A stretch of DNA of 64,000 nucleotides, from contig JAPLME010000007.1 of assembly GCA_026387175.1 (NCBI GenBank), forward strand, positions 128,487 through 192,486, in the 5' to 3' direction. The DNA comes from Candidatus Omnitrophota bacterium (lineage in GTDB: Bacteria; Omnitrophota; Gorgyraeia; 2-01-FULL-45-10). The notes beneath the pieces are model-generated. The model saw only the letters and a program-made list of their open reading frames with translations, had not been told where the DNA came from and ran no database searches. This document shows, one piece after another, positions 1 to 64,000 of this stretch. A program made the translations under genes and the position numbers. How positions within the stretch are numbered: the stretch's first letter is position 1; the number at the start of each line of letters is the position of its first letter.

Positions 1-84
1 CGTAATGAAGGTCGACCTTTGTCAGTGTGGCGCGGTGGATCTTCGACTTGCACATTAACCTAAGCATGATAAGACATCCTATAA

Positions 85-435
85 TCAGCCTGTTATCTCG
101 GTAAGGTTTTCACCGTCGAAATACAATTTCTGGGTTTTGGATAGATATCCGGCATCTACCGGTATCACGCCATATTGGGCATTATATGTCCATACTTCTC
201 TGGGCGAAGACCATTTCTTTTTGTTCTCAACAGTGGTTACCTGATCGGGTTTTCCCCATATCGATTCAACCTGATTTTTTGTCATACCGATCTTCACCGA
301 TTCTGTGCCCAGAGGTTTTTTTATAATCTCATTGGGGTTTGGGATCATCAGCGTACTGCAGCCGCATAGCAGGGGCAGCACCGATATAATCATTATGAAA
401 GACAGGCTCTTCGCCGGGTTATTAGATCTTCGCAT
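85..435 (-). CDS. Outer-membrane lipoprotein, BamE/SmpA_OmlA-like
   Basis: Signal peptide ending in lipobox LLCGC. Motif GMTKNQVESIWGKPD is typical of the BamE/SmpA_OmlA fold. Confidence 0.5.
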   Translation of the reverse strand: MRRSNNPAKSLSFIMIISVLPLLCGCSTLMIPNPNEIIKKPLGTESVKIGMTKNQVESIWGKPDQVTTVENKKKWSSPREVWTYNAQYGVIPVDAGYLSKTQKLYFDGENLTEITG

Positions 436-817
436 TCCTTGGTCCCTTCTTTATGGTGTAAATAAGATCGCACAAAAATTTAAGAAAAGTATTCTTGTTA
501 TCTTCCTCTATTTCTGTGAATTCCAGGCCGCAATCGTATGGCGCTGTATCTTCCAATGAGATCTTTCTCTTCCAGATAACTTTTGCTTTAGCGTGAACGG
601 GACTTAGCGCGTCTCGTATCACCATCTTGATCTCCAAAGTATCCGATTCCTTTATCGCGTTATTGAGCGTTTCGAACCTCAGGCCGTCAGCCGAAATATT
701 CTTGGTATTTGTATTAAGCACCTTTCCTGTCTCAGGCACTGTATATGAGATATCTATAGGCGTATCTAACCTGACATACCGCCGGCGTTCAATAAAACTA
801 TCTTTTGTTTTTCCCAT
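422..817 (-). CDS. PilZ domain protein (c-di-GMP receptor)
   Basis: RxxxR motif (ERRRYVR) followed by the N/DxSxxG motif (NISADG). About 130 aa single-domain protein. Confidence 0.7.
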   Translation of the reverse strand: MGKTKDSFIERRRYVRLDTPIDISYTVPETGKVLNTNTKNISADGLRFETLNNAIKESDTLEIKMVIRDALSPVHAKAKVIWKRKISLEDTAPYDCGLEFTEIEEDNKNTFLKFLCDLIYTIKKGPRNAKI

Positions 818-875
818 ATCCAGAATCCTCCAGGGTTAAAAATATAACATATATGAACTTCTGCCGTCAACTTAA

Positions 876-2525
876 TTATAAAATACCATTTAGCCAATTT
901 CGTATATTTTCAAGAACCTCTTTATCTATATCGTAATAATACCGATGCGCGCCGTCATTTACTTTCTGCCCGAAAAATTGCCCTAAATACGCGTAATATT
1001 TCAATGTATGCCTGCTATGGCCGGCATCCGCTATTATCTTGTCGAGCGCCGGGCCCGCGTCGGCTGAGAGCTCATCGGTATCTTTGCCCTGCAGGATCAG
1101 GACTGCTAGATCCGGGTTTCCCGTGATATCGGGCGGTTTGCCCGTAAGTTCATCCTTTATATTGCCAAGAAAACATTTTTTACCGAGTATGTATATCCAG
1201 TCGCCATTTGAACCGGCGACCTTGTTTTGCGTCTCCTGGACAGTACGAATTACCAGGTTAAGATAGTCATCTGTCCATTTTGTTTTTTGAGACATTCTTT
1301 GAAGCTCTTCTCTCTTGGAGCGCTCATCCAGGTTCGTATATATCGATGGCGCCATCATGATGAGCCCTTTGATGTTATTATCTTTTACCGCTATTTTCAG
1401 CGCATGGACAGACCCGCTGGCATGACCGATTAACATCACATCATTGGGATCGACCATATTCTGGCCTTTAAGGCACTGAAGAGCCGCCTCTATATCCTCG
1501 ATTTCATCAGAACCCGTGGACGATGAAAGCTCGCCGCCGCTGGACCCTACACCTCTTTTATCGAACCTCAGACATACAAAGCCGTTCCTTGAAAGATGAT
1601 CCGCAAGGCTCGCGAAAAGCCCCTGGTAATCCCTGTCCTGCGGTCCGGCGCTAGGAGCGAAAAGGATAACGGGGTACTTTCCTTCTTTTGACGGAAATGT
1701 CAGCGTGCCCGACAGCTCCGCGCCTTTTGATTTAAAAAAGACGTCTTTTGATATGTAGCCGTCCGGTTTTATCGTTCTGATCGCCGCTTTTATGATTTTT
1801 GGCCCGAAAGTCCTTGTTATGGTCATATTTTTTGCGGGCACTTCAATTTTCATAATGGCCCTGTCCGATTTTCCTACCCATAAAGCGCCCTGAGGGTAAT
1901 CTCTTATCTTCAATAGCAGGTTTTCGGTCTTTATCCTGCGCGAGTCTATCTTCAGGTACTCGTCATTAATGGATGTGAGGGTTATGAATCGCTTCATGGG
2001 GGGCAGGCTCCATGTATTAAAACAGGATATGGCGTTAAATCCCTGCGAGCGTCCTTTTGAAAAATTATAATTCTCTATTATGGGCAGATACGTTACGGGA
2101 GAGTCTTCTTCGAATACAAAGGTCTCTTTTCTTATCGGAATATTTTCCGCGCATGCGAACCTTGACTCATACCTGGAAACAAAGGATATCAGATTTTTAA
2201 AATTTTCAAGATATAGGGTATCCGTGACGCGGCCCGACACCCTCTCCTTGGTATAGCTTTCAAAATTGTAATTCTTATCCAGGACCATCCGCGACCTGTA
2301 TTCCGTATACACAGGTTCAAACGGCAGGCTTGTGACGGATTTGTATATTATCTTATCTTCCGTAACGAACCGCTCGACCTTTATCGTGCCGGAATCTCTC
2401 CCCGATGTTTTGATCAGATAATAGAACGTCTTATGGTTTACTTTATCCAGATAGAAAAATGAAGCAATGAATAATAGCAAGCCCAGGGACAGGAATATCA
2501 ATACCGCTATATATATTTTTTTCAT
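876..2525 (-). CDS. Membrane-anchored alpha/beta-hydrolase domain protein
   Basis: N-terminal TM helix. C-terminal alpha/beta-hydrolase region with GxSxG nucleophile elbow (GHASGS). Confidence 0.55.
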   Translation of the reverse strand: MKKIYIAVLIFLSLGLLLFIASFFYLDKVNHKTFYYLIKTSGRDSGTIKVERFVTEDKIIYKSVTSLPFEPVYTEYRSRMVLDKNYNFESYTKERVSGRVTDTLYLENFKNLISFVSRYESRFACAENIPIRKETFVFEEDSPVTYLPIIENYNFSKGRSQGFNAISCFNTWSLPPMKRFITLTSINDEYLKIDSRRIKTENLLLKIRDYPQGALWVGKSDRAIMKIEVPAKNMTITRTFGPKIIKAAIRTIKPDGYISKDVFFKSKGAELSGTLTFPSKEGKYPVILFAPSAGPQDRDYQGLFASLADHLSRNGFVCLRFDKRGVGSSGGELSSSTGSDEIEDIEAALQCLKGQNMVDPNDVMLIGHASGSVHALKIAVKDNNIKGLIMMAPSIYTNLDERSKREELQRMSQKTKWTDDYLNLVIRTVQETQNKVAGSNGDWIYILGKKCFLGNIKDELTGKPPDITGNPDLAVLILQGKDTDELSADAGPALDKIIADAGHSRHTLKYYAYLGQFFGQKVNDGAHRYYYDIDKEVLENIRNWLNGIL

Positions 2526-3142
2526 TAAAAGTTCACGGAGAGGATTTCGTAATCAAATTTCCCGGTCCACCTGCCCTTGCCTCCGGGGGAGCCAGTATTT
2601 GCTTTCAACTCCGACAATATCTCTTCAGGGCAGTTTGTGAGTATTTTTTTGAAGGGGAGGGAGCTTTCGGGCCTTATTACCGACGCTGAAGAGTCAGACA
2701 GGTGAGAGATCGGAACCGGCCCGCCTGCCGGATGGAGTATCTCCTGCAGTCGGGCAGGCGCGAAGACTCCATAGGATCCCAGCGAGGGCTCCATGGGGTG
2801 GAACGCGACTTCATACAGCGCCGCTCCGTCTTTGTCCAAAAATTTTACTTTTATCAGCATATCCGTTATATCCCTGTATCCGTCGTTCCTGATTATGCCT
2901 TCAAGGACGGCTTCTCCGCTTAAAGGGCCTGTAACGTTGAAGCTGGCACCGAGCCTGGCAATTTCGATATGCTTGGAATAAACTTTCGCGTTAATCTTCT
3001 GTAAACCCATCTTATATGTTTTCGTAAGTTCGTCGTCTTTCATCTCCAGGTATATCAGGTAGCCGGCCAGGTTCACGACAAGCACAAGGCAGATTACGAT
3101 GCTTGAGATAAGCGTCAATATCAGGCTTTTTTTCTTTATCAT
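2525..3142 (-). CDS. Hypothetical membrane-anchored protein
   Basis: N-terminal TM segment. ATG/stop overlap with the downstream gene. No recognisable motif. Confidence 0.4.
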   Translation of the reverse strand: MIKKKSLILTLISSIVICLVLVVNLAGYLIYLEMKDDELTKTYKMGLQKINAKVYSKHIEIARLGASFNVTGPLSGEAVLEGIIRNDGYRDITDMLIKVKFLDKDGAALYEVAFHPMEPSLGSYGVFAPARLQEILHPAGGPVPISHLSDSSASVIRPESSLPFKKILTNCPEEILSELKANTGSPGGKGRWTGKFDYEILSVNF

Positions 3143-3146
3143 TATT

Positions 3147-3665
3147 TTACAAGCCCTTACTGTAAAGTTCGCGGATCGAATTAAAGATATCTATATAAGC
3201 TTCGCTCTTGTAGTCCGGATATGTCCATGGCCACGCGTTAAAGCTCTTATCCTTATAGAAGAGCGTGACTTCCGCAAATATCCCCCTATTTAAATATATC
3301 CGGTGAGTGTAATCTTTGGTGGAGAAGAGCACTAGCTTGGCAAGATCCAGATAGCCGGGATCGATGTTGACGCTCCGCTTGCCGGACTTAAGGAGTTTCC
3401 TCTCCAGTATATTGGTCTTTAACTTTGCTTTATATATGTCCTTCAGGTCGAATAATTTTTGAAAGCTCAGGAATTTTCTTTTAAGGCCGCTCCCCATCTC
3501 CTTTGTATAGTAATCGGAATGTGTAAAATCCAATATGGCGCTTTCAAGATCCGTCCTGCCGAATACGCCGATCAGCATCGCCTCAGCCCTTTTAACAGCT
3601 TCGGCGTTATTTGACAACAACCCGACTATTAATTTTACTTTATGAGGATATTCCGTAGTTCCCAT
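3147..3665 (-). CDS. Conserved hypothetical protein (possibly DUF4416-like)
   Basis: 172-aa ORF in an operon-like array. Weak recollection of DUF4416-type N-terminus (KLIVGLLS). Confidence 0.35.
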   Translation of the reverse strand: MGTTEYPHKVKLIVGLLSNNAEAVKRAEAMLIGVFGRTDLESAILDFTHSDYYTKEMGSGLKRKFLSFQKLFDLKDIYKAKLKTNILERKLLKSGKRSVNIDPGYLDLAKLVLFSTKDYTHRIYLNRGIFAEVTLFYKDKSFNAWPWTYPDYKSEAYIDIFNSIRELYSKGL

Positions 3666-3677
3666 TTCGTAACAGGT

Positions 3678-4046
3678 TTATGCCGCTTTCTTTCTGGCTA
3701 TGTAACCGGCGATGATCTCCCTGGCTCGCGGCTCCAGATCTGTATCAAAAAATATTGCGACATCGTAGTGTTTGGTCGCTCCGTCAATTATCACCGGGTG
3801 TGTTCTGACCACTACGCCTTCCACCTCTACGCCCTTTGCCTCTTTGTCGTTTTTGGACGGATCGGGGATCATCAGCATAAGTTTCACGCGGGACATCAGC
3901 GGTATTTCCTTATCCACTTTGCAGTAAAGTCCCGATGAGCTTATATTGATGGTATGGGTAGAGGTGTCAAATCCGCCGACGATTATCTTAAGCAGCAGTT
4001 CCTCGTCTTTTACCCTCTGAGCTATTCTTCTCTCTTGACTTGCCAT
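3678..4046 (-). CDS. PilZ domain protein
   Basis: RxxxR (ERRIAQR) and NISSSG motifs. Start codon is immediately preceded by a copy of the repeated leader element. Confidence 0.65.
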   Translation of the reverse strand: MASQERRIAQRVKDEELLLKIIVGGFDTSTHTINISSSGLYCKVDKEIPLMSRVKLMLMIPDPSKNDKEAKGVEVEGVVVRTHPVIIDGATKHYDVAIFFDTDLEPRAREIIAGYIARKKAA

Positions 4047-4056
4047 TTGTCCGTAC

Positions 4057-4111
4057 TCCTAGTTTATTAAGCCATACTGTCTGCCAAGTGCCGATATCCC
4101 TGATATCGGCC
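4057..4111 (-). repeat. Repeated leader element, copy 1 (hairpin GCCGATATC-CCT-GATATCGGC at 4090-4110, plus SD)
   Basis: Near-identical 55-nt sequence found at 6 sites. Ends in AGGAG 9 nt before the ATG of 3678..4046. Confidence 0.85.
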
Positions 4112-4120
4112 TTATTTATT

Positions 4121-4477
4121 TTATCCGGGCGGCCATGTGAATTTTCTACCGCCCATAAGATGCAGGTGCAGGTGGAGAACCTCCTGGCCCGCGTCTTTAT
4201 TGCAGTTCAATACGATCCTGTATCCCGAATCGCGTATACCCTTTTGATCAGCCAGCGTTTTTGCGGCAAGCACCAGCTCTCCTATAAGATGGATGTTGCC
4301 TTCAGTCAGGTCGGATGTCTTTTCGATGTGATATTTCGGGATTATCAATATATGTATCGGAGCCTGAGGTTTTAGATCTTCAAAGGCCAATATTTTATTA
4401 TTTTCGAATACGATTTTGGCGGGGATCTCTTTCCTTATGATCTTGCAGAATACGCAGTCGGCTTTATACATCAACAC
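4121..4477 (-). CDS. HIT family protein (HinT-like)
   Basis: Histidine-triad motif HLHLHLMGG. Confidence 0.8.
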   Translation of the reverse strand: MLMYKADCVFCKIIRKEIPAKIVFENNKILAFEDLKPQAPIHILIIPKYHIEKTSDLTEGNIHLIGELVLAAKTLADQKGIRDSGYRIVLNCNKDAGQEVLHLHLHLMGGRKFTWPPG

Positions 4478-5547
4478 ACTTCTTCCAGTTTGTACTCCAG
4501 GCCTCCCAGACCCATCCTGCTCGCGTAGTTTAATTGCACTGACCAGTCCGTCTCCGGATAACCTGCGGCAAATACGTCTTTGCCGCTTGAAGCTTTGATC
4601 AGATCTACAGAAGCCTTATCGATGGCGACCGGATCGCGTGAGGCCAATATGCCAAGATCGTTAACTATCCGGGGATCATCCTTGGCCAGGCAATCACAGT
4701 CCTTAGTGACTTTAATGATGAAATTTATATACCCGACACTTGATTTGAATGAGTCGGTAACGCCTTTGGCATATTCTACCATCTTTTCCTGCAGGTTTTC
4801 AAGTGTTTCGCTCCACCTTATCTCTATAGCTTTTGTCTTGCAGACCACCGCGCATTCGCCGCAGCCCAGGCATGCGTCTTTCGCGATAGAGATCTTCTTA
4901 TTCTTCAGGCTTAGGGCGCCGCCCGGGCAGACCCCCACGCATTCACCGCAAGCCCCGCAATACGAAGAGTTCACCTCAGGCACCGTACCGCAATGCTGTT
5001 CGTATTTTCCCCGGCGCGAGGCGCATCCCATCCCCACATTTTTTATGGCTCCACCCATACCTGTCAGTATATGCCCTGTTATATGAGTCATGGCGAGCAG
5101 GCTGTCGCAATCCGCGAAATCGGATGCCATTTTTATCTTTGAAAAATGCTTGCCTTTTACCGGCACCTCTACGAAACTTCTGCCCCTTAGGCCGTCCGCT
5201 ATCAGGACCGGAACGCCGATGTTTTCCGGGTTGAATCCGTGCTCTGAGGCTATCTTTAGATGATCGATCGAGTTAGTGCGACTGCTGGCTTTGTATATAA
5301 CATTTGAATCGGCCAGGAAGGCGTTAGAGGTTATGCCCTTTACATGTTTTGCCGTCTCCCTGATCCATTCCCATCGGATGTGCCCGGTATTGCCCTTATC
5401 CCCGAAGTGCATCTTTATCGCTGTGAAGTCATCTTTCTTGATAAATGATAGCACCTTGCTTTTGTCGATCAGCACCCCGAGTTTCTTTGAGATGGCCTGG
5501 ACCGAATCCTGTGCGTCTACTTTTATATAATGGACTTTACTAGGCAT
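4471..5547 (-). CDS. DUF362 domain protein with 2x[4Fe-4S] ferredoxin domain
   Basis: Two CxxCxxCxxxCP clusters (CGACGECVGVCP, CLGCGECAVVCK) embedded in a DUF362-like scaffold. Confidence 0.65.
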   Translation of the reverse strand: MPSKVHYIKVDAQDSVQAISKKLGVLIDKSKVLSFIKKDDFTAIKMHFGDKGNTGHIRWEWIRETAKHVKGITSNAFLADSNVIYKASSRTNSIDHLKIASEHGFNPENIGVPVLIADGLRGRSFVEVPVKGKHFSKIKMASDFADCDSLLAMTHITGHILTGMGGAIKNVGMGCASRRGKYEQHCGTVPEVNSSYCGACGECVGVCPGGALSLKNKKISIAKDACLGCGECAVVCKTKAIEIRWSETLENLQEKMVEYAKGVTDSFKSSVGYINFIIKVTKDCDCLAKDDPRIVNDLGILASRDPVAIDKASVDLIKASSGKDVFAAGYPETDWSVQLNYASRMGLGGLEYKLEEVC

Positions 5548-6088
5548 AATTTTTATCCTTCTCGTTATATATTTTTATACTATGTTTCAGAAGAAGCGCC
5601 GCTGTGACACCGTTGCCTTTTTTCAAAGCCCCCGTAAAAGTACCATCGTAAATCATGCCGCATCCGCATGACGGGCTTTTTGATTTCAGCACAGCCCGTT
5701 TTATCCCGAACCTCTTTGCCATGAGAAGCGTTTTTCGGGCGCCTGAGGCCAGTTTCTCTGTAACGTCTTTACCGGATACGGTCCTCACCTTCGCTTTCCC
5801 GGTCAAAACCCGCTCGCCATCGCCGTCGGATATTTCGCAAGCCTCGCGCGGGATGGATGACCCGCCGAGCACCTCCGGACATACGGGTATGGCAGCGCCC
5901 TCCAGCACTAATTTCCTTATATTGCGTTTTAATTTGTTTTTGCCGTTATAAGTGCAATTTATTCCGGCGAGGCATGCGCTTACGATAAATTTACAGGAAG
6001 GCTTCTTAAGGTTATCCTTACTTCGAGGAGCAGCCATAATAGCCGATCTTGTGGCCGAGATCCCAGTATTCGCCCTGATTAAATACAA
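5540..6088 (-). CDS. DUF523 family protein (TudS-like, putative Fe-S thionucleobase desulfidase)
   Basis: Conserved ACLAG-NCTYNG ... SPSCG ... IYDG pattern. True start is likely the internal Met near 6040, because 6041-6088 overlaps the flavin-reductase gene. Confidence 0.55.
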   Translation of the reverse strand: MYLIRANTGISATRSAIMAAPRSKDNLKKPSCKFIVSACLAGINCTYNGKNKLKRNIRKLVLEGAAIPVCPEVLGGSSIPREACEISDGDGERVLTGKAKVRTVSGKDVTEKLASGARKTLLMAKRFGIKRAVLKSKSPSCGCGMIYDGTFTGALKKGNGVTAALLLKHSIKIYNEKDKNYA

Positions 6089-6578
6089 ATGGCTTTGCTT
6101 TGTTATAGTCTATCTTCCCGTCAGCGCGTAAGATCGCTTCATCTTTGTGCACGGCCACCACCTCTCCTATGAACATATCGTGAGAGCCCAGTTTGAGCAC
6201 ATCCTTAAGCTTGCATTCGATGTTAACGGGGCATTCCTTTATCATCGGACTGGATATCTTCGAAGATTTTACCGGGGTGAAGCAGCAGCGTTTGAATTTA
6301 TCGGTATCTTTTCCTGAGACGAGACCGCAGAGGTCGGCTTCTTTTAAAATGTCCTTTGACGGTATATTGACCACAAATTCACGTTCGGCGGTTATTAATT
6401 TATGGGAATGCCGGGAAGGCCTTATCGAAACCGATATCTGGGGAGGATTGGATGCCACAATGCCGCACCATGCTATGGTTATAACATTCGCCCTGCCCGC
6501 TTTCCTGTCAAGCACGCTTACAAGAACTACGGGAACCGGATATAATGCCTCACCAGGCGGGGCTTCCAGTTTGCGCAT
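6018..6578 (-). CDS. Flavin reductase-like FMN-binding domain protein
   Basis: Flavin_Reduct-like core (VITIAWCGIVASNPPQISVSIRP). Track ORF extends to 6671, but the upstream 31 codons overlap 6586..6888; start moved to the internal Met. Confidence 0.55.
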   Translation of the reverse strand: MRKLEAPPGEALYPVPVVLVSVLDRKAGRANVITIAWCGIVASNPPQISVSIRPSRHSHKLITAEREFVVNIPSKDILKEADLCGLVSGKDTDKFKRCCFTPVKSSKISSPMIKECPVNIECKLKDVLKLGSHDMFIGEVVAVHKDEAILRADGKIDYNKAKPFVFNQGEYWDLGHKIGYYGCSSK

Positions 6579-6585
6579 TTTACTG

Positions 6586-6888
6586 TCAGGTTTTCTGCGG
6601 CGCTTCTTCCGTCTTTGCGGGTTTTTTATTCGTGGTGCCCCAGCATCTCTTAGTGCAATAGTACTTGCCATTGCGGTAATACCAGCGTTTATTCTTTATG
6701 GACTTTTTGCAGCCCGCGCAATTAGCCGGTTTCTCCTTCACTACAGGAGCCGCTTCCTTCTTCTCTTCTTTCGCCTCAGCAGGTGCGGCTGCTGCCGGTG
6801 AAGCTTGTGCGGGCGCCGCCTGCGGTGTCACTGGCGCTTCCGGCGCTTTCGCTTCCTTCGTTAGCTCTTCTTTTTTTTCGTCTGCCAT
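6586..6888 (-). CDS. Small Ala/Pro/Lys-rich protein with C-terminal 4-Cys zinc-ribbon-like motif
   Basis: CAGC-x16-CTKRC. N-terminal low-complexity AP/KE-rich linker. Confidence 0.45.
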   Translation of the reverse strand: MADEKKEELTKEAKAPEAPVTPQAAPAQASPAAAAPAEAKEEKKEAAPVVKEKPANCAGCKKSIKNKRWYYRNGKYYCTKRCWGTTNKKPAKTEEAPQKT

Positions 6889-6911
6889 ACACCACCGTTA
6901 ATTGTTATCTG

Positions 6912-7265
6912 TTATGCCCTGTCAAGTATCTTCAACCACTGCAAATAAGTATATTCTAAAAGCCTTCCCCTGTCTGAATTATCGATCTTTGTGAACTTCA
7001 AACCCGTCTCATATGGGCCGGAGCTACCTGAGCCTTCCTGCTGCCACGCCACCTGGCATGCGGCAAATATCGGCACATTATCACCCGGCACGTCCACTGA
7101 GAGGTTTATTTCGGCGCCCTGTCCAAATCTCTTGTCGGTCAATACGAGAGCGCCTTCACTTGATATATTCTTAACTTTATACGATCTCTTGCATTTTTCG
7201 CTTACGATCTCGCATAACGCGTTTAACGCGGTATCGAACCTTAAGAATCTTCTTCTCTCGTTCAC
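6912..7265 (-). CDS. PilZ domain protein
   Basis: ERRRFLR (RxxxR) and NISSEG motifs. Confidence 0.65.
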   Translation of the reverse strand: MNERRRFLRFDTALNALCEIVSEKCKRSYKVKNISSEGALVLTDKRFGQGAEINLSVDVPGDNVPIFAACQVAWQQEGSGSSGPYETGLKFTKIDNSDRGRLLEYTYLQWLKILDRA

Positions 7266-7289
7266 GATGTCCTTTTTAGAATATTGGCA

Positions 7290-7336
7290 TAAAAAATAAG
7301 GGGATAAAAATTTATTATTTCTATCCCCTTATTTTT
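7290..7336 (-). terminator. Rho-independent (bidirectional) terminator
   Basis: A-tract, then AAGGGGATA, a 15-nt loop, TATCCCCTT, then a T6 tract. Lies 3' of 7356..7688. Confidence 0.6.
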
Positions 7337-7355
7337 TGGAAAACATCACAATGAA

Positions 7356-7688
7356 CTATTTTCCCTTAAATACAAATTCTGGCTCGAGAACCGGGGTATA
7401 GCCTTCCGGTATCGGGAATGGGAACGTCGCGGTCTCATATACTCCTGCGCCCGTTCTGACTATCGTCATTCCAACACCTTTCGCTAATCCGACCGTGAGG
7501 CCAGAGAGAGGATTGTCCTCTACGCTTGTATCATAGATATTCTTCGGAAGCTCGACCCAGCCGGTAACGATGTTGGCTAAGCCTCTATACAGCTTCTTAC
7601 CCATATCCTGAGCGTAACTAGCTGTCGCTATATTGAGTAACATTAATATAGCCACGCAAATTATAATTCCTTTTATCATGTTCTTCAT
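7356..7688 (-). CDS. Small secreted protein (signal peptide)
   Basis: N-terminal signal peptide. Own strong promoter and terminator. Short GWVELPKNIY motif. Confidence 0.5.
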   Translation of the reverse strand: MKNMIKGIIICVAILMLLNIATASYAQDMGKKLYRGLANIVTGWVELPKNIYDTSVEDNPLSGLTVGLAKGVGMTIVRTGAGVYETATFPFPIPEGYTPVLEPEFVFKGK

Positions 7689-7725
7689 TTTGATTTGTCA
7701 CCCCCCCTCATCTTGATTTGCCTAA

Positions 7726-7754
7726 AGTATAACACAAGATAAAAAAATTGTCAA
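7726..7754 (-). promoter_or_regulatory. Sigma70-like promoter (TTGACA-N17-TGtTATACT) for 7356..7688
   Basis: Perfect -35, 17-nt spacer, extended -10. GAGGGGGGG SD downstream. Confidence 0.5.
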
Positions 7755-7774
7755 GTTTATCGCAATATAAAAAA

Positions 7775-8146
7775 TCACTTCTGCCTTCGTACCTTCAATA
7801 TCTCATCAATGATATCGGATATCTTATCCCTATCCTCGGGCCTTATATCTATAAATTCAATGCCGGTGTCGTAATAGTAAGATCCCTTCTGCTTGGGATC
7901 GGTTTTCTTCACGACCCATACTAATGTGCCGCCGCACTTTATCTGGGGGCCTTTTTCGTCTATGAAGAGCTCTACGTCTACACCTTGAAAAAGACCGAGA
8001 TCCTCTTTCAGTAAAACGCATATGCCGCCCGCGCCGATGTTCTCCGTATGGGTCGATATGGTTTTAGCCGTCAGCCTCTTCTTTATGGATATGAGGCATT
8101 TATAGTTTGCCCTGGGAAACCTGCGCCTGTTGATACCATTCCACAT
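7775..8146 (-). CDS. PilZ domain protein
   Basis: NRRRFPR (RxxxR) and NIGAGG motifs. Confidence 0.65.
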   Translation of the reverse strand: MWNGINRRRFPRANYKCLISIKKRLTAKTISTHTENIGAGGICVLLKEDLGLFQGVDVELFIDEKGPQIKCGGTLVWVVKKTDPKQKGSYYYDTGIEFIDIRPEDRDKISDIIDEILKVRRQK

Positions 8147-8200
8147 AAATTAACTATGCCTCCATGATAAGCGTATCAAATTTATGCATTGCCGCGTGTT

Positions 8201-8229
8201 ATTATACATAACCGTAAATCAAAAAGCAA
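8201..8229 (-). promoter_or_regulatory. Sigma70-like promoter (TTGCTT-N17-TATAAT) for PilZ gene 7775..8146
   Basis: Perfect -10 hexamer, 17-nt spacer. Divergent from the exeA promoter. Confidence 0.4.
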
Positions 8230-8254
8230 GCACTTCTTGGCTAAAAATTTTATA

Positions 8255-8284
8255 TTTACAATATTAATGACGAGGGTGTATAAT
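8255..8284 (+). promoter_or_regulatory. Sigma70-like promoter (TTTACA-N18-TATAAT) for exeA-like gene
   Basis: Perfect -10 about 17 nt upstream of ATG 8301. No obvious SD, so possibly a short-leader transcript. Confidence 0.4.
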
Positions 8285-8300
8285 CTACCACAAGACATAT

Positions 8301-9116
8301 ATGTATAGAGAATTTTTCGGCTTAAAAGAGAAGCCCTTCAATATAACAAGCGACCCCAATTTCTTGTTCTTGAGCCGTGTCCATAAGGAAGCCCTATCCC
8401 ACCTGCTATATGGCATAAACGAACGGAAAGGTTTTCTCGAAATAACCGGCGAGGTCGGCGCCGGCAAGACTACCCTGTGCAGGGCGCTGCTTAACAGGCT
8501 TGATAAAAGGACTAAGAGCGCATTTATATTCAACTCCACGCTTCCGGAACTGCAGCTTCTGCAGGCTATACTTGAGGATTACGGTATAATAGTCACCAGC
8601 CGCAATAAGGTGTCGTTATTGAAACAGCTGAACAATTTCCTTATAGAGGAGCTCACGCGCGGAAACAATGTCGTGCTCATTATCGATGAGGCCCAGAACC
8701 TGAAGCCTTCGATACTCGAAGAGATAAGGATGCTTTCGAATCTTGAGACTGACAAGGATAAGCTTTTTCAAATCGTGCTGGTCGGACAGCCGGAGCTGAA
8801 AAACAAACTGGCTTCGCCCGGACTAAGGCAGCTCAGGCAGCGTATATCCGTACGTTTTCATATAACACCTCTTGATAAGGACGAGGTGGCGGATTACATA
8901 AGCCACAGGCTCGGCGTGGCCGGGTCGGCGGGCCAGATAACATTTGAGCCCGGAGCGATCGAGAAGATACATGATTTTTCAGGAGGCATACCTCGTCTTA
9001 TCAATATGGTCTGTGATAAATCCATGCTGACGGCGTATACGATGGAGACGATGAAAATAACCATGCCGATCGTGGAGCGCAGCATTCAAGAGATGGAAGG
9101 GTGTTTACCGAGATGA
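8301..9116 (+). CDS. ExeA/GspA-like AAA ATPase (secretin assembly)
   Basis: Walker A GEVGAGKTT, Walker B VLIIDEAQ. Characteristic ExeA N-terminal region (FGLKEKPF). Confidence 0.75.
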   Translation: MYREFFGLKEKPFNITSDPNFLFLSRVHKEALSHLLYGINERKGFLEITGEVGAGKTTLCRALLNRLDKRTKSAFIFNSTLPELQLLQAILEDYGIIVTSRNKVSLLKQLNNFLIEELTRGNNVVLIIDEAQNLKPSILEEIRMLSNLETDKDKLFQIVLVGQPELKNKLASPGLRQLRQRISVRFHITPLDKDEVADYISHRLGVAGSAGQITFEPGAIEKIHDFSGGIPRLINMVCDKSMLTAYTMETMKITMPIVERSIQEMEGCLPR

Positions 9117-9646
9117 GTATTATTCAGGAGGCGCTGGAAAAAGCGCAATCGGATGTAAAGGATGTAAAGCCTGCCGTGCAGGAAATTGCGAAGGCATCCG
9201 GAGTTAAGAAAGCGCCTGTGACTAAAAAGGCGCCTATAGCTAACAAGAGAGCGCTGATGGCGGTTGTGCTTTTAGCTCTTATGACCTTTGCGGTGTTTTC
9301 AGCCGGAAGATTTTTATCAAAGATAGGCGATAGAACGGACAGGACGAGCGCCGCGAACTCGCAGGAAGTCAGCTACAGGCCTCTTGTCAGGGATCAAGCG
9401 AAGAGCCCTAATACTGCCGGCAGTCGGGAACAGATAAGCGTTTCCCCGGAAAACCTGAAGGCGCCGGAGAGCCCGAAGCTCGTTTTAAACGGAATAATGT
9501 ATTTGGATGACGGCCCGAGAGCGATAATAAACAATTTTATAGTAGGATTGGGTGACTCGGTGAGCGGCGCGAAAGTTACCAGGATAAACCGCCAAAGCGT
9601 TATTCTTGAATATCAGAATGTGGAGATAACGCTTAGCTTAAAGTGA
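9101..9646 (+). CDS. Membrane-anchored GspB/ExeB-like C-terminal domain protein
   Basis: 16-nt overlap with exeA. Single TM helix. C-terminal LNGIMY..PRAIINNFIVGLGDSVSGAKV resembles the GspB C-terminal domain. Confidence 0.45.
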   Translation: MFTEMSIIQEALEKAQSDVKDVKPAVQEIAKASGVKKAPVTKKAPIANKRALMAVVLLALMTFAVFSAGRFLSKIGDRTDRTSAANSQEVSYRPLVRDQAKSPNTAGSREQISVSPENLKAPESPKLVLNGIMYLDDGPRAIINNFIVGLGDSVSGAKVTRINRQSVILEYQNVEITLSLK

Positions 9647-10097
9647 GCTCGAGCTTATGGATATTGAAACCGCTTACCGATAGAGTGTCGGTTTCCTTGA
9701 AGCCTTTTTTGATGCATAGCTTCATCGCGTCCGACATCCTGTCGGTGCATCTGAAGCAAATCTTCTTGTAATTATTCTTCCTGCAAAAATCAATCGCTTT
9801 TTCAATGAGTTCCGATCCGTAACCGTGGCGGCGGCGTTTTACATCAACGAACAACCTGCGTAATAAAGCTGTATCGCTGGTCTCCATCTTGACCCCGACG
9901 GTTCCCGCTACCTGGGAGCCTTCATCAATGACAAAGAACGCGTCTTTTTTTCCCCCGTATGTCTCGCCGATCTTTTCCAGATCGCTGTCGGAGTAAGCGG
10001 ACTTATCAAAAGGATATTCTCCGGCGAGTATACCGAGTATCAGTTCTTTTACGCTGTTGGCGTCGCTCTTTTTATATGCTCTTAAAGTATGTTCCAT
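9633..10097 (-). CDS. GNAT family N-acetyltransferase
   Basis: Acetyl-CoA binding motif RRHGYGSELI. Confidence 0.7.
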   Translation of the reverse strand: MEHTLRAYKKSDANSVKELILGILAGEYPFDKSAYSDSDLEKIGETYGGKKDAFFVIDEGSQVAGTVGVKMETSDTALLRRLFVDVKRRRHGYGSELIEKAIDFCRKNNYKKICFRCTDRMSDAMKLCIKKGFKETDTLSVSGFNIHKLELTLS

Positions 10098-10120
10098 AGT
10101 TCGAGTCCTCCGGTAAGAAT

Positions 10121-11215
10121 TTAGATTTTAATATAGCCTTTCAAGGCGTTGCGTATGACCGAACCGGCCACACCATCAACCACTCTAGCGCTGCCTATCC
10201 TGCTTGCCAGAATGAAACGGTTCCTGCCGTCCGCAAATTTCTTATCATGAAGATGGGCCTCATAAACCTTCGAGATCGCCAGTCCTTTTATTGAGACGGG
10301 CAGTCCGACTTTCTTGATGAGCCTCTCCACCCTATCGGCTTCCGATTCTTTGATAAGTCCAAGATCGGAGGCTATGCGGCCTGCCGCCAGCATGCCTATT
10401 GCTATCGCCTCCCCGTGTCCGTATCTGTCGGAGTAACCGGCTGCCGCTTCTACGGCATGTCCTATGGTGTGCCCGTAATTTAATACGGCCCTGACGCGTT
10501 TTCTGTCGAGTTCGTCTTTGGCTACGATGTCGGATTTGATCTTGCCGGATCTCGACACTATGTACTCAAGCGCGCCTTCTTCAAGCTTCATTATTCTTTT
10601 GTAATTTGATTCAAGGTACCCGAATAGCGCGGCATCTTTTATGACGCCGTATTTTATTATTTCGGCGAGACCATTTCGTATCTGTCTGACTGAAAGCGTC
10701 CGCATAGCCGACACATCGGATATAACCGCTTTTGGCTGATAAAAAGAGCCGACCAGGTTCTTTGCTACGTCCAGGTCCACGCCCACTTTTCCGCCTATCG
10801 AGGAGTCCACCTGCGCCAGTAGTGTCGTGGGTATCTGCACATAAGGGACGCCTCTCTTATATATAGAGGCGACGAAACCCGCAAGATCTCCTACGACCCC
10901 GCCGCCTAGAGCTATTATGAAGATGCGCTTATTGAGGTCATAGCGGCTTAACCTGTTCAATACGTCTGAGGCAACGGATAGAGATTTTGCCTTCTCAGAA
11001 TCGGCTATAAACTCGAAATGCGCTGTGAAGGAATTTCGCTTAAGGGTCTTTTCGATGGCACGCTTATAGAGAGCCGCTACACGGCGGTTTGTGATGACTA
11101 CGGCGTCCGATCCGACATCAAGATTTTTAAGTATGCGTCCGCACTTACCGATCAGGCCGCGGCCTATCAGTATATCATACGAGCGCTCTCCGAGCCGGAC
11201 TCTTATTTTCTTCAT
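10121..11215 (-). CDS. aroB: 3-dehydroquinate synthase
   Basis: Full-length DHQ synthase: GGGVVGDLAGF nucleotide-binding motif and metal-binding His cluster. Confidence 0.9.
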   Translation of the reverse strand: MKKIRVRLGERSYDILIGRGLIGKCGRILKNLDVGSDAVVITNRRVAALYKRAIEKTLKRNSFTAHFEFIADSEKAKSLSVASDVLNRLSRYDLNKRIFIIALGGGVVGDLAGFVASIYKRGVPYVQIPTTLLAQVDSSIGGKVGVDLDVAKNLVGSFYQPKAVISDVSAMRTLSVRQIRNGLAEIIKYGVIKDAALFGYLESNYKRIMKLEEGALEYIVSRSGKIKSDIVAKDELDRKRVRAVLNYGHTIGHAVEAAAGYSDRYGHGEAIAIGMLAAGRIASDLGLIKESEADRVERLIKKVGLPVSIKGLAISKVYEAHLHDKKFADGRNRFILASRIGSARVVDGVAGSVIRNALKGYIKI

Positions 11216-11229
11216 AGAGGATGATGAAA

Positions 11230-11550
11230 TTATTTTGCCGTCTTCTTGGCATCACTGCCGGCAGCCGGTTTCACCGGGCCTTTAGCCGGAGCGGTCTTTT
11301 CGGCAGAAGCGCCCGTGGCTGCGCCCGGAGCCGCCGGTGCGGCCGCGCCTTCGGCAGCGGTTTCGGTTGCGGCCGCCTTCTCTTTTTTAACTTTGAACTT
11401 AACTATCTTGATCTTGGGCAATTTATATACAGAATCTTTTTCCGTCCACTTATCTTTATCCTTCAGTATCTTTACTCTCTCGTATCTTTTTAGAACTGAT
11501 CTTTGCGCTTTATCTTTATCCGACGAGCGCAGGCTTGGATGCTGTGACAT
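11230..11550 (-). CDS. Small basic protein with Ala/Pro-rich C-terminal tail
   Basis: ORF preceded by leader-element copy 2, which supplies the SD. Lys-rich N-terminus. Confidence 0.4.
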   Translation of the reverse strand: MSQHPSLRSSDKDKAQRSVLKRYERVKILKDKDKWTEKDSVYKLPKIKIVKFKVKKEKAAATETAAEGAAAPAAPGAATGASAEKTAPAKGPVKPAAGSDAKKTAK

Positions 11551-11555
11551 ACTTC

Positions 11556-11611
11556 CTCCTAGTTTATTCAGTCGTATTGCAGGCTAAGTGCCGATATCTC
11601 TGATATCGGCC
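11556..11611 (-). repeat. Repeated leader element, copy 2 (hairpin 11590-11610)
   Basis: Same 55-56 nt consensus. Loop is TCT/AGA instead of CCT/AGG. Confidence 0.85.
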
Positions 11612-11626
11612 CGTTTATCCTTCAAC

Positions 11627-12250
11627 TTACCTTGGTTTAAGCATTGCGTCTTTGTAAATGCTTTTTACTCTGGCCAGGTCTCTCTCGGCTTCGGCACTGT
11701 TAGCGTAGATCCCAACGCATACTCTATAGTAAAACTGACTGTACGTTACAGCGGCGTTAAGGCCCTGCCGGGCCAGTACCGCGCAAGCGGCCTCGGCATT
11801 CTCCCGCTTGGTGAATGTGCCGGCGAGTATTGTGAAAGGCTTAGAGGCCTTACCGATGGCCGCTGTTTTTGCCTGCTCTTGAATTATCTGCCTGGCAGGC
11901 GCCATATTCTTCGCGGCAGGAACTATAGGCGCCGTATTCAATATGTTCTTAGCCGGAATGGTGGCCGGGCGGTTCTGCTGGGCCTGGGAGACAGGAGGTG
12001 ATGGCAGAGGTTTCGTTACTTGAGCGCCGGTCGTGTCCGCGCGGGACTTCCCGCTTTCGACGCCCAAAGCATACACTACCACCATCACCATCATTATCCC
12101 TATTGAAATGAATACCAGCTTCTCCAGGCTGATAGTGATGGCGACCCTGCCTTCGAAATCAGCTTTTGGCAGCATGTCCGACAGGCGCGAAAAAGATCTT
12201 TTTGGCTGTTCAAACTCAAACAGTTTTTTTTGGTACTTTTCCTCTTCCAT
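11627..12250 (-). CDS. SPOR domain protein (DamX/DedD-like, peptidoglycan-binding)
   Basis: N-terminal TM. C-terminal SPOR fold (ILAGTFTKRENAEA...YRVCVGIYANSAEAE). Position upstream of aroB mirrors the E. coli aroB-damX linkage. Confidence 0.65.
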   Translation of the reverse strand: MEEEKYQKKLFEFEQPKRSFSRLSDMLPKADFEGRVAITISLEKLVFISIGIMMVMVVVYALGVESGKSRADTTGAQVTKPLPSPPVSQAQQNRPATIPAKNILNTAPIVPAAKNMAPARQIIQEQAKTAAIGKASKPFTILAGTFTKRENAEAACAVLARQGLNAAVTYSQFYYRVCVGIYANSAEAERDLARVKSIYKDAMLKPR

Positions 12251-12272
12251 AGCTCCGGTCTAATTTTTGCGT

Positions 12273-12297
12273 ATTATAACATACAATTTTTGAAAAA
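12273..12297 (-). promoter_or_regulatory. Sigma70-like promoter (TTGCTT-N17-TGtTATAAT) for the SPOR gene
   Basis: Perfect extended -10. GGAG SD just before ATG 12250. Confidence 0.45.
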
Positions 12298-12561
12298 GCA
12301 ATTATGATAGGCTGCGAAAATATCTTATAAGCATCTCAATCTGGCGTTTACTTTCGGTCAATGCTTCCGCTTGCCGCTCGCTCGGAATAGGCTTCCTCGC
12401 TCGCTGTTGCTAAAATTCCGATGGTGAAGCCTGGACCGCCTGTAGGTATCGGAATTTTAGAAAGTCGCTCCAGCATCGCCCGAAAGTTCCGCCATCTGAC
12501 GATAGCTGGAGAGATATTTTCGCCTCCGCCCCGCAAGGGACTAACTCGAAAATTAAAAATC

Positions 12562-13275
12562 TTACTGCTTGACTCCAATGTTGAGCCTGAAGAGCTTGCC
12601 GGTCACCTTGATAGAGGGTTTTGACAGATCGCCTTCAAGTTTTAATGCAAGACTCTTCCATCCATCAGCTTCACCCTTTAGCGCCATGCTTGTTAATTCA
12701 GCCGGTATTTTGCCGGATAAACCTTTCGCAAAATATATCGTTATATCGGCGTTGATAATGTTGCCGTTTGTTAAGGTGCCGTCGAATGAAAACCTGATCT
12801 CGTCGCCTGAAGCCAGAAAGTCTTTTAAGCTTATGCCGTTTTTTATCATACTGATCTTGCCCGAGACGGTCTTATATTTTAACAGGCCGCTGAATGGCGC
12901 AGCTAGAAGGTCATCGATATTATTGTATGAAATCTCTTTCCCTGAACCTTTCTTAATGAACCGGACATCGCTTAAAACAAAATCGGCCGTGGCTTCAAGC
13001 GGGGACGGTTTATCAAATACCAGTTTTATGCTGGCTCCGGATGACGATAATCCGATCCCTTGATCGTGCCGGGCGGCTTTCAGATCCTTAAATATGAACT
13101 CCGTAAAACCGCCGGCGATGGCCTGTCTGTACGAAATATCTATATTGTTCGATCTGGCGAATATGAATGCGGCTATCTGGGCGTAAAAGACGGCGATGCA
13201 GGCTATTGATAGCGATAAAAAAATAACGGCTGTAAATATCATCTTTTTCGTATGTCCCATCCTCACCTCCAGCAT
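12562..13275 (-). CDS. Hypothetical membrane-anchored protein
   Basis: N-terminal TM helix. No recognisable motif. Confidence 0.4.
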   Translation of the reverse strand: MLEVRMGHTKKMIFTAVIFLSLSIACIAVFYAQIAAFIFARSNNIDISYRQAIAGGFTEFIFKDLKAARHDQGIGLSSSGASIKLVFDKPSPLEATADFVLSDVRFIKKGSGKEISYNNIDDLLAAPFSGLLKYKTVSGKISMIKNGISLKDFLASGDEIRFSFDGTLTNGNIINADITIYFAKGLSGKIPAELTSMALKGEADGWKSLALKLEGDLSKPSIKVTGKLFRLNIGVKQ

Positions 13276-16200
13276 ATGTTATCGAAATCGCATTTCGCGC
13301 AAATATTCTCATCGCGCGTTTTCAATTTTTCAAATCTCAACTTCTTTATATCGCTCCATACATCTTTTATGATCCCCTCAAGCTCGGCGACCATCTCATC
13401 CGTGATGTAGACCGATTTTGATATGTAGTCGCCTTTTTTTAATGATGAACGCGCTATATTTGCCGATACGGGTTCGATGAATACCAGCGTCAGGCTGGCC
13501 GCCTTCCTTCCCCTAGATTCTTTCCTGTCCCTCTCGAATAATAATTTATACGCGGCCAGCTGCCTTAAATATCCGTCACAATCCGCGCTTGCCAGATCTT
13601 TCGACTGATCGATATTCTTTATATGATTGTCGGGCTTGCCCGTCTTATAGTCCAGTATCCTCACTAAACCTTTATCCTCATCTTCCCACTCGACTTTGTC
13701 GTATTTGCCCGTGAAGATTATATTGTCGCCTATGGTTATCATAAGCTTCTTTTCCAGGTCTATAGGCACTACGGGGTGCATAGATTCGCGGTCGAACCAG
13801 CCTTTCAATGTCTTCATTTTATTGAGACAGTCGTTCTCCATCGATTTATCGACCCCCTGAAATTTAAGCTCCCGCCTGAAAGCGTCCTGGAAAAATTTCA
13901 GAGATGGGAAGACGCGCTTATCCATGTACTCCCTGTATGTTTCTTCCAGGGCCTTATGCACGCAATTACCGAAGACGAGGCTTTTCTTTTTTTGCCCGGG
14001 AAGCTTCAGTATGTCGTCGTAGAGAAATTTTCTCCTGCAGGTTATATAGTTATTCAGCCGGGTGGGGTTAAGGGTCAGGCTGGAGATCATATCTTTAAGA
14101 ACCTCGTCTGTGCCTATAAACGGGTCCTCAAGGTCTGTAATCTTGAGCGACTTGCCTACCAGGGTTTCCTCATCCTCGCCCTGGCCCTTCGCGCCGTCTT
14201 TAGAAATACCGAGTTTATCAAGATACGAAGATGAGATATTATCTTCCGAGGGGCTCGCTGTGAATATCAGGTCCGATTTAGCGCGAGTCATGGCGACATA
14301 AAAAAGGCGCGTCTCATCCTGCAGTGAAAGCTTCTTTAAAGCGTCTTTATCCGGATACTCTCTCTTATTCTTAAAAAGGTCGAACGGCAGCGGGATCTTA
14401 TCGGGGAACGCCCGCGCGGGCCAATTCTTATTTTGAAGGCAGAAAGGTATCATAACGGAACGGAATTCCAGGCCCTTGGACCCATGCGCGGTATATACCC
14501 TGACGCCCTCTTGAGTCAGCGTTACCAGGTCCCCCTGGATCGGGATGCCGTGGTTTTTCCTGGTCTCTATTTCGCTCAGAAATTCGCCCAGCCTTATCGC
14601 AGGATCGGCCAAGTCGCTTCTCTTCACCATATTTATGAACGATCCTATGCTCCTGAGCTGCCTTATCCTCAATATGCCGTTATCGGAATACTCCTTCAGG
14701 ATATATTTATAGATGCCGGCGTCTTTTATGAAATTGATAAGCAGTGTATGCACCGGTATGTCGTAAGCGTCTCTGAGTAACCGTTTAACGGCTTCGAACG
14801 CGCGCCTTGACTTTTCCGGCGAGGCTAATCTTAAATCATCTTTTTCCGATGAAAAATAGGAGAGGAACTCCGTCAGGAGCGTCTTACTCCCTGGCGCCCT
14901 TTTCCTTTTTTCGTAAGCGTAATTTATAAACCTGAGCAGGTCCGCCTGCGGTATCCGGAAGTAGTCCGCGGCGAGGACCTTATAGAGCGCGGTATCTTTT
15001 GATTCCGTATCTATTGGGTCTATGTGCGCAAGCTGTAATACGTCCAGAAGCTGTCCGACGCGTTTCTCCTGGCCGATATCCTCTTTGCCGTCTGTGGCAT
15101 AGGGTATGCCTTGGCGCAGAAAGGCGTCTATTATTTTCAGTATATGGTCCCGTTTTCTCACCAGGACGGCTATACCGTTATAAGGGTGCTTGCGCTCTTC
15201 GGCGCTTAAGGCGGCATCGCTCTCGGCCCTGGCCTTGAGTTCCTTAACTCTGTCGGTTATATAGAGCAATTCCTCCTCTTCTGTAGAGAACTCCCTATAG
15301 GTAAGCTCTTTATCCTTGAAGCGCCTGACACTATTAAGCGTCTTATCCGCTACCCGTATATCCAGAAGATGCGATATCTTTCCGGAAGCAGCTATCAGGT
15401 CACCTGAGGAGCGGTAATTATCCGTCAGGAAGACCTTCTCTATAGCGGGGAACCTCTCTTCCAGTCTTTTAAAATTATCTATATTCGCGCCCTGGAAGCG
15501 GTATATCGACTGGTCGTCATCGCCCACGCAGCAAATGTTGGCCTTGGCGCCTTCGGCCAGTTCGAAGAGCAGGTCAAGCTGCGCGCCGTTTGTGTCCTGG
15601 TATTCATCGACCATAATGTATTTATAGCGATCCCTATATTCTTTGCGCAAGTTCTCTTCTTTTCTTATGGCCATGACCGCGAATATGATCATATCATCGA
15701 AATCATATCTCCCGCGCTCATCCAGGAGGCCCTTGGCCCCTGCCTCTTTGATCTCCTCATATCTTTCATATACGATGGAAAGCGCCTTCAGCCTGTTTAT
15801 GTATTTCTCCTCCATCGAAAGGTAATGGCTCTTCTTGTCTTTTAAATAACGTTTAAGGTCCTCCGGCGTCACATCGTCTTTCTTCATATCGCTTATCTTT
15901 TTCAATATATCCTTAAGATATGTATAGGGTGACCTGAACGGCCTGATCTCGTCCAATCCGTCGGTATTATTCAATATATATTCGATCACTTTCACATGCT
16001 CAACCTCATCCATCAGTATCTTATCTCCGATATAGTTGGCGGCCTCTACGGATTCCTGGAGCATCGAATTCGCGAAACTGTGAAATGTGCCCACCTCGAC
16101 ATCGTAGCCGGAAGGGCCTATCACTGACGCGAGCCTCTCCTTCATGGCTTTCGCGGCAGGGTTGGTATATGTGAGTATGAGTATATTCTCCGGACGGATA

Positions 16201-16355
16201 TCGGTCTTTCGGAGGATCGACGCAGCCCTCACCGAAAGCAGCTGGGTCTTGCCTGTGCCGGGACCGGCGAGCACAAGAAGAGGTCCCTCTATGGTATCGA
16301 CGGCGATCTTCTGCTTCGTATTCAATTGTTCGTAAAATTTCAAATTAGTCTCCAT
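13263..16355 (-). CDS. UvrD/PcrA-family helicase fused to a C-terminal Cas4/AddB-like PD-(D/E)xK nuclease with Fe-S Cys cluster
   Basis: Walker A GPGTGKTQ, helicase motifs. C-terminal nuclease region with Cys tetrad (YITC...CAKCDFDNIC). Confidence 0.8.
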   Translation of the reverse strand: METNLKFYEQLNTKQKIAVDTIEGPLLVLAGPGTGKTQLLSVRAASILRKTDIRPENILILTYTNPAAKAMKERLASVIGPSGYDVEVGTFHSFANSMLQESVEAANYIGDKILMDEVEHVKVIEYILNNTDGLDEIRPFRSPYTYLKDILKKISDMKKDDVTPEDLKRYLKDKKSHYLSMEEKYINRLKALSIVYERYEEIKEAGAKGLLDERGRYDFDDMIIFAVMAIRKEENLRKEYRDRYKYIMVDEYQDTNGAQLDLLFELAEGAKANICCVGDDDQSIYRFQGANIDNFKRLEERFPAIEKVFLTDNYRSSGDLIAASGKISHLLDIRVADKTLNSVRRFKDKELTYREFSTEEEELLYITDRVKELKARAESDAALSAEERKHPYNGIAVLVRKRDHILKIIDAFLRQGIPYATDGKEDIGQEKRVGQLLDVLQLAHIDPIDTESKDTALYKVLAADYFRIPQADLLRFINYAYEKRKRAPGSKTLLTEFLSYFSSEKDDLRLASPEKSRRAFEAVKRLLRDAYDIPVHTLLINFIKDAGIYKYILKEYSDNGILRIRQLRSIGSFINMVKRSDLADPAIRLGEFLSEIETRKNHGIPIQGDLVTLTQEGVRVYTAHGSKGLEFRSVMIPFCLQNKNWPARAFPDKIPLPFDLFKNKREYPDKDALKKLSLQDETRLFYVAMTRAKSDLIFTASPSEDNISSSYLDKLGISKDGAKGQGEDEETLVGKSLKITDLEDPFIGTDEVLKDMISSLTLNPTRLNNYITCRRKFLYDDILKLPGQKKKSLVFGNCVHKALEETYREYMDKRVFPSLKFFQDAFRRELKFQGVDKSMENDCLNKMKTLKGWFDRESMHPVVPIDLEKKLMITIGDNIIFTGKYDKVEWEDEDKGLVRILDYKTGKPDNHIKNIDQSKDLASADCDGYLRQLAAYKLLFERDRKESRGRKAASLTLVFIEPVSANIARSSLKKGDYISKSVYITDEMVAELEGIIKDVWSDIKKLRFEKLKTRDENICAKCDFDNICWR

Positions 16356-16383
16356 AACGTGCGGATAGCGAGGTAAGGAAAGT

Positions 16384-16650
16384 TTAAGCAGGTTTTTTCT
16401 TAAGCAGCTTACCTATCTTCGATATAAGCTTGGCATCGCGCGTGTAGCTGTACCCTGTGGTGGACGTCGCGCGATGGGCAACGAGGATATCAAAGGATGT
16501 CAGGTCTTCAAGGGCTCTCTTGACTTTGCTCCTGTCTTCACCGATCCAGGCGGCGACTCCGCGCGGCGTATCTATCGATGCCTGGTTCTCGTGAAAAAAC
16601 TTTACTATTTTCAACCGTATGCCGCTCACCAGCGCTTTATTTAGATCCAT
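16384..16650 (-). CDS. Small hypothetical protein (possible wHTH)
   Basis: 88 aa. Overlaps the HD-GYP gene start by 14 nt. Confidence 0.35.
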   Translation of the reverse strand: MDLNKALVSGIRLKIVKFFHENQASIDTPRGVAAWIGEDRSKVKRALEDLTSFDILVAHRATSTTGYSYTRDAKLISKIGKLLKKKPA

Positions 16651-18160
16651 GCAGTTCTTTCTTAAGGATACCCCTTATATCTTTTTTAGCCATTACTTTT
16701 AAGAATGCGTTTACGACTTTTGGATCGAATTGCGTTCCCGAGTTACTTGATATCTCTTCGACGGCTTCGTCAATTGACTTAGCGACACGGTAAGGCCTCT
16801 TAGTGATCATGGATTCGAATGCGCTCACCACGGCCATTATCCTTGCGCCGAGCGGTATCTGGTCCCGCTTGAGCCCCTTAGGATAGCCCGTGCCGTCATA
16901 ATTCTCATGGTGGTACATTATTATGGGGGTGACGGATTTGAGGGCCTTCATATGTTTTATTATCTCGACGCCTGCGGCGGGATGGGCTTTCACCATCTCG
17001 TACTCTTTACCCGTAAGCTTTGAGGGCTTCGCCAGCACGGCCTTTGGGACGAATACTTCGCCCGCATCGTGCAGCACGCATGCGTATTCCAGGCTCTTCA
17101 GCGAGCCGATGTCCACATGCAGCTCCTGTCCCATAAATAGCGCCAGCTTTACAAGGGATACCCTGGGCACATAGGTGCCCGGAGACCTGGTATCAAGCAC
17201 TTTGGCGAGAGCCTTGATGGCGCCCATCGTAAGCTTCTCCTGCTCTTTGTAGAGCTGGGCGTTCTTTATGGCTATGACCGCCTGCTCCGCCAGCGTCGAC
17301 ATTATCTCCTGATCGAATGCGGTGAAAGGCTTTTTATCGATCTTGTCATATAGCGTTATGACGCCGATCACGTCTTCGTCTATCAGGGGAGTGGCCAGAT
17401 AATCGCGGCCCCGTACGGGCCTGCCGTATTTGAAGGCCTTGCCCGGAGCCCACATGCCTACCTTTACTTTTTTCAGGCGGATCTTCTTTGCCCGTAAATC
17501 TACCGTGACTTTAGGAAGGAGAACCTTTCGCTTTGAATCCACAAGCTTTACCGAACAGCGCTGAGATCTCATTATCTGCAGAGAGAGCCTCGCGATGCGC
17601 GGCAAGAGCTCTCCCAGATCCAGCGTTGAGCTTATCAGGCGATGGACCGTATGGACCGTCGACAGGGCTATGGCTCTGGGCCTGAGCGTTTCGTATAACT
17701 TTGACAGCTCGATCTCCTTCTGGACCTCTTTCACTATAGTGTCCGCGAATGCGGGGAATATCTGCAGCGTCTCAGGGGAAACGTCTTTTTTGGAATAACA
17801 GGCGCCGATATACCCGTAGATCTTGTCACCTTGTATTATCGGAAAAACGAATCCGTGAAATCCGCCTGCGCATTCGAAGCTTAAGAGCTTCTTAAGTTCG
17901 GTGGATTTTTTTATTACTTCGGAAAGGCGAGTAAAGCAAATGTATCTTTTTTCTGAAAAGATTTTTTTGGAATTAGGGCAATTCTCCGATAACAAGCTTT
18001 CGATCTCTCTTGGTTTCGGATTAGCTTTGTCAATAATCCACCAGAAAGCAGGTTTCATGATGCCCCCGAAACACTCCTCCGCCCGCTTCAGGCTTATGCT
18101 TTTCCGTAACCGCTCGAATAGTTCGTCTTGGTACGAACTTTGGCTTTTAGCTTGTTCCAT
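16637..18160 (-). CDS. GAF domain-containing HD-GYP phosphodiesterase (c-di-GMP)
   Basis: HD (VLHDAGE) and GYP (HHENYDGTGYPKGL) signatures. Central GAF-like region. Confidence 0.8.
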   Translation of the reverse strand: MEQAKSQSSYQDELFERLRKSISLKRAEECFGGIMKPAFWWIIDKANPKPREIESLLSENCPNSKKIFSEKRYICFTRLSEVIKKSTELKKLLSFECAGGFHGFVFPIIQGDKIYGYIGACYSKKDVSPETLQIFPAFADTIVKEVQKEIELSKLYETLRPRAIALSTVHTVHRLISSTLDLGELLPRIARLSLQIMRSQRCSVKLVDSKRKVLLPKVTVDLRAKKIRLKKVKVGMWAPGKAFKYGRPVRGRDYLATPLIDEDVIGVITLYDKIDKKPFTAFDQEIMSTLAEQAVIAIKNAQLYKEQEKLTMGAIKALAKVLDTRSPGTYVPRVSLVKLALFMGQELHVDIGSLKSLEYACVLHDAGEVFVPKAVLAKPSKLTGKEYEMVKAHPAAGVEIIKHMKALKSVTPIIMYHHENYDGTGYPKGLKRDQIPLGARIMAVVSAFESMITKRPYRVAKSIDEAVEEISSNSGTQFDPKVVNAFLKVMAKKDIRGILKKELHGSK

Positions 18161-18370
18161 AAGTATTTTTATTATAAAACTTTACAGAGAAGGCTGTCAA
18201 TCTCTATTTAAAATTTGCTGTTCAGGCTTGCCACGCCGAGGTCCTCTATGGATGCGGTGGTATTTTTGCCTATTACGAGGCCTCCGTCTTTCAGGGGAAT
18301 TTTAGCGCAGGAAGCGCAAAAGAATAGCAAGAGGCAGGCCGCTGCCGATATCTTGGCGATGTCAAAAACC

Positions 18371-19522
18371 TTACACTCTTTCATAAGGCTCAAAAAATTT
18401 CTTATATTCATCCAGAGCGTATCTATCGGTCATCCCGGCCAGATAATCGCATATCACCCTGTGCTTATCTTCTGTTTTTAATCGGGAATGAGTATTCGGA
18501 GGAAGCTGTTCAGGCTTGTCAAGGTAGTTATTAAAAAGGCTTTCTATAAACCTGTAGGCTTTATTGGCCATCCGCACTACCCGATAATGCTGATATAGGT
18601 TCTTAGTAAGAAATTCTCTCATGGGCCGGCGAAGCGCGTGCATATCTTTTGAAAATGTGACGATCCTTTCCGGGAGATTGACCGCGTCAGAGGCTTTCTT
18701 TACATTGAACTTTTTTATATTAGTTTCTGTCTGAGTTATTATATCTGTGACCTGCTCATTTATAAGAGAGCGGATTATCTGGTACTTTCTTATCTCCTCA
18801 CTCATCTTCGGATACCGCCGGTCAAGGCCCTTCTTCCTGTCGGTCCATAATTTCAGATGTTTCAGATCACCCTCTTTGATGAGCCCGCTGGTTATGCCGT
18901 CGTCGAGATCATGGTTGTCATACGCTATCTCATCCGCCAGATCCACAACCTGGATCTCAAGAAGAGGCGAACCGTCCGACCTGAACGGGCTGACCGGTCT
19001 CGGCCTGTCAAAGGCCGTGGAATGTTTTATAATACCCTCTCTCACCTCATAGGTCAGGTTCAGTCCCGGAAAATTCGGATATCGCTGTTCCAGGAGATCG
19101 ACGACTCTTAGCCCTTGCGTATTGTGGTCGAAGCCGCCATAGTCCTTCATCATATTGTGCAGGGCATCTTCACCGGAATGGCCGAAAGGCGTATGCCCCA
19201 GGTCATGGGCCAGACTGAGCGCCTCTACGAGGTCCTCATTTAGCCTGAGAGCTCTTGCTATAGTTGTCGCTATCTGGCTTACCTCAAGGGTGTGGGTAAG
19301 GCGGGTGCGGTAATAATCTCCTTCATGATTGACAAATACCTGTGTTTTGTATTCAAGGCGCCTGAACGCGGTGGAATATATGATGCGATCTTTGTCGCGC
19401 TGGTAACAGGACCGGTAGCCATGCTCCTCTTCCTTGTAGCGGCGGCCCTTTGTCATACGGCTCTTCTGGGAGTACGGAGCGAGCATGCCTTCCTTTTTTT
19501 CCAGGTCTTTTCGTTTAAGCAT
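18371..19522 (-). CDS. dGTP triphosphohydrolase-like HD domain protein
   Basis: Dgt family: RTRLTHTLEV...AHDLGHTPFGH. Confidence 0.8.
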   Translation of the reverse strand: MLKRKDLEKKEGMLAPYSQKSRMTKGRRYKEEEHGYRSCYQRDKDRIIYSTAFRRLEYKTQVFVNHEGDYYRTRLTHTLEVSQIATTIARALRLNEDLVEALSLAHDLGHTPFGHSGEDALHNMMKDYGGFDHNTQGLRVVDLLEQRYPNFPGLNLTYEVREGIIKHSTAFDRPRPVSPFRSDGSPLLEIQVVDLADEIAYDNHDLDDGITSGLIKEGDLKHLKLWTDRKKGLDRRYPKMSEEIRKYQIIRSLINEQVTDIITQTETNIKKFNVKKASDAVNLPERIVTFSKDMHALRRPMREFLTKNLYQHYRVVRMANKAYRFIESLFNNYLDKPEQLPPNTHSRLKTEDKHRVICDYLAGMTDRYALDEYKKFFEPYERV

Positions 19523-19532
19523 GGGTTTTCCG

Positions 19533-20003
19533 TTATTTACTCTTCAAAAGCCGGTAGACGGCATCGAGCGACTCGGATATCACTCTGGAGCCCGCGGTCA
19601 CAGGCATAAAGTTGGTGTCTCCGGTCCATCGCGGCACAATATGTATATGCAGATGGCCCGCATAACCGGCGCCGGCGGTCTTACCGATATTGAGTCCGAT
19701 GTTGTAGCCGTGCGGTTTTAGCTTTCTATCCAGGATGGCCTTTGTCTTATTTACAAGTCTCATCATATCGAGAAGCTCTTCGGAGGATAGAAGCTCAAGG
19801 CTCTTGACGTGCCTGTATGGCGCGACCATCACATGACCGTTATTATACGGAAAGATATTCAGGATCGAAAAGGAATGTTCCGACCTTTCAAGGATATACC
19901 TCCTTTTCGCGTCAGCCTCTTTTTTCGCGCCGCAGAAGATACATCCTGTCCGTTTTCTTAAATATATGTACTTGCTTCTCCAGGGGGCCCATAACTTATC
20001 CAT
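19533..20003 (-). CDS. HIT family hydrolase (Ap4A-hydrolase-like)
   Basis: HIT motif HLHIHIV. LWAPWR N-terminus typical of this subfamily. Confidence 0.75.
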   Translation of the reverse strand: MDKLWAPWRSKYIYLRKRTGCIFCGAKKEADAKRRYILERSEHSFSILNIFPYNNGHVMVAPYRHVKSLELLSSEELLDMMRLVNKTKAILDRKLKPHGYNIGLNIGKTAGAGYAGHLHIHIVPRWTGDTNFMPVTAGSRVISESLDAVYRLLKSK

Positions 20004-20827
20004 TATCTGCTCTCCGCTTTCTCTTTTTCCAGCTTCGCCCTTGCGTCTTCGAAGAACGGCGCAGCGAACTCCGAAGACCAGGTCTTTTCGGCGAACGAAC
20101 GCGCGCTTACGTTCTTCAGGAAATTTTTAAAGTCTTCGAAGTAACTGCCGTAAATGTGGAAACTATCGCTTATGTCTACATAGCGACCGACTCTGACATT
20201 CGCATGAAGACTCTTCGAGATCTCTTCGGCCATGATTCTCTGGAGATCGGTGAGGGCGAAGATATTCATAAAACTTGCCTTATAGGCATCCCTTGAGCGC
20301 CAGTGAGTATTCATATTGAGAAGGTATCCTTCGTTATCCTGTTTGACCAGCCTGCACCATATTCTCTGCAGGCATGGCGGGTCGTCTGTGACAGGATCGA
20401 CTTTCGGGTTCCATGTTATGCCCTGCGCCCGCCTTGTGTGGGGCGCAGACGAAAGTTTTTTTATCATGTAATCTATCTGGTCCACCACCATATCCTCAAC
20501 CTCAAAGGAAGCCAATCTCTGATGATATGTGTAGGTCCACTTTCCTTCCTCGGGCCTTATCCAGTGGTCATGTATACCCAGGACGACCTCCTGCCTGTAC
20601 ACTTCCAGGTCCTCAAGGGCGCCCGGGAATGCCCTGTGTATACGGGGCTCTCTCATGGGATCGTTCACCACGATTATCATCGTCGAGTCCTTACTCGGCG
20701 GATCGGAGGGCTTATCGTACTCGGTCTTTATCTCGAGCCCTTCTTTCCAGGTCGCTATGACGGCCTTTTCCCATGCTTCCGGAAGCGTGTCGCCCTCGAC
20801 TTTTAATACCGGGATCTCTTTATTCAT
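20003..20827 (-). CDS. Thymidylate synthase (ThyA) family protein, divergent type
   Basis: HTRRA, WNP, catalytic DPPC and SFHIYGSY motifs align with the ThyA core (SRR..WN..PPCH..HIY). No ThyX RHR motif. Confidence 0.55.
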   Translation of the reverse strand: MNKEIPVLKVEGDTLPEAWEKAVIATWKEGLEIKTEYDKPSDPPSKDSTMIIVVNDPMREPRIHRAFPGALEDLEVYRQEVVLGIHDHWIRPEEGKWTYTYHQRLASFEVEDMVVDQIDYMIKKLSSAPHTRRAQGITWNPKVDPVTDDPPCLQRIWCRLVKQDNEGYLLNMNTHWRSRDAYKASFMNIFALTDLQRIMAEEISKSLHANVRVGRYVDISDSFHIYGSYFEDFKNFLKNVSARSFAEKTWSSEFAAPFFEDARAKLEKEKAESR

Positions 20828-21312
20828 TGCAGCCTCACAATGGTGCCTTTGATTCCTTTTTCGTCCACTTCAAGTATTCCGTAAGTATTGGCTTTAGCAA
20901 ATATGGTATCGGTCGGGCTTCCGGGATTGAAAAAGAGCATCCCATCCTTTTCAATATTTATAGCGGAATGAGAATGGCCGAATACTATAGCGTCGACATT
21001 CCTGAACTCTCCCGCAACGGTCTGGATAAGGTCCTTGGGCGCGCCATAGCCATGTATAAGGCCGATCTTGAATTTTCCTGCAGTGATGATCTCTTTATCT
21101 TTTAGCCGCCGCCTTAACGCCTGCGAATCCATGTTTCCGTATACCGCGTGAAGGTCCTTATTCAGTTTCAGGATGTTATCAAGGACCTCTTCATCAACGA
21201 AGTCTCCCGCGTGCAACACCATATCGGATTTCTTGATCTCGTCGAGTATTGTCTCCGGCAGGCTGTGCGCCGCTCTCGGGATATGGGTATCGGACAGGAC
21301 GAGTATCCTCAT
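20824..21312 (-). CDS. Metallophosphoesterase (YfcE/MJ0936 family)
   Basis: Motifs DTH, GDFVD, GHSH. Confidence 0.75.
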   Translation of the reverse strand: MRILVLSDTHIPRAAHSLPETILDEIKKSDMVLHAGDFVDEEVLDNILKLNKDLHAVYGNMDSQALRRRLKDKEIITAGKFKIGLIHGYGAPKDLIQTVAGEFRNVDAIVFGHSHSAINIEKDGMLFFNPGSPTDTIFAKANTYGILEVDEKGIKGTIVRLQ

Positions 21313-22940
21313 AATACGATCATTCTTTTCTTATTATATAGAGTTAACAGGGTGTTTACCGTGCGGCTGTCCCAGATGGATATCTTGAGTTCTTTGGCCA
21401 GGAGCCTCGCGTTCTCATCTATTCCCTTAAGAGGTATTATCAACTTACTGGATATTTTGTGCTCCAGCCCTTTTACATTCCTTATAAAAGCGACTATGTC
21501 GTTTTCGTTCACATTACGCTCGTATGACTGGGCTATCCAGAAATTTCCGCGGAATGAAGCGGCAATGAACTCCTGCGAGTCGGCGAAGGATCTGACCTCC
21601 ACCTTTGTAAAATGCGGCATCTTTGAATTCTTCATATTAAGCGAGACGAGTTCGTTCGAGAATAGATTAAAAAGCCCTGCGAGCCTTTCCGCCGTGGAGA
21701 GCGCGAATTCCCGCTCAAAGCCGCCTATGTAGGCTTTTATCTCTCCGCGGAAGAGGGATCTCTTATCGATCGCCCCGTCAACGAGCAGCCTCTTCTTCCT
21801 TTCGTAGACATTCTTCAGCCAGAAGTCGAACATAACGTCGCCTATCGCGTAAAAAATACCGCTTCTGGCCACAAGCCCCTGCTCCGAAAGGCGCTGCAGG
21901 GCTTCGGTCACGCCGGCCTGTGTCATATGGATGTGTCTGGCGATCTCAGAGGGCCTCTTTCTGCCATTGGCTATCGACGCCAGTATGGATATATGGAAGT
22001 CTTTGGGCTTAGCGTCTATGAGTTCGAGCATATAGTTCATCAGGTATTGATGTATGGTCCCGCTTGGATTGTAGACAAGGTCCAGTATAGCCTCTATCGT
22101 GATCTCCATGTCGATGTGGCTGGTCATCTGCTCGAGGGCGATATCTTTCATCCTGCATATCATCTTATTCAGATAGAACGGATTACCGTCGGTGAAAGCT
22201 ATCAGGAACTTTCTTATAAAATTGTCGATATCGAATCCGGCCAGCCTGATGCTTATAAATTCATTGGATACCCTGGTCCCGAAATTCTCGACTTTCAGGA
22301 TCTCGAAGTTTCCGAAGAGAAGAGACAATTTTTCCGATATTATTTTACGTATGGCCAGGCTTCTCGAGCTTGACACTATATACATCGTATCCTTCTGCAC
22401 CATTATCACTTTGCCGAAAGCGACAAACGGATTCCTGATGCCGAGGTGTTCAAGATTGTCGAATTCATCCAATATCACTATGCACGGTATCCCGCTCTCC
22501 AGTTTAAGAGTCGAAGTAAGCTCAAGCAGGCATGAATATGCCTGTTCGTATTCTTCATTCTCAATACACAGGTTGATATGCTTTATCGCGGAATGAGTCT
22601 TCGGAAGGGCCAGAGATGCCCTCTCCATCAAGCTGTCGATATTCACGCTTACTTCTTCGCCTTTCTTTGCCAGCGCATGATAAAGCATCGTCGCGATAAA
22701 TTTTCCGGCGAAGGCCCCGAAAGGCTCCTTTATGACCTCTACGTATACGGGGATAAATCCGTCTTCTTTGATAGTATGCAGGAACTGGAGGATTATGGAT
22801 GATTTACCTGCGAGAGACTGGCCGGTAAGCGCGACGTTTTGCCTGTAACCGTCCTTTAGCGCCAGCGTCCTCTTGTTGAGTATCTCAAGGACTTCATCGC
22901 GTCCGAAAAATTTATCGCCCACTACCGGTTCGCTGAACAT
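21309..22940 (-). CDS. Archaeal-type AAA ATPase (PF01637-like) with C-terminal DUF234/wHTH
   Basis: FFGRDEVL start, Walker A GQSLAGKSS, Walker B ILDEFD. HTH-like segment in the C-terminal third. Confidence 0.55.
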   Translation of the reverse strand: MFSEPVVGDKFFGRDEVLEILNKRTLALKDGYRQNVALTGQSLAGKSSIILQFLHTIKEDGFIPVYVEVIKEPFGAFAGKFIATMLYHALAKKGEEVSVNIDSLMERASLALPKTHSAIKHINLCIENEEYEQAYSCLLELTSTLKLESGIPCIVILDEFDNLEHLGIRNPFVAFGKVIMVQKDTMYIVSSSRSLAIRKIISEKLSLLFGNFEILKVENFGTRVSNEFISIRLAGFDIDNFIRKFLIAFTDGNPFYLNKMICRMKDIALEQMTSHIDMEITIEAILDLVYNPSGTIHQYLMNYMLELIDAKPKDFHISILASIANGRKRPSEIARHIHMTQAGVTEALQRLSEQGLVARSGIFYAIGDVMFDFWLKNVYERKKRLLVDGAIDKRSLFRGEIKAYIGGFEREFALSTAERLAGLFNLFSNELVSLNMKNSKMPHFTKVEVRSFADSQEFIAASFRGNFWIAQSYERNVNENDIVAFIRNVKGLEHKISSKLIIPLKGIDENARLLAKELKISIWDSRTVNTLLTLYNKKRMIVL

Positions 22941-22948
22941 CTACACCT

Positions 22949-23713
22949 CTATCTTGATAAATAGAATTCGGGGTTCTGAGGTTCGCCGTTCTTTCTTATC
23001 TCAAAATGGAGCATCGGCTCCCGGGCGCGCCCGCTCGAACCCACCTTAGCTATCACGTCTCTCTGCTCGACCATATCGCCGACCTTTACCATGATGCCCG
23101 CGTTATATGAGTAAACCGTCTGGAAGCCGTCCATATGGTCGATTATGACTGTCCGGCCGAAGCCTTTCAGGTGAGAGTCGCAATAGACTACTTTGCCGCC
23201 GCGGGAAGCCGCGACGTTCATGCCTTCTGATGCCTTTATATCTATCCCTTTGTTGATATACTTATCCACTCTTGAGCCGAAAGACGCCGCGATATTTCCT
23301 CTGACGGGCCATATGAACGTTGCGCTGCGGCGGGCGCTATAATTGACCTTCTTTCCTATGGTGCCGGAAGAAGTTCCCGGTATGGTCAGGATTTTCCCAA
23401 CTTCGATCGACTTGGAATCGCTGATGGAGTTTGCGTTGGCCAATTCAGCCACATCGACGCCGTATAGCTTGGAAATGGACCAGAGCGTCTCGCCCGTTCG
23501 TACCGTATGCCGCGCTGAACCCTGTGCGAATCTGGTCGATATTACGGGTTTCGGAAAAGTTCCGATGGAAGGCTCTATGTCTTCCTGATGAATTATCATC
23601 GGTGACGACGCGTATGAAGCCTCTTTACGGGGATGCGCCGTGCGCGCTTTAGTCGTGGCGCATCCGGTAAACGTTACCGCCAGTAAGCATGCGATCAACA
23701 ATCTCAAGGCCAT
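22949..23713 (-). CDS. LysM domain-containing M23 family metallopeptidase (lipoprotein)
   Basis: LysM (VRTGETLWSISKLYGV). M23 HxxxD/HxH (IIDHMDGFQTVYSY). Track ORF start at 23815 runs through the tRNA gene; start moved to MALRLL (signal peptide FTGC). Confidence 0.8.
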   Translation of the reverse strand: MALRLLIACLLAVTFTGCATTKARTAHPRKEASYASSPMIIHQEDIEPSIGTFPKPVISTRFAQGSARHTVRTGETLWSISKLYGVDVAELANANSISDSKSIEVGKILTIPGTSSGTIGKKVNYSARRSATFIWPVRGNIAASFGSRVDKYINKGIDIKASEGMNVAASRGGKVVYCDSHLKGFGRTVIIDHMDGFQTVYSYNAGIMVKVGDMVEQRDVIAKVGSSGRAREPMLHFEIRKNGEPQNPEFYLSR

Positions 23714-23755
23714 TATACGCTGTCTTTCGTTATTTTTAAAAACATACTGCTCAAA

Positions 23756-23829
23756 TGGAGCGAGCGAGGGGAATCGAACCCCCGTAGCCAGCTTGGGAAG
23801 CTGGTATTCTACCATTGAACTACGCTCGC
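23756..23829 (-). tRNA. tRNA-Gly (anticodon CCC)
   Basis: Minus-strand read GCGAGCGTAGTTCAATGGTAGAATACCAGCTTCCCAAGCTGGCTACGGGGGTTCGATTCCCCTCGCTCGCTCCA: 7-bp acceptor stem, D and T arms, anticodon loop TTCCCAA, encoded CCA. Confidence 0.9.
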
Positions 23830-23865
23830 ATCAACTCAATTTAGTACATTGCCCCGCCAACACAT

Positions 23866-24765
23866 TTAAAACCTGGTCATTCTCCTGAAATGATCGAACC
23901 TGTCTTTGATATTTTTATTGGATATCTTCAACAGCCTGTTAACGCTGAAATCCTCTACGGCGAACGATGCCAATATGCTCCCGTATATTATGCTCTTCCT
24001 TATAGTGACCTCGTTTATAGACCTTGCGCGGCTTATGTACCCGACCATTCCGCCTGCAAATGTGTCACCCGCGCCGGTCGGATCATATATCGTCTCAAGG
24101 AGGTACGCCGGCGCTACGAAATGCGCGTTTTTGGAGAAGTAAAGGACTCCGTGTTCCCCCTTTTTTATTATAACGGCCTTCGGGCCGAATTTAATTACCG
24201 CTTGCGCAGCCTTTATCAGGTTAGATTCTCCGCTGAGCTGCCTTGCTTCGGCATCGTTCAATAAAAGAATATCGATCTTATTCAGCAGCCTCTCCAGGGA
24301 CCTTCTCTTCGTACTGATCCAGTAGTTCATCGAGTCGCACGCCACCATTTTCGGCCTCTTCACCTGTCGAAGCACGTTATACTGCAGGTCGGGATCGATA
24401 TTCGCAAGGAACAGGAACTCCGGCTGGCGAAGATGTTCAGGCACATGGGGATCGAAATCTTTAAAGACATTAAGATGGGTCGAGATGGTATGAGCTGTGT
24501 TAAGATCGTAATCATAACGGCCTTCCCACCTGAAAGTCTTACCTTTACTTACGGAGAGCCCGGCGATCCCTATCCCCTTATCCTTAAACAGCTTCACATA
24601 CCTCTTCGGAAAATCCTCCCCCACTACGGCAACGATATCAACCGGGCTGAAAAAAGACGCCGCTATGGAAAAGAATGTCGCGGAGCCGCCCAGTATCTCC
24701 TTTCTCTTTCCGAAAGGCGTCTCAACAGAATCGAGCGCGACCGAACCTATGACCAGAATGCTCAT
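23866..24765 (-). CDS. PfkB family carbohydrate/nucleoside kinase
   Basis: Ribokinase-like fold with GAGDTFAGG signature. Confidence 0.75.
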   Translation of the reverse strand: MSILVIGSVALDSVETPFGKRKEILGGSATFFSIAASFFSPVDIVAVVGEDFPKRYVKLFKDKGIGIAGLSVSKGKTFRWEGRYDYDLNTAHTISTHLNVFKDFDPHVPEHLRQPEFLFLANIDPDLQYNVLRQVKRPKMVACDSMNYWISTKRRSLERLLNKIDILLLNDAEARQLSGESNLIKAAQAVIKFGPKAVIIKKGEHGVLYFSKNAHFVAPAYLLETIYDPTGAGDTFAGGMVGYISRARSINEVTIRKSIIYGSILASFAVEDFSVNRLLKISNKNIKDRFDHFRRMTRF

Positions 24766-26051
24766 CTATTCCTCCCGAAACATTTTTCCGCCGTCTTTAT
24801 AGAACAGTATTCGCCGCACATCGTGCAGACGTCTTTAATATCAGGATGCGATGTTTTTCTATATTTATCGGGTTTCGCCTTATCTATCGCCAGCGCAAAT
24901 TGTCTCTTCCAGTTCCTGTCGCGTCTGGCTTTAGAAATAGCTATGTCCCAGTCCATAGTGCCCTTAATTCCTTTTGCGATATCGCCGGCGTGGGCCGCTA
25001 TCTTTGAAGCTATCACGCCTTCCTTAACGTCATCAAGGGTGGGAAGCCTTAAATGTTCCGCGGGTGTAACGTAACAGAGAAAATCGGCGCCTTTGCCCGC
25101 AGCAATGGCGCCGCCGATAGCTGCGGTTATGTGGTCATAGCCGGGAGCCACGTCGGTGACCAGCGGTCCGAGAACATAGAACGGGGCGCCGCCGCAAAAT
25201 TCCTTTTCCAGCATCACGTTTGTTTCTACCTGGTTTAAGGGCACATGTCCCGGCCCTTCTATGATAACCTGAACACCTTTTTTAAAAGCTTTTTTACGCA
25301 GCTCTCCCAGCGTCATCAGTTCCATTATCTGCGGGCCGTCGGTCGCGTCCGCTATCGCGCCGGGCCTCAAGCCGTCGCCAAGCGATAGGGTTATGTCGTA
25401 TCTCCTGGCTATATCGATGACTCTGTCGAAATTCGAGTAAAACGGGTTCTCTCGGCCGTTCTCGATCATCCACTGCGCGATAAATGCCCCGCCCCGGCTC
25501 ACTATATCGAGTATGCGCGGATGTTTTCGAAGCGTATCGATAGTGTCCTTTGTAACGCCTGCATGTATTGTAAAAAAATCCACGCCATCCCTGGCCTGCG
25601 ATTCCAGCACATCGAAGATATCTTCTACGGTGATGTCTTTCACCGCGCCGTATTTCTTAAGCCCGTTTATTATGATCTCATATATAGGGACGGTCCCCAC
25701 AGGAACTTTCGATTTTGCGATGATGGCCCGCCGAGTCTCTTTTATCCGGGGGCCGGTGGAGAGGTCCATGATCGTATCCGCGCCGAGCGAGATCGCGGCA
25801 TTCATCTTGACGAGCTCGCTTGAGATATTGGAGGCTCCTTTGGATGTGCCGATATTCGCGTTTATCTTCGTCTTAAGGCCCTTCCCTATGCCGCATAAAG
25901 AGCTTAATTTGTGACGTATATTTTTAGGTATTGCGATATTGCCTTTGGCTATACCCCGTCTGATAAACTCAAGGCTCACGCCTTCGTCATTCGCTACGCG
26001 GCGCATTTCGGCGGATATCTTTCCTTTTCTTGCCAATTCTAATTGTGTCAC
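24762..26051 (-). CDS. thiC: Phosphomethylpyrimidine synthase
   Basis: Full-length ThiC with C-terminal CTMCGEYCS cluster. Confidence 0.9.
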   Translation of the reverse strand: MTQLELARKGKISAEMRRVANDEGVSLEFIRRGIAKGNIAIPKNIRHKLSSLCGIGKGLKTKINANIGTSKGASNISSELVKMNAAISLGADTIMDLSTGPRIKETRRAIIAKSKVPVGTVPIYEIIINGLKKYGAVKDITVEDIFDVLESQARDGVDFFTIHAGVTKDTIDTLRKHPRILDIVSRGGAFIAQWMIENGRENPFYSNFDRVIDIARRYDITLSLGDGLRPGAIADATDGPQIMELMTLGELRKKAFKKGVQVIIEGPGHVPLNQVETNVMLEKEFCGGAPFYVLGPLVTDVAPGYDHITAAIGGAIAAGKGADFLCYVTPAEHLRLPTLDDVKEGVIASKIAAHAGDIAKGIKGTMDWDIAISKARRDRNWKRQFALAIDKAKPDKYRKTSHPDIKDVCTMCGEYCSIKTAEKCFGRNR

Positions 26052-26683
26052 TAGATGATAGCCTCTTTTAATTTTCTGGTCGAACTTAACGTTTCTCGCG
26101 ACGAGCAGACCGCTCTTATCACCGCTACCCTCTTAAATCCATTTTGAGCCAATCCGGAAATATTCTTGCAATCTATCCCGCCTATCGCGATAATCGGAAT
26201 ACGCAAATTACGTATTTTTTTTAATGCTTCCACACCGATCGCTCTCTTGGAAGCCTTTATAGGCGTTTTAAATACGGGCCCTACGCCTATATAATCCGCG
26301 CCTTCTTCTTTAGCGCGCTTTGCCTCGGCCAAACCGGCGGCCGTTACGCCTATCAGTTTGCCGCTACCGAGGATCTTTCTTGCTGTGCCTACCCTCAAGT
26401 CCGCCTGGCCTATGTGCACCCCATCGCTATCTACAGCCGCCGCTATGTCGACCCGGTCGTTAATTATCAAGGGAACCCCGTAACACCTGGTAAGCGCCTT
26501 CAAAGCCGACGCTGTTTCGAGAGCTTCTTCCGTAGAGGAATGTTTGCTTCTCAGCTGTAACATATCGGCTCCCGCGCGAAGGGCTTTCCTTGCCACAGCT
26601 ATAAGGGCTTTCCCCTTTAAAATATCTCTATCGAGAATAACGCAGAGAAGAGAGTCTTTTAACAGCTTTTTTTTCGATAGCAT
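26051..26683 (-). CDS. thiE: Thiamine-phosphate synthase
   Basis: TMP-TENI fold. Motifs LQLRSK, INDRVDIA, GVGPVF. Confidence 0.8.
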   Translation of the reverse strand: MLSKKKLLKDSLLCVILDRDILKGKALIAVARKALRAGADMLQLRSKHSSTEEALETASALKALTRCYGVPLIINDRVDIAAAVDSDGVHIGQADLRVGTARKILGSGKLIGVTAAGLAEAKRAKEEGADYIGVGPVFKTPIKASKRAIGVEALKKIRNLRIPIIAIGGIDCKNISGLAQNGFKRVAVIRAVCSSRETLSSTRKLKEAII

Positions 26684-27068
26684 ATGTTTTGAACCTGAGC
26701 CGCGAGAACTTTGCCGAGAGATCGATATCCACGAGTTTAAAAAATTCCTCGAGCACCCGGATAGATTCCTTGACGCGTTCGATATTTGCCGTAAATATGT
26801 CGCGCGCCTTCCGCCTGGGAACCTCGATCTTGAAGTCAGGTATCCTGCCGCAATCGCCCGAAGGATTACGCGATTCTATCAAAACTTCCGCCATTCCCGG
26901 AGATGAATTTATTATGCCCGATATACCGTGGCGGAGAGCCTTTAACTCTTTAGTTAGAGCGGGAGAGTTCATTATAAAACGCGCGATATCCTCGCATACC
27001 CTTAAGCCTTCTCGTGAGCGGTTGAAATTCGCGTCGACTATCCGTAAGATATCTTTTTTCGCGCTCAT
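26628..27068 (-). CDS. Protein resembling the N-terminal extension domain of cyanobacterial-type ThiE
   Basis: RIVDANFNRSREGLRV motif. Overlaps thiE by 56 nt in another frame. Confidence 0.4.
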   Translation of the reverse strand: MSAKKDILRIVDANFNRSREGLRVCEDIARFIMNSPALTKELKALRHGISGIINSSPGMAEVLIESRNPSGDCGRIPDFKIEVPRRKARDIFTANIERVKESIRVLEEFFKLVDIDLSAKFSRLRFKTYAIEKKAVKRLSSLRYSR

Positions 27069-27539
27069 CTATCTGCCGATTTTCTTCAGCACGGATGTGG
27101 TGGAGTAACCTTTAACGAAAGGTATCCTCACTATCTTTCCGCCGTAAGATTTTACGAAATCCGCTCCGACTATATCTTCCGCCTTCCAGTCGGCGCCTTT
27201 TACTAAAATATCCGGCCTCAGGGTTTTTATAAGTTTTTTCGGCGTCGGATCCGGAAATATTGTAATGTAATCTACAAAATAAAGAGCTGATAGGACCATA
27301 GCCCTGTCAGCCTCTTTATTTATCGGTCTGTCTTTCCCTTTTATGGCACGGACGGATGAGTCGCTGTTCAAGCCTATCACCAATGCGCCGCCCAGATTTC
27401 TCGCCCTCTCCAGATACGCTATGTGGCCCACATGGAGGATGTCAAAGCATCCGTTAGTGAACACCACCTTCTTATTTTCGGATCTCAGCCTGGAAGCTAT
27501 CCTTCTCAGCGCGTCCAGAGTTTTTATCTTTTGTTTCAC
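27069..27539 (-). CDS. D-beta-D-heptose 1-phosphate adenylyltransferase (RfaE domain II)
   Basis: Cytidylyltransferase motif FTNGCFDILHVGH. Confidence 0.8.
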   Translation of the reverse strand: MKQKIKTLDALRRIASRLRSENKKVVFTNGCFDILHVGHIAYLERARNLGGALVIGLNSDSSVRAIKGKDRPINKEADRAMVLSALYFVDYITIFPDPTPKKLIKTLRPDILVKGADWKAEDIVGADFVKSYGGKIVRIPFVKGYSTTSVLKKIGR

Positions 27540-27551
27540 AAGATCAAAGCC

Positions 27552-28121
27552 TTATTTAAAGAGCTCGTTTTCGATCAGATCGCAAAGTATATGGATTATG
27601 GTGATGTGTGATTCCTGCACCCTGGGAGTGTCCTTAGCAGCCACGATTATAGAGATATCGCAAGCTTTGCCCAGCCTGCCGCCGTCGCCGCCGGACAAAC
27701 CTATTGTGCCCATATCCAGGGATTTGGCTTCCTTGATGGCATTTAGCACGTTTTGGGAATTACCGCTCGTAGATATCCCTATCGCTACATCGCCCTTCCT
27801 GCTGAGAGCCGTTATCTGCCTGGAGAAGATAGTATCATATCCATAATCATTTCCTATAGCCGTCAGGATCGATGTATTAGCGGTCAGCGCTATGGCCGCA
27901 AGCGCGCGGCGCTCTTTCTTGAAACGTCCGACAAGCTCGGCTGCCATATGCTGGCTGTCTGCGGCGCTGCCTCCGTTTCCGAAAATGAGCACCTTCCCGC
28001 CCAGACGAAGCGACTTTATTATAGCCCTGGCGGCCTTCTCTATATTCGCTACTTCGCCCTTAAGGAGACCCTCTTTTGTCCGTATACTGTCTTTGATAGA
28101 TTCTTCTATTATATTTTTCAT
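27552..28121 (-). CDS. gmhA: Phosphoheptose isomerase (SIS domain)
   Basis: Motif GNGGSAADSQHMAAEL. Confidence 0.85.
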   Translation of the reverse strand: MKNIIEESIKDSIRTKEGLLKGEVANIEKAARAIIKSLRLGGKVLIFGNGGSAADSQHMAAELVGRFKKERRALAAIALTANTSILTAIGNDYGYDTIFSRQITALSRKGDVAIGISTSGNSQNVLNAIKEAKSLDMGTIGLSGGDGGRLGKACDISIIVAAKDTPRVQESHITIIHILCDLIENELFK

Positions 28122-29152
28122 CCAAAGAACGTCCTGGCTATATCATATAATTTCACATCAACGGTTTTGAGCGTGCCGACAGCGTCCTGAATAGGAACTC
28201 CTGTTACATCGGTACCTCTTAGACTGGCCATGTAACCGAACTTTCCGGCAAGGACCAGGTCCATCGCCGTTACGCCGAAACGCGTGGCAAGAAATCTGTC
28301 AAAAGCGCTCGGGGTCCCGCCTCTCTGAATATGGCCGAGGACCGTGGTCCTCGTCTCTATCCCGGTCCTCTTTTCTATCTCTCCTGCCAGCGTCTCTCCG
28401 ATGCCGCCCAGCCTTACATGGCCGAACGAGTCGAGCTCCTGCTCTTTCAGCACTGTCTGTCCGGCTTTGAACTGCGCGCCCTCCGCCGTAACCACTATGG
28501 AAAATTCATGGCCCGCCGCTTTTCTCTTCTTTAATATCGACGAGACCTCATCAAGGTCTATCGCGATCTCAGGGATCAATACGATATTCGCTCCCGACGC
28601 GATCCCTGAATGGAGCGCCAGCCATCCCGCATGGCGGCCCATCACCTCGACTACCATTACGCGGTGGTGGCTCTCCGCGGTGGTGCGCAGCCTGTCGATG
28701 GCTTCAGTAGCGATATTTACGGCCGTATCAAAGCCGAACGTATAATCTGTCGCGTTAAGATCGTTATCGATGGTCTTAGGACATCCCACTACATTGATGC
28801 CCTTATTTTCCTTGTTAAGCTTATTGGCGACTCCGAGGGTATCCTCGCCGCCTATAGCGATAAGAGCGTCGAGCCTGAGCGCCTTATAATTATCAATAAC
28901 ATTCTTAACGTCATCCGGTTTCTTATAAGGATTAGTCCTGGACGTGCCTAGAATGGTCCCGCCTCTATACAATATCTCGGAAACGGAATTAAGGTCGAGA
29001 TCTACCGTATCGATCCGGACAAGGCCTTTCCATCCGTTCTTGATACCGACTACTTTTATATTGTTCTGGGATGCTTTTACGACAACCGCCCTTATCACAG
29101 CGTTCAAGCCGGGGCAATCTCCGCCACCTGTTAATACGCCAACCATCTTCAT
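28118..29152 (-). CDS. pfkA: 6-phosphofructokinase
   Basis: Motif GGDCPGLNAVIRAV. PFK fold throughout. Confidence 0.85.
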   Translation of the reverse strand: MKMVGVLTGGGDCPGLNAVIRAVVVKASQNNIKVVGIKNGWKGLVRIDTVDLDLNSVSEILYRGGTILGTSRTNPYKKPDDVKNVIDNYKALRLDALIAIGGEDTLGVANKLNKENKGINVVGCPKTIDNDLNATDYTFGFDTAVNIATEAIDRLRTTAESHHRVMVVEVMGRHAGWLALHSGIASGANIVLIPEIAIDLDEVSSILKKRKAAGHEFSIVVTAEGAQFKAGQTVLKEQELDSFGHVRLGGIGETLAGEIEKRTGIETRTTVLGHIQRGGTPSAFDRFLATRFGVTAMDLVLAGKFGYMASLRGTDVTGVPIQDAVGTLKTVDVKLYDIARTFFG

Positions 29153-29174
29153 CTCTTCCTCCTTGACAATTTTA

Positions 29175-29777
29175 TTAATACTCTATGTTGCCTCTGAACT
29201 GCGGGGCTTGAAGCTTATCGTCTTTTTTAAAGCTCTTTGCCGTCTCTTCCTTGTGGGCGATCTTGACCACATGGACCTTGATAGTGATAGGCTCTTCCAC
29301 ACCCAGCATATCCTGCACCCTCGCCTTTACCAGATTCTGTATCTTCTCGGTGGTCTCCGGTATGCTGATGTCCGAAAAGAGCGTAACTCTGTTTATTATC
29401 GTTATACCCTTCTTGGTAGCCCTTACGTTCGGCCTCAATTCTTTGACCTCGGGCAGCTGCTTCAGGGCTCTCTTTATAAAATCCTCTATCGCGCTCAGGC
29501 TTATGGTCACCTGCCCGTCGGGGTTTTCAAAGGCTATAGTCTTTTCCCTGGTCAGTTTTCCCATAGCTATCTGCATGACCAGTATGCTTATGAAGATCAG
29601 GAGCGCCCCGGTGATACCTAGGCAAAGACGCGCGTTCGGGGTGGTATAGATCGTGTTTAACGTGGTCACTATCGATTCCTGCGTGACCAGGTTCATGGCT
29701 ATTACTATAAAGAACCCCCCGACCAGTAAAAATACAAATGTGTAGAAGAATAAGGTCAATCCGCCAAGAAATCTCAT
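29175..29777 (-). CDS. AmaP-like alkaline-shock-protein membrane anchor
   Basis: Two N-terminal TM helices. Directly downstream of the Asp23 gene, overlapping it by 4 nt. Confidence 0.5.
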   Translation of the reverse strand: MRFLGGLTLFFYTFVFLLVGGFFIVIAMNLVTQESIVTTLNTIYTTPNARLCLGITGALLIFISILVMQIAMGKLTREKTIAFENPDGQVTISLSAIEDFIKRALKQLPEVKELRPNVRATKKGITIINRVTLFSDISIPETTEKIQNLVKARVQDMLGVEEPITIKVHVVKIAHKEETAKSFKKDDKLQAPQFRGNIEY

Positions 29778-30178
29778 ATTGAGCTTCCCCTCCTCTTTTC
29801 TTTATCCTGCGAAGAAGGCGTATGCACACCATCGACAACAACATCCACCTCCGACATGATGAGCCCTGTCATCCTCTCCACGGCATGCTTAACGCTGTTC
29901 TGAACTTCATCCGCGACCCTCGGTATATCCACGCCATATTCGACCACTATCGAAACGATAAGTTTTATCTCGCTTTCTTTCAAGCTTATCTTCACACCGC
30001 CGGATGTGTCTCCCCGAAAAAATACCTGATGCAGCGCTTTCTTTATCCCGCCGCCCATCTTATGGACTCCTTTGACCTCCATCGCGGCGATGGACGCTAT
30101 AGTCGTAATGGCTTCGTTATTTATCCTTACCACGCCAAGATCCGTAGCCCTATCCCTGTGCGTTATGCCGTTCGTCAT
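29774..30178 (-). CDS. Asp23/Gls24 family envelope stress protein
   Basis: DUF322-type N-terminus: GVVRINNEAITTIASIAAMEVKGV. Confidence 0.75.
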   Translation of the reverse strand: MTNGITHRDRATDLGVVRINNEAITTIASIAAMEVKGVHKMGGGIKKALHQVFFRGDTSGGVKISLKESEIKLIVSIVVEYGVDIPRVADEVQNSVKHAVERMTGLIMSEVDVVVDGVHTPSSQDKEKRRGSSI

Positions 30179-30291
30179 TACTTTAGCCTTTCAGTGGAGC
30201 CCCCTCGGACTAACGTCCGGGGCTCCCTCCTCTTTTAAGAATCAATCCCGTTCGGCCCCGGGCTAAAGCCTGGGGATTTCCAAGCGGGGGA

Positions 30292-31644
30292 TTAAACCTG
30301 CGTCTTATCGAAAAGTTTTTCAACAAAATCCGTAGAGAATTTACCTTTCAGGAACGCGGGGTTATTCATTACCTTTTTATGAAAAGATATGGTCGTCTTT
30401 ATCGGCTCTATAGTGAATTCATCCAGGGCCCTCTTACATATACTGACGGCCTCTTGCCTGTTTTTGCCATGGACTATGAGCTTGCCTATCATAGAATCGT
30501 AATAGGGAGATATCGTGTAACCCTGGTACGCGTGCGTGTCCACCCTGACGCCCCGTCCTCCGGGTACGTTGAAGGTGTCTATCTTCCCGGGGCACGGCAT
30601 AAAGTCATTATCAGGGTCCTCCGCGTTTATACGGCATTCTATGGCATGACCGTCAAACTTTATATCTTCCTGTTTATATGCGAGCCTCTCGCCGGCGGCT
30701 ATCTTCAGCTGTTCCTTCACAATATCTATGCCTGTGACCGCTTCGGTTACAGGATGCTCGACCTGGATTCTGGTGTTCATCTCCATGAAGTAGAAAGAAT
30801 TGTCCTCGTCCAGAAGGAATTCTATCGTCCCCGCGCTCACATATCCGATCGACCTGGCGCATTTTATCGCCGCCTCGCCCATCTTCTTGCGCAGTTTCTC
30901 GCTTAAAATAGGGGACGGAGATTCCTCGATCAGCTTCTGGTGCCTCCTCTGGATAGTGCAATCTCTTTCCCCCAGATGAATTATATGTCCGTGCGCGTCA
31001 CCGAGCATCTGGACCTCGATATGCCGCGGGCGCTCAATGAACTTTTCAATATAGACATCCGGATTACCGAACGCAGCCTCGGCTTCCCTCTGAGCCGTAA
31101 GAAAAGCGCTGATGAGCCTGACATCGTTGTGGCATATGCGCATTCCTTTTCCGCCGCCGCCCGCCGACGCTTTAATTATGACGGGGTATTTCATCTCTTT
31201 GGCGATCCTTATAGCTTCTTCTTTGGTCTTGACGCACGCTTTGGACCCCGGTATGGTCGGCACGCCCGCCTTCTTCGCCGAATCTTTGGCGGCCATCTTA
31301 TCTCCCATCCGCCTCATATTCTCCGGTGTTGGCCCTATAAACTTTATCTTGCACGATTCGCATATCTCGGCAAAATGGGCGTCCTCCGCTAGAAAACCAT
31401 AACCGGGATGTATGGCCTCGACGTCTGTTATCTCCGCCGCGCTGATAATGCCGGGTATATTCAAATAACTATTGGCGCTTGCCGCGGACCCGATGCATAT
31501 AGCCTCATCCGCATATTTCACATGCAGGCTGTTTATATCAGGCTGCGAGTATACGGCGACTGTGCTTATGCCGAGTTCCTTCGCGGCCCTTATTATCCTT
31601 AAAGCCACCTCGCCTCTATTCGCTATCAATATTTTAGAGAACAT
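30292..31644 (-). CDS. accC: Acetyl-CoA carboxylase biotin carboxylase subunit
   Basis: Full-length biotin carboxylase (ATP-grasp). Start [17 protein letters not shown]. Confidence 0.95.
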
Positions 31645-31651
31645 GCTGCTC

Positions 31652-32104
31652 CTATACCGGTTCTATTACGAACAGGACCTGGCCGAATTCGACAGGTTCA
31701 GCGTTATCGACCTGTATGTCAACTATCTTGCCTTTAACTTCGGATTTTATCTCGTTCATCAGCTTCATGGCCTCAATTATACATATCACCTGTCCGGGAG
31801 ATACGGTATCTCCCATATTAACATACGGCGGAGATTCAGGGGATGCCGCGCGGTAAAATGTTCCTACCATAGGAGATTTGATGTCCAGGGTATTCTTCTT
31901 CTCTTCCGCCTTGCCGGTCTCTGCGGCAGATTTTTCGCTCTGAACGGTGTTTTGAGGAACGGCAGGGACAAACTCGACAGCCCTCTCTATCCCGCCCGAA
32001 CCCTTCCTTAGCTTGATCCGCACGCCTTCCTTCTCGATCTCAAGCTCGGTCAGGTTATTTTCATTCATCAGGTTGATCATGTCTTTTATTTCTTTAATAT
32101 ACAT
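31652..32104 (-). CDS. accB: Acetyl-CoA carboxylase biotin carboxyl carrier protein
   Basis: Biotinyl-lysine motif EAMKLMNEI. Confidence 0.85.
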
Positions 32105-32145
32105 ATCTTTCTCCTGTTTGAGCCCATCCCTAATTAAAAAACAGG

Positions 32146-33204
32146 CTACCTTGTAAGAACTTCACATCCTTTATTCGTCACAAGAACCATATCCTCTATC
32201 CTGACCCCTCCAAACCCCGGTATATATATTGCCGGCTCGACCGTGAATACCATTCCCGGGGCAATCAAGCCTTCGCCGATGCTTGAGATGGTGGGCTTTT
32301 CATGAACGCTCAAGCCTATGCCATGTCCGAGCGAGTGCCCGAAGTATTTGCCGAATCCTTCGCCTTTTATATGATCGCGTCCCGCGGCGTCTATATCACG
32401 TATTTTGACGCCGGGGCGTATCATTTCGATAGCCTTATCCTGAGCTGTCTTCACGATAGCATACATCTTTTTAAATTTGTCTTTAACACGGCCAAGGGTG
32501 ATCATCCTGGTAAGGTCCGAGCAGTAGCCGTTAAGTTTAGCGCCGATATCGACCATGACAAAACTGTTATTTTTTATGCTTACGCAGTCAGGTACCGCAT
32601 GAGGTTTTGACGCGTTCTCACCTGAAGCTATTATGGGCTCAAAAGCCGATCTGGCGCCCTCATTTATAAATGTCGATTCCACTATCACGGCAAGCGCTTT
32701 CTCCGATATGCCCGGCTTTACCCGGTCAGCTACAACATCGAAAACTTTTTTGTTAAGAGAGACCGATTCTCTTATCAAGGCTATCTCGTCGGAATCTTTT
32801 ATTGATCTTATGCTCTCGACCATATCTTTACAAGGAGCAAGCTTCGCGTTTTTTATAAGTTTATACAGCCTTACAGCCACACCATACGGAAGATCCATAG
32901 CTTCGAAGCCGATCTTTTTCAAGCGATGCTTCTTAACGATATCCGATACCGTATCGTAGGTGGATATCTCCACCAATTTTACCTGAAACCCGTCTAACGT
33001 CTTTTCAGCCTCTTCGATATAGCGGGAATCCGTTATGAAGAAATTCTTATCTGGCGTTATCAGAACCATGGAATCGTGCCCGGGAAATCCGCTCATATAA
33101 GTAACGTTGGCCTGGTTTGTTATAAGTATTGAGTCAAGAGCGTTTACTTTCAGTCCATTTTTTAAAAGAGCAAGCCTTCTTTGGTAATTTAATTTCGTTA
33201 TCAC
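32146..33204 (-). CDS. Xaa-Pro aminopeptidase (M24 family)
   Basis: M24 metal ligands ([13 protein letters not shown]). Creatinase-like N-terminal domain. Confidence 0.8.
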
Positions 33205-33638
33205 TTATCCAAAAGTCCTATAGCAGCTTCTAGACCAAGGATATAGCTCATCTTGCCGAAACCGGATATCTGGCCGTCGGCCACCGGAGCTATCAACGAT
33301 ATGTGACGGAATTCCTCTCTTTTATATATATTCGAAAGATGAACTTCGACGGTGGGCAGCTTTACGGCGCTTATAGCGTCCCTTATGGCGACGCTGGTAT
33401 GTGTATATGCGGCCGGGTTTATAAGGATGGCGTCGAACTTTCCACCGGCTGAGCCTATCGCTTCCACGATCTCGCCCTCATGATTCGACTGCACTATATC
33501 GAGGCTCACCTTCATGGCCTTCGCCGTCTTTTCCAGTTCGGCGTTTATCTCATCTATGGTCACGCTGCCGTATACATCGACTTCGCGCTTACCCAGCAAA
33601 TTCAAATTCGGGCCGTGAATCACAAGTATCTTCTTCAT
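33201..33638 (-). CDS. aroQ: 3-dehydroquinate dehydratase, type II
   Basis: Motif [12 protein letters not shown]. Confidence 0.9.
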
Positions 33639-33820
33639 CGCTTGCCACCTTCTTTCGCTCCGGATGGAAGTTCGGCCTCATCTATCAGCATTATAGGTAT
33701 ATCGTCTTTGACCGGATAGCGCCGCCCGCACTTTACGCAAACTATCCTTTCGCCTTCGAGTCTTACATCCGCTTTGCATGCCGGACATGCCAAAATATCC
33801 AGGAGCTCTTTATCGATCAT
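33635..33820 (-). CDS. Trm112/YcaR-like small zinc-ribbon protein
   Basis: [10 protein letters not shown]...[18 protein letters not shown]. Confidence 0.6.
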
Positions 33821-34809
33821 AAGTTCTCCCCCTCCTTCTTGATCTCCTTAAGTTTCATCTTAAATTGAGGACTTAAGGCGTAGATGACCCCGCCTATGAC
33901 GCTTGTTATTAAGAGCAGCATTATCATGAGAATGCCTATCGCCAGAGCATTCTCCTTGCCTGTCAGGGGCCCGAATAATACGACCATGGACCCCTCCCGC
34001 ACTCCGAGGCCATTTATTGACGGCAAGAGACTCATCATACTAACTATCGGCATCTTCAGCAAAAGGTCGATTGCGGGGATCTTTGACCCTATGCTTACGG
34101 CGAGGATGCCGTAACAGACAAAATAGAAGAGCTGGCTGACCACCGATATGCAGAGCGTGGCTATCATTAAACTTATTCGATGGCGATATTTATTAGTCGA
34201 CTCATAGAGATTTCTCAATTGCGCTTCTATGGGTTTTACCAGAACGATTAATTTGGAAAATTTCCTCGCGAACTTTTTATTGGCAAGAAAGATTATCCCT
34301 ATGATGGAGATAGCGGTTATAGCGTAGATAGTGATGGCTACGCCTCTATCCACTATGTTGGCCCCTGCCAGTATCAATGCGGCGAAAGCCATAAATATCA
34401 TTGTGACCAGCCCTACCGCTCTATCGACAAATACCGATGTATATGAGCCGGCAGTATCCCGGCTATGTTTTGAAAGGTAGTGGGCTTTTACTACATCTCC
34501 TCCGATGGATGTCGGAAGGAAGTTATTGAAAAAGTAGCCTATTAAGGTGAGTGACAAGGCCTCCCGGAACCTCAAGCTTATGTCCTGGGCCTCGATTATG
34601 AGCTTCAGCCTGAAACTGGCTATTATAGAGGCGAGCATAAACGCCGCGAACGCCAAGGCGAAGATATACATATTGGTATTCTTCAGCGCCTCCACTATAT
34701 CGCCATACTTACCCCTCATAATATAAAGTAATATTATTATGAGCAATAAGCTGACGGCTGTTCTTAAGAAAGGGCCTATCTTCTTTTTCATGGGTAGATA
34801 GTTTAACAC
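33817..34809 (-). CDS. Lysylphosphatidylglycerol synthase TM region / flippase-like membrane protein (UPF0104)
   Basis: About 8 TM helices. Family-typical loop GGDVVKA. Confidence 0.55.
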   Translation of the reverse strand: MLNYLPMKKKIGPFLRTAVSLLLIIILLYIMRGKYGDIVEALKNTNMYIFALAFAAFMLASIIASFRLKLIIEAQDISLRFREALSLTLIGYFFNNFLPTSIGGDVVKAHYLSKHSRDTAGSYTSVFVDRAVGLVTMIFMAFAALILAGANIVDRGVAITIYAITAISIIGIIFLANKKFARKFSKLIVLVKPIEAQLRNLYESTNKYRHRISLMIATLCISVVSQLFYFVCYGILAVSIGSKIPAIDLLLKMPIVSMMSLLPSINGLGVREGSMVVLFGPLTGKENALAIGILMIMLLLITSVIGGVIYALSPQFKMKLKEIKKEGENL

Positions 34810-34833
34810 AAAGGTCTTGGGAGGTAAAGCAAT

Positions 34834-35766
34834 TTATAGCGGATTATTGTGCTCGAGGCCGGAGATATGCTGCTCGAGTTTCGTGATCGCGCCGTGGGCT
34901 TCATTATTGTGTTTCGAGTGTGCGTTCTCTATGTGGGTTATTATTATATTGTAGATGGCCTTAAAGCGTTCGTAATCATTACGCAGCGCGGTAACCTTGG
35001 ATAATATCTCCTTGGCGCTCTCTTCTATCTTCAATGCTTTCATTCCCTGCAATATAGTCATAAGGTAAGGGTATATTGTCTGCGGAGACGTGGGATAGAC
35101 CTTCTTCTTAAGGGCATAATCAATCAGGATATTATCTTCCCCGAACTGTTTATTCTTTACGAAGGCCTCGTAATAAACGCCTTCCGAAGCTATATACATC
35201 AGCGCAAAATCTGTCGTCCTTTCGCCCGGCAGTATATATTTTGCCGTCTCGTCTATCCTCTTTTTAACCGCGCTTGAGAAAGCTTTCCAGTGGGCTCGTT
35301 TCTGCGCTTCATCGTGCGCGGACAGCATCTTATTGAAATCTTCCAGCGAAAGTTTCGAATCGATGGGCACGATATATTCTTTGAATTTAATTGCAAAATC
35401 GACCGTTCCCGAACTCAGGCGCAGTTGAGTCTCAAACATATCGGCCGGCAATACATCATGAAGCGCTTTCTCCAGAAGCCTTTCGCCTATCGCCCCGGCG
35501 CCCTTCGGCATTATAAACATATTGCGGAGGCCCGTCACCTCGTTCATCACGTCGTTGATCTGCTGGGCTTTTTGATTAAGGCTTCCGATGCGCTCATTAA
35601 GGCTTTCAATAGTGTTGGAGGCCTGCTTACGCATTTCGTCCGAAACCGGCAGTTTTTCGGACAGGTACCGCACATCAACGGAGATGTCTCTTATCCGGAT
35701 TATCAGATAAAATATCGCGAAAGCCAATACCCCAAGCGCAATGAAGAGCAGCGCATTTAAAAGCAT
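34834..35766 (-). CDS. RmuC-like protein (DNA recombination family)
   Basis: N-terminal TM, coiled coil. C-terminal FALMYIASEGVYYEAF resembles the RmuC core. Confidence 0.45.
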   Translation of the reverse strand: MLLNALLFIALGVLAFAIFYLIIRIRDISVDVRYLSEKLPVSDEMRKQASNTIESLNERIGSLNQKAQQINDVMNEVTGLRNMFIMPKGAGAIGERLLEKALHDVLPADMFETQLRLSSGTVDFAIKFKEYIVPIDSKLSLEDFNKMLSAHDEAQKRAHWKAFSSAVKKRIDETAKYILPGERTTDFALMYIASEGVYYEAFVKNKQFGEDNILIDYALKKKVYPTSPQTIYPYLMTILQGMKALKIEESAKEILSKVTALRNDYERFKAIYNIIITHIENAHSKHNNEAHGAITKLEQHISGLEHNNPL

Positions 35767-35770
35767 CTTG

Positions 35771-36133
35771 CTATTTACCCGCTTTCTGGACGAACCTCAT
35801 CCGAAGATCATACAGTACAGCCTCTAGAGAATCCGCCTCTTCTTTAGCCAGATTATTCTTTGTCTTATCCTTTAACATCGTAAGGGTTTCAATGATAAAT
35901 TTCGCGTGGAGGGCGTTTAACTCTTTCTTTTTAGTGACAGGATGCTCTAGGTCGCCGAGGGCTATCAGCGCTTCCATGAGAAGCCCGGAAATAAATAGTC
36001 CAAATGTCACTTCGGGCATCTCCGGGGTCTTCGAGGCTTTTTCCTCGGAAGGCGCAGCCCTATCTTTCGAAACGGCTTCTTTCCATGACTCATCTACTTT
36101 CTTCTTCAGCTCTTCCTTCTTCTCTTCACCCAT
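35771..36133 (-). CDS. DUF1844-like protein
   Basis: Acidic N-terminus followed by FGLFISGLLMEALIALG motif. Confidence 0.45.
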   Translation of the reverse strand: MGEEKKEELKKKVDESWKEAVSKDRAAPSEEKASKTPEMPEVTFGLFISGLLMEALIALGDLEHPVTKKKELNALHAKFIIETLTMLKDKTKNNLAKEEADSLEAVLYDLRMRFVQKAGK

Positions 36134-36135
36134 TT

Positions 36136-36927
36136 TTATACCCTCAGGTCTCTCTTTATCTGTTCTATTCCCGCTTCCGCGGCCTCAGCACCTTTTGCTA
36201 TTATCTCGCGTGACTTGTCGAACGCTGCCTGGTCTATATCCGTAAGATAAACTTTTATTACAGAGTCCGCATCGCGGGATTGATACTGGTTCAACTCTTC
36301 ACCCATTATCTGGAATGACTGGACTATCATCTGGAATATATTATCGATCTTGCCCCTCCTTACGCAGAAGCCCACATCCACCGCTATCACATAATCAGCG
36401 CCCAGATCCCTGGCGATCTTGGTCGGCACGCTATGTTTAATACCGCCGTCCGAAAGAAGCCTTCCGTCAATTCTCACAGGATTGAATATGCCGGGCCATG
36501 AACAGCTGGCGCGCACGACCTTTATCAGATTGCCTTTCTGGAAGACCACCTCTTCTCCCGTCTCGATATCGTTAGTCACCACCGCAAGCGGTATCTTACA
36601 GTCTTCGAATTGCTTACTGTCTATCAGGTGCTTGATCGTGGCCTCCAGTTTCACGCCTGCAAGAAGCCCCATCGAAGGCATTGTGGGGTCAAGTATTTTT
36701 TTCATCGTAAACTTGTATGCGCGTTCTTCCATCTGGGATATGGGGACACCTACAGAGTAAGCGGCTCCGATCATGGCCCCCATGCTGGTGCCGACAATAC
36801 TATCGATCGGTATTTTCTCCCTTTCGAGTATCTTCAGGACTCCTATGTGCGCTAAACCTCTCGCGGATCCTCCTCCCAAAACGAGCGCCACCTTTCTCCG
36901 CTTTTTATTATTAAGAAAATCGAACAT
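36136..36927 (-). CDS. Patatin-like phospholipase
   Basis: Oxyanion motif GGGSARG, nucleophile GTSMG, DGG motif. Confidence 0.8.
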   Translation of the reverse strand: MFDFLNNKKRRKVALVLGGGSARGLAHIGVLKILEREKIPIDSIVGTSMGAMIGAAYSVGVPISQMEERAYKFTMKKILDPTMPSMGLLAGVKLEATIKHLIDSKQFEDCKIPLAVVTNDIETGEEVVFQKGNLIKVVRASCSWPGIFNPVRIDGRLLSDGGIKHSVPTKIARDLGADYVIAVDVGFCVRRGKIDNIFQMIVQSFQIMGEELNQYQSRDADSVIKVYLTDIDQAAFDKSREIIAKGAEAAEAGIEQIKRDLRV

Positions 36928-36935
36928 GTAGCCTT

Positions 36936-36991
36936 CTCCTAGTTTATTCAGCCGTATTGCAGGCTAAGTGCCGATATCCCTGATATCGGCC
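36936..36991 (-). repeat. Repeated leader element, copy 3 (hairpin 36970-36990)
   Basis: Same consensus. AGGAG lies 8 nt upstream of the patatin gene ATG. Confidence 0.85.
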
Positions 36992-37800
36992 TAACTTATT
37001 ATTATTCCGGCATAGCCGACCACGGACAGATAATCCCCCGATGTATCGCCGCTGGTCTGATACTTTACCAGCTTTGCATGTTTTGCGCCAAGCTCCTTCG
37101 CCGCTGTTATCATAATGGCCGCAGGCGCGTAGCCGCACATAGTTATGTCGAGCTCCAATACCTTTTTAACAAGCTTTGTTTCGTCCAGCTCCAGCATAGC
37201 ATCGATCGCGATCGAATCTTTCTTTTTAACGCTTTCATGCGATTCATAATGAGTCATGTCGCTCGACGCTATTATCGTGACCTCTTTTTCAAGTTTCATG
37301 GTTTTGATGGCGCCGGCTATCGCTTCCCCGATTTTTTTATATATACTCATGTCCGCGTACGATACCACGATTGGCACGATCTTAAAATCTTTTTGCAGGA
37401 CCTGTAAAAACGGGAGCTGCACTTCTATGGAATGCTCATGCTGATGCGACAGGCTGTCGTTCTTTATGTATGCGCAGTTTTCCATTATCGCGCCCGCAAG
37501 AACCCTGTCTATCCCGATATTGCCCAGAGGTGTTTTCCAGGAATCGTTCTTATCCAGCCCAAAGGCCTCGCCTAAACCCGTATGATTCGGCCCTAGTATT
37601 ACGTATCTTTTCTTCGGTTTCATAGCCGAGAATACGCTTCCCGCCACAGAACCGGAATATATATACCCCGCATGCGGTGAAATGGCGCCAATGGCGTCTT
37701 CTTTCTTCGCGTTCGGATCGACCAGTTCACAGACCGCGCGCCTTAATGCCTCTCTGGATCCAGGATAGAACTGACCCGCGACAACCGTTTCTCTGACCAT
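36991..37800 (-). CDS. AmmeMemoRadiSam system protein B (Memo1-like)
   Basis: VAGQFYPGS...SPHAGYIYSG...GPNH. Confidence 0.75.
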   Translation of the reverse strand: MVRETVVAGQFYPGSREALRRAVCELVDPNAKKEDAIGAISPHAGYIYSGSVAGSVFSAMKPKKRYVILGPNHTGLGEAFGLDKNDSWKTPLGNIGIDRVLAGAIMENCAYIKNDSLSHQHEHSIEVQLPFLQVLQKDFKIVPIVVSYADMSIYKKIGEAIAGAIKTMKLEKEVTIIASSDMTHYESHESVKKKDSIAIDAMLELDETKLVKKVLELDITMCGYAPAAIMITAAKELGAKHAKLVKYQTSGDTSGDYLSVVGYAGIIIS

Positions 37801-37812
37801 ATTTTTGCCCCT

Positions 37813-40434
37813 TTAGGGATTCTTGTCCGGCGAAATCACTACTTCCACGCTCTTCCCGAGGTCAAGATATTTATCAAGGACTCTCCTGACATCCTCTTTG
37901 GTCACCTTATCGACCTCTGTCTCATATTTGTAAAGATTATCATAGCCTAAACCGCGAAGTTCTTCCACCGCAAAATTAAACGTGAAAAATCCGTTCGATT
38001 GCATTGCCATCTGATGACGGGAGGAGAGCTCCCTCTTGGCACGGCGAAGCTCGTCATCCGTTATACCGGACGACTTCACCTTGCGCAATTCTTCGATTAA
38101 CGCTTTTTTAACGGCGGGCAATTTATCTTTTGTGGTAGCGACATAAAACGCGAAGATCCCTTCATCGGTCCAGTAATCCTGCCAGCATCCGAGCGTGTAA
38201 GCAAGGGAAAGCTTATTGCGCAAGTTCTCGAATAGCCTTCCCGAATATCCGGACATGACGGCGCCCAGGACTTCCAGCGGGTATCTGTCAGGGCTTTTTC
38301 TGGAGACGGCCTTAAAGCCCAGCGCGATAAGGCTCTGCTCCTTATCCATGGCGATCGAAACCGTCTTTGCTTTATCGATGGCCGTCTCGCCTGCCGAAGG
38401 AATGGACAGCTCTTTGCTCTTGAGATCCGAGAAGAGTCCTTTTAATTTACTTATCGTCTTTTCGGCATCGACGTCGCCCGATATGGCGATAACCATATTA
38501 TTAGGCAGGTAATATTTTTTGTAGAATTCCGCCGCATCCTCAGGTTTTAAAGAGCTTACGGATTCAATCCGGCCTATGCCGCGAAGCCCGTAAGGAGAGC
38601 CGGCGAAAAGCTCCTTCTTCAGGGCATTCATACCGACTTCAAAGATATCATCGTCCTCTGCTTTTATCGACGCTATAATGAAAGATTTGCTTTTTTCGAA
38701 TTCCCGCTCGGAGAAATTCGCGTTCACCAAAACATCTTTCAGTATCTCCAGCGCCATATCCAGATCGGGTTTAAGCACGGATATGCTGACACCGAAAGTA
38801 TTGACGCCGCTGAAAGAGTCAATCTCTCCACCCAGCTCCTGTAACACGCCTTTTATCTTGCCGCTGTCGGGCCTGGTATATGTGCCCCGCAGGATCATAT
38901 CCGCCGTGATATTGGATATTCCGTTATCCTCTTTAGTCTCCGCCGTTAACGCACCAAGCATTGCCGCCGTTATCGTGACGGATGGTATCTTCTTGTCTTC
39001 CCGCACGAAAAGTTTAAGGCCGTTCGGGAGCAACGCCTCTTTTACCGTATTCCGGACATTTGGCCTTTCAATAAAATTCTTTTGCTCTTTTTTGCCCGGA
39101 GGCAAAATCCTAACTGTGGTAAGATTATCGGCGCGAAGGTACTTATTCGCGACGGCCTTTATATCTTCTTTTTTTACGGCATTTATACCTTCGACGTAGC
39201 GCCTGGAGAAGCCTTCGGAGCCTGTCAGCATGTAGCTTGTGGATATATCATTGGCCTGAGCTTCTATGGTCTCAAGGATCGATATGTAATCGGCCAGCAA
39301 CATGCGTTTAGCGGAATTGAGCTCCTCATCCCGCACGAGGCCGGCGCGCAAGATGCCCAGTTCTTCCATTATAGACTTTTCGGTTTCACCCAGCTTGTTT
39401 TCATCAAGTACTACCGTTATCACGAATAATCCGGGATCCCTTGGCGTGTAATTCGACGCACTTACGGTATAGACCAGGGCCTTGTTTTTATACAATGAAG
39501 TATTGAGCCTCGAGTTATCCCCCTGCCCAAGGATCTTTGATAAGACATCCATGGCGAACAGATCTTCGCTTAAAATACTTGTTGAATGGAAGCCCATGGC
39601 AAGATACGCGAGGTTCGTCTCTATGCGCTCATCCGCGCTTCGGGACTGAATCTGCGCCGGTTCAATGCTTATCAGGTCCGAAACGCTGTAATCCGCGCGC
39701 CTGAAGTCCTCGAACTCCTTTTCGACCTGAGAGATCGCTGCGGACTCATCGATGCCTCCTGCCACCGTCACTATCATCCTGTTCGGCACGTATCTGGTTT
39801 TATAATATTTCACTATGTCGCCTGCAGTGAGAGCTTTCAGGTTCTTTTCGTAACCTATAGTTGGAAATTTATATGTGTGGCTCAAGTAAGCCTTCTCGTT
39901 CAAAAGCCGCATCAGCCGCCCATGGGGCTCGTCCTTGTCCATCCGTATCTCTTTCAGGATAACTTCTTTTTCCCTTGTGAGTTCGGCGGGGTCCATCTTC
40001 GCGTTAAGGAGCATATCCTTAAGGACGGCCAGGGCCTGGGGAAGATATTTTGACGGTAAGACTATATAGAAATCCGTGGCGTCATTGGAGGTGGAACCGT
40101 TTATTATACCGCCGTAGGATTTAATCTCTTTTTCAATGTCGCCTACGCCCCTGGAAGCAGTTCCCCTGAAGAGCATATGCTCCACAAGATGTGAAATTCC
40201 CGAACCTAGATATTCGCCTTCAATGCTCGAGCCTGCTTTCACCTTCACATCTATCGCGACCAGGTCCTGTGGAAGCGAATATTTGGCTAAAACAGTGAGG
40301 CCGTTATCTAAGGTTATCTTAGAAACGGCCTCATCAGGAAGGACTATTGCATCTTGTGAAGCGCCGTAGGCGGCAGATGCTATAAATGAAAGAAATATCA
40401 GTGCCAGGTTTATTCTTTTAATTATTTCTTCCAC
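37813..40434 (-). CDS. Secreted two-unit M16 family zinc peptidase
   Basis: Signal peptide. HxxEH inverzincin motif (HLVEHMLFRG) in first unit, second inactive M16 unit. GTG start overlaps the last codons of rpsU. Confidence 0.8.
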   Translation of the reverse strand: MEEIIKRINLALIFLSFIASAAYGASQDAIVLPDEAVSKITLDNGLTVLAKYSLPQDLVAIDVKVKAGSSIEGEYLGSGISHLVEHMLFRGTASRGVGDIEKEIKSYGGIINGSTSNDATDFYIVLPSKYLPQALAVLKDMLLNAKMDPAELTREKEVILKEIRMDKDEPHGRLMRLLNEKAYLSHTYKFPTIGYEKNLKALTAGDIVKYYKTRYVPNRMIVTVAGGIDESAAISQVEKEFEDFRRADYSVSDLISIEPAQIQSRSADERIETNLAYLAMGFHSTSILSEDLFAMDVLSKILGQGDNSRLNTSLYKNKALVYTVSASNYTPRDPGLFVITVVLDENKLGETEKSIMEELGILRAGLVRDEELNSAKRMLLADYISILETIEAQANDISTSYMLTGSEGFSRRYVEGINAVKKEDIKAVANKYLRADNLTTVRILPPGKKEQKNFIERPNVRNTVKEALLPNGLKLFVREDKKIPSVTITAAMLGALTAETKEDNGISNITADMILRGTYTRPDSGKIKGVLQELGGEIDSFSGVNTFGVSISVLKPDLDMALEILKDVLVNANFSEREFEKSKSFIIASIKAEDDDIFEVGMNALKKELFAGSPYGLRGIGRIESVSSLKPEDAAEFYKKYYLPNNMVIAISGDVDAEKTISKLKGLFSDLKSKELSIPSAGETAIDKAKTVSIAMDKEQSLIALGFKAVSRKSPDRYPLEVLGAVMSGYSGRLFENLRNKLSLAYTLGCWQDYWTDEGIFAFYVATTKDKLPAVKKALIEELRKVKSSGITDDELRRAKRELSSRHQMAMQSNGFFTFNFAVEELRGLGYDNLYKYETEVDKVTKEDVRRVLDKYLDLGKSVEVVISPDKNP

Positions 40435-40589
40435 GCCATTTTTCTCTTGCGCCGCTTCTGCTCGCTCGGCTTCTCGTAATGCTTTCTAGCCTTAAGCGTC
40501 TTAAGAGTTCCCTCTATCTCCATCTTTTTTTTGAATCGTCTAAGCGCCTTTTCAATAGGCTCATTCTCACCAACGGTGATCTTAGGCAT
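40422..40589 (-). CDS. rpsU: 30S ribosomal protein S21
   Basis: 55-aa ORF below the track's size cut-off: MPKITVGENEPIEKALRRFKKKMEIEGTLKTLKARKHYEKPSEQKRRKRKMAWKK. Matches bS21 (ENE.IE.ALRRFK ... YEKPS ... RKRK). Confidence 0.8.
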   Translation of the reverse strand: MPKITVGENEPIEKALRRFKKKMEIEGTLKTLKARKHYEKPSEQKRRKRKMAWKK

Positions 40590-40621
40590 CTTTTATCTCA
40601 CCCCTTTGCATGATTTTCCAT

Positions 40622-40650
40622 ATCTTATCAGCCGCTCTACCTGTTGTCAA
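40622..40650 (-). promoter_or_regulatory. Sigma70-like promoter (TTGACA-N17-TAAGAT) for rpsU
   Basis: Perfect -35 overlapping the stop of the NYN gene. AGGGGTGA SD before the rpsU ATG. Confidence 0.35.
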
Positions 40651-41033
40651 GGTCTAACTAATTTATCCCAGAACGCTTCGCATTTCAGCGGCGTGGCAAA
40701 ATAGCTCTTCGCATGATAATATATATCGTTGTCCGACGATACGACCCTTATATTGCGCCTCTGCCGGTCAGGGGTATCCTCTATATACTTTTTTATATAA
40801 TTATCTGCGTCTCTTGAGGCCACTATTCTTAGTTTCGGCGTGCTCGTGTAGCGTATATCGAGATATTCATTTGTGCTGTCAAATACCAGCACAATGGGAT
40901 CGTTATGGGTTTCCTGAAACTCGCTTAGATATGATATGAGTGCCTGGGCGGATTCGAGAGAATCCGCGCCGTCATCTCTTATTCTGGACCTGCGGTTTCG
41001 TATTAAATTCCACCCATCTATTATAATCGGCAC
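40647..41033 (-). CDS. NYN/PIN-like domain protein (YacP/Rae1-like)
   Basis: IIDGWNLI start and acidic residues (DSTNE, SSDND) typical of LabA/NYN nucleases. Confidence 0.55.
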   Translation of the reverse strand: MPIIIDGWNLIRNRRSRIRDDGADSLESAQALISYLSEFQETHNDPIVLVFDSTNEYLDIRYTSTPKLRIVASRDADNYIKKYIEDTPDRQRRNIRVVSSDNDIYYHAKSYFATPLKCEAFWDKLVRP

Positions 41034-41036
41034 GGT

Positions 41037-41291
41037 TTACTTTAAAGCAGCTTGTAAATTCTGCATCTCCCTCAACAATATCTGATACAACTCTATGGAA
41101 GATTTAAGGGCCCATAACGTAAAAATAATTGTTAGCGCGGTAAGGACTATCTTTTGCCAACTTTTGAAGGCAGGGCTGATCCAGACCATAGGTATAGCGA
41201 ATGGCCCGATGCCGATTATCGCTATCAATATTACCGCGGGTTTCAGATACCACTTAACCGTCTTTTTATCAAGCTGGACATCCGGCGCCAT
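41037..41291 (-). CDS. Small membrane protein
   Basis: Two predicted TM helices. 84 aa. Confidence 0.35.
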   Translation of the reverse strand: MAPDVQLDKKTVKWYLKPAVILIAIIGIGPFAIPMVWISPAFKSWQKIVLTALTIIFTLWALKSSIELYQILLREMQNLQAALK

Positions 41292-42474
41292 AAAGGCCTT
41301 TCGTGTATGACTTCTGTTCTTTCAATGCCAGGGCTATGTCTTTTTCCGCCGTAAACCCTAGCTGCGTCAATATATCACCCAGGAGCATTCCTCGTCTCCA
41401 ATGGGTCGTAAGGGCCTCGTCCAGTTTTTCGGCTGTTATCATCTTCCGGTCCAGCAGGATCTGCCCGAGAGGCTTGTAAGTATAACCCTCACCGGTATCC
41501 GGCTTAAAGACATGCGGCGAGCGGCGGGCCTCCTTAGGACCGGTGCGCCTGTCGGCCATGTATTTTGATCCCGTAAGGGCCTTGAGATAGCGTTTCACTT
41601 CCGCTATCTTTTCATTTATCTCTATTACATTCTTAAATTTTTCATCTTCGCCGCTGTTCACCACAGCTATCGACACGCTGACCAGAGGTATGTTCTTTAT
41701 CTTATGGTCTCTGGCTCGCGCAACTACATAGCCGCGGGAACGGTCTTCTTTATTATAGTGGAACGGCATTACCATATTGAATGCCGCGATGAAGTTCTGG
41801 CATATCGCGGCATGTTTATCGGGAGTGGTGATAAACGCGAAGTCATCCCCTCCTATGTGCCCTATAAAATCGCCGCTATTACCGAACTTCAGTATTGTCG
41901 TGTAGAGCATATAGGCCGTTTGCATTATGACACGGTCACCCTGCAGATAGCCGTACATATCGTTGAAATATTTAAAATTGTCCAGATCCAGATATCCGAA
42001 GGAAAAGGCCTTACCGTCCTTTAGCCTGTCGCGCAGGTTTTCTTCGATGAGCCTTCCGCCCGGGAGCCCTGTAAGAGGCATTGAATAGAAGCTGTATTGC
42101 AGGCGTTTTATTGCCATCTCGACGCGCACCCTCAGATCAAGTGGATCCGGAGGCTTTATCAGGTAATCGTCCACCCCCTGTTTGATGCTCAAGAGATGCC
42201 CGCGAAGCTGTCTTTTATTGATAAGGGTTATTACCGGAATGTAGGCCGTAATGAAATCGCTTTTAAGGAGCCCGCATATCTCCAGATCCATATGCTTTGC
42301 CGCGTGAACATCGATCACTATGACGTTAGGCGAGATCTTTTTTATAGGCGTGACATCATGTACCATCGTTTCGAAAAGGATAACCTGATACCCCCATCCG
42401 TCGAAGCAGAATCTCAACACTTCGCGCAAATTTTTATCGGATGATATTATCAGGATCTTTTTCGGCTGGTCCAT
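41269..42474 (-). CDS. Response regulator receiver - GGDEF(GGDDF) - MshEN (T2SSE_N-like c-di-GMP binding) domain protein
   Basis: REC domain with phospho-acceptor Asp (VIVIDV). GGDEF domain whose signature reads GGDDF. C-terminal LGQILLDRKMITAEKLDEAL...GMLLGDILTQLGF resembles the MshE N-terminal c-di-GMP-binding domain. Confidence 0.7.
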   Translation of the reverse strand: MDQPKKILIISSDKNLREVLRFCFDGWGYQVILFETMVHDVTPIKKISPNVIVIDVHAAKHMDLEICGLLKSDFITAYIPVITLINKRQLRGHLLSIKQGVDDYLIKPPDPLDLRVRVEMAIKRLQYSFYSMPLTGLPGGRLIEENLRDRLKDGKAFSFGYLDLDNFKYFNDMYGYLQGDRVIMQTAYMLYTTILKFGNSGDFIGHIGGDDFAFITTPDKHAAICQNFIAAFNMVMPFHYNKEDRSRGYVVARARDHKIKNIPLVSVSIAVVNSGEDEKFKNVIEINEKIAEVKRYLKALTGSKYMADRRTGPKEARRSPHVFKPDTGEGYTYKPLGQILLDRKMITAEKLDEALTTHWRRGMLLGDILTQLGFTAEKDIALALKEQKSYTKGLYGAGCPA

Positions 42475-42497
42475 CTCTTCCTCTCGCGAAATCCGCT

Positions 42498-43055
42498 CTA
42501 AAACTTAACCTCCGGCACGGCCTTTGCTTTATCTTCCGCCCTGAAGTACTGATTGGCCGGCTTATACCCGAAGATCCCGGCTACGACATTTCCGGGAAAT
42601 CGCCGGACGGTTATATTGAAGTCCATGACGGCTTCATTAAATCTCATCCGTTCTACTGCTATGCGGTTCTCGGTGCCCGATAGCTCGTCCATCAATTTGA
42701 GGAACGTTCCATCCGCCTTAAGCTGCGGATAATTTTCAGCTACAGCGATGAGCCTGCCCAGGGCCATATCCATACTTGACGCCGCATTCACTTTATCATT
42801 CAGAGTACTGGCGCCTGCCCACTGCGAACGCGCCTTTGTTACATCCTCGAAAAGAGTCTTTTCGTGCGCGGCATAACCTTTAACGCTATTAACGAGATTC
42901 GGTATCAGGTCGTTACGCCTCTGGAGCTGGTTCTCGACCTGCGCCCATTTAGCCGTTATGTTTTCATTCTTGGAAACAATGCTATTGTAAACACCTGCAA
43001 ATGATACCGCGATCACTACCGCGATGATTCCTAACGCCACCAAAAAATTTTTCAT
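42498..43055 (-). CDS. LemA family protein
   Basis: N-terminal TM plus LemA core (YNSIVSKNENITAKWAQVENQLQRRNDLIPNLV). Confidence 0.8.
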   Translation of the reverse strand: MKNFLVALGIIAVVIAVSFAGVYNSIVSKNENITAKWAQVENQLQRRNDLIPNLVNSVKGYAAHEKTLFEDVTKARSQWAGASTLNDKVNAASSMDMALGRLIAVAENYPQLKADGTFLKLMDELSGTENRIAVERMRFNEAVMDFNITVRRFPGNVVAGIFGYKPANQYFRAEDKAKAVPEVKF

Positions 43056-43062
43056 TTCATCT

Positions 43063-43118
43063 CTCCTAGTTTATTAAGCCCTATAGCAGGCTGAGTGCCG
43101 ATATCCCTGATATCGGCC
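43063..43118 (-). repeat. Repeated leader element, copy 4 (hairpin 43097-43117)
   Basis: Full element with AGGAG SD 8 nt before the LemA ATG. Confidence 0.85.
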
Positions 43119-43170
43119 TAGTTTATTCAGCCATATTGTATGCTAAGTGCCGATATCCCTGATATCGGCC
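43118..43170 (-). repeat. Repeated leader element, copy 5 (tandem, hairpin 43149-43169)
   Basis: Directly abuts copy 4. SD is degraded to AGGCC. Confidence 0.85.
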
Positions 43171-43193
43171 TTATGTTTTACCCTTCGCCGAAA

Positions 43194-44105
43194 TTAAAAT
43201 CCTCCACCGGCCCCTCCGCCTCCTCCGAATCCTCCGCCGAATCCTCCGCCTCCTCCGAATCCTCCGCCGCCTGTGCCCCAGCCCCCTGAAGTGGAAGTCC
43301 ATGTGCCGCCAAAGAGTTGAGGCCCGAAGAAATCGCGACGTTTTTTGCCCGGGAGCTTCCGCCAGTAAACATACCTTACCGCCATAGAAGCAATGTAAGC
43401 GACAACTATCGAAAGTCCGGTAATCTGATTAAAATTATACAGTGCTACGGCGAATATCATGGTGAACGGCAGACTGATGATAATAGGCCATGGGATGCTC
43501 CAGATAAAGAAAAATAGCGGAATTCCCGCGTATAATACTATATTGCCCAGAAGAGAGCCGGAGGTGAGCAGTCCGCGGTTAAGGCTGACTCCCTTTAAGG
43601 TATCAAGCGCGATATTCGAATTCCGAGATATAATATCCGCTATTGCCGCTGTCCCGTTGTAAAGGCCTTCAGCGTACTTTCCCTGTTTAAAAAGAGGCAC
43701 CATGTAGCTGCGGCCTATCTCACCGCATTTTCCATCCGGCAGGATTCCCTCCAGGCCATAACCGGTCTCTATTCGCCAGCGCCTCTCCTTGACCGCGAGA
43801 AGTATCAGAACGCCGTTATCCTTACTTTTTTTCCCTATCTTCCAATTATCAAAGAGAAGCCTCGCGTAGCTGATCTCATCATACGGAGCGATCGATTCCA
43901 TCGCGACCACTGCTATCTCCGCCGATGTCCTTGCCTCCACCTCCGCTATTAGAGTCTGCAATTTCTGGCGATATTCGGGCGATATGACGTTAGCGTAGTC
44001 GTTTATCCACCCTTCGGGTTTTGGCACAGCCTCAACCCCCTGCGCAGGGCACGCAAAAAATAATAACGCGAATAAAACGGCAACAGCAAACGTCTTCTTA
44101 ATCAT
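43194..44105 (-). CDS. TPM domain protein (TLP18.3/Psb32/MOLO-1 family) with Gly-rich C-terminal tail
   Basis: Signal peptide, TPM phosphatase-like domain, TM segments, (GGGF)n tail. Conserved LemA-TPM gene pair. Confidence 0.7.
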   Translation of the reverse strand: MIKKTFAVAVLFALLFFACPAQGVEAVPKPEGWINDYANVISPEYRQKLQTLIAEVEARTSAEIAVVAMESIAPYDEISYARLLFDNWKIGKKSKDNGVLILLAVKERRWRIETGYGLEGILPDGKCGEIGRSYMVPLFKQGKYAEGLYNGTAAIADIISRNSNIALDTLKGVSLNRGLLTSGSLLGNIVLYAGIPLFFFIWSIPWPIIISLPFTMIFAVALYNFNQITGLSIVVAYIASMAVRYVYWRKLPGKKRRDFFGPQLFGGTWTSTSGGWGTGGGGFGGGGGFGGGFGGGGGAGGGF

Positions 44106-44836
44106 TATAGTTTATCTACCACCGAAACAATCGATTCAAGTTCTTTTACTAAACCGGACAGGAGCGCATCCACATCTTTATAAGCAAGCGACATCTTCTT
44201 ATTCTTCGCCCAGAGTATCTTGCTTAACATTGCCGTATCAACGCCGAGCGCTTTTTCAGCGGAATTCAGTATTTCCTCTTTTAGGTATGGAGGATGGATC
44301 CCCTTAAGCCTGAGAATGTTGCGCATTATATGAAGCGCCGAGGTGAAAGTCTTGAATAATAGATTCTCCAGATCTGTCTTGTTTTTTGTAGAGAGGTATA
44401 ACTTCTTTATGTTTATAAGTTTGGACTTGAGTTCCTGTTCGCATTGGAAGCGCAGATTCTTGTTATCTACCTTAAGGCCCTTTATCAGGTCTCTTCCATA
44501 CAGGATCGTATAGTTTTCCGTGATGTCCAGAAATTCTATCGGAAAGACATCGAGAGAGCTCTTAATATATCCCTCGGTAAAGAATACAGGGCTTATCATC
44601 TTGAACTTGCGGGAATTAATTATTGAGTACGCTTTAGAAAGGTTGGCCAAAGATGTGTCGTCTAAGACCACCATGACATTGACGTTCGAATATTTTTTAG
44701 CGAACTCGCCGCTTGAAGCGCTTCCATAAAGAATGACCGAGATGAGGGTATCCCGGTATAAATCTTTCAATCCGGCCGTGAAATTTTTCAGACGAGCTCT
44801 TAGCTCCTCCGGTAGATTTAGGTCATCCATGGGCAT
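44105..44836 (-). CDS. Nucleotidyltransferase-fold domain protein (possibly degenerate)
   Basis: LYGSASSGEF...NVNVMVVLDD resembles the minimal Pol-beta-type NTase GS...D.D motif. Likely start is the second ATG (44830), 6 nt after the AGGAG of leader copy 6. Confidence 0.45.
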   Translation of the reverse strand: MPMDDLNLPEELRARLKNFTAGLKDLYRDTLISVILYGSASSGEFAKKYSNVNVMVVLDDTSLANLSKAYSIINSRKFKMISPVFFTEGYIKSSLDVFPIEFLDITENYTILYGRDLIKGLKVDNKNLRFQCEQELKSKLINIKKLYLSTKNKTDLENLLFKTFTSALHIMRNILRLKGIHPPYLKEEILNSAEKALGVDTAMLSKILWAKNKKMSLAYKDVDALLSGLVKELESIVSVVDKL

Positions 44837-44892
44837 CTCCTAGTTTATTCAGCCATACTGTATGCTAAGTGCCGATATCCCTGATATCGGCC
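44837..44892 (-). repeat. Repeated leader element, copy 6 (hairpin 44871-44891)
   Basis: Same consensus immediately upstream of 44105..44836. Confidence 0.85.
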
Positions 44893-44907
44893 TCCGTAGT
44901 GTTTTTA

Positions 44908-45561
44908 TCAGCTGATCTCAGATTCAATTTTCACAATGATACTGGATATATCCTTGATCACCGCGGCCGGAAGCATCTTGGATATCTCCAGGTCCCTCTT
45001 CAGAGCCTTTAAGGTGGCCAGCGATCTCTTCAGCGTGGACAGCCTCTTCTGTATGCGGGCCTCATCCGGATCCATCTCCTCCCGCTGTTTTATGATGCTG
45101 GTCAGGCTTCTTCGGACCTCGCTGGCATCTTTGCCGTGTGCGAAGACATCTTTCTTTAAGGCGGCGTAATCGACTCCGTCAAGCTTCTTCTTATCTTTGG
45201 CAAGACGCAATAGATTTACTGATTCGTAACTTGGCACAGAGCTTGCATTCACCGGATCGGAATTTTCTTTCTGCAGATATATGGGCTCTTCTTTTTCTAA
45301 AAAATAATAACTTTTGAGAAGCTTCATAGCCGTGGCTTTCTTTATGCCGATCTCTTTGCCGGTATAGGCCTCGAAAGTCATGTATCCCCACTCTTTATAG
45401 AGCTTGTCTTTCCAGGCGGCATATAGGGACTGGCCCAGATCCATCCATGATGTCTTAAAGTTCTTAGCGCTTTGAAGTATCCGGTATCTTACAGAGCTTT
45501 TATCGATGCCTTCCATCTTGCTGCTAATGCTTTCAAGCGATTTTGTTGTAAGTTTTGTCAT
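44908..45561 (-). CDS. Hypothetical protein
   Basis: 217 aa, coiled-coil C-terminus, no recognisable motif. Confidence 0.4.
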   Translation of the reverse strand: MTKLTTKSLESISSKMEGIDKSSVRYRILQSAKNFKTSWMDLGQSLYAAWKDKLYKEWGYMTFEAYTGKEIGIKKATAMKLLKSYYFLEKEEPIYLQKENSDPVNASSVPSYESVNLLRLAKDKKKLDGVDYAALKKDVFAHGKDASEVRRSLTSIIKQREEMDPDEARIQKRLSTLKRSLATLKALKRDLEISKMLPAAVIKDISSIIVKIESEIS

Positions 45562-45611
45562 ACGGCCATTATATCCTAAAAATTGGACTTTTTAAACTAA
45601 TTTGATAGATA

Positions 45612-45640
45612 TTGACATATTCGAGACCCTGACTTATCAT
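45612..45640 (+). promoter_or_regulatory. Sigma70 promoter (TTGACA-N17-TATCAT) for plsC
   Basis: Consensus -35 with 5/6 -10. Predicted TSS coincides with ATG 45648. Confidence 0.5.
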
Positions 45641-45647
45641 GTGTAAC

Positions 45648-46364
45648 ATGTTAAGAAAAATCATGGTTTCAATAATAGTATGGACGATAAGCATCATGCT
45701 TACTATAACACTCTATTTTGTTATACTGGCGGCGGTGATCTTATTCCCTTTCGATAGAGACAGGAGACGCGCGCATGAGCGGTGCTACTTATGGAGCGAC
45801 TTGATCATGGGGCTGAATCCATTTTGGAAGATCAAAGTATCAGGCCTCGAAAATATTGATCACAATAAGACTTATGTAATAGTGGCAAATCACCAAAGCC
45901 TGGCGGACATTGTCATCCTTTATCAGACAAAGACGCAGTTCAAGTGGGTCGCGAAGGACAGCCTCTTCACCGTACCATTCATCGGATGGTCTCTCTCGCT
46001 TTGCAAACATATACGCATAGCGCGCGGCGAGCTTGGAAGTATAAAAAAGGTTTACAAGGAAGCTCAGGAGTGGTTAAGGAGAGGGATGTCCGTTTTATTC
46101 TTTCCGGAAGGAACACGCAGCGCGACCGGAGAAATGAAAGATTTCCAGAACGGCGCTTTTAAATTAGCGATCAGAGAGAAGCTGCCGGTGCTGCCTATAC
46201 TGTTGGAAAACACCGGCAGCGCTATGCCTAAAGGCAGCTGGCTCTTCGAACCTCAGGCGCCGTCCAGGATGAAAGTATTACCGGCTATCGACACATCTAA
46301 TTTCCAAGATGCCGATTTTGCCCGCCTAAGAGATATAACCCGCTCTATGCTAAAGTCGGCTTAA
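45648..46364 (+). CDS. plsC: 1-acyl-sn-glycerol-3-phosphate acyltransferase
   Basis: HX4D motif (ANHQSLADI) and FPEGTRS. Track start 45639 overlaps the -10 box, so the next in-frame ATG (45648) is the likely, probably leaderless, start. Confidence 0.75.
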   Translation: MLRKIMVSIIVWTISIMLTITLYFVILAAVILFPFDRDRRRAHERCYLWSDLIMGLNPFWKIKVSGLENIDHNKTYVIVANHQSLADIVILYQTKTQFKWVAKDSLFTVPFIGWSLSLCKHIRIARGELGSIKKVYKEAQEWLRRGMSVLFFPEGTRSATGEMKDFQNGAFKLAIREKLPVLPILLENTGSAMPKGSWLFEPQAPSRMKVLPAIDTSNFQDADFARLRDITRSMLKSA

Positions 46365-48840
46365 GGCTCACAGGGACATCCCAAATATCTTTGGCATATT
46401 CCCTGATCGCTCTATCGGATGAGAACTTTCCGCTCCTGGCAACGTTTGTAATGGATTTCTTCGTCCAATCCGTGCCATCCAGGTAAGCCTTCGATACCGT
46501 ATCCTGCATATGACAATAAGCTTCAAAATCCGCGCAGATTAAGAAGTAATCCGTATACATCAGATTCTGCACGATCGGATCGAATAGCCCGAATTCAGAT
46601 TGCGACAGGAAGTTCGACTGTATGAGCTGTAGTATATCCTGCAGCATCTGGGATCGTGCGATATATTCCTGCGGATTATAACCGCGGGATCTTATATCCT
46701 GGATCTCTGCAGTCTTAAGGCCGAAGAGGAATATGTTATCCTCACCCACCTCTTCAGCTATCTCAATATTAGCTCCATCATGTGTTCCTATGGTAAGGGC
46801 GCCGTTTACCATGAATTTCATGCAGCCGGTGCCAGATGCCTCTGTGCCCGCGGTCGATATCTGCTCGGAAAGATCGCTTGCGGGAAATATCTTTTCCGCG
46901 AGAGAGACTCTGTAGTTTTCCAGAAAGACCACTTTCATCATATCTCCTACCGCCTTGTCTTTATTTACAACGGCGGCAAGCGAATTTATGAATTTTATTA
47001 TCAGCTTCGCCATGAAATATCCCGGCGCGGCCTTGCCGCTGAATATAAATGTCCTGGGGAGCGTAACCGATTTCGGATTATTTTTGATCTTAAGGTATTG
47101 CGAGATTATGTATAAACTGAGCAGTAATTGCCTCTTATATTCGTGCAATCTCTTTATCTGTACGTCCAGCAGAGAATCTGTATTTATAGCTATGCCCATC
47201 GTCTTATAAATATACTCGGCAAGGCTCTTTTTATTATCAAGCTTTACCTGGTGCCATTTCTGCCTGAATAAAGCATCGTCTTTGTAAGGCAGGATACGTT
47301 TCAGCTGATATAGATCGCTTACCCAGCCATCGCCGATGGCGTCCGTTATCAGCTCCGAAAGCTTCGGGTTAGCCTTCTGCAGCCATCTTCGCTGCGTTAT
47401 ACCGTTGGTCTTATTATTAAATTTTTCAGGAAAGAATTCGTAGAAATCCTTAAAGAGCTTCGTCTTCAGCAGCTCCGTATGCAGTTCCGACACTCCGTTC
47501 ACGGAATGGCTTCCTATGACGCAGAGATTACCCATCCTCACCTTCCTGGTATCCCCCTCTTCAATTATCGACATGCGCCGCAAGCGGTCGTTATCGCCCG
47601 GGAATTTTATCGCTACATCCTGCAGGAAACGGGCATTTATCTCGTATATTATCTGCAGGTGGCGCGGCAAAAGCGTCTCAAGCAAGCTTACCGGCCAACA
47701 TTCGAGAGCCTCCGGCATTATAGTATGGTTAGTATAGGCGAACGTTCTTACCGTTATATCCCAGGCTTTATCCCAGTCTATGGATTCTTCATCGATAAGT
47801 TTTCTCATCAGTTCCGGTATCGCGATGGCGGGATGAGTATCATTCAATTGAATCGCCGCTTTCTCCGGGAACTTCAAAAGGTCGGAATTCTCCATCTTGA
47901 ACCTGCGCAGGATATCGGCAAGGGACGCCGCCGTGAAAAGGTATTCCTGTTTTAACCTGAGCTCCCTGCCCTGGCTCACGTTATCATTAGGATATAGCAC
48001 CTTAGTGATATTTTCGGTCAGCATCTTATTATAGACGGCCCGTTCATAGTCTCCGTCGTTAAAATAGCTGAGATCAAAATCCTCGCTGGCTATCGCTGAC
48101 CATAGACGGAGCGTATTCACTATATTGTTTTTATATCCGACGACGGGAACATCATAAGGCATCGCGAGAATATCATCGGTATCCACCCAATTAACCCGGG
48201 CCTTTCCGTTCTCATCGCGTGAGGTATGGGTGTGGCCGTTAAAACGGACCTTTATAGTGTATTCAGGCCGGCGGAATTCCCAGGGATTTCCCAGCTTCAG
48301 CCACTCATCTGGATATTCTACCTGATAACCGTTCAGTATCTTCTGATTGAATATGCCGTATTCGTACCTTATGCCGTAACCATGCGACGGTATCGCAAGA
48401 GTGGCCATTGAGTCAAGGAAGCACGCTGCCAATCGTCCTAAGCCGCCGTTGCCGAGGCCGGCGTCCGATTCGCATTCCCGCAGCTCCTCCAGATCGAGGC
48501 CCATATCATTCATCGCCCGCTCGGTCTGATCGAACAGGCCAAGGTTCAGCGTGTTTGTGCCGAGAAGCCTTCCGATAAGGAATTCCAGCGAAAAATAGTA
48601 TACCCTCTTTACATTCTGGTCGTGGTACCTCTGCTGTGTAAGTATCCAGCGCTCAACTATCCTGTCCCTTACCGCCAGAGAAAGCGCGAGATAATCATCA
48701 TGCATAGTAGCGGTGTACTTATCTTTTGCCAGCGTATATTCACGATTGGCCACAAAGGATAACTTCACTCCATCGCTCGTCATATCCTTATATAGCTTAT
48801 TTTCTTCGATTATCTTTGCATTCGTCTTACTCTTTCTCAT
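46345..48840 (-). CDS. glgP: Alpha-glucan (glycogen) phosphorylase
   Basis: PLP-site motif EASGTGCMKFMVNGALTIGTHDGANIEI. Confidence 0.9.
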   Translation of the reverse strand: MRKSKTNAKIIEENKLYKDMTSDGVKLSFVANREYTLAKDKYTATMHDDYLALSLAVRDRIVERWILTQQRYHDQNVKRVYYFSLEFLIGRLLGTNTLNLGLFDQTERAMNDMGLDLEELRECESDAGLGNGGLGRLAACFLDSMATLAIPSHGYGIRYEYGIFNQKILNGYQVEYPDEWLKLGNPWEFRRPEYTIKVRFNGHTHTSRDENGKARVNWVDTDDILAMPYDVPVVGYKNNIVNTLRLWSAIASEDFDLSYFNDGDYERAVYNKMLTENITKVLYPNDNVSQGRELRLKQEYLFTAASLADILRRFKMENSDLLKFPEKAAIQLNDTHPAIAIPELMRKLIDEESIDWDKAWDITVRTFAYTNHTIMPEALECWPVSLLETLLPRHLQIIYEINARFLQDVAIKFPGDNDRLRRMSIIEEGDTRKVRMGNLCVIGSHSVNGVSELHTELLKTKLFKDFYEFFPEKFNNKTNGITQRRWLQKANPKLSELITDAIGDGWVSDLYQLKRILPYKDDALFRQKWHQVKLDNKKSLAEYIYKTMGIAINTDSLLDVQIKRLHEYKRQLLLSLYIISQYLKIKNNPKSVTLPRTFIFSGKAAPGYFMAKLIIKFINSLAAVVNKDKAVGDMMKVVFLENYRVSLAEKIFPASDLSEQISTAGTEASGTGCMKFMVNGALTIGTHDGANIEIAEEVGEDNIFLFGLKTAEIQDIRSRGYNPQEYIARSQMLQDILQLIQSNFLSQSEFGLFDPIVQNLMYTDYFLICADFEAYCHMQDTVSKAYLDGTDWTKKSITNVARSGKFSSDRAIREYAKDIWDVPVSLKPTLA

Positions 48841-48848
48841 ATACTTCC

Positions 48849-50036
48849 TTATGATTTTTGTGAAAGATAGGCCATAGTCGCATGACGGATAGAATCGCTT
48901 CCGAATTTTTTTGTTATCTTGTCGATAGCTATGTGGACGCTCTCCTGTCTCTCGTCGTCCTTTTCACTGAAAAGCGTCTTATCGCTTCCATAAGTCATAT
49001 TTGACGCCCTGACACCGACAAGCCTCAAGCGCTTACCGGACCTATCGAAATTATTATATAAGGCTTTTATCTCTTTGTAAAGAGTATCGGCAAAATTAGT
49101 AGCTTGCGCTAATGTTAAGGACCGGGTGTAAGTCTTAAAACCTTCCAGCCTTATTTTCATGGTAACTGTCCTGCATTTAACCCTGCTGTCGCGCATACGA
49201 GCGGAGACGCTTTCGCATAGCGACATCAAGGCGCCTTCTATTATTTTTTCATTCAATGTATCTTCGCTGAACGTAGTCTCGCTGCTTATCGACTTGGCAA
49301 TGGACTCCGGCTCGACATCCCTCTCATCGATTCCATTCGCAAGCTCCCAGTAATATAAGCCGTTCCTGCCGAATCGACGCTCGAGCTCTTCGGGATCACT
49401 ATCCGCAAGCTCGCCTATAGTCTTTATCCCTATTTTATTGAGTACCTCCTCGGTTTTGCCGCCAAGGCCCCAGATACGTCGTATGTCAAGCGGCCGAAGA
49501 AAGTCCAGAAGGCCCTCTTTGGTAATCTCGACCATGCCATCCGGCTTTTTCAAGTCAGATGCGATCTTCGCGGCCATCTTTGTAGGCGCAAGCCCGACCG
49601 ACGCGGTGAGCCCGGTCTCTTTCTTAATCTTGTATTTTATCTTAAGGCAGGTTTCCAGGGGTGTGAGGCCGAAAAGATGGTAGCTTCCCGATATATCCAG
49701 AAAGGCTTCATCGATACTTGTAGCTTCGACATCAGGCGTGAAAGAATAGAATATCTCGCGTATCTGGTGCGAAAGATCCTGATATTTCTCCATATCCACC
49801 GGCAGGAATATCGCTTTAGGGCACATGCGATAAGCGGTAGATATAGGCATAGCGGAATGTATCCCGAACTTCCTTGCCTCATATGAGCAGGCGGCGACTA
49901 CGCCGCGCCCTTTACCGCTTTTTGGATCAGAGCCGACGATAACAGGCTTGGAACGATATTCAGGATTATCCCGCTGTTCTACAGCGGCGAAGAAAGCGTC
50001 CATATCCACATGGACGATGTAACGCCTTTTTCCCAT
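48849..50036 (-). CDS. dinB: DNA polymerase IV
   Basis: Start IVHVDMDAFFAAVEQ. Full Y-family polymerase. Confidence 0.9.
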   Translation of the reverse strand: MGKRRYIVHVDMDAFFAAVEQRDNPEYRSKPVIVGSDPKSGKGRGVVAACSYEARKFGIHSAMPISTAYRMCPKAIFLPVDMEKYQDLSHQIREIFYSFTPDVEATSIDEAFLDISGSYHLFGLTPLETCLKIKYKIKKETGLTASVGLAPTKMAAKIASDLKKPDGMVEITKEGLLDFLRPLDIRRIWGLGGKTEEVLNKIGIKTIGELADSDPEELERRFGRNGLYYWELANGIDERDVEPESIAKSISSETTFSEDTLNEKIIEGALMSLCESVSARMRDSRVKCRTVTMKIRLEGFKTYTRSLTLAQATNFADTLYKEIKALYNNFDRSGKRLRLVGVRASNMTYGSDKTLFSEKDDERQESVHIAIDKITKKFGSDSIRHATMAYLSQKS

Positions 50037-50063
50037 TAACGCTCGATTCTTTTGACAGCTATT

Positions 50064-50474
50064 TTATTTCGCCTTTAATGACACTAAAGCTTTTTCATTG
50101 TTGCCGGTAGCGAGTATTATCCTTGCGGGACATCCTCCCGGGCACGCCGTTCCGTACATATATTTTATGTCGATCTTCTCCGCGGCTAATTTAGCAGTGA
50201 TGCCCTTAAGCGCTCCGGGCTTATTCTCGAGGTCGACCTCTATAACCTCGTGCTCCTTCGTCTTATTATATCCGGCTTTTTCAAGCGCTTCTTTCGCGCG
50301 AAGAGTATCGGACACTACAAACATTAATTTAGCTTCATTTCCTATTTCATATCCCGCAACACCCTCTATATTTATGCCATGATCGGCCAGGATCCTCGAC
50401 ATAGCGGCCAGAAGACCCACCTTATTCTCGACCGTTACGACTATCTCCTTCGCCAGGTTTACATCTCTTACCAT
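50064..50474 (-). CDS. Tandem ACT domain protein
   Basis: Two ACT-like beta-alpha-beta-beta-alpha-beta units. Confidence 0.55.
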   Translation of the reverse strand: MVRDVNLAKEIVVTVENKVGLLAAMSRILADHGINIEGVAGYEIGNEAKLMFVVSDTLRAKEALEKAGYNKTKEHEVIEVDLENKPGALKGITAKLAAEKIDIKYMYGTACPGGCPARIILATGNNEKALVSLKAK

Positions 50475-50545
50475 GTTTCCCCTTTCTGCCTGCCGTCCTA
50501 CCCGCGCAAATTGAACGGGCGTAAGCGGGCTTTGGCTTTTAACGC

Positions 50546-50574
50546 ATCATACCACGCGGGCCTTTATTATACAA
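50546..50574 (-). promoter_or_regulatory. Candidate promoter (TTGTAT-N17-TGgTATGAT) for the ACT gene
   Basis: Extended -10 in the gap between eda and the ACT gene. Confidence 0.3.
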
Positions 50575-50586
50575 TCAGCCCCGGAT

Positions 50587-51207
50587 CTATTTCGCGTTTG
50601 CGATCAGTTCTTTTATAGAGCGTTCTATGAGCGCGAACTCTTTTTTATCGAGCGAGCTTTTTTTAAATATGCTCCCGCCGAAAGCGACTGCACCGGCGCC
50701 CGAGGCAAAATAGGCCTTTATATTTTCCGCACTTACACCGCCGCATGCGAGAAGCTCTATATCGTTGAACGGCCCTTTTATCTCTTTTATGTATGAGGGG
50801 CCAAACATGGCCGCAGGAAAGACCTTTACCATCGTCGCGCCCAGGCGCCAGGCATTACATATCTCTTGAGGTGTTAACGCTCCCGGAAAGACGGGTATCA
50901 CGTGCTTTACGCAATATTCGATAACATCTTCAACAAGTGTTGGAGAGACTATAAATGTTGCGCCCGCGTCGAGCGCAAGTTTGAGAGCGTCCATATTTAG
51001 GACCGTGCCCGCGCCTATCATGAGCCGGCCCTTCGCCGCCTTGACGGAACGTTTTATCAGAGAGTCTGCGGAATCCGAATTCATCGCGATCTCGATAGTC
51101 TCAAGTCCCGATGAAACGATCGCCTCGGTGAGCTCCTCTATCGGAACTGCTCCCGAACATCTGAGGATACCTAATATCGGAAGCCTTTTAAAACGGCCCA
51201 CATCCAT
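50587..51207 (-). CDS. eda: KDPG/KHG aldolase
   Basis: PILGILRCS...GAGTVL...FIVSP..VFPGALTPQE pattern. Confidence 0.75.
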   Translation of the reverse strand: MDVGRFKRLPILGILRCSGAVPIEELTEAIVSSGLETIEIAMNSDSADSLIKRSVKAAKGRLMIGAGTVLNMDALKLALDAGATFIVSPTLVEDVIEYCVKHVIPVFPGALTPQEICNAWRLGATMVKVFPAAMFGPSYIKEIKGPFNDIELLACGGVSAENIKAYFASGAGAVAFGGSIFKKSSLDKKEFALIERSIKELIANAK

Positions 51208-51209
51208 CT

Positions 51210-52160
51210 TTAGTCAAGGTCCTTGCCTTTTATGCTATCGTAAAACTCCCTGTAATTCTCTTTATTATGGCTTGCGCGAAGCTCCATCGCGGCCTTCGGG
51301 TGCTCATCCAGCATCCCGGTTATGGCGTACGGAATGATATAGCCCCATTCCATCTTCTCCCTTAGCGGTATAAACTCTTTTGATATAAGGTCCAGTATGG
51401 GGCGTATATCATACTTAGGGTTCTTCAGGAAACCTATTAACAGTTCGAGCGGACAATTTCCGGCAGCGCGGCCAAGTCCGTATACCGTACCGTCTACAAA
51501 ATTCACGCCGTGTATTATCGCTTCGATTGTATTCGCGAATCCCAATTGCTGGTTATTGTGGGCATGTATACCTATCTCCTTGGTCTTTATTATCTTCATC
51601 GCTTTCTTAACAAGGAATTCCGTCGTCTCCTGATACAGGGACCCGAAACTATCGACGATATAGATAACATCCGCTTTCGATTCGTTTTCCAGCTGCTCGA
51701 GCGCCTCGGTGATCTCGTTATCGAGCGCGCGCGATATGGCCATTATATTTACAGTCGTCTCGTAACCTTTATTCGCAAACTGGTTTACGAGATGTATGGC
51801 CTTATCGATATCTTTAACGTACGACGCGACCCTTACCATGTCTATGGGTGAATCCTTTTTAGGTTTAATATCGTCGATATCCACCCTGCCGACATCGACC
51901 ATCACCGAGAGCTTCATCTTGGAAGGTATGCCATCTATGATGTCCCTGACCGCATCGTCATCACAGAACTTCCACTTGCCGAACTTTGCTCCGGGAAAGA
52001 GTTTCTTCGAGTTCTTATATCCTATCTCCATGTAATCCACGCCCGCTTCCGAAAGAGCACGATATATTGCCCTCACGAAATGATCGCTGAAATCATGGTC
52101 GTTAATAAGTCCTCCGTCCCGTATGGTGCAATCGAATACTTTTATCTTCTCCCTGAACAT
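51210..52160 (-). CDS. HMGL-like (DRE-TIM metallolyase / pyruvate carboxyltransferase) family protein
   Basis: N-terminal CTIRDGG, HxH later (GIHAHNN). Confidence 0.55.
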   Translation of the reverse strand: MFREKIKVFDCTIRDGGLINDHDFSDHFVRAIYRALSEAGVDYMEIGYKNSKKLFPGAKFGKWKFCDDDAVRDIIDGIPSKMKLSVMVDVGRVDIDDIKPKKDSPIDMVRVASYVKDIDKAIHLVNQFANKGYETTVNIMAISRALDNEITEALEQLENESKADVIYIVDSFGSLYQETTEFLVKKAMKIIKTKEIGIHAHNNQQLGFANTIEAIIHGVNFVDGTVYGLGRAAGNCPLELLIGFLKNPKYDIRPILDLISKEFIPLREKMEWGYIIPYAITGMLDEHPKAAMELRASHNKENYREFYDSIKGKDLD

Positions 52161-52190
52161 TACGCCTCCCTTTGGTGTATGAACCGCCTA

Positions 52191-52646
52191 TTATCGTCCT
52201 GCGTTTTTCGGTTGATTTTTTTCAGCGACCTTTCCCTGTCCGCTTAAAAGTATATCGATAAATTTCGTGGACGGCTCGCGCAGTATCCTGTCATTGGAAT
52301 AAGCCGAGAAGACGTTGAGAGCCTTAAGGTAATCTACCCCCATCACATCTATGTCTATTTTATATTTGTTTCGAACCTCTTCTAAATATTCGGTTATAAA
52401 TTTTTCTTTTTGTTTTTCGGTCAACATATACCACTCGCGCATGGTGACCCTGGAGCCGTCCCATCTGGCTTTTTCTTTCGGAAAGAAAAATACCTCGGGG
52501 GCATTATTCGGATTGTATGAGTATATGCTTTCAAGCGGCATAATAGACGAGCCGGTATCCTGGTCCTCCGACTCTCCCGCATGCGCGAAGTTGCAGAGTA
52601 CTAAGGCTACTATTGAAGTAACAAAAACCGTAGATAACTTTTTCAT
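52191..52646 (-). CDS. Secreted hypothetical protein
   Basis: Signal peptide. No recognisable motif. Confidence 0.4.
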   Translation of the reverse strand: MKKLSTVFVTSIVALVLCNFAHAGESEDQDTGSSIMPLESIYSYNPNNAPEVFFFPKEKARWDGSRVTMREWYMLTEKQKEKFITEYLEEVRNKYKIDIDVMGVDYLKALNVFSAYSNDRILREPSTKFIDILLSGQGKVAEKNQPKNAGR

Positions 52647-52669
52647 AGAATATTACCGCCCCTCACGTC

Positions 52670-52942
52670 CTATTGTCGGCAATAGGGGCATCCAGGGTAT
52701 TCTGCCCCACTGGCTATAACCTCTCTTATATTGACACATGCGAACATGCTTCCGGAAACAGACTGTTGAAGCCCGTGCCTTGCCACGTATACGCTGCAAT
52801 TGTAAGTACCGTCCGCGCGTTTTGTAAGATTAGCGCACGGGTCGCTCGTAGAAGCTCCGCAGCACTCACCGCACCTTTTGCAGAGAGCTTCATACGCTTC
52901 ATTCTGATATTCAAGCTTCTTAAAGTAAGCCAGGTCATCCAT
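52670..52942 (-). CDS. YkgJ/UPF0153 family Cys-rich (Fe-S / Zn) protein
   Basis: CKRCGECCG...C...C...CPYC cluster. Confidence 0.6.
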   Translation of the reverse strand: MDDLAYFKKLEYQNEAYEALCKRCGECCGASTSDPCANLTKRADGTYNCSVYVARHGLQQSVSGSMFACVNIREVIASGAEYPGCPYCRQ

Positions 52943-52994
52943 AATAAATTATGATTATATCACTAAGGCGGAGTTGGGGTCAAGCTGCTGAATA

Positions 52995-55900
52995 TTATGC
53001 GGCGGTTATAACCGCTTTGGCATGCTCGTATATCTGTCTTAATTCTTCCGCGTCTATAGGTGTAATCGGCAGGAGTTTTATCAGTTTCTTTAAGGAGGCG
53101 ATTATCTTATTAATATCGCCTGTTGCGAGGGCAATAATATCGTCCGAGGTAAGGTTAAAATTCTTCAGGTCGTTTGCATCACATACGTTTTTCAACTCTT
53201 CCAGTATCTCCAGCTGTATCTTGTCTTTGAAAGCTTGATCTCTGGTTATATCGATTCCCTTCTCCTTTATCTCTTGCGCAATATCCATCATCTTTAATCC
53301 CAGTATGGTTGCCCTTATTAGTCCCGCGGGATCGTTCTGCAGGCCTATGGGAGAAAGAATAGTATCCTCAGTCTTTACATTGAGATTTCCAAGCCTTGAA
53401 CGAATAGCGGCCTGGTCGAGCTCTTCGCCTTTAAGAGCCGGGAACAAGGTAATGGTATTTTCCCTCGTCCGTTTAAAGTCTTTCGGTAGAGGCTTCTTTT
53501 CTAAGCCGTATCTCTGATATATGCTTTCGCTCACCTCTCCCGTGCCTGACATGTAGTAGAATTCCACATGCCCATTGGGTGCTTTTTGGAATATCGTGAG
53601 GAAGTTTTTGATATTATCCGTGTTTATGGATTCGACAGCCTCTATAGGAACTCTCACTAGAATATTTTGTTTATCGTCACTGAGCAAGTCCTTAATAAAT
53701 ATTTTGTTTTTATCAATGTAGGTGCTTTGATCTTTAGCTGTAACCGTCCTCCCCTCCTTTGAACTATTAGTTATATTACCTAGTGGCGCTGCAGGGGGCA
53801 ATAACCTAACGATTAAGTGATTGCCTTTAATTGTTATAGGCAATCCATGAATATCTTCTGTTCTCTCTAGCTTTTCAACAAGAGATTTGAATAAATCCTC
53901 GCGCTGTTCTTTTGGTATGCTCTCAACATCTGTATCTACTATGAACATATCTGCTTCCGAACTTTGCTTAAAATAATTTTCAGCGGCCAAAGCGATAAAT
54001 TTGAAGAGCTTGGCTACCGGTACGTATGAATAGCCTCCTGCGTTGCCTTTGGTTATGCCAAAAAATAAAGACGTCTCTCTTACTTCAATACGGCTATTCC
54101 AATTATGGTAGAATGATTTTCGCGTTTCTTCAGGCAGTATTTTTTCTATCTCTTGTTTTAATCGCCCAAATTCGTCATCGAACAATTCCGCCCCATATCC
54201 TTTTCTTGCCAATTTCCTTAATCGATATTCATAATATCTTTCTTCTTCATCTAATTGTTCTATTTTCTCGCGGTCAGCAAATTCCAAAACATCTCTTAAA
54301 ACCGACGGAACCAAATTATTTCGGGTACCCTCATCAGTACCAGTGCCATATCCTGCCATATCCATGGCATTAACTATGCAAAGAATCTTCAGAAATTCAT
54401 CAGGGAAGCCTTTCAATAGACGCGGGACCTTCTTCCCCCTGATAATGTTCCCCAGAGTGTCGTGATGGGTTATTATCCTGCCCACTTCGTCGATAATGTT
54501 TTCTGACGCTACTTCGTCTTTTAATGCTTGAAGCGCCAATTTTGCGCCACGGATAGGATGGTCGGCGTCGCTGACATTTTCTTCCGTATATCCGATATCG
54601 TGCAATATGACGGCCATTATTAAAGCATCTTTCTGCCCGTCTGCCAGCATAGAATAGAAGCCGTATAATTTTTTAATACCCCCGGCATATTCTATTCTGC
54701 TTTCTTTATCCGCCAATTCGAATTTCTTTCCTTTGGTGCGATCGCACAATGTAGCATAGAAATAATCAAAATCCTTATTAATCAATCGGTTAAGGCATTG
54801 GATAACCATCAAAACATGCTCCAATTTATACGGCACGGGCCCCTGGGAATAATCGATCTCCGGAAAAACTTTTGCGATATGCTCTCTGAGTCCTGAAACA
54901 CTTATGGCCTTATTATCTTTTATGTACTTAACCAAAAGATCCAGCTGAATTTTGCGAGATGCATCATTTTTAAACGCTCCATCCGCTGAGGGTCTTGCCT
55001 GAGGCGAGATTGCCATGGTTATTTGTTCAATAAGGCTTTTGCGAATTTCTTTAATGTTGTCGGGGTGCCGCCTTCCCTCCTCAACCCATTTCTTCCACTG
55101 ATCAACATGCTCCAGAAGGATTCTGATCACAGCTTCCTTGAGCTTTTCATCGAGTGGTACCGATGGCTTGATTATGTTCCTGTTTTGATGAAGACTGTAA
55201 ATCATTAATCGGACCCGGTAAGGATCCGTCTCATTAAATACCACCCTGAATATTCCCAAGGCAGATTTCATTTTCTTAAATTTCTCCGCATAGTTTTGTA
55301 TGAGTGCGGTTTCATCAAATCTACTATTCTCAAAGGTGGGTGATAGATTACAAAGAATACCATCGCTAATTCCTTTATAAATAGCGATGAAATCCAGATC
55401 GCTTTTTTTAATTTGTTTGTTTAATTCCTTAAGAACATCGTCCTTAAAAGGGTTAAAAAAATTATAGGGCGATTTTGAAACTACAATTTCTTTTCCCTTT
55501 GAATCCCGGTTATAATATTGCTGCGCAATAAACATATGATTTCGCCAAATCAAAAACTGCGAACGGAAATTATCAGAGCTTTCAAATTTTGGATGGGAAA
55601 GAAAAACATCGGAAATCATGGCTTTTTTCAAGCCGCTAAGCCAATATCTGTAGCCGATGTCATTTTCGTCTGAAAACATAAAGAGCCTGGTATCAAATCC
55701 GCCGATAAGTCGGAACATGTCTGCTCTCACCAATTGAGCCGTTCCCATCATCGTAGGCTCTTTATAATAAAGATTGGGCGCGGCTTTCACTAGAGACTCT
55801 CCACTTCCTTCTAAAAGCGTTTTAATAAATTTCGATGTGTACTCTTCTGCTCTTTGCCGTTGTTCGGGCAAAAGATCGCCATCGATGGGAACCTTCTCAT

Positions 55901-58040
55901 TAGCATTAAAAACAAATATGCTCGGTTGAAGAGCGCCTATCTCGGGACGACCTTTTATGGCATTCACCATTTTCTTAAGCCCGTCGCTTTCAAGACGAGC
56001 ATCATTATTGAGAAAGAATACGTAATCGCTGCTTTGCTTTAAAGCGATCCGGGCCGCTTGATTATTTCCACCCGTGTAACCCAGGTTCACTCGGTTTGTA
56101 ACAAGTTTAATCCTGTCTTTCAATTTTTCAGCGCTTGATAATGGAAGACGACGAAGGAGGTTTTTAAAGTTACTATTGAAATGCTTCGAAAATTTATCAG
56201 GGGAATTGTTATCCACGAGGATTATGTCGAAATTATCATAGGTTGTATGGGATAAATTTTCAAGGGCTCTAAGCGTTTGATCCGCGGAGTTGCCGTAATG
56301 TAAAATAACTACGGAGACCTTTGGATTATCTTTCAGCTGCTCATGGGGTCTCGCATGGCTCAAAAACCATTCGAGGTCTTCTTGTAAATACCGCAGCGCA
56401 TCCGCATCTTCATTAAGGGGAGTCATTAGCTCTATTCTTTGTTTTATAATCCCTGCAGTTCTTGGATCATATTTTTCAAGTTTTTTAATTTTATCCAAGA
56501 TATTTGCAAAAATCGGATTCTCTGTCGCCAATTGTGCATCTTTAGATACGTTCTGTTGCGATAACCATTTTACTCGATGTATGATCTGTCTATTCAATCG
56601 GGGGCTTATAACTTTCGTTGAAAGCTTCGCTATATCAGCGTACGGGGTTATAACATTAGCTTTCGTAGGATCAAAATAGCGAACGGCCAACCCTTCGTTC
56701 GGAATTTCGATGATAATTTCATTGAGCAATACCTTTACGCTAGGGTTCTTTTTTTCTACCTCAGAGTAAAACATAGCGTTATTTAATGCCTCAACATGAA
56801 AATTATTGGTCAGCTTCCATTTAGAACCGCTTTTTCCCACTGATCCAGAACGTCGCACCACCTCCTCGACGATCTTTAATGCCCTATTAACATTGCCGCC
56901 CTCTTTACCCATTTCTCTTCTTGTTATTTCAAGAAAATCCCTGAAGAATATCGAAGCGTTCTGGCGGATAAGCTCCTTTATCTCAGGAATAAAATAACAT
57001 TCCGGATCGCAATTCTCCAACAGTTTGCCCAACATAAACTCCATTATGTCTGTCTGTTTTGCGCGACGTCTTTCTGTATGACTTAAAACAACCTTGACAC
57101 GGTTATTTATCTCATCATCCTCACTGCCTGTATCACTATACATTTTTGTGTCGAAATATTTTTCAGTGATTCCTGGTTCCTTCCTGTGATTTCGTCTATA
57201 GGTTCTTGTCGTCTCAACAAGCTTTTCCTGATCTATCAATTGATCATATGTATCGGCATCGCGAACTAATAACGCCTCGATGCTATCGGGTTTAGGAAGA
57301 TTTTCCTGACTCTCATTTATATAGCCTTTAGGATAATCTTTTACCCGATAATTCACTGGAGTGCCTCTGTGAGATCTTATGATATGCTTAACTCTGTCTA
57401 TGCGTGTTGCAGGCCAGTCCTTGTCATGCCAATCCTCTAAAATCTTACCAATAAATCCGGCGCCTTCCTCGTGATGCCCCAAACGTGTTTTAATGCCTGT
57501 GGAGCCAAGCCCTTTGATATCATGCGTAAAAGCCCCTATGGCAAGGGCTTCTCTATCTACTTCGAAATTATAATATTCTGCCCATTCAAAAGCTTTCTTA
57601 GTAACATCTATTGCATGGTTAAAACCATGCACGGGATCCGTATGAAAAACTATAAATTCATCGGTAGATAGCTTCGTTTCCAATTCTTCTATTATTCGTT
57701 CTAAAATTTTATATGGAACATTGGAATGAAGGAAGGTCGTTCTTATTGTTTCGATTTTCTGACGAGTTATGTCTTTTTTATCAGACATCTTATTTGGTAA
57801 TACTGCTACAGCGTCAGGATTCTTTTCCGTGTCTAACCTGGCTAATACATCTCTCAGATATGATTTATCATCGAGATTACCGTCATGTTCGATGTGTTTG
57901 CATATCGCGCCTACGGTGAAGGAGTATTTAAAGTCTTCACTGTTAAGTCGTAATTCGGGCGCCAGCTTATTATTTTGGTCTGCCAGGCAGAGAGAAGATA
58001 GAAAAGCTCCTATGAGAATAACTGCGAGGGCCTTCTTCAT
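52995..58040 (-). CDS. Giant (about 1680 aa) signal-anchored multidomain protein: HD - GT2 glycosyltransferase - HD
   Basis: HD1 (HGFNH...FTHDIKG...RDADTYD). GT2 (VSVVILHYGNS...DIILVDNNSPD...FFLNNDA). HD2 (ILHDIGYTEE...HHDTLG). About 450-aa C-terminal region of unknown function. Likely start MKKALAVILIGAF (signal/anchor); track start is 15 codons upstream (GTG). Confidence 0.7.
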   Translation of the reverse strand: MKKALAVILIGAFLSSLCLADQNNKLAPELRLNSEDFKYSFTVGAICKHIEHDGNLDDKSYLRDVLARLDTEKNPDAVAVLPNKMSDKKDITRQKIETIRTTFLHSNVPYKILERIIEELETKLSTDEFIVFHTDPVHGFNHAIDVTKKAFEWAEYYNFEVDREALAIGAFTHDIKGLGSTGIKTRLGHHEEGAGFIGKILEDWHDKDWPATRIDRVKHIIRSHRGTPVNYRVKDYPKGYINESQENLPKPDSIEALLVRDADTYDQLIDQEKLVETTRTYRRNHRKEPGITEKYFDTKMYSDTGSEDDEINNRVKVVLSHTERRRAKQTDIMEFMLGKLLENCDPECYFIPEIKELIRQNASIFFRDFLEITRREMGKEGGNVNRALKIVEEVVRRSGSVGKSGSKWKLTNNFHVEALNNAMFYSEVEKKNPSVKVLLNEIIIEIPNEGLAVRYFDPTKANVITPYADIAKLSTKVISPRLNRQIIHRVKWLSQQNVSKDAQLATENPIFANILDKIKKLEKYDPRTAGIIKQRIELMTPLNEDADALRYLQEDLEWFLSHARPHEQLKDNPKVSVVILHYGNSADQTLRALENLSHTTYDNFDIILVDNNSPDKFSKHFNSNFKNLLRRLPLSSAEKLKDRIKLVTNRVNLGYTGGNNQAARIALKQSSDYVFFLNNDARLESDGLKKMVNAIKGRPEIGALQPSIFVFNANEKVPIDGDLLPEQRQRAEEYTSKFIKTLLEGSGESLVKAAPNLYYKEPTMMGTAQLVRADMFRLIGGFDTRLFMFSDENDIGYRYWLSGLKKAMISDVFLSHPKFESSDNFRSQFLIWRNHMFIAQQYYNRDSKGKEIVVSKSPYNFFNPFKDDVLKELNKQIKKSDLDFIAIYKGISDGILCNLSPTFENSRFDETALIQNYAEKFKKMKSALGIFRVVFNETDPYRVRLMIYSLHQNRNIIKPSVPLDEKLKEAVIRILLEHVDQWKKWVEEGRRHPDNIKEIRKSLIEQITMAISPQARPSADGAFKNDASRKIQLDLLVKYIKDNKAISVSGLREHIAKVFPEIDYSQGPVPYKLEHVLMVIQCLNRLINKDFDYFYATLCDRTKGKKFELADKESRIEYAGGIKKLYGFYSMLADGQKDALIMAVILHDIGYTEENVSDADHPIRGAKLALQALKDEVASENIIDEVGRIITHHDTLGNIIRGKKVPRLLKGFPDEFLKILCIVNAMDMAGYGTGTDEGTRNNLVPSVLRDVLEFADREKIEQLDEEERYYEYRLRKLARKGYGAELFDDEFGRLKQEIEKILPEETRKSFYHNWNSRIEVRETSLFFGITKGNAGGYSYVPVAKLFKFIALAAENYFKQSSEADMFIVDTDVESIPKEQREDLFKSLVEKLERTEDIHGLPITIKGNHLIVRLLPPAAPLGNITNSSKEGRTVTAKDQSTYIDKNKIFIKDLLSDDKQNILVRVPIEAVESINTDNIKNFLTIFQKAPNGHVEFYYMSGTGEVSESIYQRYGLEKKPLPKDFKRTRENTITLFPALKGEELDQAAIRSRLGNLNVKTEDTILSPIGLQNDPAGLIRATILGLKMMDIAQEIKEKGIDITRDQAFKDKIQLEILEELKNVCDANDLKNFNLTSDDIIALATGDINKIIASLKKLIKLLPITPIDAEELRQIYEHAKAVITAA

Positions 58041-58216
58041 TAATTTGTGGAGATATTTATGTAATCCTAAAACAATCATATACACAAGTATAGCATATGA
58101 TTACGTTAAATCAATACAAAGTAAGATAACTTTTTTGAGTTTTAACTTGGGTGAATGTAAAAGCCGTATGGGACGTTTAAGCATCCCCTACGATTGTGGA
58201 TAACCATAGCGCTGCG

Positions 58217-58975
58217 CTACAATTCGCTTATAAGCCTAAGGCCGTTAAGGGTGAGGTCTTCGTCAACTATCTGGATGGATTTCGAGTAGCGCTTTATGAG
58301 TGAGGCATTACCGCCTGTAGCGATGATCCTGGTCCTCTTACCTAACATCTTTCTGTATTTTGCGGCTAAAGCGTCACACATAGCCCCGAGCCCGAACAAT
58401 ATGCCGCCGCGCATACTGTTTACTGTGTCACGACCGATGATGGATAAGGCAGGTTTTAATTTAATATTGGGCAAGAGCGCTGTCTTCTTATGCAAACTTG
58501 ACAGGGACATCTCGATGCCCGGAAATATCAAGCCGCCGAGATAATCCCCTCTTGTGGAGACTACATCGAATGTTATCGCAGTTCCGAAATCGATTATGAC
58601 TGCCGGCTTACCGTATAAAGTCTTCGCCGCAAACGCGTTTACCAGCCTGTCCTGGCCTACTTCGCTTTTGATTCTATAAAGATTCCTGATCGGCACAATC
58701 TTATCCCGGCCGATTACCGAAATATTACATTTCACAACCTTGTTAAGCGCCGCGATAAGCCTGGAAAGAGCGAGCGGCACAACGCTTGAAATAACGATAT
58801 TCAGCGCATCGCCGTGCTTAAGGCCGGCAAGATTACAAATACCGCTTAAGTGTCTTCCGTGGAGATAGTATGAGTTGGTGGGCACCTTAATCTTCCTTAC
58901 GAGCTTGGCGCCTTTAAAAAGGCCGACTGTGATATTCGTGTTACCTATGTCTGCTGCAAGCATAATATTATTCAT
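58217..58975 (-). CDS. coaX: Type III pantothenate kinase
   Basis: Start LAADIGNTNITVGLF. Acetate/sugar kinase fold. Confidence 0.85.
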   Translation of the reverse strand: MNNIMLAADIGNTNITVGLFKGAKLVRKIKVPTNSYYLHGRHLSGICNLAGLKHGDALNIVISSVVPLALSRLIAALNKVVKCNISVIGRDKIVPIRNLYRIKSEVGQDRLVNAFAAKTLYGKPAVIIDFGTAITFDVVSTRGDYLGGLIFPGIEMSLSSLHKKTALLPNIKLKPALSIIGRDTVNSMRGGILFGLGAMCDALAAKYRKMLGKRTRIIATGGNASLIKRYSKSIQIVDEDLTLNGLRLISEL

Positions 58976-59952
58976 CGCACCATCACCACGTCACCGGACG
59001 ATATCTTTTCGAGGACACCCGAATCGAGCCTCACCACAAGCGCGCCATCCGGGTCTATGTTATAGACATCGGCCTCAAACGTCCTATTAGGCAGGGCTAC
59101 CTTAACTCTTGAGCCCAGCATTACAGAGTACTCTTTCCACTCCTCTATTATAGAGCCGGATCCTTTTTTCTTCAAAGTATTATAATATTCTTCGAGCGTC
59201 TCCAGCATTTTCTTCGCAAGCTCAACCCTCGAAATATTTTCTCCATCCTTTATATGGTGCAATTCTTCTTTTAAGGAAGATGCCCCCTTCGGAAGGTCTT
59301 TAGCTTTTGTATTTACGTTTACGCCTATTCCAAGTATTATAAAATCGATCATATCCTGCTCGGCCTTCATTTCCGTGAGTATGCCGCAAACCTTTTTGCC
59401 GTTTATCAATATATCGTTAGGCCATTTTATCACCGCGTTGAGGCCAGTATAGCCTCTAATAGCTTTCGCCACGGCGACGGCCGCGACAAGGGTTATCTTC
59501 GGGATCTCATTCGGCGCCATATGCGGCCTTAACACGCATGACATGTAGATTCCGCATCCGGGCACAGACTGCCAGGTCCTTCCGTGCCTGCCCTTGCCTC
59601 TGGCCTGCTCGTCGGCAAATATAACCGCGCCTTCCGTCAGGCCGTGCTCGGCTAATTCATATGCGGATGTATTCGTAGAATCGACTTTTTTATACGATAT
59701 TATTTCTTTGCCTAAGTATCTTGTCTTGAGATTCAATTTTATTTCATCCGGCAATAGGGCATCCGGTATCCCGATCAGGCGGTATCCGAGATGAGGCAGA
59801 GCCTCTATCTCATACCCCTCTTCTCTAAGTTTTTCGATCCGCTTCCAAATGCCGGCTCTCGATATGCCGGCCATCTTACACAACTCTTCGCCGGATACAT
59901 ACGAACCGTCGCTATCTCTTAGTAGATCCAGCATCTTATTATCAGATTGCAT
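58972..59952 (-). CDS. birA: Bifunctional biotin--[acetyl-CoA-carboxylase] ligase / repressor
   Basis: N-terminal HTH. GRHGRTW biotin-binding motif. C-terminal SH3-like domain. Confidence 0.85.
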
Positions 59953-61915
59953 ATTTTTCTTTCAACTCTTTTATCTGGTCGCGAAGCGCCGCGGCCTTTT
60001 CGAATTGCAGATTTCTTGCGGCAAGCTCCATATCGCGCTGAAGTTCCGCTACCAGCGTGGTTACATCGTATTGATCCTCAGTCTCTTCTACAACTCCCGC
60101 GATTATCTCCCGTGCCTTCTTATACGATTCTATACCGTCCCTTATCGCTTTCTCTATCGAGCGCGGCTCAATATTATTCGCTTTATTAAATGCGATCTGT
60201 ATCTTGCGCCGTCTCACAGACTCGTCGATAGCTTTTTTCATCGACTTGGTTACGGTATCGGCATACATTATCACCTGCCCGTTGAGATGGCGGGCAGCGC
60301 GCCCGGCCACTTGTATGAGGCTGGTCTCGCTTCTCAGGAAACCCTCTTTATCGGCATCCAGGATGGCGACCAGTGACACCTCAGGCAGATCGAGCCCTTC
60401 CCTTAAGAGATTAATACCTACCAGGCAATCGAATTTATTAAGCCGTAAATCCCGCAATATCTCGGCCCGCTCTATGGCGCCTATCTCGGAATGAAGATAC
60501 TTCACTCTCAAATTAAATCCCGTGAGATATTCCGCAATATCTTCCGATAAGCGCTTGGTGATCGTCGTGACAAGGACCCTCTCTTTTCTCTCCGCCCTCG
60601 TCTTTATTTCATTAATAAGGTCGTCTATTTGGTTCTTTGTTGGCCTCACGTCTATCGGTGGGTCGATAAGGCCCGTGGGCCTGATTATCTGTTCTATTAT
60701 CCTGTTGCCGGACTTCTCCATCTCATAATCTGAAGGCGTAGCGGAAACAAATATCATTCCCGGTAAAATTTTTTCAAATTCGTCGAACCTTAAAGGCCTG
60801 TTGTCAAGCGCGGAGGGCAGCCTGAAACCGTATTCGACAAGAGTCTCTTTCCTGGCCCTGTCACCGTTATACATTCCCCGCACCTGCGGGATCGTGACGT
60901 GTGATTCATCGACAAATACCAGAAAATCCTTCGGGAAATAGTCTATAAGGCACCACGGCCGGGAGCCCGCCGGCCTTTCCGATAGATGCCGGGAATAATT
61001 CTCTATGCCGTTGCAATAACCTATCTCGCGCATCATTTCAATATCGTAATGTGTTCTGGACTCCAGCCTTTCGGCGGCCACAAGCTTATTCTGGGATTTA
61101 AGCTCGGCAAGCCTCTCCGCAAGCTCCTTCTCGATAGATTTTATCGATCTCTCTATTCTTTCGGGCGTCGTCACAAAATGCTTTGCCGGATAGATACCGA
61201 TCTTCTTTACGTTTGTTATGACGTTTCCGGTCAGGGGATCGATCTCGTATATCCGCTCTATCTTATCTCCGAATTGCTCCACCCTATATGCGGTACTGGT
61301 ATATGCCGGATATATTTCGACGGTATCACCCCTGACTCTGAACGTGGAACGCTTGAAGTCGTAATCATTACGTTCATAATGGATGGAGATAAGGCGCTTG
61401 AGCACCTCGTCCCTTGATATCTGATCGCCTTCGTTCAGGAAGACCAGCATCTCTCCATATTCCGCTGGCGAGCCGAGGCCGTATATACATGAGACGCTCG
61501 CCACGATCACTACATCCTCCCGTGACATCAAAGAGCTTGTGGCCGATAACCTGAGCCGGTCTATATCTTCGTTTATCGATGAGTCCTTCTCGATGTAAAT
61601 ATCCGAATGCGGAATGTAGGCTTCAGGCTGATAATAATCGTAATAGCTGACGAAATACTCTACGGCATTCTCCGGAAAGAATTCTTTGAACTCGCTGTAA
61701 AGCTGGGCGGCAAGCGTCTTATTATGCGAGATGACAAGCGCAGGCTTTCCCAATGCGGCGATCACATTGGCCATCGTGAATGTCTTGCCGGATCCCGTAA
61801 TACCTAGAAGGGTTTGGTACTTATGGGCTTTAAGAATGCCTTCGGTGAGTTTTTCTATGGCCTGCGGCTGATCGCCTGCGGGCTTAAACCCGGACACCAG
61901 TTTGAATTTTGCCAT
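59942..61915 (-). CDS. uvrB: Excinuclease ABC subunit B
   Basis: Walker [10 protein letters not shown]-terminal UVR motif ([12 protein letters not shown]). Confidence 0.95.
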
Positions 61916-61916
61916 A

Positions 61917-62789
61917 CTAGATAAGGTCGAGCGACATATCGATCGCCCTGACTGAATCGGTAAGTTCGCCTATGGAGATCATCTCAACGCCGGTCTTCGC
62001 GTATTCCTCGACCGTATCGAGCGTGATACCGCCGGAGACCTCGAGAAGCGGTTTTGTCTTCGAAAGCTTCCTTATCTCGACACATGCTTTTATCTCATTA
62101 ATACCCATATTGTCGAGCATGATGATATCGGGCCGCCCTCCAAGGGCATCGCTGAATTCTTTAAGCGTTGAAATTTCTATCTCTACCACGGTCCCTTTCC
62201 GGCTCTTCTTCCTCGCTTCTTCGACGATACTCTTGAGCGAGAATTCCCGCCCCGGAGACAGATTATTCTTACGGCAATATATATGATTGTCTTTTATAAG
62301 CACCTGGTCGTAAAGCCCCATCCTGTGATTGGCGCCGCCGCCTGTAAATACCGCGTATTTTTCAAGATATCTCAACAGCGGGATGGTCTTGCGCGTATCC
62401 ATTATCTTTACGTCGTAGGGTTTGACTTTATCCTGATACTGTCTGGTCCTGGTCGATATACCGCTCAAGAAAGTGAGAAAATTCAGCATCGTACGCTCAG
62501 CGCGCAATATAGATGCCGTCGCGCCTTCGATAAACGCTACATCCTTGCCTTTGCCTACGAAAGTTCCGTCCTTGCAATTAGGTTTGAAGCGAACACTGTA
62601 GTCGATCCCGGCCATTACCATCTCGGCTATCTCCAGGCCGCATACGACGCAGTCCTCCCTGGAAATAATTACAGCCTTAGAGATAGACAGCCTGTCAATT
62701 AACGGCTGAGTTGTTATATCACCCCTGCCTATATCTTCTTTAAGCGCGGCCTTTATTATCCGTAGCACCCTCGCCCTATCAAGCTGCAT
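61917..62789 (-). CDS. nadC: Nicotinate-nucleotide pyrophosphorylase (carboxylating)
   Basis: Full-length QPRTase fold. Confidence 0.85.
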
Positions 62790-62792
62790 ATA

Positions 62793-63089
62793 TTATCGAG
62801 TATCCATACTGGAATCACTCTCAACAACGTCAGGAAAGCCGGTGTTCTCATCATAGCTCTCGCCCGGACCCATAGTACCCACCTGGGTAACAGGCTCTTC
62901 GGAACTGTCTCCTGTATCTATATGCTTAAGCCCTGTGCCGCTTTCCGTCTCTTCTGTTATCACGGCAGCCGCGGAAGCATTCTTAACCTTACCGTCTTCG
63001 GCCTCACAAATACCTGCGCACAATGTAATAGCCAACGCACCAGCCAGGACCGCGTATCTCATGCCGCCTCCTTTGCCTTTTTTAAACAC
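62793..63089 (-). CDS. Small secreted acidic protein
   Basis: Signal peptide (LAGALAITLCAG). Asp/Glu/Ser-rich mature part. Confidence 0.4.
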   Translation of the reverse strand: MFKKGKGGGMRYAVLAGALAITLCAGICEAEDGKVKNASAAAVITEETESGTGLKHIDTGDSSEEPVTQVGTMGPGESYDENTGFPDVVESDSSMDTR

Positions 63090-64000
63090 CTATCTCTTTT
63101 AAGTTATCCTTAATCTTCTTTATCTGAATCGCCAGATCCGTTTTTCGTTCTGTCTGCTTCTCGACTATCTCCTTCGGAGCCTTTGATGTGAAGTTCTTGT
63201 CCTTTAAGCGCTGGGTGAGGCCCTTCATCTCGCTCTCCATCCTTGAGTGCTCTTTAACGAGCCGCGCCTTCTCTTTTTCAAAATCGATCAGGCCCTCGAG
63301 AGGCAAATATACCTCCATACTCCCTATAACGCTCACCGCCGAGCTTTTCGGCTTGGAATGTTTTCCGATCCTTAAGCCCGATACCCGCGCAAGCTTCTTT
63401 ATAAGATCGATATTGTCGGATAATAGTTTCTCGTCTTTGGCATCGTGGGTGTTTATTATCGCGTTTACTTCTGTGCGGGGTTCTATATTCCATACCGACC
63501 GTATATTTCTTATCGAAGTGATCAGGTCTATAAGCTTTTGCATGGCATCTTCGTCAGGTCTGGATATCATCTGGCTCTGGACGTGCGGCCAGGGTTGTGT
63601 CATTATGGAATCTCCGGCAGCATCCTTTGATCTCGGAAGCTTCTGCCATATCTCTTCTGTGATAAAAGGCATAAATGGGTGCAGCATACGAAGCGATTTT
63701 TCAAGTATCTTGTACAGTATCACCTGTGAAGATTTTTCGTTTATAGTGGATTTGGCTATCTCTATATACCAATCGCAGAATTCGTGCCAAAGGAATTCAT
63801 ATATGGCGTTCGCCGCCTCATTGAACTTATATTCATCGAGGCACTTTGAAACGTAGCTTAATGTCGAATAGAAACGCGAAAGTATCCATCTCTCGGCCAG
63901 CGTAAGCTTCATGGTTTTGAAGGATGTGCATAAATCGACTTCTATCTCTTCGGCCTTCAGATTCATCATTATGAACCTTGAGGCGTTCCAGAGTTTATTA
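63082..64000 (-). CDS. valS: Valine--tRNA ligase, C-terminal portion (continues beyond window)
   Basis: Reading frame stays open to the window edge and spells NKLWNASRFIMMN (class-I anticodon-binding motif). Terminal coiled-coil arm. Confidence 0.85.
   Translation of the reverse strand, partial: NKLWNASRFIMMNLKAEEIEVDLCTSFKTMKLTLAERWILSRFYSTLSYVSKCLDEYKFNEAANAIYEFLWHEFCDWYIEIAKSTINEKSSQVILYKILEKSLRMLHPFMPFITEEIWQKLPRSKDAAGDSIMTQPWPHVQSQMISRPDEDAMQKLIDLITSIRNIRSVWNIEPRTEVNAIINTHDAKDEKLLSDNIDLIKKLARVSGLRIGKHSKPKSSAVSVIGSMEVYLPLEGLIDFEKEKARLVKEHSRMESEMKGLTQRLKDKNFTSKAPKEIVEKQTERKTDLAIQIKKIKDNLKEIGV

Follow-up and report, generated by a model that had tools for sequence, protein, structure and literature searches.

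A small repeat that probably moves into Shine-Dalgarno sites between genes of Omnitrophota

Introduction

Small intergenic repeats are a well-known kind of genetic element. Classical (DDE-derived) MITEs have terminal inverted repeats and a target duplication of fixed length. IS200/IS605 elements have a hairpin at each end and recognise their target by the 5' flank alone. The PATEs derived from them, like IS110/IS1111 elements, lack terminal inverted repeats, make little or no target duplication, and insert in strict orientation beside or within a short specific sequence; PATEs place no requirement on the right flank, and IS110 elements share a dinucleotide core at both junctions. GTAG REP/BIME elements are short G+C-capped hairpins associated with RAYT (TnpA-REP) enzymes, Y1 transposases whose gene is flanked by the repeats (PMC3733652, PMC3479197, PMC3333891), and within operons REP elements are known to serve as intercistronic RNA elements (reviewed in PMC3184786 and PMC3733652). 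MIRUs are units of ~40 to 100 bp, many near 51 to 53 bp (Supply et al. 1997, as summarised in PMC3184786), that form direct head-to-tail arrays of variable copy number and are co-transcribed between operon genes; filled and empty sites, when compared, point to insertion, and short direct repeats mark the junctions (PMC3184786). The Neisseria REP2 and Borrelia IR-A/IR-B repeats lie immediately upstream of unrelated genes, contribute a ribosome-binding site, and form stem-loops near their 5' ends (PMC3184786). Here we describe a repeat with features of several of these systems from a Candidatus Omnitrophota bacterium, analysed in a window of 64,000 nt (GCA_026387175.1 JAPLME010000007.1:128487-192486).

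Results

The window holds six copies of GCCGATATC-NNN-GATATCGGC followed by a 31-nt tail, all on the minus strand and all without a mismatch in the stem arms, bearing out the perfect 9-bp hairpins reported in an earlier note on this DNA; the hairpin pattern was matched 0 times in 100 shuffles, with ~0 matches expected by chance. The loop is AGG in five of the six and, as the note had also seen, AGA at 11590-11610. The tail GGCTKAATAAACTAGG lies 3' of the hairpin in every copy, and alignment reproduced the previously described conserved blocks with their variable 9-nt segment. A profile search (nhmmer) across the window returned exactly these six units and no degenerate extra copies. The tandem period (43169 to 43117) gives a unit of 52 nt, GCC...AATAAACTAG; the earlier length of 55 to 56 nt had included 3 to 4 host bases. 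Each unit has one strong 5' hairpin, while the variable region offers only a weak further stem (AGCC..GGCT) that forms inconsistently. Terminal inverted repeats are absent, the ends GCCGATATC... and ...AATAAACTAG not being inverted repeats of each other, and target duplication is at most 2 to 3 nt, with no more than AG or TAG common to both junctions. When GCCGATATCAGGGATATCGGCACTTAGCATACAATATGGCTGAATAAACTAG is read, each of the three frames contains a stop (TAG at codon 9, TGA at codon 14, TAA at codon 15), and the period of 52 nt is not divisible by 3.

Four units stand singly and two form an array. Single units were found at 4059..4110 (hairpin 4090-4110), between a HIT-family gene (4121-4477) and a PilZ gene (3678-4046); at 11559..11610 (the AGA-loop copy, hairpin 11590-11610), between a SPOR-domain gene (11627-12250) and a 106-aa gene (11230-11550); at 36939..36990 (hairpin 36970-36990), between the TAG stop of a Memo gene (36991-36993) and the GAG (36936-38) of the patatin ribosome-binding site; and at 44840..44891 (hairpin 44871-44891), between a 217-aa gene (44908-45561) and a 243-aa gene. 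The array is head-to-tail: its upstream unit (43118..43169, hairpin 43149-43169) follows a TPM-domain gene (43194-44105), and its downstream unit (43066..43117, hairpin 43097-43117) abuts the host GAG (43063-43065) of the LemA ribosome-binding site. Pfam confirmed PilZ, patatin, and LemA as genes downstream of units; the 243-aa protein, which the note had called NTase-like, and the 106-aa protein had no significant Pfam match. The 243-aa gene had been thought to start directly after AGGAG; judged by its orthologue in L145, its start is most likely ATG 44827 (MDDL...). The genes adjoining the units are mutually unrelated.

Related genomes supplied both filled and empty versions of the same junctions (^ marks the insertion point). 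The Memo-patatin junction is empty in six of them (L141/L142, L145, L149, L150, L151, and L152), where it reads ...TTAG^GAGAAGG..ATG; the site in L141, for comparison with the window, is AAGTTAG^GAGAAGGCCGGATATG. The window has a single unit at this point, and L143/L144 have two, placed precisely between TTAG and GAG. The TPM-LemA junction is empty in L143 (TTAAATAG^GAGGAGAGG), as is the junction between the 217-aa and 243-aa genes in L145. The outgroups (66 to 78% Memo identity) are all empty at Memo-patatin, so the empty state is taken as ancestral there. By this comparison of orthologous sites the element is an insertion, exactly placed, whose copy number varies from one relative to another. 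Since TTAG and GAG are contiguous in empty sites, the Shine-Dalgarno GAG belongs to the host: at patatin, the right flank GAGAAGGCTAC together with the first A of the ATG (36925-36927) occupies 36927..36938 on the minus strand and is the pre-existing half of the ribosome-binding site, present also in the relatives' empty sites. The earlier proposal of a small mobile cassette linked to a Shine-Dalgarno sequence is essentially right, with one amendment: the ribosome-binding site was there before the insertion. AGGAG does not come from the element in full; rather, an existing site is split as AG^GAG, and the terminal AG of the element with the host GAG restores AGGAG as read from the junctions.

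The target consensus is two-sided. Across ~20 independent sites, from other metagenomes, it takes the form A-rich...AG^GAGR, with G at -1 in 18/19, A at -2 in 14/19, and G, A, and G at +1, +2, and +3 in 16/18 each; positions -12 to -2 are A-rich, and the target often overlaps the TAG or TAA stop of the upstream gene. The bases preceding a unit are CTAG or CTTG inside arrays and, for the first unit of an array, host sequence (TTAG, ATAG, TAAG, AAAG, CAAG, ACGG, GGAG, and others). Only 7/203 intergenic AG dinucleotides (3.4%) are followed by GAG, the frequency that a left-only rule would give, and five of those seven are occupied; of the nine AGGAG ribosome-binding sites in the window, five hold the element. 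Selection, instead of target recognition, could in principle have produced the strict adjacency to GAG. Ribosome-binding sites are an unusual choice of insertion target, and we know of no IS200/IS605-derived or IS110/IS1111-type element with a Shine-Dalgarno sequence as its target.

Beyond the window, the same genome has a seventh copy (stem GATGTC/GACATC), and the element recurs in 2 Omnitrophota MAGs (L068, L070) and 16 metagenome contigs from several samples, a collection in which the search pattern favoured the exact hairpin. We regard the six copies as, with high probability, members of a family of 51- to 53-nt nonautonomous mobile elements in a subset of Omnitrophota. In a unit of this family, a 21-nt hairpin (9-bp stem, RGR triloop) precedes CACTTAGC, which is followed by 9 to 12 variable nt and by GGCWKAATAAACT(A/T)G. 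Sites hold 1 to 3 units; arrays of 2 to 3 are common, with a period of 51 to 52 nt. All multiunit sites are head-to-tail, and no inverted pairs occurred in the window or among ~20 loci. Orthologous sites differ in unit number (3 in L128 versus 1 in L130; at least 2 in L134 versus 1 in L129), and arrays in L123, L135, and L070 mix different hairpin types. Independent short-read assemblies break inside the element: contigs L137-L140 break inside the unit 43066..43117, and L146/L147 begin inside the unit 4059..4110. The shared orientation pointed out in the note is confounded within the window because almost every gene there is on the minus strand; on the 16 other contigs, however, copies occur on both contig strands, each time running the same way as the gene downstream. 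Units sit within operons and not at promoters, 8 to 12 nt from array to start codon in nearly every case and 0 to 22 nt from the upstream stop codon to the array in most; one array, in L127, lies at an operon end and not at a ribosome-binding site.

The hairpin covaries. Three stem pairs show compensatory double changes, and 84.7% of cells are paired, compared with 29 to 40% in slid controls. This bears on the proposal, made in the note, that the 21-bp palindrome is a double-stranded operator over 5' UTRs for a dimeric global repressor. A-type units do form a perfect 9+3+9 palindrome upstream of many genes, yet variants keep pairing and not sequence (GATGTC/GACATC; B-type GGTC/GACC and GGCC/GGCC), the palindrome of B-type units is imperfect, with mismatches at two positions, and location inside operons, tandem arrays, and presence/absence polymorphism all run against an operator, which we find scarcely credible.

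Conservation extends past the hairpin: the units of the window and L144 are identical at 50/52 positions, against 67% identity at third codon positions in the flanking genes. A functional cis-element, too, should be more constrained than neutral sites, and the unit might act primarily as an RNA leader or intercistronic element that sets cistron stability or translation through protein or RNase binding, as an exonuclease barrier, or as a standby site, mobility being only the route by which the module spread, or the module having been domesticated. The conserved entire unit, the covarying hairpin, and co-orientation with an abutting ribosome-binding site would all suit such a role, as would the read-through expected from the lack of a U-tract 3' of the sense hairpin, a lack already recorded in the note. 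We nevertheless consider it unlikely as the primary role: presence, absence, and copy number vary among close relatives at the same housekeeping-gene junction, the neighbouring genes are unrelated, and predicted Shine-Dalgarno accessibility does not change consistently on insertion. With loops of AGG, AGA, GGA, and GGT, a CsrA-type GGA loop is not conserved. At the gathering threshold, Rfam matched only a tRNA-Gly in the window, and a permissive scan of the tandem site gave only a chance mir-725 match (E=7), so no family was assigned.

B-type hairpins fold slightly better, by 2 to 3 kcal/mol, on the antisense strand. This also speaks against a sense RNA leader and favours an intrinsic terminator that would stop antisense transcripts over the ribosome-binding site. 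The plus-strand T-rich runs noticed earlier are real, left flanks are A-rich at most sites, a neighbouring unit in an array contributes CTAGTTTATT, and three of the six window copies pass a loose plus-strand terminator scan. The other three fail even that scan, however; the T-runs are interrupted, begin 2 to 4 nt past the stem, and lie outside the unit, being host flank (the A-rich target) or the tail of the next unit; and terminator-like calls do not exceed those in shuffles (10 versus 9.4; 12 versus 10.3). Nearly all genes are co-directional, leaving little antisense transcription to stop, and we judge a terminator function highly improbable.

No transposase or recombinase was found among Pfam-annotated neighbours, and neither a Y1-like motif (Y..NP/HxH ORF) nor a Y1_Tnp domain in the ~257 kb searched, a small part of any genome. 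The units could instead have spread with no dedicated enzyme, by microhomology-mediated template switching or unequal recombination through (T/A)AG and GAG, while the hairpin stalls replication; each copy has short homology to the other copies in both of its flanks, and array copy number differs at orthologous sites. Homology of 3+3 nt is, however, very short for repeated, precise, and orientation-faithful events at many unlinked loci, the high occupancy of AGGAG sites (5/9) suggests an efficient, directed process, and units are near-identical across genomes whose neutral sites are ~33% diverged. Enzyme-free spread is thus very unlikely.

Discussion

The reading that we prefer, and hold to be very probable, is a small mobile repeat, REP/MIRU-like, whose insertion is specific for the Shine-Dalgarno sequence, regenerates it, and has a fixed orientation. 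The unit would insert one way round into the asymmetric sense-strand target, an A-rich enhancer plus the Shine-Dalgarno sequence. Since it ends in ..AAACTAG, the junction CTAG^GAG would rebuild AGGAG in an A/U-rich context; the downstream gene would thereby keep its ribosome-binding site, and the insertion would be tolerated. Because the unit resembles the left half of the target at its own 3' end (AATAAACTAG), new units can land behind old ones, which would produce head-to-tail arrays, including those of mixed hairpin types. We infer that the machinery itself reads the Shine-Dalgarno motif, as opposed to selection alone filtering random insertions. A trans-acting enzyme would be responsible, the candidates being a single-strand HUH/Y1 enzyme (RAYT- or IS200/IS605-like) that would recognise the hairpin and an IS110-type or other site-specific recombinase for which the common AG (CT) would serve as core. 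After insertion the unit would probably be co-transcribed, placing a stem-loop of ~-12 kcal/mol between cistrons and adding 52 nt per unit to the stop-to-start distance; by analogy with REP elements, stem-loop and spacing may uncouple translation and alter segmental mRNA stability. A regulatory role in RNA is possible.

Among described systems, classical MITEs differ in both their terminal inverted repeats and their target duplications. PATEs and IS110/IS1111 elements resemble the present unit in lacking such repeats, in duplicating little or nothing of the target, and in strictly oriented insertion at a short specific sequence; the hairpin at an end recalls IS200/IS605, and the AG (CT on the other strand) at both junctions recalls the IS110 core. 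In contrast to IS200/IS605 and PATEs, both flanks are conserved, the right GAG(R) being as conserved (16/18) as the left AG, and there seems to be one strong hairpin only, beside the weak further stem.

With GTAG REP elements the unit shares a G+C-capped hairpin (GCCG...CGGC, 9-bp stem, 3-nt loop), a tetranucleotide ending in TAG before it, which here can coincide with the upstream TAG stop, subfamilies that differ by compensatory stem changes, and a place between co-directional genes, where it is presumed to be transcribed. The tag, however, is CTAG/CTTG or host WAG, with only the final G (18/19) and preceding A (14/19) conserved, and not GTAG or a close variant (GYAG/GTRG), the unpaired terminal tag conserved in >90% of REP members. 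A REP is as a whole a palindrome of 20 to 40 bp and often forms inverted (head-head or tail-tail) dimers; here a 21-nt hairpin lies within a 51- to 53-nt unit with a 31-nt nonpalindromic tail, and arrays are exclusively head-to-tail, which is rare for REPs. A REP also has its place by the upstream stop, with a varying gap to the next gene, whereas this unit is fixed relative to the downstream start, and no RAYT gene was found in the ~257 kb searched.

The likeness to MIRUs, whose host phylum and base composition are different, is one of organisation: direct, co-oriented tandem units of similar size and variable copy number lie between operon genes, probably co-transcribed, with both filled and empty sites. 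MIRUs have small ORFs that overlap their neighbours' stop and start codons (PMC3184786), whereas the present unit has stops in three frames, and splitting and rebuilding of a Shine-Dalgarno sequence has not been reported for them. The Neisseria and Borrelia repeats likewise lie directly upstream of unrelated genes, with a 5' stem-loop and a part in the ribosome-binding site; in contrast to them, the present unit is 52 nt long, has no ATG and no convincing promoter, and restores just two bases of a site that was already there.

The repeat unit and its copies

Six copies of a hairpin-bearing unit, all on the minus strand (4059-4110, 11559-11610, 36939-36990, 43066-43117, 43118-43169, and 44840-44891), were recovered where the earlier note had located them: a search of the window with GCCGATATC-NNN-GATATCGGC, allowing up to 2 mismatches, gave six matches, all with perfect arms, and 0 in shuffled sequence. 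Reading of the minus strand and alignment of the copies resolved each unit into the hairpin, a conserved block (CACTTAGC), a variable 9-nt segment, and a tail (GGCTKAATAAACTAGG). Because the tandem pair has a period of 52 nt, the repeating unit was defined as the 52-nt GCC...CTAG. A profile built from 31 distinct units found exactly these six in the window and zero degenerate extras, and stop codons were present in every frame of the unit. The note had left open a match to a known RNA family, but none in Rfam matched the unit, either at the gathering threshold or at E ≤ 10. The sole Rfam or ARAGORN match in the window was a tRNA-Gly (anticodon CCC; 23756-23829, minus strand) lying within a minus-strand gene run.

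All copies carried two ACT(T)AG motifs (e.g., that at 43118-43169): one, CACTTAG, immediately follows the hairpin, and the other, AAACTAG, lies at the 3' terminus. Arrays use the latter as their junction; the former might serve for internal recognition or as a cleavage-like site. Just 5' of the TPM gene start (44106-44125, minus strand), a stretch reading ggtagATAAACTAtaATG resembles the 3' end of the unit (AATAAACTAG) and could be chance or a remnant.

The genes beside the units in the window were unrelated (HIT, PilZ, SPOR, Memo, patatin, TPM, LemA, and two proteins without a Pfam match). Since nearly all window genes lie on the minus strand, as seen in both gene calls and skew, the uniform orientation to which the note had drawn attention proves nothing within the window alone. 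It gained weight from metagenome contigs, where a more specific pattern identified 16 loci from several samples and the unit always pointed toward the downstream gene, on either contig strand. Arrays of two or three units were common at these loci. In nearly all of them the last unit ended in ...AATAAACT(A/T)G, followed by GAG(G), 5 to 9 nt, and a start codon. The stop codon of the upstream gene usually lay 0 to 22 nt before the array, and its TAG stop was sometimes the very triplet abutting the unit.

When genome contigs were searched with the bare hairpin GCCGATATCNNNGATATCGGC, the true relatives among the matches listed were two “Candidatus Omnitrophota” MAGs (L068 and L070), which carried tandem units with a different hairpin and an identical tail. 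Searches with the palindrome only need caution: hundreds of genomes across many phyla carry GCCGATATCnnnGATATCGGC as the coding sequence for the folP motif GADIIDIGGES of dihydropteroate synthase (loci L001-L120 among the matches listed), and in Shewanella and Moritella it forms the stem of terminators with A/T flanks. Viral contigs, searched with two patterns, held zero copies. Short-read assemblies of the same organism broke precisely inside units, as expected of a repeat present in many copies, and in practical terms the element fragments such assemblies of these organisms. A seventh copy in the same genome was found at a contig end some 8 kb to the left of the window (L146, 11988-12013); its stem variant, GCCGATGTC-AGA-GACATCGGC, has the compensatory change GATGTC/GACATC. 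With about 175 nt separating it from the preceding gene, this copy probably sits in a 5' UTR, not between coupled genes. At 6172-6335 of L127 (the same locus as L068), an array of about 2.5 units, of which the first retains its 3' part alone and adjoins the stop codon of the upstream gene, was placed at an operon end and not at a ribosome-binding site, and its last TTG starts a perfect TTGCAA-17 nt-TATAAT promoter of a 62- to 70-aa gene.

Filled and empty gene junctions

Contigs of relatives, graded by identity of the Memo protein, were compared at the junctions that hold units in the window; gene order was conserved across the Memo-bearing relatives. The Memo/patatin junction was empty in L141/L142 (83% Memo identity), L149 (78%), L150 (75%), L151 (70%), L145 (69%), and L152 (66%), but was filled by one unit in the window and by two in L143/L144 (80%), in each case exactly between TTAG and GAG; the empty site of L141 reads AAGTTAG^GAGAAGGCCGGATATG. 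Likewise, the TPM/LemA junction holds two units in the window and is empty in L143 (TTAAATAG^GAGGAGAGG), and that between the genes for the 217-aa and 243-aa proteins holds one unit in the window and is empty in L145. The element is therefore inserted DNA and the empty junction the ancestral state, and the GAG half of the ribosome-binding site belongs to the host, with the terminal AG of the unit restoring AGGAG. The note's suggestion of a small mobile cassette carrying its own Shine-Dalgarno (SD) sequence is thus essentially correct, with one amendment: the ribosome-binding site is the target, rebuilt on insertion and not imported.

The target site

Across about 20 independent sites, the target consensus was A-rich from positions -12 to -2, with A at -2 (14/19), G at -1 (18/19), G, A, and G at +1 to +3 (16/18 each), and a purine at +4. 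The left half of the target is similar to the 3' end of the unit itself (ATAAAnTAG). This explains the head-to-tail arrays, above all those of mixed hairpin types (L123, L135, and L070), which slippage cannot produce.

In the intergenic sense-strand DNA of the window, with units excised, there were 203 AG dinucleotides and 7 AGGAG motifs, and 5 of the 7 AGGAG were occupied; AGGAG lay no more than 22 nt from the start codon in nine genes, five of which had the element. A rule reading the left flank only, combined with neutral intergenic insertion, cannot yield such occupancy (binomial P ~7e-6 for the window alone), and we infer that recognition includes the SD motif. The same occupancy could arise without SD recognition if selection favored direct adjacency to GAG, but that selection would have to be very strong. 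Two unoccupied AGGAG sites resemble ideal targets, one where an upstream TAG stop overlaps the SD (31652-31654/31644; gtaTAGGAGcagcATG) and one with an A-rich left flank (29152-29167; attaataaaattgtcaAGGAGgaagagATG), and may turn out to be polymorphic for insertion within the population.

Conservation of the hairpin

The covariation that the note had proposed to look for was present. The 9-bp stem was retained in all eight distinct variants of the hairpin, three stem pairs have changed on both sides, 84.7% of cells were paired, versus 29 to 40% in slid controls, and the observed covariation score was reached by no shuffle. It is the fold of a single strand that has been conserved, not a double-stranded palindrome. 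B-type hairpins carry mismatched positions: what reads as TC/TC mismatches in the sense strand turns into tandem G.A pairs when the antisense strand folds, and the antisense fold is predicted to be 2 to 3 kcal/mol better (four sequences). This hints, weakly, that DNA and not mRNA may be the single strand that matters. A regulatory function in RNA is possible.

Units were better conserved than their surroundings: those of the window and L144 were identical at 50 of 52 positions, versus 67% at third codon positions of Memo and patatin, and those of L128 and L130 were ~97% identical, versus 84% in the flanks. Such excess fits either recent activity under enzyme-imposed sequence constraints or selection on function. 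A second stem in the variable region was inconsistent between variants, and a CsrA-type GGA loop was rejected because most units carry an AGA loop.

Expected effects on transcription and translation

As the note had read it, no U-tract follows the hairpin in the sense orientation, so operon transcription should read through. On the plus strand, where it had pointed to T-rich runs, a loose terminator scan accepts three of the six copies; their T-rich tail, however, belongs to the host flank, and terminator-like hits of this kind were not commoner than in shuffled sequence. A promoter inside the unit was rejected, there being no acceptable -35/-10 pair at proper spacing by reading and none listed in units by promoter scans. 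With every unit the gap between stop and next start grows by 52 nt and gains a hairpin of -12 kcal/mol (predicted), which should abolish tight translational coupling, and by analogy with REP elements the hairpin could act as a 3'-exonuclease barrier. Masking or unmasking of the SD by insertion was rejected, as its predicted unpaired probability with versus without the insertion changed in no consistent direction. With 0, 1, 2, or 3 stem-loops between the same pair of genes, related strains offer a natural experiment that could test intercistronic distance and structure against translational coupling and mRNA stability.

Other features of the window

Four stand-alone small PilZ-domain proteins within 8 kb (422-817, 3678-4046, 6912-7265, and 7775-8146, all minus strand) and a GGDEF response regulator (41269-42474) suggest dense c-di-GMP signaling. 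One of the two plus-strand blocks (8301-9646) lies behind a good promoter-like sequence (8255-8284) and encodes an ExeA/GspB-like pair, first an AAA_22 ATPase (271 aa) and then a protein that weakly matches T2SSB; the other (45639-46364) is a 241-aa ORF. A 1,696-aa ORF with a GTG start (52995-58085, minus strand), located in a region of clearly lower G+C (0.40 to 0.43 versus ~0.48 elsewhere), may encode a giant surface or adhesin-type protein or be acquired DNA.

Mobilization and comparison with known elements

Our tentative proposal, in which doubt still slightly outweighs confidence, is of an “RBS-homing” element, whose mobilizing machinery reads a translation-initiation signal (an A-rich tract plus AG^GAGR, sometimes with the upstream TAG stop) as its integration site. 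The ribosome-binding site would be the niche of this mobile DNA, regenerated on landing, and the copy of the target in the element's own 3' end would allow arrays to be built. If so, the elements act as insertable punctuation between the cistrons of compact, highly codirectional “Ca. Omnitrophota” operons, and the responsible enzyme would be a programmable-looking, short-target, orientation-specific integrase, possibly guide-RNA dependent, in a poorly known phylum. The choice of the SD as target shows how a selfish element can colonize genomes with almost no intergenic space.

No transposase or recombinase was found among annotated neighbors or in the 257 kb of DNA searched, which also held no Y1/RAYT-like ORFs. 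The unit is reminiscent of REP/RAYT and IS200/IS605 elements in that its hairpin follows ..TAG, it lacks inverted repeats, and it inserts almost seamlessly; IS110-type or other site-specific recombinases would fit at least as well, given the two-sided target and the dinucleotide AG (CT on the opposite strand) that the two junctions share. Enzyme-free spread by template switching is a minor alternative. Integron attC sites were rejected (no inverse-core/core pair, RYYYAAC/GTTRRRY, and no cassette ORFs between units), as were Xer/dif sites (no 11-6-11 architecture) and CRISPR repeats (units abut in arrays with zero spacers between).

A literature search returned nothing on such repeats in “Ca. 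Omnitrophota” and, as far as could be found, no description of an SD-targeting, SD-repairing element. MIRUs share the unit's size, tandem arrangement, operon location, and co-orientation but, unlike it, carry overlapping small ORFs (PMC3184786). GTAG REPs share its hairpin style, TAG tag, compensatory subfamilies, and intergenic location; they differ in consisting of the palindrome alone, favoring inverted dimers, being anchored to the end of the upstream gene, and having the tag GTAG (PMC3733652). The Neisseria REP2 and Borrelia IR repeats likewise directly precede genes and provide a ribosome-binding site, yet they are larger than the unit and bring a promoter and an ATG (PMC3184786). Small interspersed repeats are common; insertion into the SD, with its repair on landing, is, as far as we have found, the new part.

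Follow-up and report, generated by a model that had tools for sequence, protein, structure and literature searches.

A single open reading frame on the minus strand of an Omnitrophota contig (41269..42474) encodes a receiver domain (REC), a GGDEF-fold domain with the signature GGDDF and an MshEN_N module in one chain, as determined by direct reading and profile matches, and is best read from its sequence as a putative cyclase that carries a sensor for its own product. Positions refer to the window, i.e., the whole stretch of DNA that was analyzed (64,000 nucleotides of contig JAPLME010000007.1). The frame comprises 401 amino acids and a stop codon, starts with ATG and is preceded by an AGGAAG-like ribosome-binding site. 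This three-domain organization had been proposed in an earlier note and was borne out by Pfam, NCBIfam and PDB sequence matches, together with 120 homologues that also served as the set for the residue conservation counts given below. The tri-domain combination is assembled wholly from known parts, and a literature search for the GGDEF-MshEN architecture and for the strings HIGGDDF and HVGGDDF found no published description.

The receiver domain covers residues ~5-125 (42100..42462, minus strand), as delimited by Pfam Response_reg (residues 7-118), NCBIfam models and AF2/Foldseek comparisons. Its key residues are D13, the phospho-acceptor D55 (42310..42312, minus strand), T83, Y104 and K107, with Ser12 at the position of the first acidic residue. 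D55, Y104 and K107 were found in 120/120 homologues, D13 in 115/120 and T83 in 104/120. The Pfam Response_reg (PF00072) match scored 26.2 bits, slightly under the gathering score of 30.2, and the NCBIfam PleD, PhoB and DgcR models were matched with E-values of 1e-14 to 1e-18. When this region was queried against the PDB with phmmer, PleD, DgcR, MtrA and PhoB were recovered; the AF2 model displayed the (beta-alpha)5 pattern, with Foldseek TM-scores of 0.8-0.88 to the PhoB and MtrA receivers. No histidine kinase gene was found next to the gene within the window or at any of the related loci surveyed for gene content, so the protein can be classed as an orphan two-component response regulator.

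The GGDEF-fold nucleotide cyclase domain occupies residues 133-312 (41539..42078, minus strand), was identified with Pfam, TIGR00254 and AF2/Foldseek, and belongs to what we refer to as the H-x-GGDDF clade. Pfam GGDEF (PF00990) matched residues 133-230 (E 1.4e-13), a partial match over profile positions 5-104 of 161, and the match to TIGR00254 reached 46.3 bits (cut-off 37.4). The region was modelled with pLDDT mostly between 80 and 94, and its Foldseek matches were WspR, PleD, DgcR and isolated GGDEF domains (TM 0.6-0.77, normalised by target length); a beta-hairpin insert is present at residues ~249-263. The active-site signature, which the earlier note had read correctly, lies at residues 208-212 (41839..41853, minus strand) and was read directly from the codons gga ggg gat gac ttc (41853..41839), preceded by an invariant H206. 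GGDDF was found in 120/120 homologues and does not satisfy the consensus [G/A/S]G[D/E]E[F/Y], Asp occupying position 4. A sequencing error was ruled out on the grounds of this invariance and of the occurrence of the identical 401-residue protein in three independent assemblies.

Residues D163, D165, K168, N171, D180, H206, K294 and K298 were also invariant in the 120 homologues, and by alignment D163, K168, N171 and D180 correspond to PleD D327, K332, N335 and D344, each in 120/120. The suggestion of a possibly degenerate cyclase was therefore not borne out, as GGDDF is invariant and the other catalytic and guanine-specifying residues are retained. In GGDEF cyclases the I-site RxxD, common although not obligatory, lies five residues upstream of GG. 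Here that position reads NSGD (residues 199-202; 41869..41880, minus strand, located by alignment of homologues), with Asn at the position of the RxxD Arg (-9) in 113/120 family members. The alignment proposed in the note thus found the A-site residues in place and the RxxD of the I-site absent: judged from sequence, the site that is lost is the allosteric I-site and not the active site. Since D180 is invariant, GTP is predicted as the substrate and c-di-GMP as the product. A cGAMP or oligoadenylate product, by analogy with Hypr GGDEF or Cas10 GGDD, was considered unlikely given the invariance of N171 and D180.

Among characterized proteins, PleD (Caulobacter), WspR (Pseudomonas) and DgcR (Leptospira) likewise carry a receiver with a phospho-acceptor Asp followed by a GGDEF fold. 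They were the best PDB sequence and fold matches and share the metal-binding, Lys and guanine-specifying residues with the protein described here. However, their signature is R-x-GG(D/E)EF instead of H-x-GGDDF, identity to them is only ~20%, and our protein differs in lacking RxxD, in the beta-hairpin insert after helix 3 and in the additional MshEN_N.

The H-x-GGDDF clade is large and spread over many phyla. A total of 396 representatives scored below 1e-30, and GGDDF was present in 144 of the 150 best ones. Across 96 divergent members the metal-binding Asp, the His, the G-D-D and the Lys were invariant. The Asn and Asp that bind guanine are also retained in the clade, as is the C-terminal Lys. 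The equivalent of D180 was Asn or Ser in 14 of the 48 wider-clade members captured by pattern. Like active cyclases, these domains follow REC, HAMP, PAS and GAF sensor domains; the partners among the 96 members were REC (42), HAMP (31) and EAL (15). From these residues the clade looks catalytically intact. Arg occupied the RxxD position in only 5/95 members of the wider clade. Since RxxD is missing from the clade as a whole and MshEN from most of its members, the fusion is not a necessary replacement of the I-site.

GGDEF domains that have degenerated into receptors have, as a rule, lost residues of the A-site but retained the I-site. The opposite pattern observed here, with the A-site kept and the I-site lost, makes it quite unlikely that GGDDF is catalytically dead and that the protein would act as a phosphorylation-dependent c-di-GMP receptor or adaptor sensing the product of other enzymes. 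The invariance of metal, phosphate and guanine ligands across a clade of many phyla, and the pairing with EAL in only 15/96 members, also argue against a dead enzyme. On the one hand, the GGDDF domain of GSU1937 (Geobacter sulfurreducens) is active in vivo (PMC8835794). On the other hand, Asp is shorter than Glu, the cross-dimer catalytic base (PMC8835794), His stands in place of PleD R366, no cyclase phenotype was found for the GGDDF/EAL protein PA3258 (cited in PMC8835794), and cyclase activity of the Bordetella GGDDF protein DdpB was not demonstrated (PMC12805831). In two related loci (L033 and L092) a next-door GGDEF-domain protein could also supply the c-di-GMP. GSU1937 and PA3258 are likened to our protein by their GGDDF signature, not by placement in the H-x-GGDDF clade. 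GSU1937, a Hypr-GGDEF, has GGDDF with no EAL or HD-GYP partner, as here, and indicates that this signature can support cyclic-dinucleotide synthesis (PMC8835794); it differs in its Ser at the specificity position (cGAMP), where D180 is invariant in our family, and in its membrane-bound N-terminal region.

The C-terminal module consists of two tandem motifs, both matched by NF053729: motif I at residues 335-358 (PLGQILLDRKMITAEKLDEALTTH; 41401..41472, minus strand) and motif II at residues 364-387 (LLGDILTQLGFTAEKDIALALKEQ; 41314..41385, minus strand). By alignment they are separated by the five-residue spacer WRRGM (residues 359-363; 41386..41400, minus strand), a length also found in V. cholerae MshE (PMC5013675). 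The NCBIfam model NF053729 ('cyclic di-GMP-binding domain, MshE-related') was matched over 53/53 positions (51.2 bits, cut-off 38; E 7.9e-14). PDB sequence matches of the motif pair were the N-domains of T. thermophilus PilF, V. cholerae MshE and PilB (best E 6.6e-15). In the AF2 model, residues 326-401 formed four helices with pLDDT >90 across the bundle. The top Foldseek matches (9GLG, 8PFA, 5HTL and 8PDK) superposed with an rmsd of 0.7-1.0 Å over 56-58 columns and a probability of 1.00, the E-values (0.014-0.09) being limited by the short length of the domain, and 12/12 top PDB fold matches were MshEN-type domains.

The module is preceded by a poorly conserved linker of ~22 residues (313-334; 41473..41538, minus strand; AF2 pLDDT ~60-67), delimited by the conservation profile and the low AF2 confidence. 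It is followed by an unconserved tail of 14 residues (388-401; 41272..41313, minus strand; from conservation, AF2 and relatives), at the position where full MshEN domains carry their C-terminal subdomain. Since MshEN_C/T2SSE_N1 is absent and only these 14 residues follow motif II, we class the module as MshEN_N-only. The likeness to MshE that the earlier note had seen in the C-terminal ~90 residues was thus confirmed, as was the motif pair with its five-residue spacer, but not the extent, which is limited to the 53 residues of the four-helix MshEN_N half. The search with the Pfam T2SSE_N/MshEN model that the note had proposed gave no match: MshEN (PF05157) was not detected on the 401-residue protein even at E 10. 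Because this model covers the C-terminal subdomain, which is absent here, this result is not evidence against the motif.

As for the 24-residue consensus put forward in the note, the tandem motifs and their spacer were found, but the strict form was not. In motif I, R at position 1 is replaced by P, the turn Gly at 10 by K and Q at 24 by H, and motif II departs from the strict form at position 1 (L), positions 7 and 12 (T) and position 17 (I); the ligand-contact residues L2, G3, L17 and L21 are reported as kept in both motifs. Motif II satisfies the extended (R/K/L) consensus of PMC11731258, while motif I, at positions 10 and 24, falls outside even the relaxed pattern of PMC5013675. Within motif I, conservation was 120/120 for P335, G337 and L355, 119/120 for L351 and H358, and 113/120 for L336. 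Within motif II, G366 was found in 120/120 homologues, position 1 was R, L, I, V or M, and Q387 was present in 60/120. Positions of the Leu cluster were conserved in at least 94/120 homologues, and non-contact positions vary.

Taken with the structural model, these patterns suggest that the MshEN_N module most likely binds c-di-GMP. Isolated N-subdomains bind this nucleotide with affinities of 54 nM in PilF (PMC11731258) and 0.35 µM in MshE (PMC5013675), and NfrB binds it with a Kd of 1 µM (PMC8669469). It is very unlikely that the bundle would instead be a degenerate MshEN_N devoid of c-di-GMP binding and acting as a structural or dimerisation element or on another ligand. That proposal can point to the Arg, turn Gly and Gln missing from motif I, to the variable Q387, to XpsE, in which the MshEN fold was kept and binding lost (PMC5013675), and to the His at position 24, common to the non-binding GSPII-A domain of PilF, where the effect of His alone was not isolated (PMC12002112). 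Yet both Leu-Gly pairs and the Leu clusters are conserved while structural non-contact positions drift, and NF053729, which was built for the binding motif, was matched above its cut-off. Moreover, the proven binders NfrB and PA14_29490 also open motif I with PLGQ, NfrB motif I likewise has neither the turn Gly nor the final Gln (PMC8669469), and Leu at motif position 1, as in our motif II, raises the affinity of PilF to the nanomolar range (PMC11731258). In long-form relatives, His and Gln alternate at position 24 of motif I.

Comparison with MshE (5HTL), PilF GSPII-B (8PDK) and NfrB revealed the same 24-residue motifs, five-residue spacing, Leu-Gly pairs and Leu clusters, and the 0.7-1.0 Å superpositions include c-di-GMP-bound PilF GSPII-B and MshE 5HTL. 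Leu at motif II position 1 is shared with PilF GSPII-B, and PLGQILL at motif I with E. coli NfrB. By contrast, the module described here is C-terminal instead of N-terminal, sits on the enzyme predicted to make its ligand and not on an ATPase or glycosyltransferase, has no MshEN_C/T2SSE_N1, and shows a nearly or fully invariant His-24 and Pro-1 in motif I.

We propose that the protein is a diguanylate cyclase activated by phosphorylation, and that its tethered MshEN_N would sense the product of the enzyme and exert negative feedback, a reading from sequence and model to which we give about an even chance. Specifically, phosphorylation of D55 in the receiver would promote dimerisation, and the dimer would pair two GGDDF-type GGDEF domains so that two GTP could be condensed into c-di-GMP, with Asp at signature position 4 replacing Glu as the catalytic base. 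With RxxD missing, the flexible linker of ~22 residues would instead tether the 53-residue four-helix bundle, in which one c-di-GMP would be held by the backbone amides of two Leu-Gly pairs and by two clusters of leucines, in the manner of MshE, PilF and NfrB. The tethered sensor would most likely report the product to the enzyme as negative feedback, resulting in a self-limiting output. The c-di-GMP made would be read by PilZ-domain proteins, a STAS-PilZ being encoded next door in many relatives. What we infer here is that the receiver is phosphorylated, that the cyclase is active and that c-di-GMP is bound, and most of all which sign the feedback has and which route it takes.

As for the route, MshEN_N holds the guanines of c-di-GMP at their Hoogsteen edges and their faces, and an Asp of MshEN_C normally caps one Watson-Crick edge of the bound nucleotide. 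Since that Asp is missing in the short form (~400 residues), the nucleotide could be offered to the A-site, where N171 and D180 read the same edge. An MshEN_N loaded with c-di-GMP might then plug the A-site of the cyclase with its product serving as molecular glue, a mechanism that we consider unlikely. If true, it would constitute a feedback distinct from cross-linking at the RxxD I-site, and the first regulatory role of MshEN_N on an enzyme producing its ligand.

The enzyme may also be active and the loaded module serve another purpose, either as a putative output or scaffold that recruits a partner or hands the nucleotide to it, or as part of a bistable positive feedback. Candidate partners would be the neighbouring STAS-PilZ or a secretion or pilus component. 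This is a possibility, if a doubtful one, and the evidence bearing on it, as on the proposed cyclase with feedback, comes in part from the genomic neighbourhood. PilZ or GGDEF/HD-GYP genes were found within 3 kb in 11 of the 20 related loci with usable flanks; specifically, PilZ genes on the same strand were found in 9/20, and in two further loci (L033, L092) a second GGDEF-domain gene lay immediately upstream. The L033 neighbour, the one that was scanned with Pfam, was a PAS-GGDEF-HD-GYP protein with a full-length Pfam GGDEF match. In five of the nine PilZ loci, including both short and long forms, an orthologous STAS-PilZ gene was located immediately downstream or upstream, at ~60 nt or less. 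These five loci represent only about one quarter of the total, though, and such STAS-PilZ adjacency is absent from the window. Four PilZ proteins are encoded in the window itself. Since PilZ genes appear to be abundant in these genomes, the neighbourhood signal may partly be due to chance.

A role in recruiting a partner would also fit the long forms, which keep MshEN_C/T2SSE_N1, described in the literature as a protein-interaction module of secretion ATPases, and the composite protein/c-di-GMP surface proposed for PilF (PMC11731258). It would find a precedent in DgcJ-NfrB of E. coli, in which physical coupling between a diguanylate cyclase and a receptor and effector of the MshEN type allows locally made c-di-GMP to be sensed (PMC8669469). 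Nevertheless, DgcJ-NfrB comprises two proteins and has a glycosyltransferase output, whereas the short form is a single chain that has, apart from the 53-residue bundle, no domain to serve as an output.

Conserved operon structure was ruled out, since at least three different synteny groups were observed. The first, as in the window, consists of LemA, the gene, an 84-residue membrane protein, NYN_YacP, S21 and an M16 peptidase. The second comprises a CCA-adding enzyme, the gene and STAS-PilZ. In the third, the gene comes after one for a GGDEF-domain protein, which was PAS-GGDEF-HD-GYP in the case scanned with Pfam. The HD domain of a 1696-residue neighbour was rejected as an HD-GYP phosphodiesterase because it has no GYP motif, and a promoter and terminator scan around the gene returned counts at chance level.

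MshEN_N-only proteins have been described by Wang et al. 2016, with REC-MshEN_N-UNK in Bdellovibrio Bd2402 and (MshEN_N)2-REC-ACyc in Myxococcus MXAN_7396. As in our protein, MshEN_N occurs in both with no MshEN_C and joined to REC or to a nucleotide cyclase; the cyclase of MXAN_7396 is, however, a class III adenylate/guanylate cyclase, not a producer of the MshEN_N ligand. In the portion of their architecture table covered here no GGDEF-MshEN combination is present, and elsewhere in the supplement, to the extent covered, 'GGDEF' was found only in headers of the receptor-count table.

A signature other than GG(D/E)EF is usually read as that of an inactive cyclase, and MshEN is usually seen as the N-terminal sensor of secretion or pilus ATPases or of glycosyltransferases. 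Both annotation rules are challenged by this protein. If the tethered receptor controls the enzyme, the protein would offer a compact and testable model of product feedback that does not involve an I-site, and would be a likely central source of c-di-GMP for PilZ and STAS-PilZ receptors, which are abundant in Omnitrophota.

Within the set of genomes sampled, the fused form was seen only in Omnitrophota, to which all named close homologues belong, and identity was at least 60% in every close homologue retrieved. Relatives of ~480 residues keep a full MshEN, with PF05157 matched at approximately residues 392-480. The H-x-GGDDF clade has captured a minimal 53-residue c-di-GMP receptor in one uncultivated phylum. 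A 100% identical protein (P0001) is named 'diguanylate cyclase [Candidatus Omnitrophica bacterium]' in the database. All names retrieved for the short form were 'diguanylate cyclase', 'GGDEF domain-containing protein', 'response regulator' or 'hypothetical protein', and its MshEN_N sensor is wholly missed by Pfam-based annotation.

The earlier note's tri-domain reading of the window protein was borne out far beyond chance by profile searches and phmmer. The gene is exactly one ORF (41269..42474, minus strand, 401 aa). Its receiver spans residues 7-118, where the Pfam score (26.2 bits) was slightly below the gathering score and the NCBIfam PleD, PhoB and DgcR models matched at E values of 1e-14 to 1e-18. 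A GGDEF domain follows from residue 133 (Pfam E 1.4e-13; TIGR00254 46.3 bits versus a cut-off of 37.4), and its signature was correctly read as GGDDF (codons gga ggg gat gac ttc at 41853..41839). A sequencing error at this motif was rejected, as the identical protein came from three independent read-set assemblies. At the C-terminus, described previously as MshE-like, residues 335-387 matched all 53 positions of NCBIfam NF053729 ('cyclic di-GMP-binding domain, MshE-related'; 51.2 bits, cut-off 38, E 7.9e-14), and phmmer with the last 89 residues against the PDB retrieved Thermus PilF (E 6.6e-15), V. cholerae MshE 5HTL and PilB. The N-terminal half of the proposed MshEN module held, but the C-terminal half did not: the Pfam MshEN model, which spans the C-terminal subdomain and had been suggested as a check, did not match the window protein.

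In the AlphaFold2 model (61 homologues, mean pLDDT 81), the receiver has a (beta-alpha)5 fold and is joined through a short disordered stretch (residues 128-135) to a GGDEF fold that bears an additional beta-hairpin (about residues 249-263); a linker of low confidence (about residues 313-334) then leads to four helices (residues 336-391). Foldseek against the PDB matched the first two domains to WspR, PleD and DgcR; the best PDB identities in sequence and fold searches were around 20%. When the last 76 residues were modelled separately, pLDDT exceeded 90 across the bundle, which superposed (0.7-1.0 Å, 56-58 columns) on PilF GSPII-B and MshE in their c-di-GMP-bound forms, and all 12 best structural matches were MshEN-type domains. 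The protein carries only the N-terminal half of MshEN (MshEN_N), and 14 unconserved residues run from motif II (residues 364-387) to the C-terminus.

An NCBI MAG protein from Candidatus Omnitrophica is 100% identical to the window protein, and more than 120 clusters (90% identity level) match it with 60% identity or more across 93% or more of its length; these close homologues measure 385-438 aa, and every named one is from Omnitrophota. An exhaustive search of 1.84 billion representatives with residues 125-401 gave 396 representatives at E <1e-30, with GGDDF in 144 of the 150 best, almost always as H-(I/V)-GGDDF. About 12 of the best representatives are ~480 aa long, align through the motif pair and then match Pfam MshEN at ~392-480. 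These are REC-GGDDF-full MshEN proteins, and the window protein is therefore the short form of that architecture. Scanning one genome per GTDB species yielded more than 592 H-x-GGDDF loci. Those aligned through the MshEN part were all Omnitrophota where a taxon was named, the one exception being labelled only 'uncultured bacterium', while Chloroflexota, Elusimicrobia, Actinomycetota, Planctomycetota, Eisenbacteria, Clostridia and others had the REC-GGDDF core only (~310 aa). Separate ORFs a few kb from the REC-GGDDF gene in two Chloroflexia loci (L022:3621-4478 and L010:2923-3348, both minus), the former a DUF4388 protein, are matched in part (E 1e-6 to 1e-7) by an HMM made from the MshEN_N region of the Omnitrophota proteins; an MshEN_N-like bundle may be present in DUF4388.

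Among the readings considered, the evidence best fits a diguanylate cyclase that is activated by phosphorylation and carries a tethered sensor for the c-di-GMP it makes. Across 120 aligned homologues, D55 and K107 of the receiver are invariant and D13 and T83 nearly so. The cyclase was earlier suspected to be degenerate, and the second most likely rival is that it is dead and the protein purely a c-di-GMP receptor. The fourth signature residue is the cross-dimer catalytic base (PMC8835794), and cyclase activity was not demonstrated for PA3258 and Bordetella DdpB, which have GGDDF with EAL (PMC8835794, PMC12805831). The GGDDF domain of GSU1937, on the other hand, supported cyclic dinucleotide synthesis in vivo, and its activity was lost when the motif was changed to GADDF (PMC8835794). 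D163, D165, K168, N171, D180, H206, GGDD and K298, including the metal, Lys, Asn and Asp residues of the A-site, are invariant among the 120. Against degeneracy, conservation extends across 96 divergent members of the H-x-GGDDF clade: the metal-binding Asp, His-x-G-G-D-D and the C-terminal Lys are invariant, and the catalytic Lys and the guanine-specifying Asn are kept in at least 90%. Such a pattern is expected of an enzyme rather than a degenerate receptor domain, and GGDDF is probably not a dead motif. Partner domains in the clade are REC (42/96), HAMP (31/96), CBS, PAS and GAF, with EAL in only 15/96. The inhibitory site reads N-x-x-D instead of RxxD in the 120 homologues, and its Arg occurs in 5/95 clade members.

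The bundle is likely to bind c-di-GMP, judging from its conserved motifs. In known MshEN domains, backbone amides of Gly position 3 and the next residue bind the guanine Hoogsteen edges, Leu positions 2, 17 and 21 form two clusters stacking on the bases, the position 1 residue caps a base, and Gln position 24 binds ribose-phosphate (PMC5013675, PMC11731258); isolated N-subdomains bind alone (PilF 54 nM, MshE 0.35 µM; PMC5013675, PMC11731258). The window protein retains the two Leu-Gly pairs and every cluster position, and these are conserved. P335, G337, L355 and G366 are invariant in the 120, L336, L351 and H358 each occur in at least 113, and non-contact positions vary freely (e.g., turn residue 344 is K, N or G). 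Motif I (residues 335-358) starts with PLGQILL, as in the proven binders E. coli NfrB (Kd 1.0 µM; PMC8669469) and P. aeruginosa PA14_29490, and NfrB similarly lacks the turn Gly and terminal Gln. Motif II opens with Leu, like its counterpart in PilF GSPII-B (Kd 6 nM), where L196R (motif II) and K167R (motif I) lowered affinity and K167L (motif I) raised it (PMC11731258). The third rival by likelihood, that the bundle no longer binds, touches on His358, invariant in place of Gln at motif I position 24: the non-binding PilF GSPII-A domain also has His there, its individual effect not having been measured (PMC12002112). Long-form relatives alternate His and Gln at this position, which argues that the two are functionally interchangeable.

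With a clade devoid of the I-site and MshEN found only in its Omnitrophota members, the fusion looks like a lineage-specific addition that gave c-di-GMP sensitivity to a cyclase lacking feedback, and not like a replacement that was obligatory. Since no other output domain is present in the short form, the module's most economical role is to control the enzyme itself, and among cyclases the usual way of doing this is negative feedback. The likeliest rival gives the module an effector, scaffold or positive-feedback role. As for the route, the Watson-Crick edges of the guanines are left exposed by MshEN_N, and one of them is contacted in full MshEN by an Asp from the C-subdomain, which is missing here. 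The GGDEF A-site would read that same edge via N171 and D180, so bound product could, speculatively, glue the module onto the active site. The front would work like PleD, WspR or DgcR, and the back like MshE, PilF or NfrB. The protein departs from strict definitions in its GG(D/E)EF signature, RxxD site, MshEN motif I and MshEN_C subdomain, and the appropriate label for it is 'REC - GGDEF (H-x-GGDDF clade) - MshEN_N'. All database names retrieved for the ~400-aa form omit the sensor. Each part is of a known kind; the GGDEF-MshEN combination was found neither in the portion seen of the founding MshEN paper's architecture table nor in the searchable literature. It is directly testable and of interest to c-di-GMP specialists, though not revolutionary.

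Upstream on the minus strand lie a TPM-domain gene and then LemA; downstream, an 84-aa two-TM ORF (41037..41291, minus, no Pfam match) shares 23 nt with the end of the cyclase gene, followed on the same strand by NYN_YacP, ribosomal protein S21 and a double M16 peptidase. Only close relatives share this order, and the 84-aa ORF, kept directly downstream in relatives at 70-81% identity (L087, L088), is not family-wide. Elsewhere the cyclase gene has different neighbours, so the family as a whole shares no operon. One relative has a 188-aa DHH/DHHA1 protein inserted directly upstream (L088:4431-4997), which may be a nanoRNase or pGpG-type phosphodiesterase.

A c-di-GMP gene lies near in 11 of 20 loci with usable flanks. 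Specifically, an orthologous STAS-PilZ gene immediately adjoins the REC-GGDDF-MshEN gene, within ~60 nt, in five loci with short and long forms (L002:9230-9952, L089:6224-6946, L007:7442-8161, L071:4723-5442, L094:6197-6952), four more have other PilZ genes no more than 3 kb away, and two have a second GGDEF-domain gene directly upstream (the Pfam-scanned one is PAS-GGDEF-HD-GYP). No other GGDEF gene was found within the 64-kb window, which has four small stand-alone PilZ proteins at 0.4-8.1 kb, all minus (422..817, 48.7 bits; 3678..4046, 27.2 bits; 6912..7265, ORF open to 7328, 53.9 bits; 7775..8146, 53.0 bits; Pfam PilZ). Their presence indicates that the organism has c-di-GMP receptors, and four such genes within 8 kb is an unusual density. 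Because these genomes seem rich in PilZ genes, the close STAS-PilZ neighbours carry more weight as a signal. This conserved 240-aa Omnitrophota family (motifs RRRFKRLP and N-L-S-x-x-G) is a candidate for the receptor acting downstream, through which c-di-GMP would be connected with a partner-switching type module.

Elsewhere in the window, a 1696-aa ORF (52995..58085, minus) has an N-terminal HD domain (155-281) with no GYP motif, a family-2 glycosyltransferase domain (591-720) and ~1,400 residues without a Pfam match. A 21-nt perfect palindromic hairpin, GCCGATATC-CCT-GATATCGGC, occurs in six copies of the same orientation (4090-4110, 11590-11610, 36970-36990, 43097-43117, 43149-43169, 44871-44891; chance expectation 0.01), apparently between ORFs and one with a loop mismatch. 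Two copies lie in the 138-nt TPM-LemA spacer, a short way upstream of LemA and the cyclase gene, and the repeat resembles a REP-type extragenic element or an RNA hairpin.

Follow-up and report, generated by a model that had tools for sequence, protein, structure and literature searches.

A tandem pair of 52-nt repeat units, probably from a mobile family, at the ribosome-binding site of lemA in a Candidatus Omnitrophota bacterium

In a 64,000-nt stretch of Candidatus Omnitrophota DNA (the window; coordinates refer to it unless a contig is named), the spacer between a TPM-domain gene and lemA carries two directly abutting copies of a 52-nt unit. We consider it probable, at roughly 0.6, that this feature is a two-unit array of a non-autonomous mobile repeat that is specific to Candidatus Omnitrophota and inserts at the ribosome-binding site (RBS). 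The unit is discrete, site- and orientation-specific and array-forming, varies in presence among relatives, and preserves the RBS.

Results and Discussion

Two units between the TPM-domain gene and lemA

The genes around the feature lie on the minus strand in the order 217-aa ORF, 241/243-aa ORF, TPM-domain gene, lemA and GGDEF response regulator. The initial annotation had seen a palindromic site doubled in front of a LemA-TPM pair, but the order is 241-aa gene, TPM, lemA, and the element lies within a co-directional gene string. The units of the window and their surroundings are as follows.

43118..43169, minus strand: distal 52-nt unit, GCCGATATCAGGGATATCGGC ACTTAGC ATACAATAT GGCT GAATAAACTAG; 1 nt from the copy at 44840-44891
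43066..43117, minus strand: proximal 52-nt unit, GCCGATATCAGGGATATCGGC ACTCAGC CTGCTATAG GGCT TAATAAACTAG; the Shine-Dalgarno sequence (SD) of lemA lies directly 3′
43149..43169: hairpin H1 of the distal unit, 9-bp stem and 3-nt loop
43097..43117: hairpin H1 of the proximal unit
43053..43067, minus strand: lemA RBS AGGAG (43067-43063) and start codon (43055-43053)
42498..43055, minus strand: lemA, 185 aa, PF04011
43194..44105, minus strand: upstream TPM-domain gene, 303 aa, PF04536; stop codon 24 nt before the distal unit
44840..44891, minus strand: single unit before the 241/243-aa gene (start at 44836 or 44830); orthologous site empty in L134, L136 and L137
36939..36990, minus strand: single unit between a Memo-like gene (stop codon abutting the hairpin) and a patatin-like gene
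11559..11610, minus strand: single unit between a SPOR-domain gene and a 106-aa ORF
4059..4110, minus strand: single unit between a HIT-family gene and a PilZ-domain gene
52149..52177, minus strand: unoccupied target CCAAAGG|GAGGCGTAATG before an HMGL-like gene; orthologues L088 and L116 carry one unit each, of different hairpin subtypes

The TPM-lemA spacer is 138 nt long and consists, on the coding strand, of 24 nt of unique sequence, unit 1, unit 2 and GAGAGATGAA-ATG. There is no spacer between the units: 43169-43118 directly abuts 43117-43066. Tandem Repeats Finder reported a period of 52 with 2.1 copies at 43065-43171 (89% matches, score 172). The two units are identical at 46 of 52 positions, and all six differences fall outside the 21-nt palindrome GCCGATATC-AGG-GATATCGGC. 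The window contains this palindrome six times, where 100 shuffles gave an expectation of 0, and nhmmer found exactly six full copies of the unit. All six are in the sense orientation, and all but the distal lemA unit immediately precede a gene start.

The initial annotation had proposed two complete abutting copies, a perfect AGGAG SD at the proximal copy and no ORF behind the distal one. All three points stand: the pair was recovered by Tandem Repeats Finder, nhmmer and alignment, AGGAG at 43067-43063 lies 7 nt ahead of the lemA ATG at 43055, and no ORF follows the distal copy. The proposal that the distal copy has an SD decayed to AGGCC was not upheld, because CT(A/T)G|GCC, the standard unit-unit junction of the family, recurs at almost every one of the 60 array junctions examined. 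The target gene supplies the SD, which is no part of the 52-nt unit, since empty orthologous sites read ...ACAG|GAGGAG and ...ATAG|GAGGAG. In the lemA RBS, GAG(A)G is the target gene's own and the unit tail contributes only the preceding AG.

The C-terminus of the TPM-domain protein is a glycine-rich GGGF-type repeat, encoded by imperfect tandem repeats of 9/12/18/30 nt (43198-43272).

Size, distribution and anatomy of the repeat family

A profile search of the Omnitrophota MAG and metagenome contigs that we fetched found at least 198 units at at least 138 sites. In a metagenome scan with a pattern made from the 3′ part of the unit, at least 120 stretches matched. When species-representative genomes were scanned for the hairpin type of the window, matches were found only in two Candidatus Omnitrophota MAGs, and the LemA of the window is itself on record from an Omnitrophica MAG. 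Viral contigs gave 0 matches, and a phage origin was rejected on that ground. In our best reading, the family is specific to Candidatus Omnitrophota.

A known ribozyme, riboswitch or leader was dropped as a candidate: Rfam gave no match at the gathering score for the whole window, and nothing meaningful at E values up to 10 for 42980-43260. The family is apparently undescribed so far. It is not described in the searchable literature, recent Omnitrophota genomics papers included, and a search for the sequence string was likewise empty; the Omnitrophota genomics papers searched do not mention intergenic repeats, hairpins or promoters.

The unit consists of a 9-bp palindromic hairpin (H1), an ACTTAGC box, a short AGCC/GGCT stem and an A-rich tail AATAAACT(A/T)G, with the consensus GCC[TC/GA]GGTC-GGA-GACCTCGGC ACTTAGC YRACACYRT GGCT KAATAAACT(T/A)G. 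The conserved boxes are >90% invariant across many metagenomes. Stop codons are present in frame 1 (TAG) and frame 3 (TAA TAA), and the GAATAA variant adds TGA in frame 2.

H1 is variable in sequence and conserved in pairing. All nine of its pairs showed changes on both sides; none of 500 shuffles matched the observed covariation score, and slid controls collapsed. There were 62 distinct hairpins with a loop of 3-4 nt; 22 of them have perfect stems, which fall into about 11 different sequences. A TC/TC internal (2x2) mismatch marks the commonest type. Non-canonical pairs in H1 showed no asymmetry (8 G.U versus 11 A.C). As G.U is not commoner than A.C, these counts leave RNA and DNA undistinguished as the folded species.

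The second stem, AGCC/GGCT, is nearly invariant (93% paired), and on the sense strand it has 68 G.U versus 3 A.C pairs. In its loop (alignment columns 32-41, all loci), nearly all variation is CG to TG/CA at two CpG sites, giving the variants CAAC.., TAAC.., ..CTGT, ..CCAT and ..CTAT of CGACACCGT. This pattern suggests CpG hypermutability, for which cytosine methylation is a possible cause.

Position between the stop codon and the Shine-Dalgarno sequence

An ORF start followed the unit at 116 of the 131 sites with enough downstream sequence, mostly 8-12 nt on. The first four bases 3′ of the unit were GAGG, GAGA, GGGG or GGAG. On the other side, the stop codon of the upstream gene lay within 4 nt of the hairpin foot at about 45 sites. 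The flank logo had an A-rich stretch followed by A, A/G and G (G at −1, 83%), then the unit, then G-A-G-G. The unit thus stands at the bar in AAG|GAGG, and its tail rebuilds (A/T)(A/T)G|GAGG; because this junction is restored, the RBS and its A-rich spacer are preserved.

The 95 downstream proteins matched 124 Pfam families, including FtsH, MreB, L21 and GAPDH. Such heterogeneity of the downstream genes ruled out the operator of a regulon. Units on both strands of one contig, which bear on gene versus replication orientation, were seen at only one locus, L017.

Several sites are unusual in their surroundings. On the minus strand of L026:1-260, one G is shared between a unit and the 5′ end of a tRNA-like gene (GCTGGCGTAGCTCAGTTGGTAGAGCAGCGGTTTCGTAA...). 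Neither ARAGORN nor Rfam called this gene; an interruption after the anticodon loop may be the reason. Near tRNA genes on a different contig (L105:10490-10704) there is a group I intron (RF00028). At three sites, one in L017 (minus strand, ~248-300) and two in L056 (3050-3140 and 4317-4410), the TTG of the unit end and a following ACA form TTGACA. TATACT or TATATT follows 16-17 nt on, making a canonical promoter whose -35 comes partly from the unit end.

Presence and absence at orthologous sites

We took the orthologous region from four relatives with the same gene order and LemA 80-90% identical. In L134, L135 and L137 the TPM-lemA spacer is 21-37 nt long and has no unit, reading ...ATAAACAG|GAGGAG or ...TTAAATAG|GAGGAG.

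In L136 (LemA 84% identical), a different insert of ~71 nt occupies the same point of the TPM-lemA spacer (L136:2921-3000). It bears the hairpins CGCCATC-GGA-GATGGCG and CGCCGCCTGAGGCGTCG and ends in the tail TAATAATAACAG|GAGG. Such an insert suggests that a second, related family exists and that this point is a hot spot for repeated insertion.

When all loci were compared by flank-to-flank BLAST, at least 12 more orthologous sites had a unit in one genome and none in another. For example, L088 reads AAAG-G-[52 nt]-GAGGCG where the window reads AAAG-G-GAGGCG (52168/52169), an exact insertion with no duplication. At this site, before the HMGL-like gene, L088 and L116 carry different hairpin subtypes and the window is empty. 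It is one of two sites that are unoccupied in the window and carry 1-2 units in orthologues; the other is 19512-19545, occupied in L021. Orthologous sites also differ in copy number, with 1 versus 2 units in L081/L098 and 2 versus 3 in L051/L072. The direction of change at these sites, insertion or precise excision, is assigned by parsimony only.

The empty orthologous spacers, the copy-number differences and the exact 52-nt arrays bear out the earlier proposal that the element spreads as a discrete unit, as opposed to a leader or promoter inherited with each gene.

A possible host-selected intercistronic RNA module

The unit might instead be an intercistronic RNA module selected by the host in polycistronic mRNAs, mobility being merely its means of spread. 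The hairpin after the upstream stop codon would define or protect a processed 3′ end or block exonucleases, the conserved box would be a protein or RNase site, and the A-rich tail with the SD would allow independent translation of the downstream cistron. We regard this as a serious alternative, though rather an unlikely one.

The position of the units agrees with it, as they are always sense and lie exactly between stop codon and SD, with the stop within 4 nt of the hairpin at those ~45 sites. So do the strong conservation of the two blocks across many metagenomes and the tolerance of the second stem for U-G and G-U on the sense strand (the 68 G.U versus 3 A.C above). The region in the window folds with a z-score of -5.4 and leaves the SD unpaired in the centroid structure. 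The site shared by L041, L098 and L081 keeps its units although the flanks are only 75-87% identical.

Against such a module, close relatives express the same genes without the unit, and the downstream genes have no function in common. G.U pairs do not exceed A.C pairs in the main hairpin, so RNA is not favoured over DNA there, and the G.U excess of the second stem coincides with CpG decay. The commonest hairpin has the 2x2 mismatch, and the fold of that unit is not significant (z = -0.96). No Rfam family matched. On the other hand, the >90% invariant boxes, which weigh against the mobile-element reading, could equally reflect a host function, and a host role as an intercistronic RNA module could coexist with mobility.

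Promoter and terminator signals

The earlier annotation had spoken of a leader element. As a portable promoter cassette, the unit would use its conserved boxes as -35/-10 equivalents for some sigma factor, and transcripts would start at the unit end with very short, SD-first leaders. We find this very doubtful. Two conserved blocks separated by a variable stretch of nearly fixed length do resemble such a cassette. One unit abuts the 5′ end of the tRNA-like gene in L026, an ATG lies directly 3′ of another (L075), and the tail TTG begins a canonical TTGACA -35 at the three sites in L017 and L056.

However, no pair of sigma-70 hexamers (TTGACA-like and TATAAT-like, 16-18 nt apart) was found in any unit within 40300-45700, and the boxes do not fit the GG-N10-GC spacing of sigma-54, the conserved GGCAC having no GC at the required spacing. 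Most units lie inside tight co-directional gene strings, orthologous genes lack them, and an internal unit of an array would drive transcription into the next units. Before rpsU, the same genomes carry textbook promoters of the form TTGACA-17-T(G)ATAAT. In the window (40622-40650, minus strand), this promoter has TTGACA, 17 nt and a TG-extended TAAGAT, and it is conserved in L134-L136. The Omnitrophota studied use ordinary sigma-70 signals. With no fit in hexamers or spacing and canonical promoters nearby, we rejected a sigma-70 or sigma-54 promoter, and the label of leader or promoter is doubtful for an element within which no TTGACA-17-TATAAT-like promoter of the organism's kind is found.

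An intrinsic terminator on the sense strand was also rejected, as the hairpin is followed by ACUUAGC and no U-tract. On the antisense strand (43097-43126 and 43149-43178, plus), the hairpin is followed by T-rich CTAGTTTATT or CTTATGTTTT, complementary to the A-rich flank, and scores as an intrinsic terminator. The units could thus halt antisense transcription in this near one-directional gene array, possibly as a side effect only.

Arrays and the origin of the lemA pair

Arrays of 2-4 units were present at 52 of 138 sites, with a spacing of 52 nt at 54 of 60 junctions, among the matches listed; because loci were retrieved by the element pattern, arrays are over-represented in these sites. In the window, only one of five sites has an array. 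Array members are all direct repeats. Their junction is CT(T/A)G|GCC nearly throughout, with occasional starts of ACC or GTC.

The lemA pair could have arisen by replication slippage, as the initial annotation had allowed: one resident unit would have been duplicated and the copies would then have diverged. The exact head-to-tail junction and the identity of the two hairpins are what slippage would leave, and in the rest of the family there is complete identity in 11 of 45 neighbouring pairs, which indicates that local duplication also occurs. However, in a comparison of the six window copies only, the distal lemA unit differs by 1 nt from the copy at 44891-44840 and the proximal unit is closest to that at 36990-36939 (4 nt), and the two differ from each other by 6 nt. 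Two insertions are favoured over slippage because the lemA units are not each other's closest relatives. In addition, the extra array member was gene-proximal and of a different subtype in two informative comparisons, L072 with L051 and L076 with L085, which is what re-insertion at a regenerated target predicts. For the lemA pair, slippage is thus the less likely route, and we think it highly improbable; the relationships among these sequences make two insertions in the lineage of the window the most likely origin.

Some neighbouring pairs are mixed. In 9 of 45, the 31-nt 3′ part is identical and the hairpins differ at four or more positions, whereas only 2.8% of random pairs have an identical 3′ part. 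In its behaviour, the 3′ part is specific to the locus and the hairpin to the type. Such pairs are explained neither by whole-unit insertion nor by simple duplication, and they hint that only the homologous part is converted or that only the palindrome is exchanged.

Assembly support for the tandem

Independent short-read contigs bear on whether the tandem is an assembly product. Contigs L001 and L003, from other samples and with identical LemA, begin AACTAG|GCCGATATC...CACTCAGCC, that is, with an element tail followed by the proximal copy. L005 and L006, with an identical TPM gene, end ...ACATAAG|GCCGATATC...CACTTAG, the unique flank followed by a copy with the distal-type box. All short-read contigs with identical LemA or TPM proteins end inside the repeat, and none spans the tandem. 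Three junctions are kept in them: flank with CACTTAG-box unit, AACTAG tail with CACTCAG-box unit, and CACTCAG-box unit with lemA. Taken together, these junctions call for at least two units in the spacer, which makes assembly expansion very unlikely. The assembly thus has support from independent short-read contigs.

That a single copy was expanded by the assembler is a notion we can practically set aside: a dispersed repeat does break short-read assemblies at precisely the TPM-lemA spacer, but six positions distinguish the two copies, both outer junctions and the internal one were recovered in independent samples, and arrays of 52-nt period occur at 52 sites across many independent assemblies, among the matches listed.

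Proposed mechanism

For the mobile-element reading, the unit would be mobilised by an enzyme acting in trans that recognises the hairpin and the adjacent conserved box. A site-specific recombinase may be a candidate, as may a single-strand transposase of the HUH/Y1 type; among processes with such hallmarks, HUH/Y1 single-strand transposition is the one known best. Insertion would regenerate the target next to the SD, so that a further copy could land gene-proximally, and re-insertion together with local duplication would yield head-to-tail arrays of 52-nt period. The effect on expression is probably small by design. As a secondary effect, the hairpin that immediately follows the upstream stop codon may stabilise the 3′ end of the upstream mRNA or terminate antisense transcripts.

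In ~0.85 Mb of related DNA, no candidate for the mobilising enzyme flanked by 52-nt units was found, and a search for an autonomous parent, with split element ends around an ORF, gave only partial matches at contig ends. Searches by tblastn with sequences of IS200 TnpA and E. coli RAYT as queries found one Y1_Tnp gene, in L032.

This gene (L032:4480-5360) encodes a 211-aa IS200/RAYT-like protein (PF01797, E 1.9e-6). A GC-rich repeat, TCGACCGGG(T)CGGTGGGACCGGGGCGGTCGA, flanks it with two copies upstream and one downstream. Gene and repeats form a REP/RAYT-like system on an Omnitrophota contig, with no sequence relationship to the 52-nt unit. As its flanking repeats are not those units, the gene establishes no more than the presence of such systems in the phylum.

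A bolder form of the mobile-element reading, which we offer as speculation and hold to be improbable, is a new bacterial element that targets the SD itself (AAG|GAGG), is moved by a novel hairpin-recognising enzyme and is possibly co-opted by Omnitrophota as a punctuation module that uncouples adjacent cistrons in their long gene strings of one direction. The exchange of hairpins over a locus-specific 3′ part would then reflect a novel mechanism of integration or conversion.

Significance

If the mobile-element reading is true, Omnitrophota carry an abundant undescribed repeat, at about 1 copy per 10 kb in the window and, should that density hold genome-wide, ~200 copies per genome. Its single-base-precise insertion at the RBS would be unreported for REP or MITE types, and MIRUs (mycobacterial interspersed repetitive units) at start codons would offer only a loose parallel. 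The repeat would account for the fragmentation of short-read Omnitrophota assemblies at gene boundaries, and it would supply VNTR-like markers for strain typing in an uncultured phylum. The occupied and empty sites would form a natural experiment on operon expression with a 52-nt hairpin insert between stop codon and SD, and the mobilising enzyme could give a new site-specific DNA insertion activity.

Comparison with known repeats

Several classes of element could be rejected. The unit is not a classical MITE, having neither terminal inverted repeats nor a target duplication. In the alignment, its 5′ end GCCNNGGTC is unrelated to the reverse-complemented 3′ end CAAGTTTATTA, and occupied and empty sites differ by exactly 52 nt with at most one ambiguous G shared. 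An integron attC was rejected because no RYYYAAC/GTTRRRY cores lie at the unit ends and the neighbours are syntenic housekeeping genes, present in unit-free relatives. A CRISPR-like array was rejected as well: conservation extends over the entire unit, core sites are absent, and syntenic housekeeping genes lie alongside.

Like Correia elements (CREE), ERIC and RUP/BOX MITEs, the unit is small, abundant, intergenic and co-transcribed, a kind of element that can alter mRNA processing or provide promoter parts. Those elements differ in their terminal inverted repeats, in their target duplications of TA or other sequences, in occurring in both orientations and in having no RBS targeting. With the PATEs derived from IS200/IS605, the unit shares strand- and orientation-specific insertion beside a short specific sequence, no target-site duplication, and hairpin-bearing ends. 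In PATEs, however, two subterminal hairpins lie some way in from the ends and the length is usually >100 nt, whereas the 52-nt unit has a single strong hairpin at its very 5′ end and no tnpA/tnpB partner was found.

REP/BIME/REPIN sequences are closer. They too are dispersed extragenic palindromes with a variable stem and a conserved short motif beside it, have no target-site duplication or terminal inverted repeats and break assemblies, and a RAYT-like Y1 protein occurs in Omnitrophota (L032). The unit contains an imperfect palindrome of 20-40 nt with a variable stem, as REPs do. REPs differ in having a GTAG motif on the 5′ side, in usually following genes and in clustering as inverted pairs. 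In the 52-nt unit, the box lies 3′ of the hairpin, and copies are direct, sense and immediately 5′ of the SD. The 5′ foot of its hairpin has an A-rich flank ending in G and no GTAG-type tetranucleotide, its array members form no inverted pairs, and the ~0.85 Mb searched contained no cognate RAYT flanked by the same repeats.

MIRUs reportedly fall into several size classes (Supply et al. in 1997), one of them of ~50 nt. They are apparently mobile, sense-oriented and array-forming, and they insert at start codons and spare downstream expression (PMC12548453). The 52-nt unit resembles the ~50-nt class in being intercistronic and sense, in standing singly or in head-to-tail arrays, and in its variable copy number (PMC12548453). 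We compared the two by description only, by which a MIRU inserts at the start codon with a small ORF coupled through a -4 overlap. Our family has the intercistronic, sense arrays of variable copy number and has no internal ORF with -4 coupling. Instead, the 52-nt unit ends 8-12 nt before the start codon and splits AAG|GAGG; it combines stops in two or three frames with a palindromic hairpin that covaries, and it belongs to a different phylum.

MIRUs and REPs are thus the closest known analogues, and the 52-nt family fails defining features of both. We file it under small non-autonomous dispersed repeats. The lemA tandem is real and ordinary for its family, and the choice of target is what is unusual.

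Follow-up and report, generated by a model that had tools for sequence, protein, structure and literature searches.

A protein family of Omnitrophota-type genomes with a constant N- and C-terminal frame and exchangeable enzyme domains

The Omnitrophota are uncultured, ultra-small and probably host-dependent, with an episymbiotic or predatory lifestyle. Their long proteins have been surveyed in two preprints, which in the text searched list a Pfam repertoire of MTase, HATPase_c, GNAT, HAD, HD, starch synthase and radical SAM domains and report a signal peptide or TM helix in 94% of such proteins (bioRxiv 10.64898/2026.06.07.730766; bioRxiv 10.1101/2023.11.21.568195). The giants, described as 'multi-enzyme metabolic clusters' (Nielsen & Lui 2026) or as Archaeovorin- and Dockerin-type giants (West-Roberts et al. 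2023), are characterized in that text as at least 10,000 aa long, mostly with many TM helices, sequence-unique and, in 80% of cases, singletons. Here we describe a protein of the same phylum, encoded in a 64-kb window (the whole stretch of DNA analysed, 64,000 nucleotides), that belongs to an Omnitrophota family with a constant frame and exchangeable enzymes. Besides a putative Sec-type signal peptide and a short L(A/S)P motif, the frame comprises a ~110-aa N-module and a ~245-aa C-module that ends the protein, nearly always with an alanine.

The gene (Table 1) is the sole long ORF of its interval and is uninterrupted. There are three candidate starts: GTG 58085, ATG 58079 (1694 aa) and ATG 58040 (1681 aa). 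The choice is ambiguous, with homologue N-termini favouring ATG 58079. The ORF has an identical deposited twin of 1681 aa (P0001), titled 'HD domain-containing protein, Candidatus Omnitrophica'. The initial annotation had read a single long ORF with an HD–GT2–HD domain order, and all three domains indeed exceed their Pfam gathering cut-offs. The first HD domain matches Pfam HD (PF01966) at residues 155–281 (whole-protein score of 53.3 bits against a cut-off of 22; whole-protein E = 4e-14), and the second, scanned alone, reaches 24.1 bits against the gathering cut-off of 22 (E = 4.8e-5). A match to HDIG TIGR00277 (26.7 bits) lies just below its 27.6-bit cut-off, and no equivalog-level match to the HD domains was found in the NCBIfam search. 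The HD metal-binding motifs are readable in the translation as HAID…THDIKG…RDAD and ILHDIGY…HHD…AMD. Glycos_transf_2 (PF00535) matches residues 591–720 with 51.8 bits against a gathering cut-off of 23.3 (E = 1.2e-13), and the translation contains ILVDNNS and FFLNNDA, corresponding to the N-terminal nucleotide-binding Asp and the DxD-type motif. The match of this domain to PF13641 is weak, those to NCBIfam GT2 models are partial and weak, and its subfamily cannot be assigned because the NCBIfam equivalogs all score far under their cut-offs. A PDB sequence search with the protein returned one weak match only, of the GT2 domain to SpsA (E = 0.015). No paralogues were detected in the window by tblastn with each module.

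Table 1. Parts of the gene and its flanks, in positions of the window
Feature	Position	Strand	Basis or remarks
Whole ORF	52995..58085	(−)	1696 codons from GTG 58085; stop codon 52995–52997
Promoter-like site TTGATT-16-TATACT with TG	58087..58114	(−)	Directly upstream of the ORF; consensus match
Putative signal peptide, Sec-type	57981..58079	(−)	Basic n-region and hydrophobic h-region; SPase-I-like site …FLSSLCLA↓DQNN
N-module, first half, residues 21–85 (1681-numbering)	57786..57980	(−)	KLAP motif and nearly invariant …AICKHIE…
Payload 1, residues 86–429, inside N-module	56754..57785	(−)	First HD; Pfam HD ~57243–57623
N-module, second half, residues 430–505	56526..56753	(−)	…EIIIEIPNEGLAVRYFDPTKANVITPY…RQIIHR…
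Payload 2, GT2 domain, GT-A	55557..56324	(−)	PF00535; VVILHYGN…ILVDNNS…FFLNNDA
Payload 3, ~395-aa cassette with second HD	53805..54989	(−)	Pfam HD ~54447–54641
C-module, last ~248 aa	52998..53741	(−)	Modelled as a Rossmann-like α/β half and a helical half; ends …LLPITPIDAEELRQIYEHAKAVITAA
Downstream junction	52943..52994	(−)	Conserved promoter/leader of the ykgJ-like gene from ~25 bp past the stop codon
coaX (type III pantothenate kinase), upstream flank	58217..58975	(−)	Pfam; synteny
90-aa Cys-rich ORF (CxxCxxCC), downstream flank	52670..52942	(−)	Motif; synteny

The linkers and the C-terminal ~450 aa had been taken as devoid of motifs. Instead, a conserved family signature is formed by the N-terminal ~85 aa (residues 1–85), by residues 430–500 and by the C-terminal ~245 aa. 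These pieces share 55–78% identity with the termini of other large proteins, and BLASTP maps the three pieces onto 21 proteins whose middles are unrelated. The first half of the N-module shares 43–82% identity with the N-termini of 21 family members, and the second half shares 54–82% with other members. The module as a whole is recognizable by the signature …L(A/S)P…ICxxIE…EIxIExP…RYFDP…RQIIH…. Our protein matches the N-module HMM in two pieces (positions 15–83 and 71–142; E = 2.8e-65). This HMM, built from close seeds, finds 84 of the 182 C-module-bearing sequences and misses more distant members. Against the C-module profile A1, the protein scores 449 bits over residues 1434–1681 of 1681. 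A search of 1.84 billion representatives with the C-module profile retrieved 226 clusters at E ≤ 1e-3, 148 of them at E ≤ 1e-30, and the match reaches, or nearly reaches, the C-terminus in all of the best 150 of the 226 matches. In 174 of 175 members, no more than 5 residues separate the end of the module from the protein C-terminus, and the terminal residue is alanine in 167 of the 175. Neither module is represented by a model in Pfam or NCBIfam. The N-module directly precedes the C-module in L009, P0059 and P0107, so that the two constitute one frame of ~350 aa with at least three insertion points.

Among the loci examined, the family occurs in Omnitrophota-type genomes only, as all 17 genome loci belong to Omnitrophota MAGs or to bins labelled Planctomycetia. 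One MAG holds three unlinked copies with C-modules 55–75% identical. There is thus no sign that the paralogues of a genome evolve in concert, since these C-modules are no closer to one another than copies from different genomes. A phage or viral origin was rejected, as no relative was found among the viral contigs of IMG/VR. Short matches of 300–500 aa resemble truncated gene calls and were not accepted as 'empty-frame' proteins.

For structure prediction we used a stretch of P0059 in which the N- and C-modules are naturally contiguous, adding unpaired N-only and C-only rows. The model is poor for the N-module (pLDDT <50). The C-module is predicted to comprise a Rossmann-like α/β half with four strands and, after it, a helical half (pLDDT 93–98). 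According to alignment A1 and the predicted strands, an invariant R-V-P-x-E motif closes strand 1 of the C-module, and the Rossmann-like half has its invariant Arg, Lys, Ser, Thr, Asn and Asp at or beside the predicted strands. A Foldseek search with the C-module structure gave nothing significant. By alignment and predicted secondary structure, Ser, Lys and Asp of the C-module lie at or beside strands 2–4, where HAD motifs II–IV sit. However, motif I (the DxDxT nucleophile at the end of strand 1) is replaced by the invariant RVPxE, sequence identity to HAD proteins is ~10%, and no HAD match was found for the region in Pfam or NCBIfam. We rejected HAD membership because motif I is absent; the C-module may be at most a degenerate, non-phosphatase HAD relative. 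Remote homology to the C-termini of the neighbouring signal-bearing enolase/PPDK and transketolase fusions was also rejected, as the hhalign probability was ≤1%.

Enzymes are inserted into the frame at no fewer than three points, one behind the L(A/S)P motif, one within the N-module and one where the N-module gives way to the C-module. The halves of the N-module are contiguous in most members; inserts split it in P0001, P0015, P0017, P0107 and L014, at or near the position of payload 1. In our protein, one HD domain sits inside the N-module, and the GT2 domain and an HD-containing cassette follow between the N- and C-modules. Across the family, the payloads comprise radical SAM enzymes with a B12-binding domain, HAD, SAM methyltransferases, dCMP-type deaminases (including MafB19-like matches), Fic, APH, GHMP kinase, adenylate-kinase-like and NTP transferase domains, LpxC, UDP-GlcNAc 2-epimerase, Glu/Leu dehydrogenase, PHP, CheB, GNAT, DnaJ and GT5. 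A conserved subfamily of GT5 proteins, ~1800–1960 aa long, appears to be inherited vertically.

Many of these payload enzymes are typically cytoplasmic, an observation that speaks against export. Radical SAM enzymes require Fe–S clusters, methyltransferases SAM and kinases ATP, and LpxC, the 2-epimerase and the glycosyltransferases work on or with UDP- or ADP-linked sugars. Neither a periplasm nor the outside of a cell is known to offer such cofactors and substrates.

The gene stands apart from its surroundings in composition. A sliding window gives a GC content of 0.36–0.44 for the gene and 0.46–0.50 for its flanks. Its overall GC (0.403) and GC3 (0.402) compare with 0.478±0.023 and 0.560±0.032 for the remaining 51 ORFs with 150 or more codons in the window, placing its GC3 ~5 SD under them and bearing out the AT-rich segment previously seen by eye. 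GC is low in every segment of the gene, least so in the C-module (GC3 0.48). As for the flanking genes named in the initial annotation, coaX and birA are confirmed by Pfam, and the label 'YkgJ-type' for the 90-aa neighbour rests on its CxxCxxCC motif, since this ORF has no Pfam match at E ≤ 1e-3. In the three closest relatives found (L019, L033 and L041), coaX is followed directly by the ykgJ-like gene with no insert. The promoter-like site lies in a ~130-bp stretch that is absent from the coaX–ykgJ spacer of these relatives, and the downstream junction matches L041 nearly base for base in a 51-column alignment that runs into the start of the ykgJ-like gene. The junctions with both flanking genes are clean, and local alignment of the insertion borders revealed neither a target-site duplication nor repeats. 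Relative to its closest relatives, the gene is thus inserted between coaX and the ykgJ-like gene, together with ~130 bp of upstream DNA of its own, and it has a foreign codon composition. The suspected horizontal acquisition therefore gains backing from synteny, in the form of a horizontal or recent arrival.

A Kyte–Doolittle scan detects one TM-like segment, at the N-terminus (MKKALAVILIGAFLSSLCLA↓DQ), and no internal ones, in agreement with the signal or anchor sequence proposed earlier. Hydropathy, charge distribution and the −3/−1 pattern, judged by eye, are consistent with an export signal in our protein and in most members. In our protein, Lys/Arg precede the segment, acidic residues follow it, and small residues occupy −3/−1. 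Homologous N-termini finish SWA↓QEE or GWA↓KE. When 128 full-length members were screened crudely by hydropathy for a hydrophobic stretch at the N-terminus, 84 passed. Speaking against export, about one third of members fail, several of them truncated gene calls.

The best overall explanation, and in our judgement a probable one, is a constant frame with a swapped payload that was inserted recently and is exported to the envelope or the host interface. Sec would export the protein, after which the signal peptide would be removed. The constant frame would give all members one post-export function, whether targeting, retention or delivery, and the Rossmann-like half of the C-module may serve as a putative binding site for an anionic or phosphate-bearing ligand. 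The payload would provide the member-specific activity, predicted here from domain content to be hydrolysis of phosphorylated nucleotides or metabolites and sugar transfer from a nucleotide sugar. Given the episymbiotic or predatory habit of the Omnitrophota and the presence of the same enzyme repertoire on giant surface proteins, the envelope or cell–host interface is the most likely site, rather than the cytoplasm. Against this reading, no conserved neighbour at the 17 loci indicates a secretion or anchoring partner.

Alternatively, the N-terminal segment could be an uncleaved anchor that tethers a cytoplasmic scaffold to the membrane, with the enzymes on the cytoplasmic side or in a compartment whose cofactors resemble those of the cytoplasm, and the frame acting as an oligomerization, regulatory or co-localization module for ordinary metabolism. 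Housekeeping-type, cofactor-dependent payloads such as LpxC, UDP-GlcNAc 2-epimerase, Glu dehydrogenase, the starch-synthase-like GT5 and radical SAM with a B12-binding domain would fit this arrangement, as would the apparently vertical descent of the conserved GT5 subfamily and the occurrence of enolase, PPDK and transketolase in the neighbouring signal-bearing fusions. The searched text of the 2026 preprint also takes the domains of TM-only giant proteins as cytoplasmic (bioRxiv 10.64898/2026.06.07.730766). However, the charge pattern around the segment (Lys/Arg before, acidic residues after) and the SWA↓Q-type motifs predict cleavage and a topology in which the N-terminus is inside and most of the protein outside. 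Moreover, the copy in the window is dispensable, since it is missing at the same locus in close relatives, and Fic, deaminase, GNAT and CheB-like payloads are typical of delivered effectors. We consider the tethered arrangement possible but unlikely.

Following the earlier suggestions that the protein could make or turn over a signalling nucleotide, or glycosylate and hydrolyse a nucleotide-linked substrate, the HD–GT2–HD arrangement could be a unique stand-alone enzyme whose three catalytic domains act together on one such substrate or nucleotide, with the rest of the protein serving as linker. The three domains exceed their Pfam thresholds with metal or nucleotide motifs retained, and homologue searches found the exact combination in no other protein, both of which would suit a dedicated enzyme. 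Yet the supposed linkers are the most conserved parts of the protein and accompany unrelated payloads in other members. Within the N-module, the first HD domain is a separate insertion. The cassette with the second HD domain, common to our protein and P0002 only, is 72.5% identical between the two; P0002 carries it without a GT2 domain, and its remaining payload differs (an APH kinase domain). The three domains thus look independently acquired rather than co-evolved, and what had appeared to be a one-off architecture proves to be the interchangeable payload of a large family. A single-substrate enzyme of this kind is very unlikely.

Variable enzyme domains that include MafB19-like deaminases, Fic and GNAT, together with atypical GC and recent insertion, recall polymorphic toxins of interbacterial competition (Rhs, CDI or MafB-like), in which a toxic variable domain is paired with a cognate immunity gene. 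In those systems, the variable toxin occupies the C-terminal tip and the immunity gene is adjacent, whereas the variable region of this family is internal and central. When the ORFs of the window and of the 17 family loci were compared all against all, no gene family turned up in more than three loci, and no conserved or recurrent small downstream gene was found at the 17 loci. In the window, the downstream genes are ancestral neighbours. Epimerase, dehydrogenase, GT5 and radical SAM payloads are not toxin-like, and a toxin role is highly improbable.

The chance that the ORF is a pseudogene or a chimera of several genes fused by misassembly or read-through is close to negligible: its length and composition are unusual and one family locus (L015) is broken into three ORFs, but a 5.1-kb stop-free frame is not expected by chance in DNA of ~40% GC, the N-module, cassette and C-module occur in the same order on the separate contig of P0002 and in over 100 assemblies of independent origin, GC is uniformly low in all segments, and the junctions at both flanks are clean.

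Returning to the exported frame with a swapped payload, we tentatively suggest, as a further step that we find rather doubtful, that the N/C frame could be an unrecognized, phylum-specific sorting or delivery chassis. In that case, the signal peptide, the L(A/S)P motif, the N-module and the Ala-terminated C-module would send arbitrary enzyme payloads to the surface or into a host or prey cell of episymbiotic Omnitrophota, and the family would be a set of effectors aimed at hosts, evolving by cassette exchange and lateral transfer. With the family present at 17 of 17 genome loci and in three copies in one MAG, the two HMMs provide a signature for hundreds of candidate exported enzymes. The constant frame points to a single common piece of Omnitrophota cell biology. 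If the frame only tethers ordinary metabolic enzymes, this would still be an unusual metabolic organization in reduced genomes. A frame of ~350 aa with at least three permissive sites is also a natural experiment in domain insertion, and for annotation it calls for caution, as 'HD domain-containing protein' names the exchangeable payload only.

The family shares with the long and giant proteins of the phylum, as portrayed in the text searched, cytoplasmic-type enzyme domains (also PPDK_N) strung behind a signal peptide or TM segment. Its members are shorter at 0.6–4.4 kaa (~1.69 kaa for our protein, and 4,420 aa for the largest listed) and usually have an N-terminal hydrophobic segment only. 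They are defined by conserved N- and C-terminal modules, a frame of which we found no mention in the searched text of the two Omnitrophota giant-protein preprints and of a 2023 Nature Microbiology paper. MARTX toxins similarly have constant N- and C-terminal regions around a variable, strain-shuffled central array of enzymatic effectors. They differ in their long glycine-rich repeat ends, their cysteine protease domain and type I secretion without a Sec signal; MARTX Pfam families were not found in our protein or the scanned members, and the family has a putative Sec-type signal. Type V autotransporters and type IX CTD proteins combine a signal peptide, a variable functional region and a conserved domain at the extreme C-terminus, an order that this family, with its putative signal peptide, also has. 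The Pfam search gave no autotransporter or CTD match. Autotransporters end in a 12-stranded β-barrel and T9SS cargo in a CTD that is a β-sandwich of ~80–100 aa, whereas the C-module is modelled as a Rossmann-like α/β half with a helical bundle. In contrast to both systems, the family has an additional N-module and can carry payload upstream of both modules.

The window gene is a single reading frame, 1696 codons long when counted from GTG (ORF listing and translation). A Pfam scan bore out the two HD domains and family-2 glycosyltransferase (GT2) of the initial annotation: HD matches two stretches of the protein and Glycos_transf_2 covers residues 591–720 (E 1.2e-13), all above the gathering score. 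This holds for the second HD even when scanned by itself (24.1 bits against a gathering score of 22, E 4.8e-5). Glyco_tranf_2_3 matches residues 588–843 weakly, and the NCBIfam matches to GT2 and HDIG models are all sub-threshold, so the specific enzyme cannot be named. A Kyte–Doolittle scan finds one hydrophobic segment, at the N-terminus, as expected of the proposed signal or anchor sequence. Because homologue N-termini (for example that of the relative P0002, MISGLRLYRYSCKLIKKALAV…) line up with MIVLGLHKYLHKLMKKALAV… of the window protein, the alignment favours ATG 58079 as the start over the deposited 58040. With the −10-like TATACT ahead of the gene, an mRNA translated from this start would have almost no leader.

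When 5.8 billion proteins were searched, the matches were the identical MAG protein (P0001, deposited for Candidatus Omnitrophica as 'HD domain-containing protein') and 21 further proteins of 950–2860 aa, whose alignments spanned only 5–23% of the query, with 54–75% identity. BLASTP mapping resolved three pieces in common with these relatives: residues 1–85, ~430–500 and 1441–1681 (numbering of the 1681-aa version from ATG 58040). The linkers and C-terminal region, previously described as motif-less, are therefore the conserved parts of the protein. The first two pieces are contiguous in most relatives, which places the first HD (residues 86–429) as an insert inside the N-module. Between the shared ends, precomputed Pfam content is unrelated from protein to protein: radical SAM, B12-binding, HAD, several methyltransferases, Fic, APH, GHMP kinase, NAD-epimerase, CoaE, EPSP-synthase-like, deaminase, PHP, MbnB/TglH and GNAT. 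Only P0002 has payload in common with the window protein, a 395-aa cassette carrying the second HD at 72.5% identity. The window gene is thus one member of a frame family, with a unique payload.

In most members, an HMM of the N-module locates it immediately behind the signal peptide. It lies directly ahead of the C-module in the locus protein L009 and the related proteins P0059 and P0107, several hundred payload residues downstream in L005, L010 and P0061, and is interrupted by inserts in P0001, P0015, P0017, P0107 and L014; a short L(A/S)P motif remains beside the signal peptide. From this adjacency, displacement and splitting, it follows that the two modules act as a single unit of ~350 aa, which tolerates inserts at three or more points. 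The typical N-terminus has basic residues, 15–20 hydrophobic residues and then SWA|QEE or GWA|KE (CLA|DQ in the window protein). Judged by eye and hydropathy, this pattern points to a cleavable Sec signal and not to a lipobox; the hydropathy test was passed by 84 of the 128 full-length members.

Neither module matches a Pfam family. Of five AlphaFold2 models of the C-module alone, one reached a pLDDT of 81; within the natural N+C stretch of P0059 (57-row alignment) the C-module reached 93–98 in all models, with the N-module below 50. The predicted fold comprises four β-strands alternating with helices, then a helical half. Polar residues invariant across the 21-sequence alignment A1 (R32-V-P-x-E36, N58, E62, R95-x-N97-T98-x-T100, K106, S132-P-x-G135, D139 and R145) lie in or beside the predicted strands. 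In Rossmann-like folds the ligand site is usually at the C-terminal strand ends, and in the model the invariant residues may cluster at these ends. A HAD phosphatase was considered for the C-module and rejected, since RVPxE replaces the nucleophile motif DxDxT.

In an HMMER search of 1.84 billion cluster representatives, the A1 profile matched 226 proteins (E ≤ 1e-3), of which 148 reached E ≤ 1e-30, with host proteins of up to 4,420 aa among the matches listed. For each of the best 150 of the 226, the match extends to the last residue or nearly so, and among 175 sequences whose module is complete, it ends at most five residues from the C-terminus in 174. The last residue is alanine in 167 of the 175 (an 'AA' end in 96), and this near-constancy suggests that the free C-terminus is either a recognition site, for instance for a PDZ domain or tail-specific protease, or buried in the fold. 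Scanning 13 locus proteins and a further 45 representatives with Pfam added adenylate-kinase-like, NTP transferase, LpxC, UDP-GlcNAc 2-epimerase, Glu/Leu dehydrogenase with HEAT repeats, CheB, DnaJ, histidine phosphatase, glucosamine-6-P isomerase, CofD, metallophosphoesterase, HATPase_c and GH127 payloads. A subgroup of ~1800–1960 aa (P0102, P0112, P0118, P0119, P0123, P0125, P0131, P0137, P0140, P0149, P0150 and P0164) is conserved over its full length (36–46% identity over ~1600 aa). Three of its four scanned members have a starch-synthase-like GT5 domain before the C-module, and in the two inspected, P0140 and P0102, a signal-like N-terminus and the L(A/S)P motif precede it. Unlike the hypervariable members, this subgroup looks vertically inherited.

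Scanning one genome per GTDB species gave 17 family loci, all in MAGs and all in bins named Omnitrophota or 'uncultured Planctomycetia'; one MAG holds three unlinked copies, and IMG/VR viral contigs contain no relative. Six loci (L002, L003, L004, L009, L011 and L013) come from 'uncultured Planctomycetia bacterium' bins, which are either mislabelled Omnitrophota or a sign that the family reaches another PVC lineage. The family gene of L015 is broken into three, as a pseudogene or through a sequencing frameshift. Large proteins with signal-type N-termini adjoin two loci: one (1986 aa, at L017) joins PPDK_N to an enolase whose C-terminal barrel domain precedes its N-domain, and the other (1283 aa, at L006) contains a full transketolase. 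In neither could an N- or C-module be detected (hhalign probability ≤ 1%), so central-metabolism enzymes on signal-like N-termini extend beyond the frame family.

Coordinates of features in the window and at related loci
Feature	Position	Strand	Basis or remark
Window gene	52995–58085	−	ORF listing, translation
In-frame start candidates (GTG 58085, ATG 58079, ATG 58040)	58040–58114	−	sequence
−10-like TATACT	58092–58087	−	
C-terminal end of window gene's coding sequence	52998–53003	−	
ykgJ-like promoter, TTGACC-18-TATAAT	52983–52954	−	strong, kept in L041; sequence and comparison
90-aa Cys-rich ORF (CKRCGECCG…CPYC)	52670–52942	−	motif
151-aa ORF with signal peptide (MKKLSTVFVTSIVALVLCNFAHA)	52191–52646	−	no Pfam match
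Family gene in three consecutive ORFs (5219–6514, 6511–9147, 9235–10554)	L015:5219–10554		
Large neighbour of family locus	L017:2219–8179	+	signal-type N-terminus
Large neighbour of family locus	L006:99–3950	−	signal-type N-terminus

The suspected AT-rich segment is real: sliding GC is 0.36–0.44 over the window gene versus 0.46–0.50 around it, and GC3 is 0.402 versus 0.560±0.032 in the other ORFs (n=51), a 5-SD deficit. Family genes also fall below their flanks in L001 (0.374 versus 0.490), L003 (0.404 versus 0.523) and L017 but not in L007, L008 and L009; AT-richness is thus not intrinsic to the family. Pfam identifies coaX, birA and uvrB upstream, including the coaX–birA flank noted earlier, and HMGL-like, KDPG-aldolase and ACT-domain genes downstream. 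The adjacent 'YkgJ-type' gene is Cys-rich as described but matches nothing in Pfam at E ≤ 1e-3. Metagenomes scanned with the CoaX of the window yielded 24 loci, none with a family member after coaX. The closest three (L019, L033 and L041, the last with 97%, 88% and 90% identity in HMGL, ykgJ-like and coaX) read uvrB–birA–coaX–ykgJ-like–orf151–HMGL–aldolase–ACT, with only ~55–130 bp between coaX and the ykgJ-like gene. The 151-aa ORF is retained 3' of the latter in L019 (60%) and L041 (81%). In the window, the ykgJ-like promoter and leader begin ~25 bp past the stop and match L041 almost base for base in a 51-column alignment into the ykgJ-like gene start. The ~130 bp 5' of the window gene, which include its own promoter-like site, have no counterpart in the relatives. 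At the insertion borders there are neither repeats nor a target duplication nor any mobility genes. The relatives' gene order and the GC3 deficit support recent arrival by lateral transfer or by transposition from elsewhere, in agreement with the horizontal acquisition first proposed.

The family combines a constant frame, an exchangeable payload and an N-terminal signal-type segment, is confined to Omnitrophota-type MAGs and has a recently inserted member in the window. We propose that its proteins are exported by Sec, that the frame then serves a common step (sorting, retention, delivery or ligand binding), and that the payload confers member-specific activity. In the window gene the payload consists of two predicted HD phosphohydrolases with a predicted nucleotide-sugar-dependent GT2, a set that would fit a role in processing nucleotides or phosphorylated metabolites and in glycosylation, at the envelope or at host-cell contact. 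The main difficulty for export lies in the many payloads that depend on cytoplasmic cofactors; it keeps alive the alternative of a frame that tethers its enzymes at the cytoplasmic face. A toxin–immunity system and an assembly chimera are both poorly supported.

As context for this proposal, Omnitrophota are regarded as host-dependent, predatory or parasitic (PMC10066038). Of their giant proteins, 94% carry signal peptides or TM helices, and the domain repertoire is that of the frame family, with MTase, HATPase_c, GNAT, HAD and HD domains as well as starch synthase and radical SAM (10.64898/2026.06.07.730766; 10.1101/2023.11.21.568195). Signal-bearing multi-enzyme polypeptides are thus already reported for the phylum. 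The frame family goes unmentioned in the accessible parts of all three sources, and no Pfam or NCBIfam model describes a mid-sized family with conserved N- and C-modules and enzyme-insertion hot-spots.
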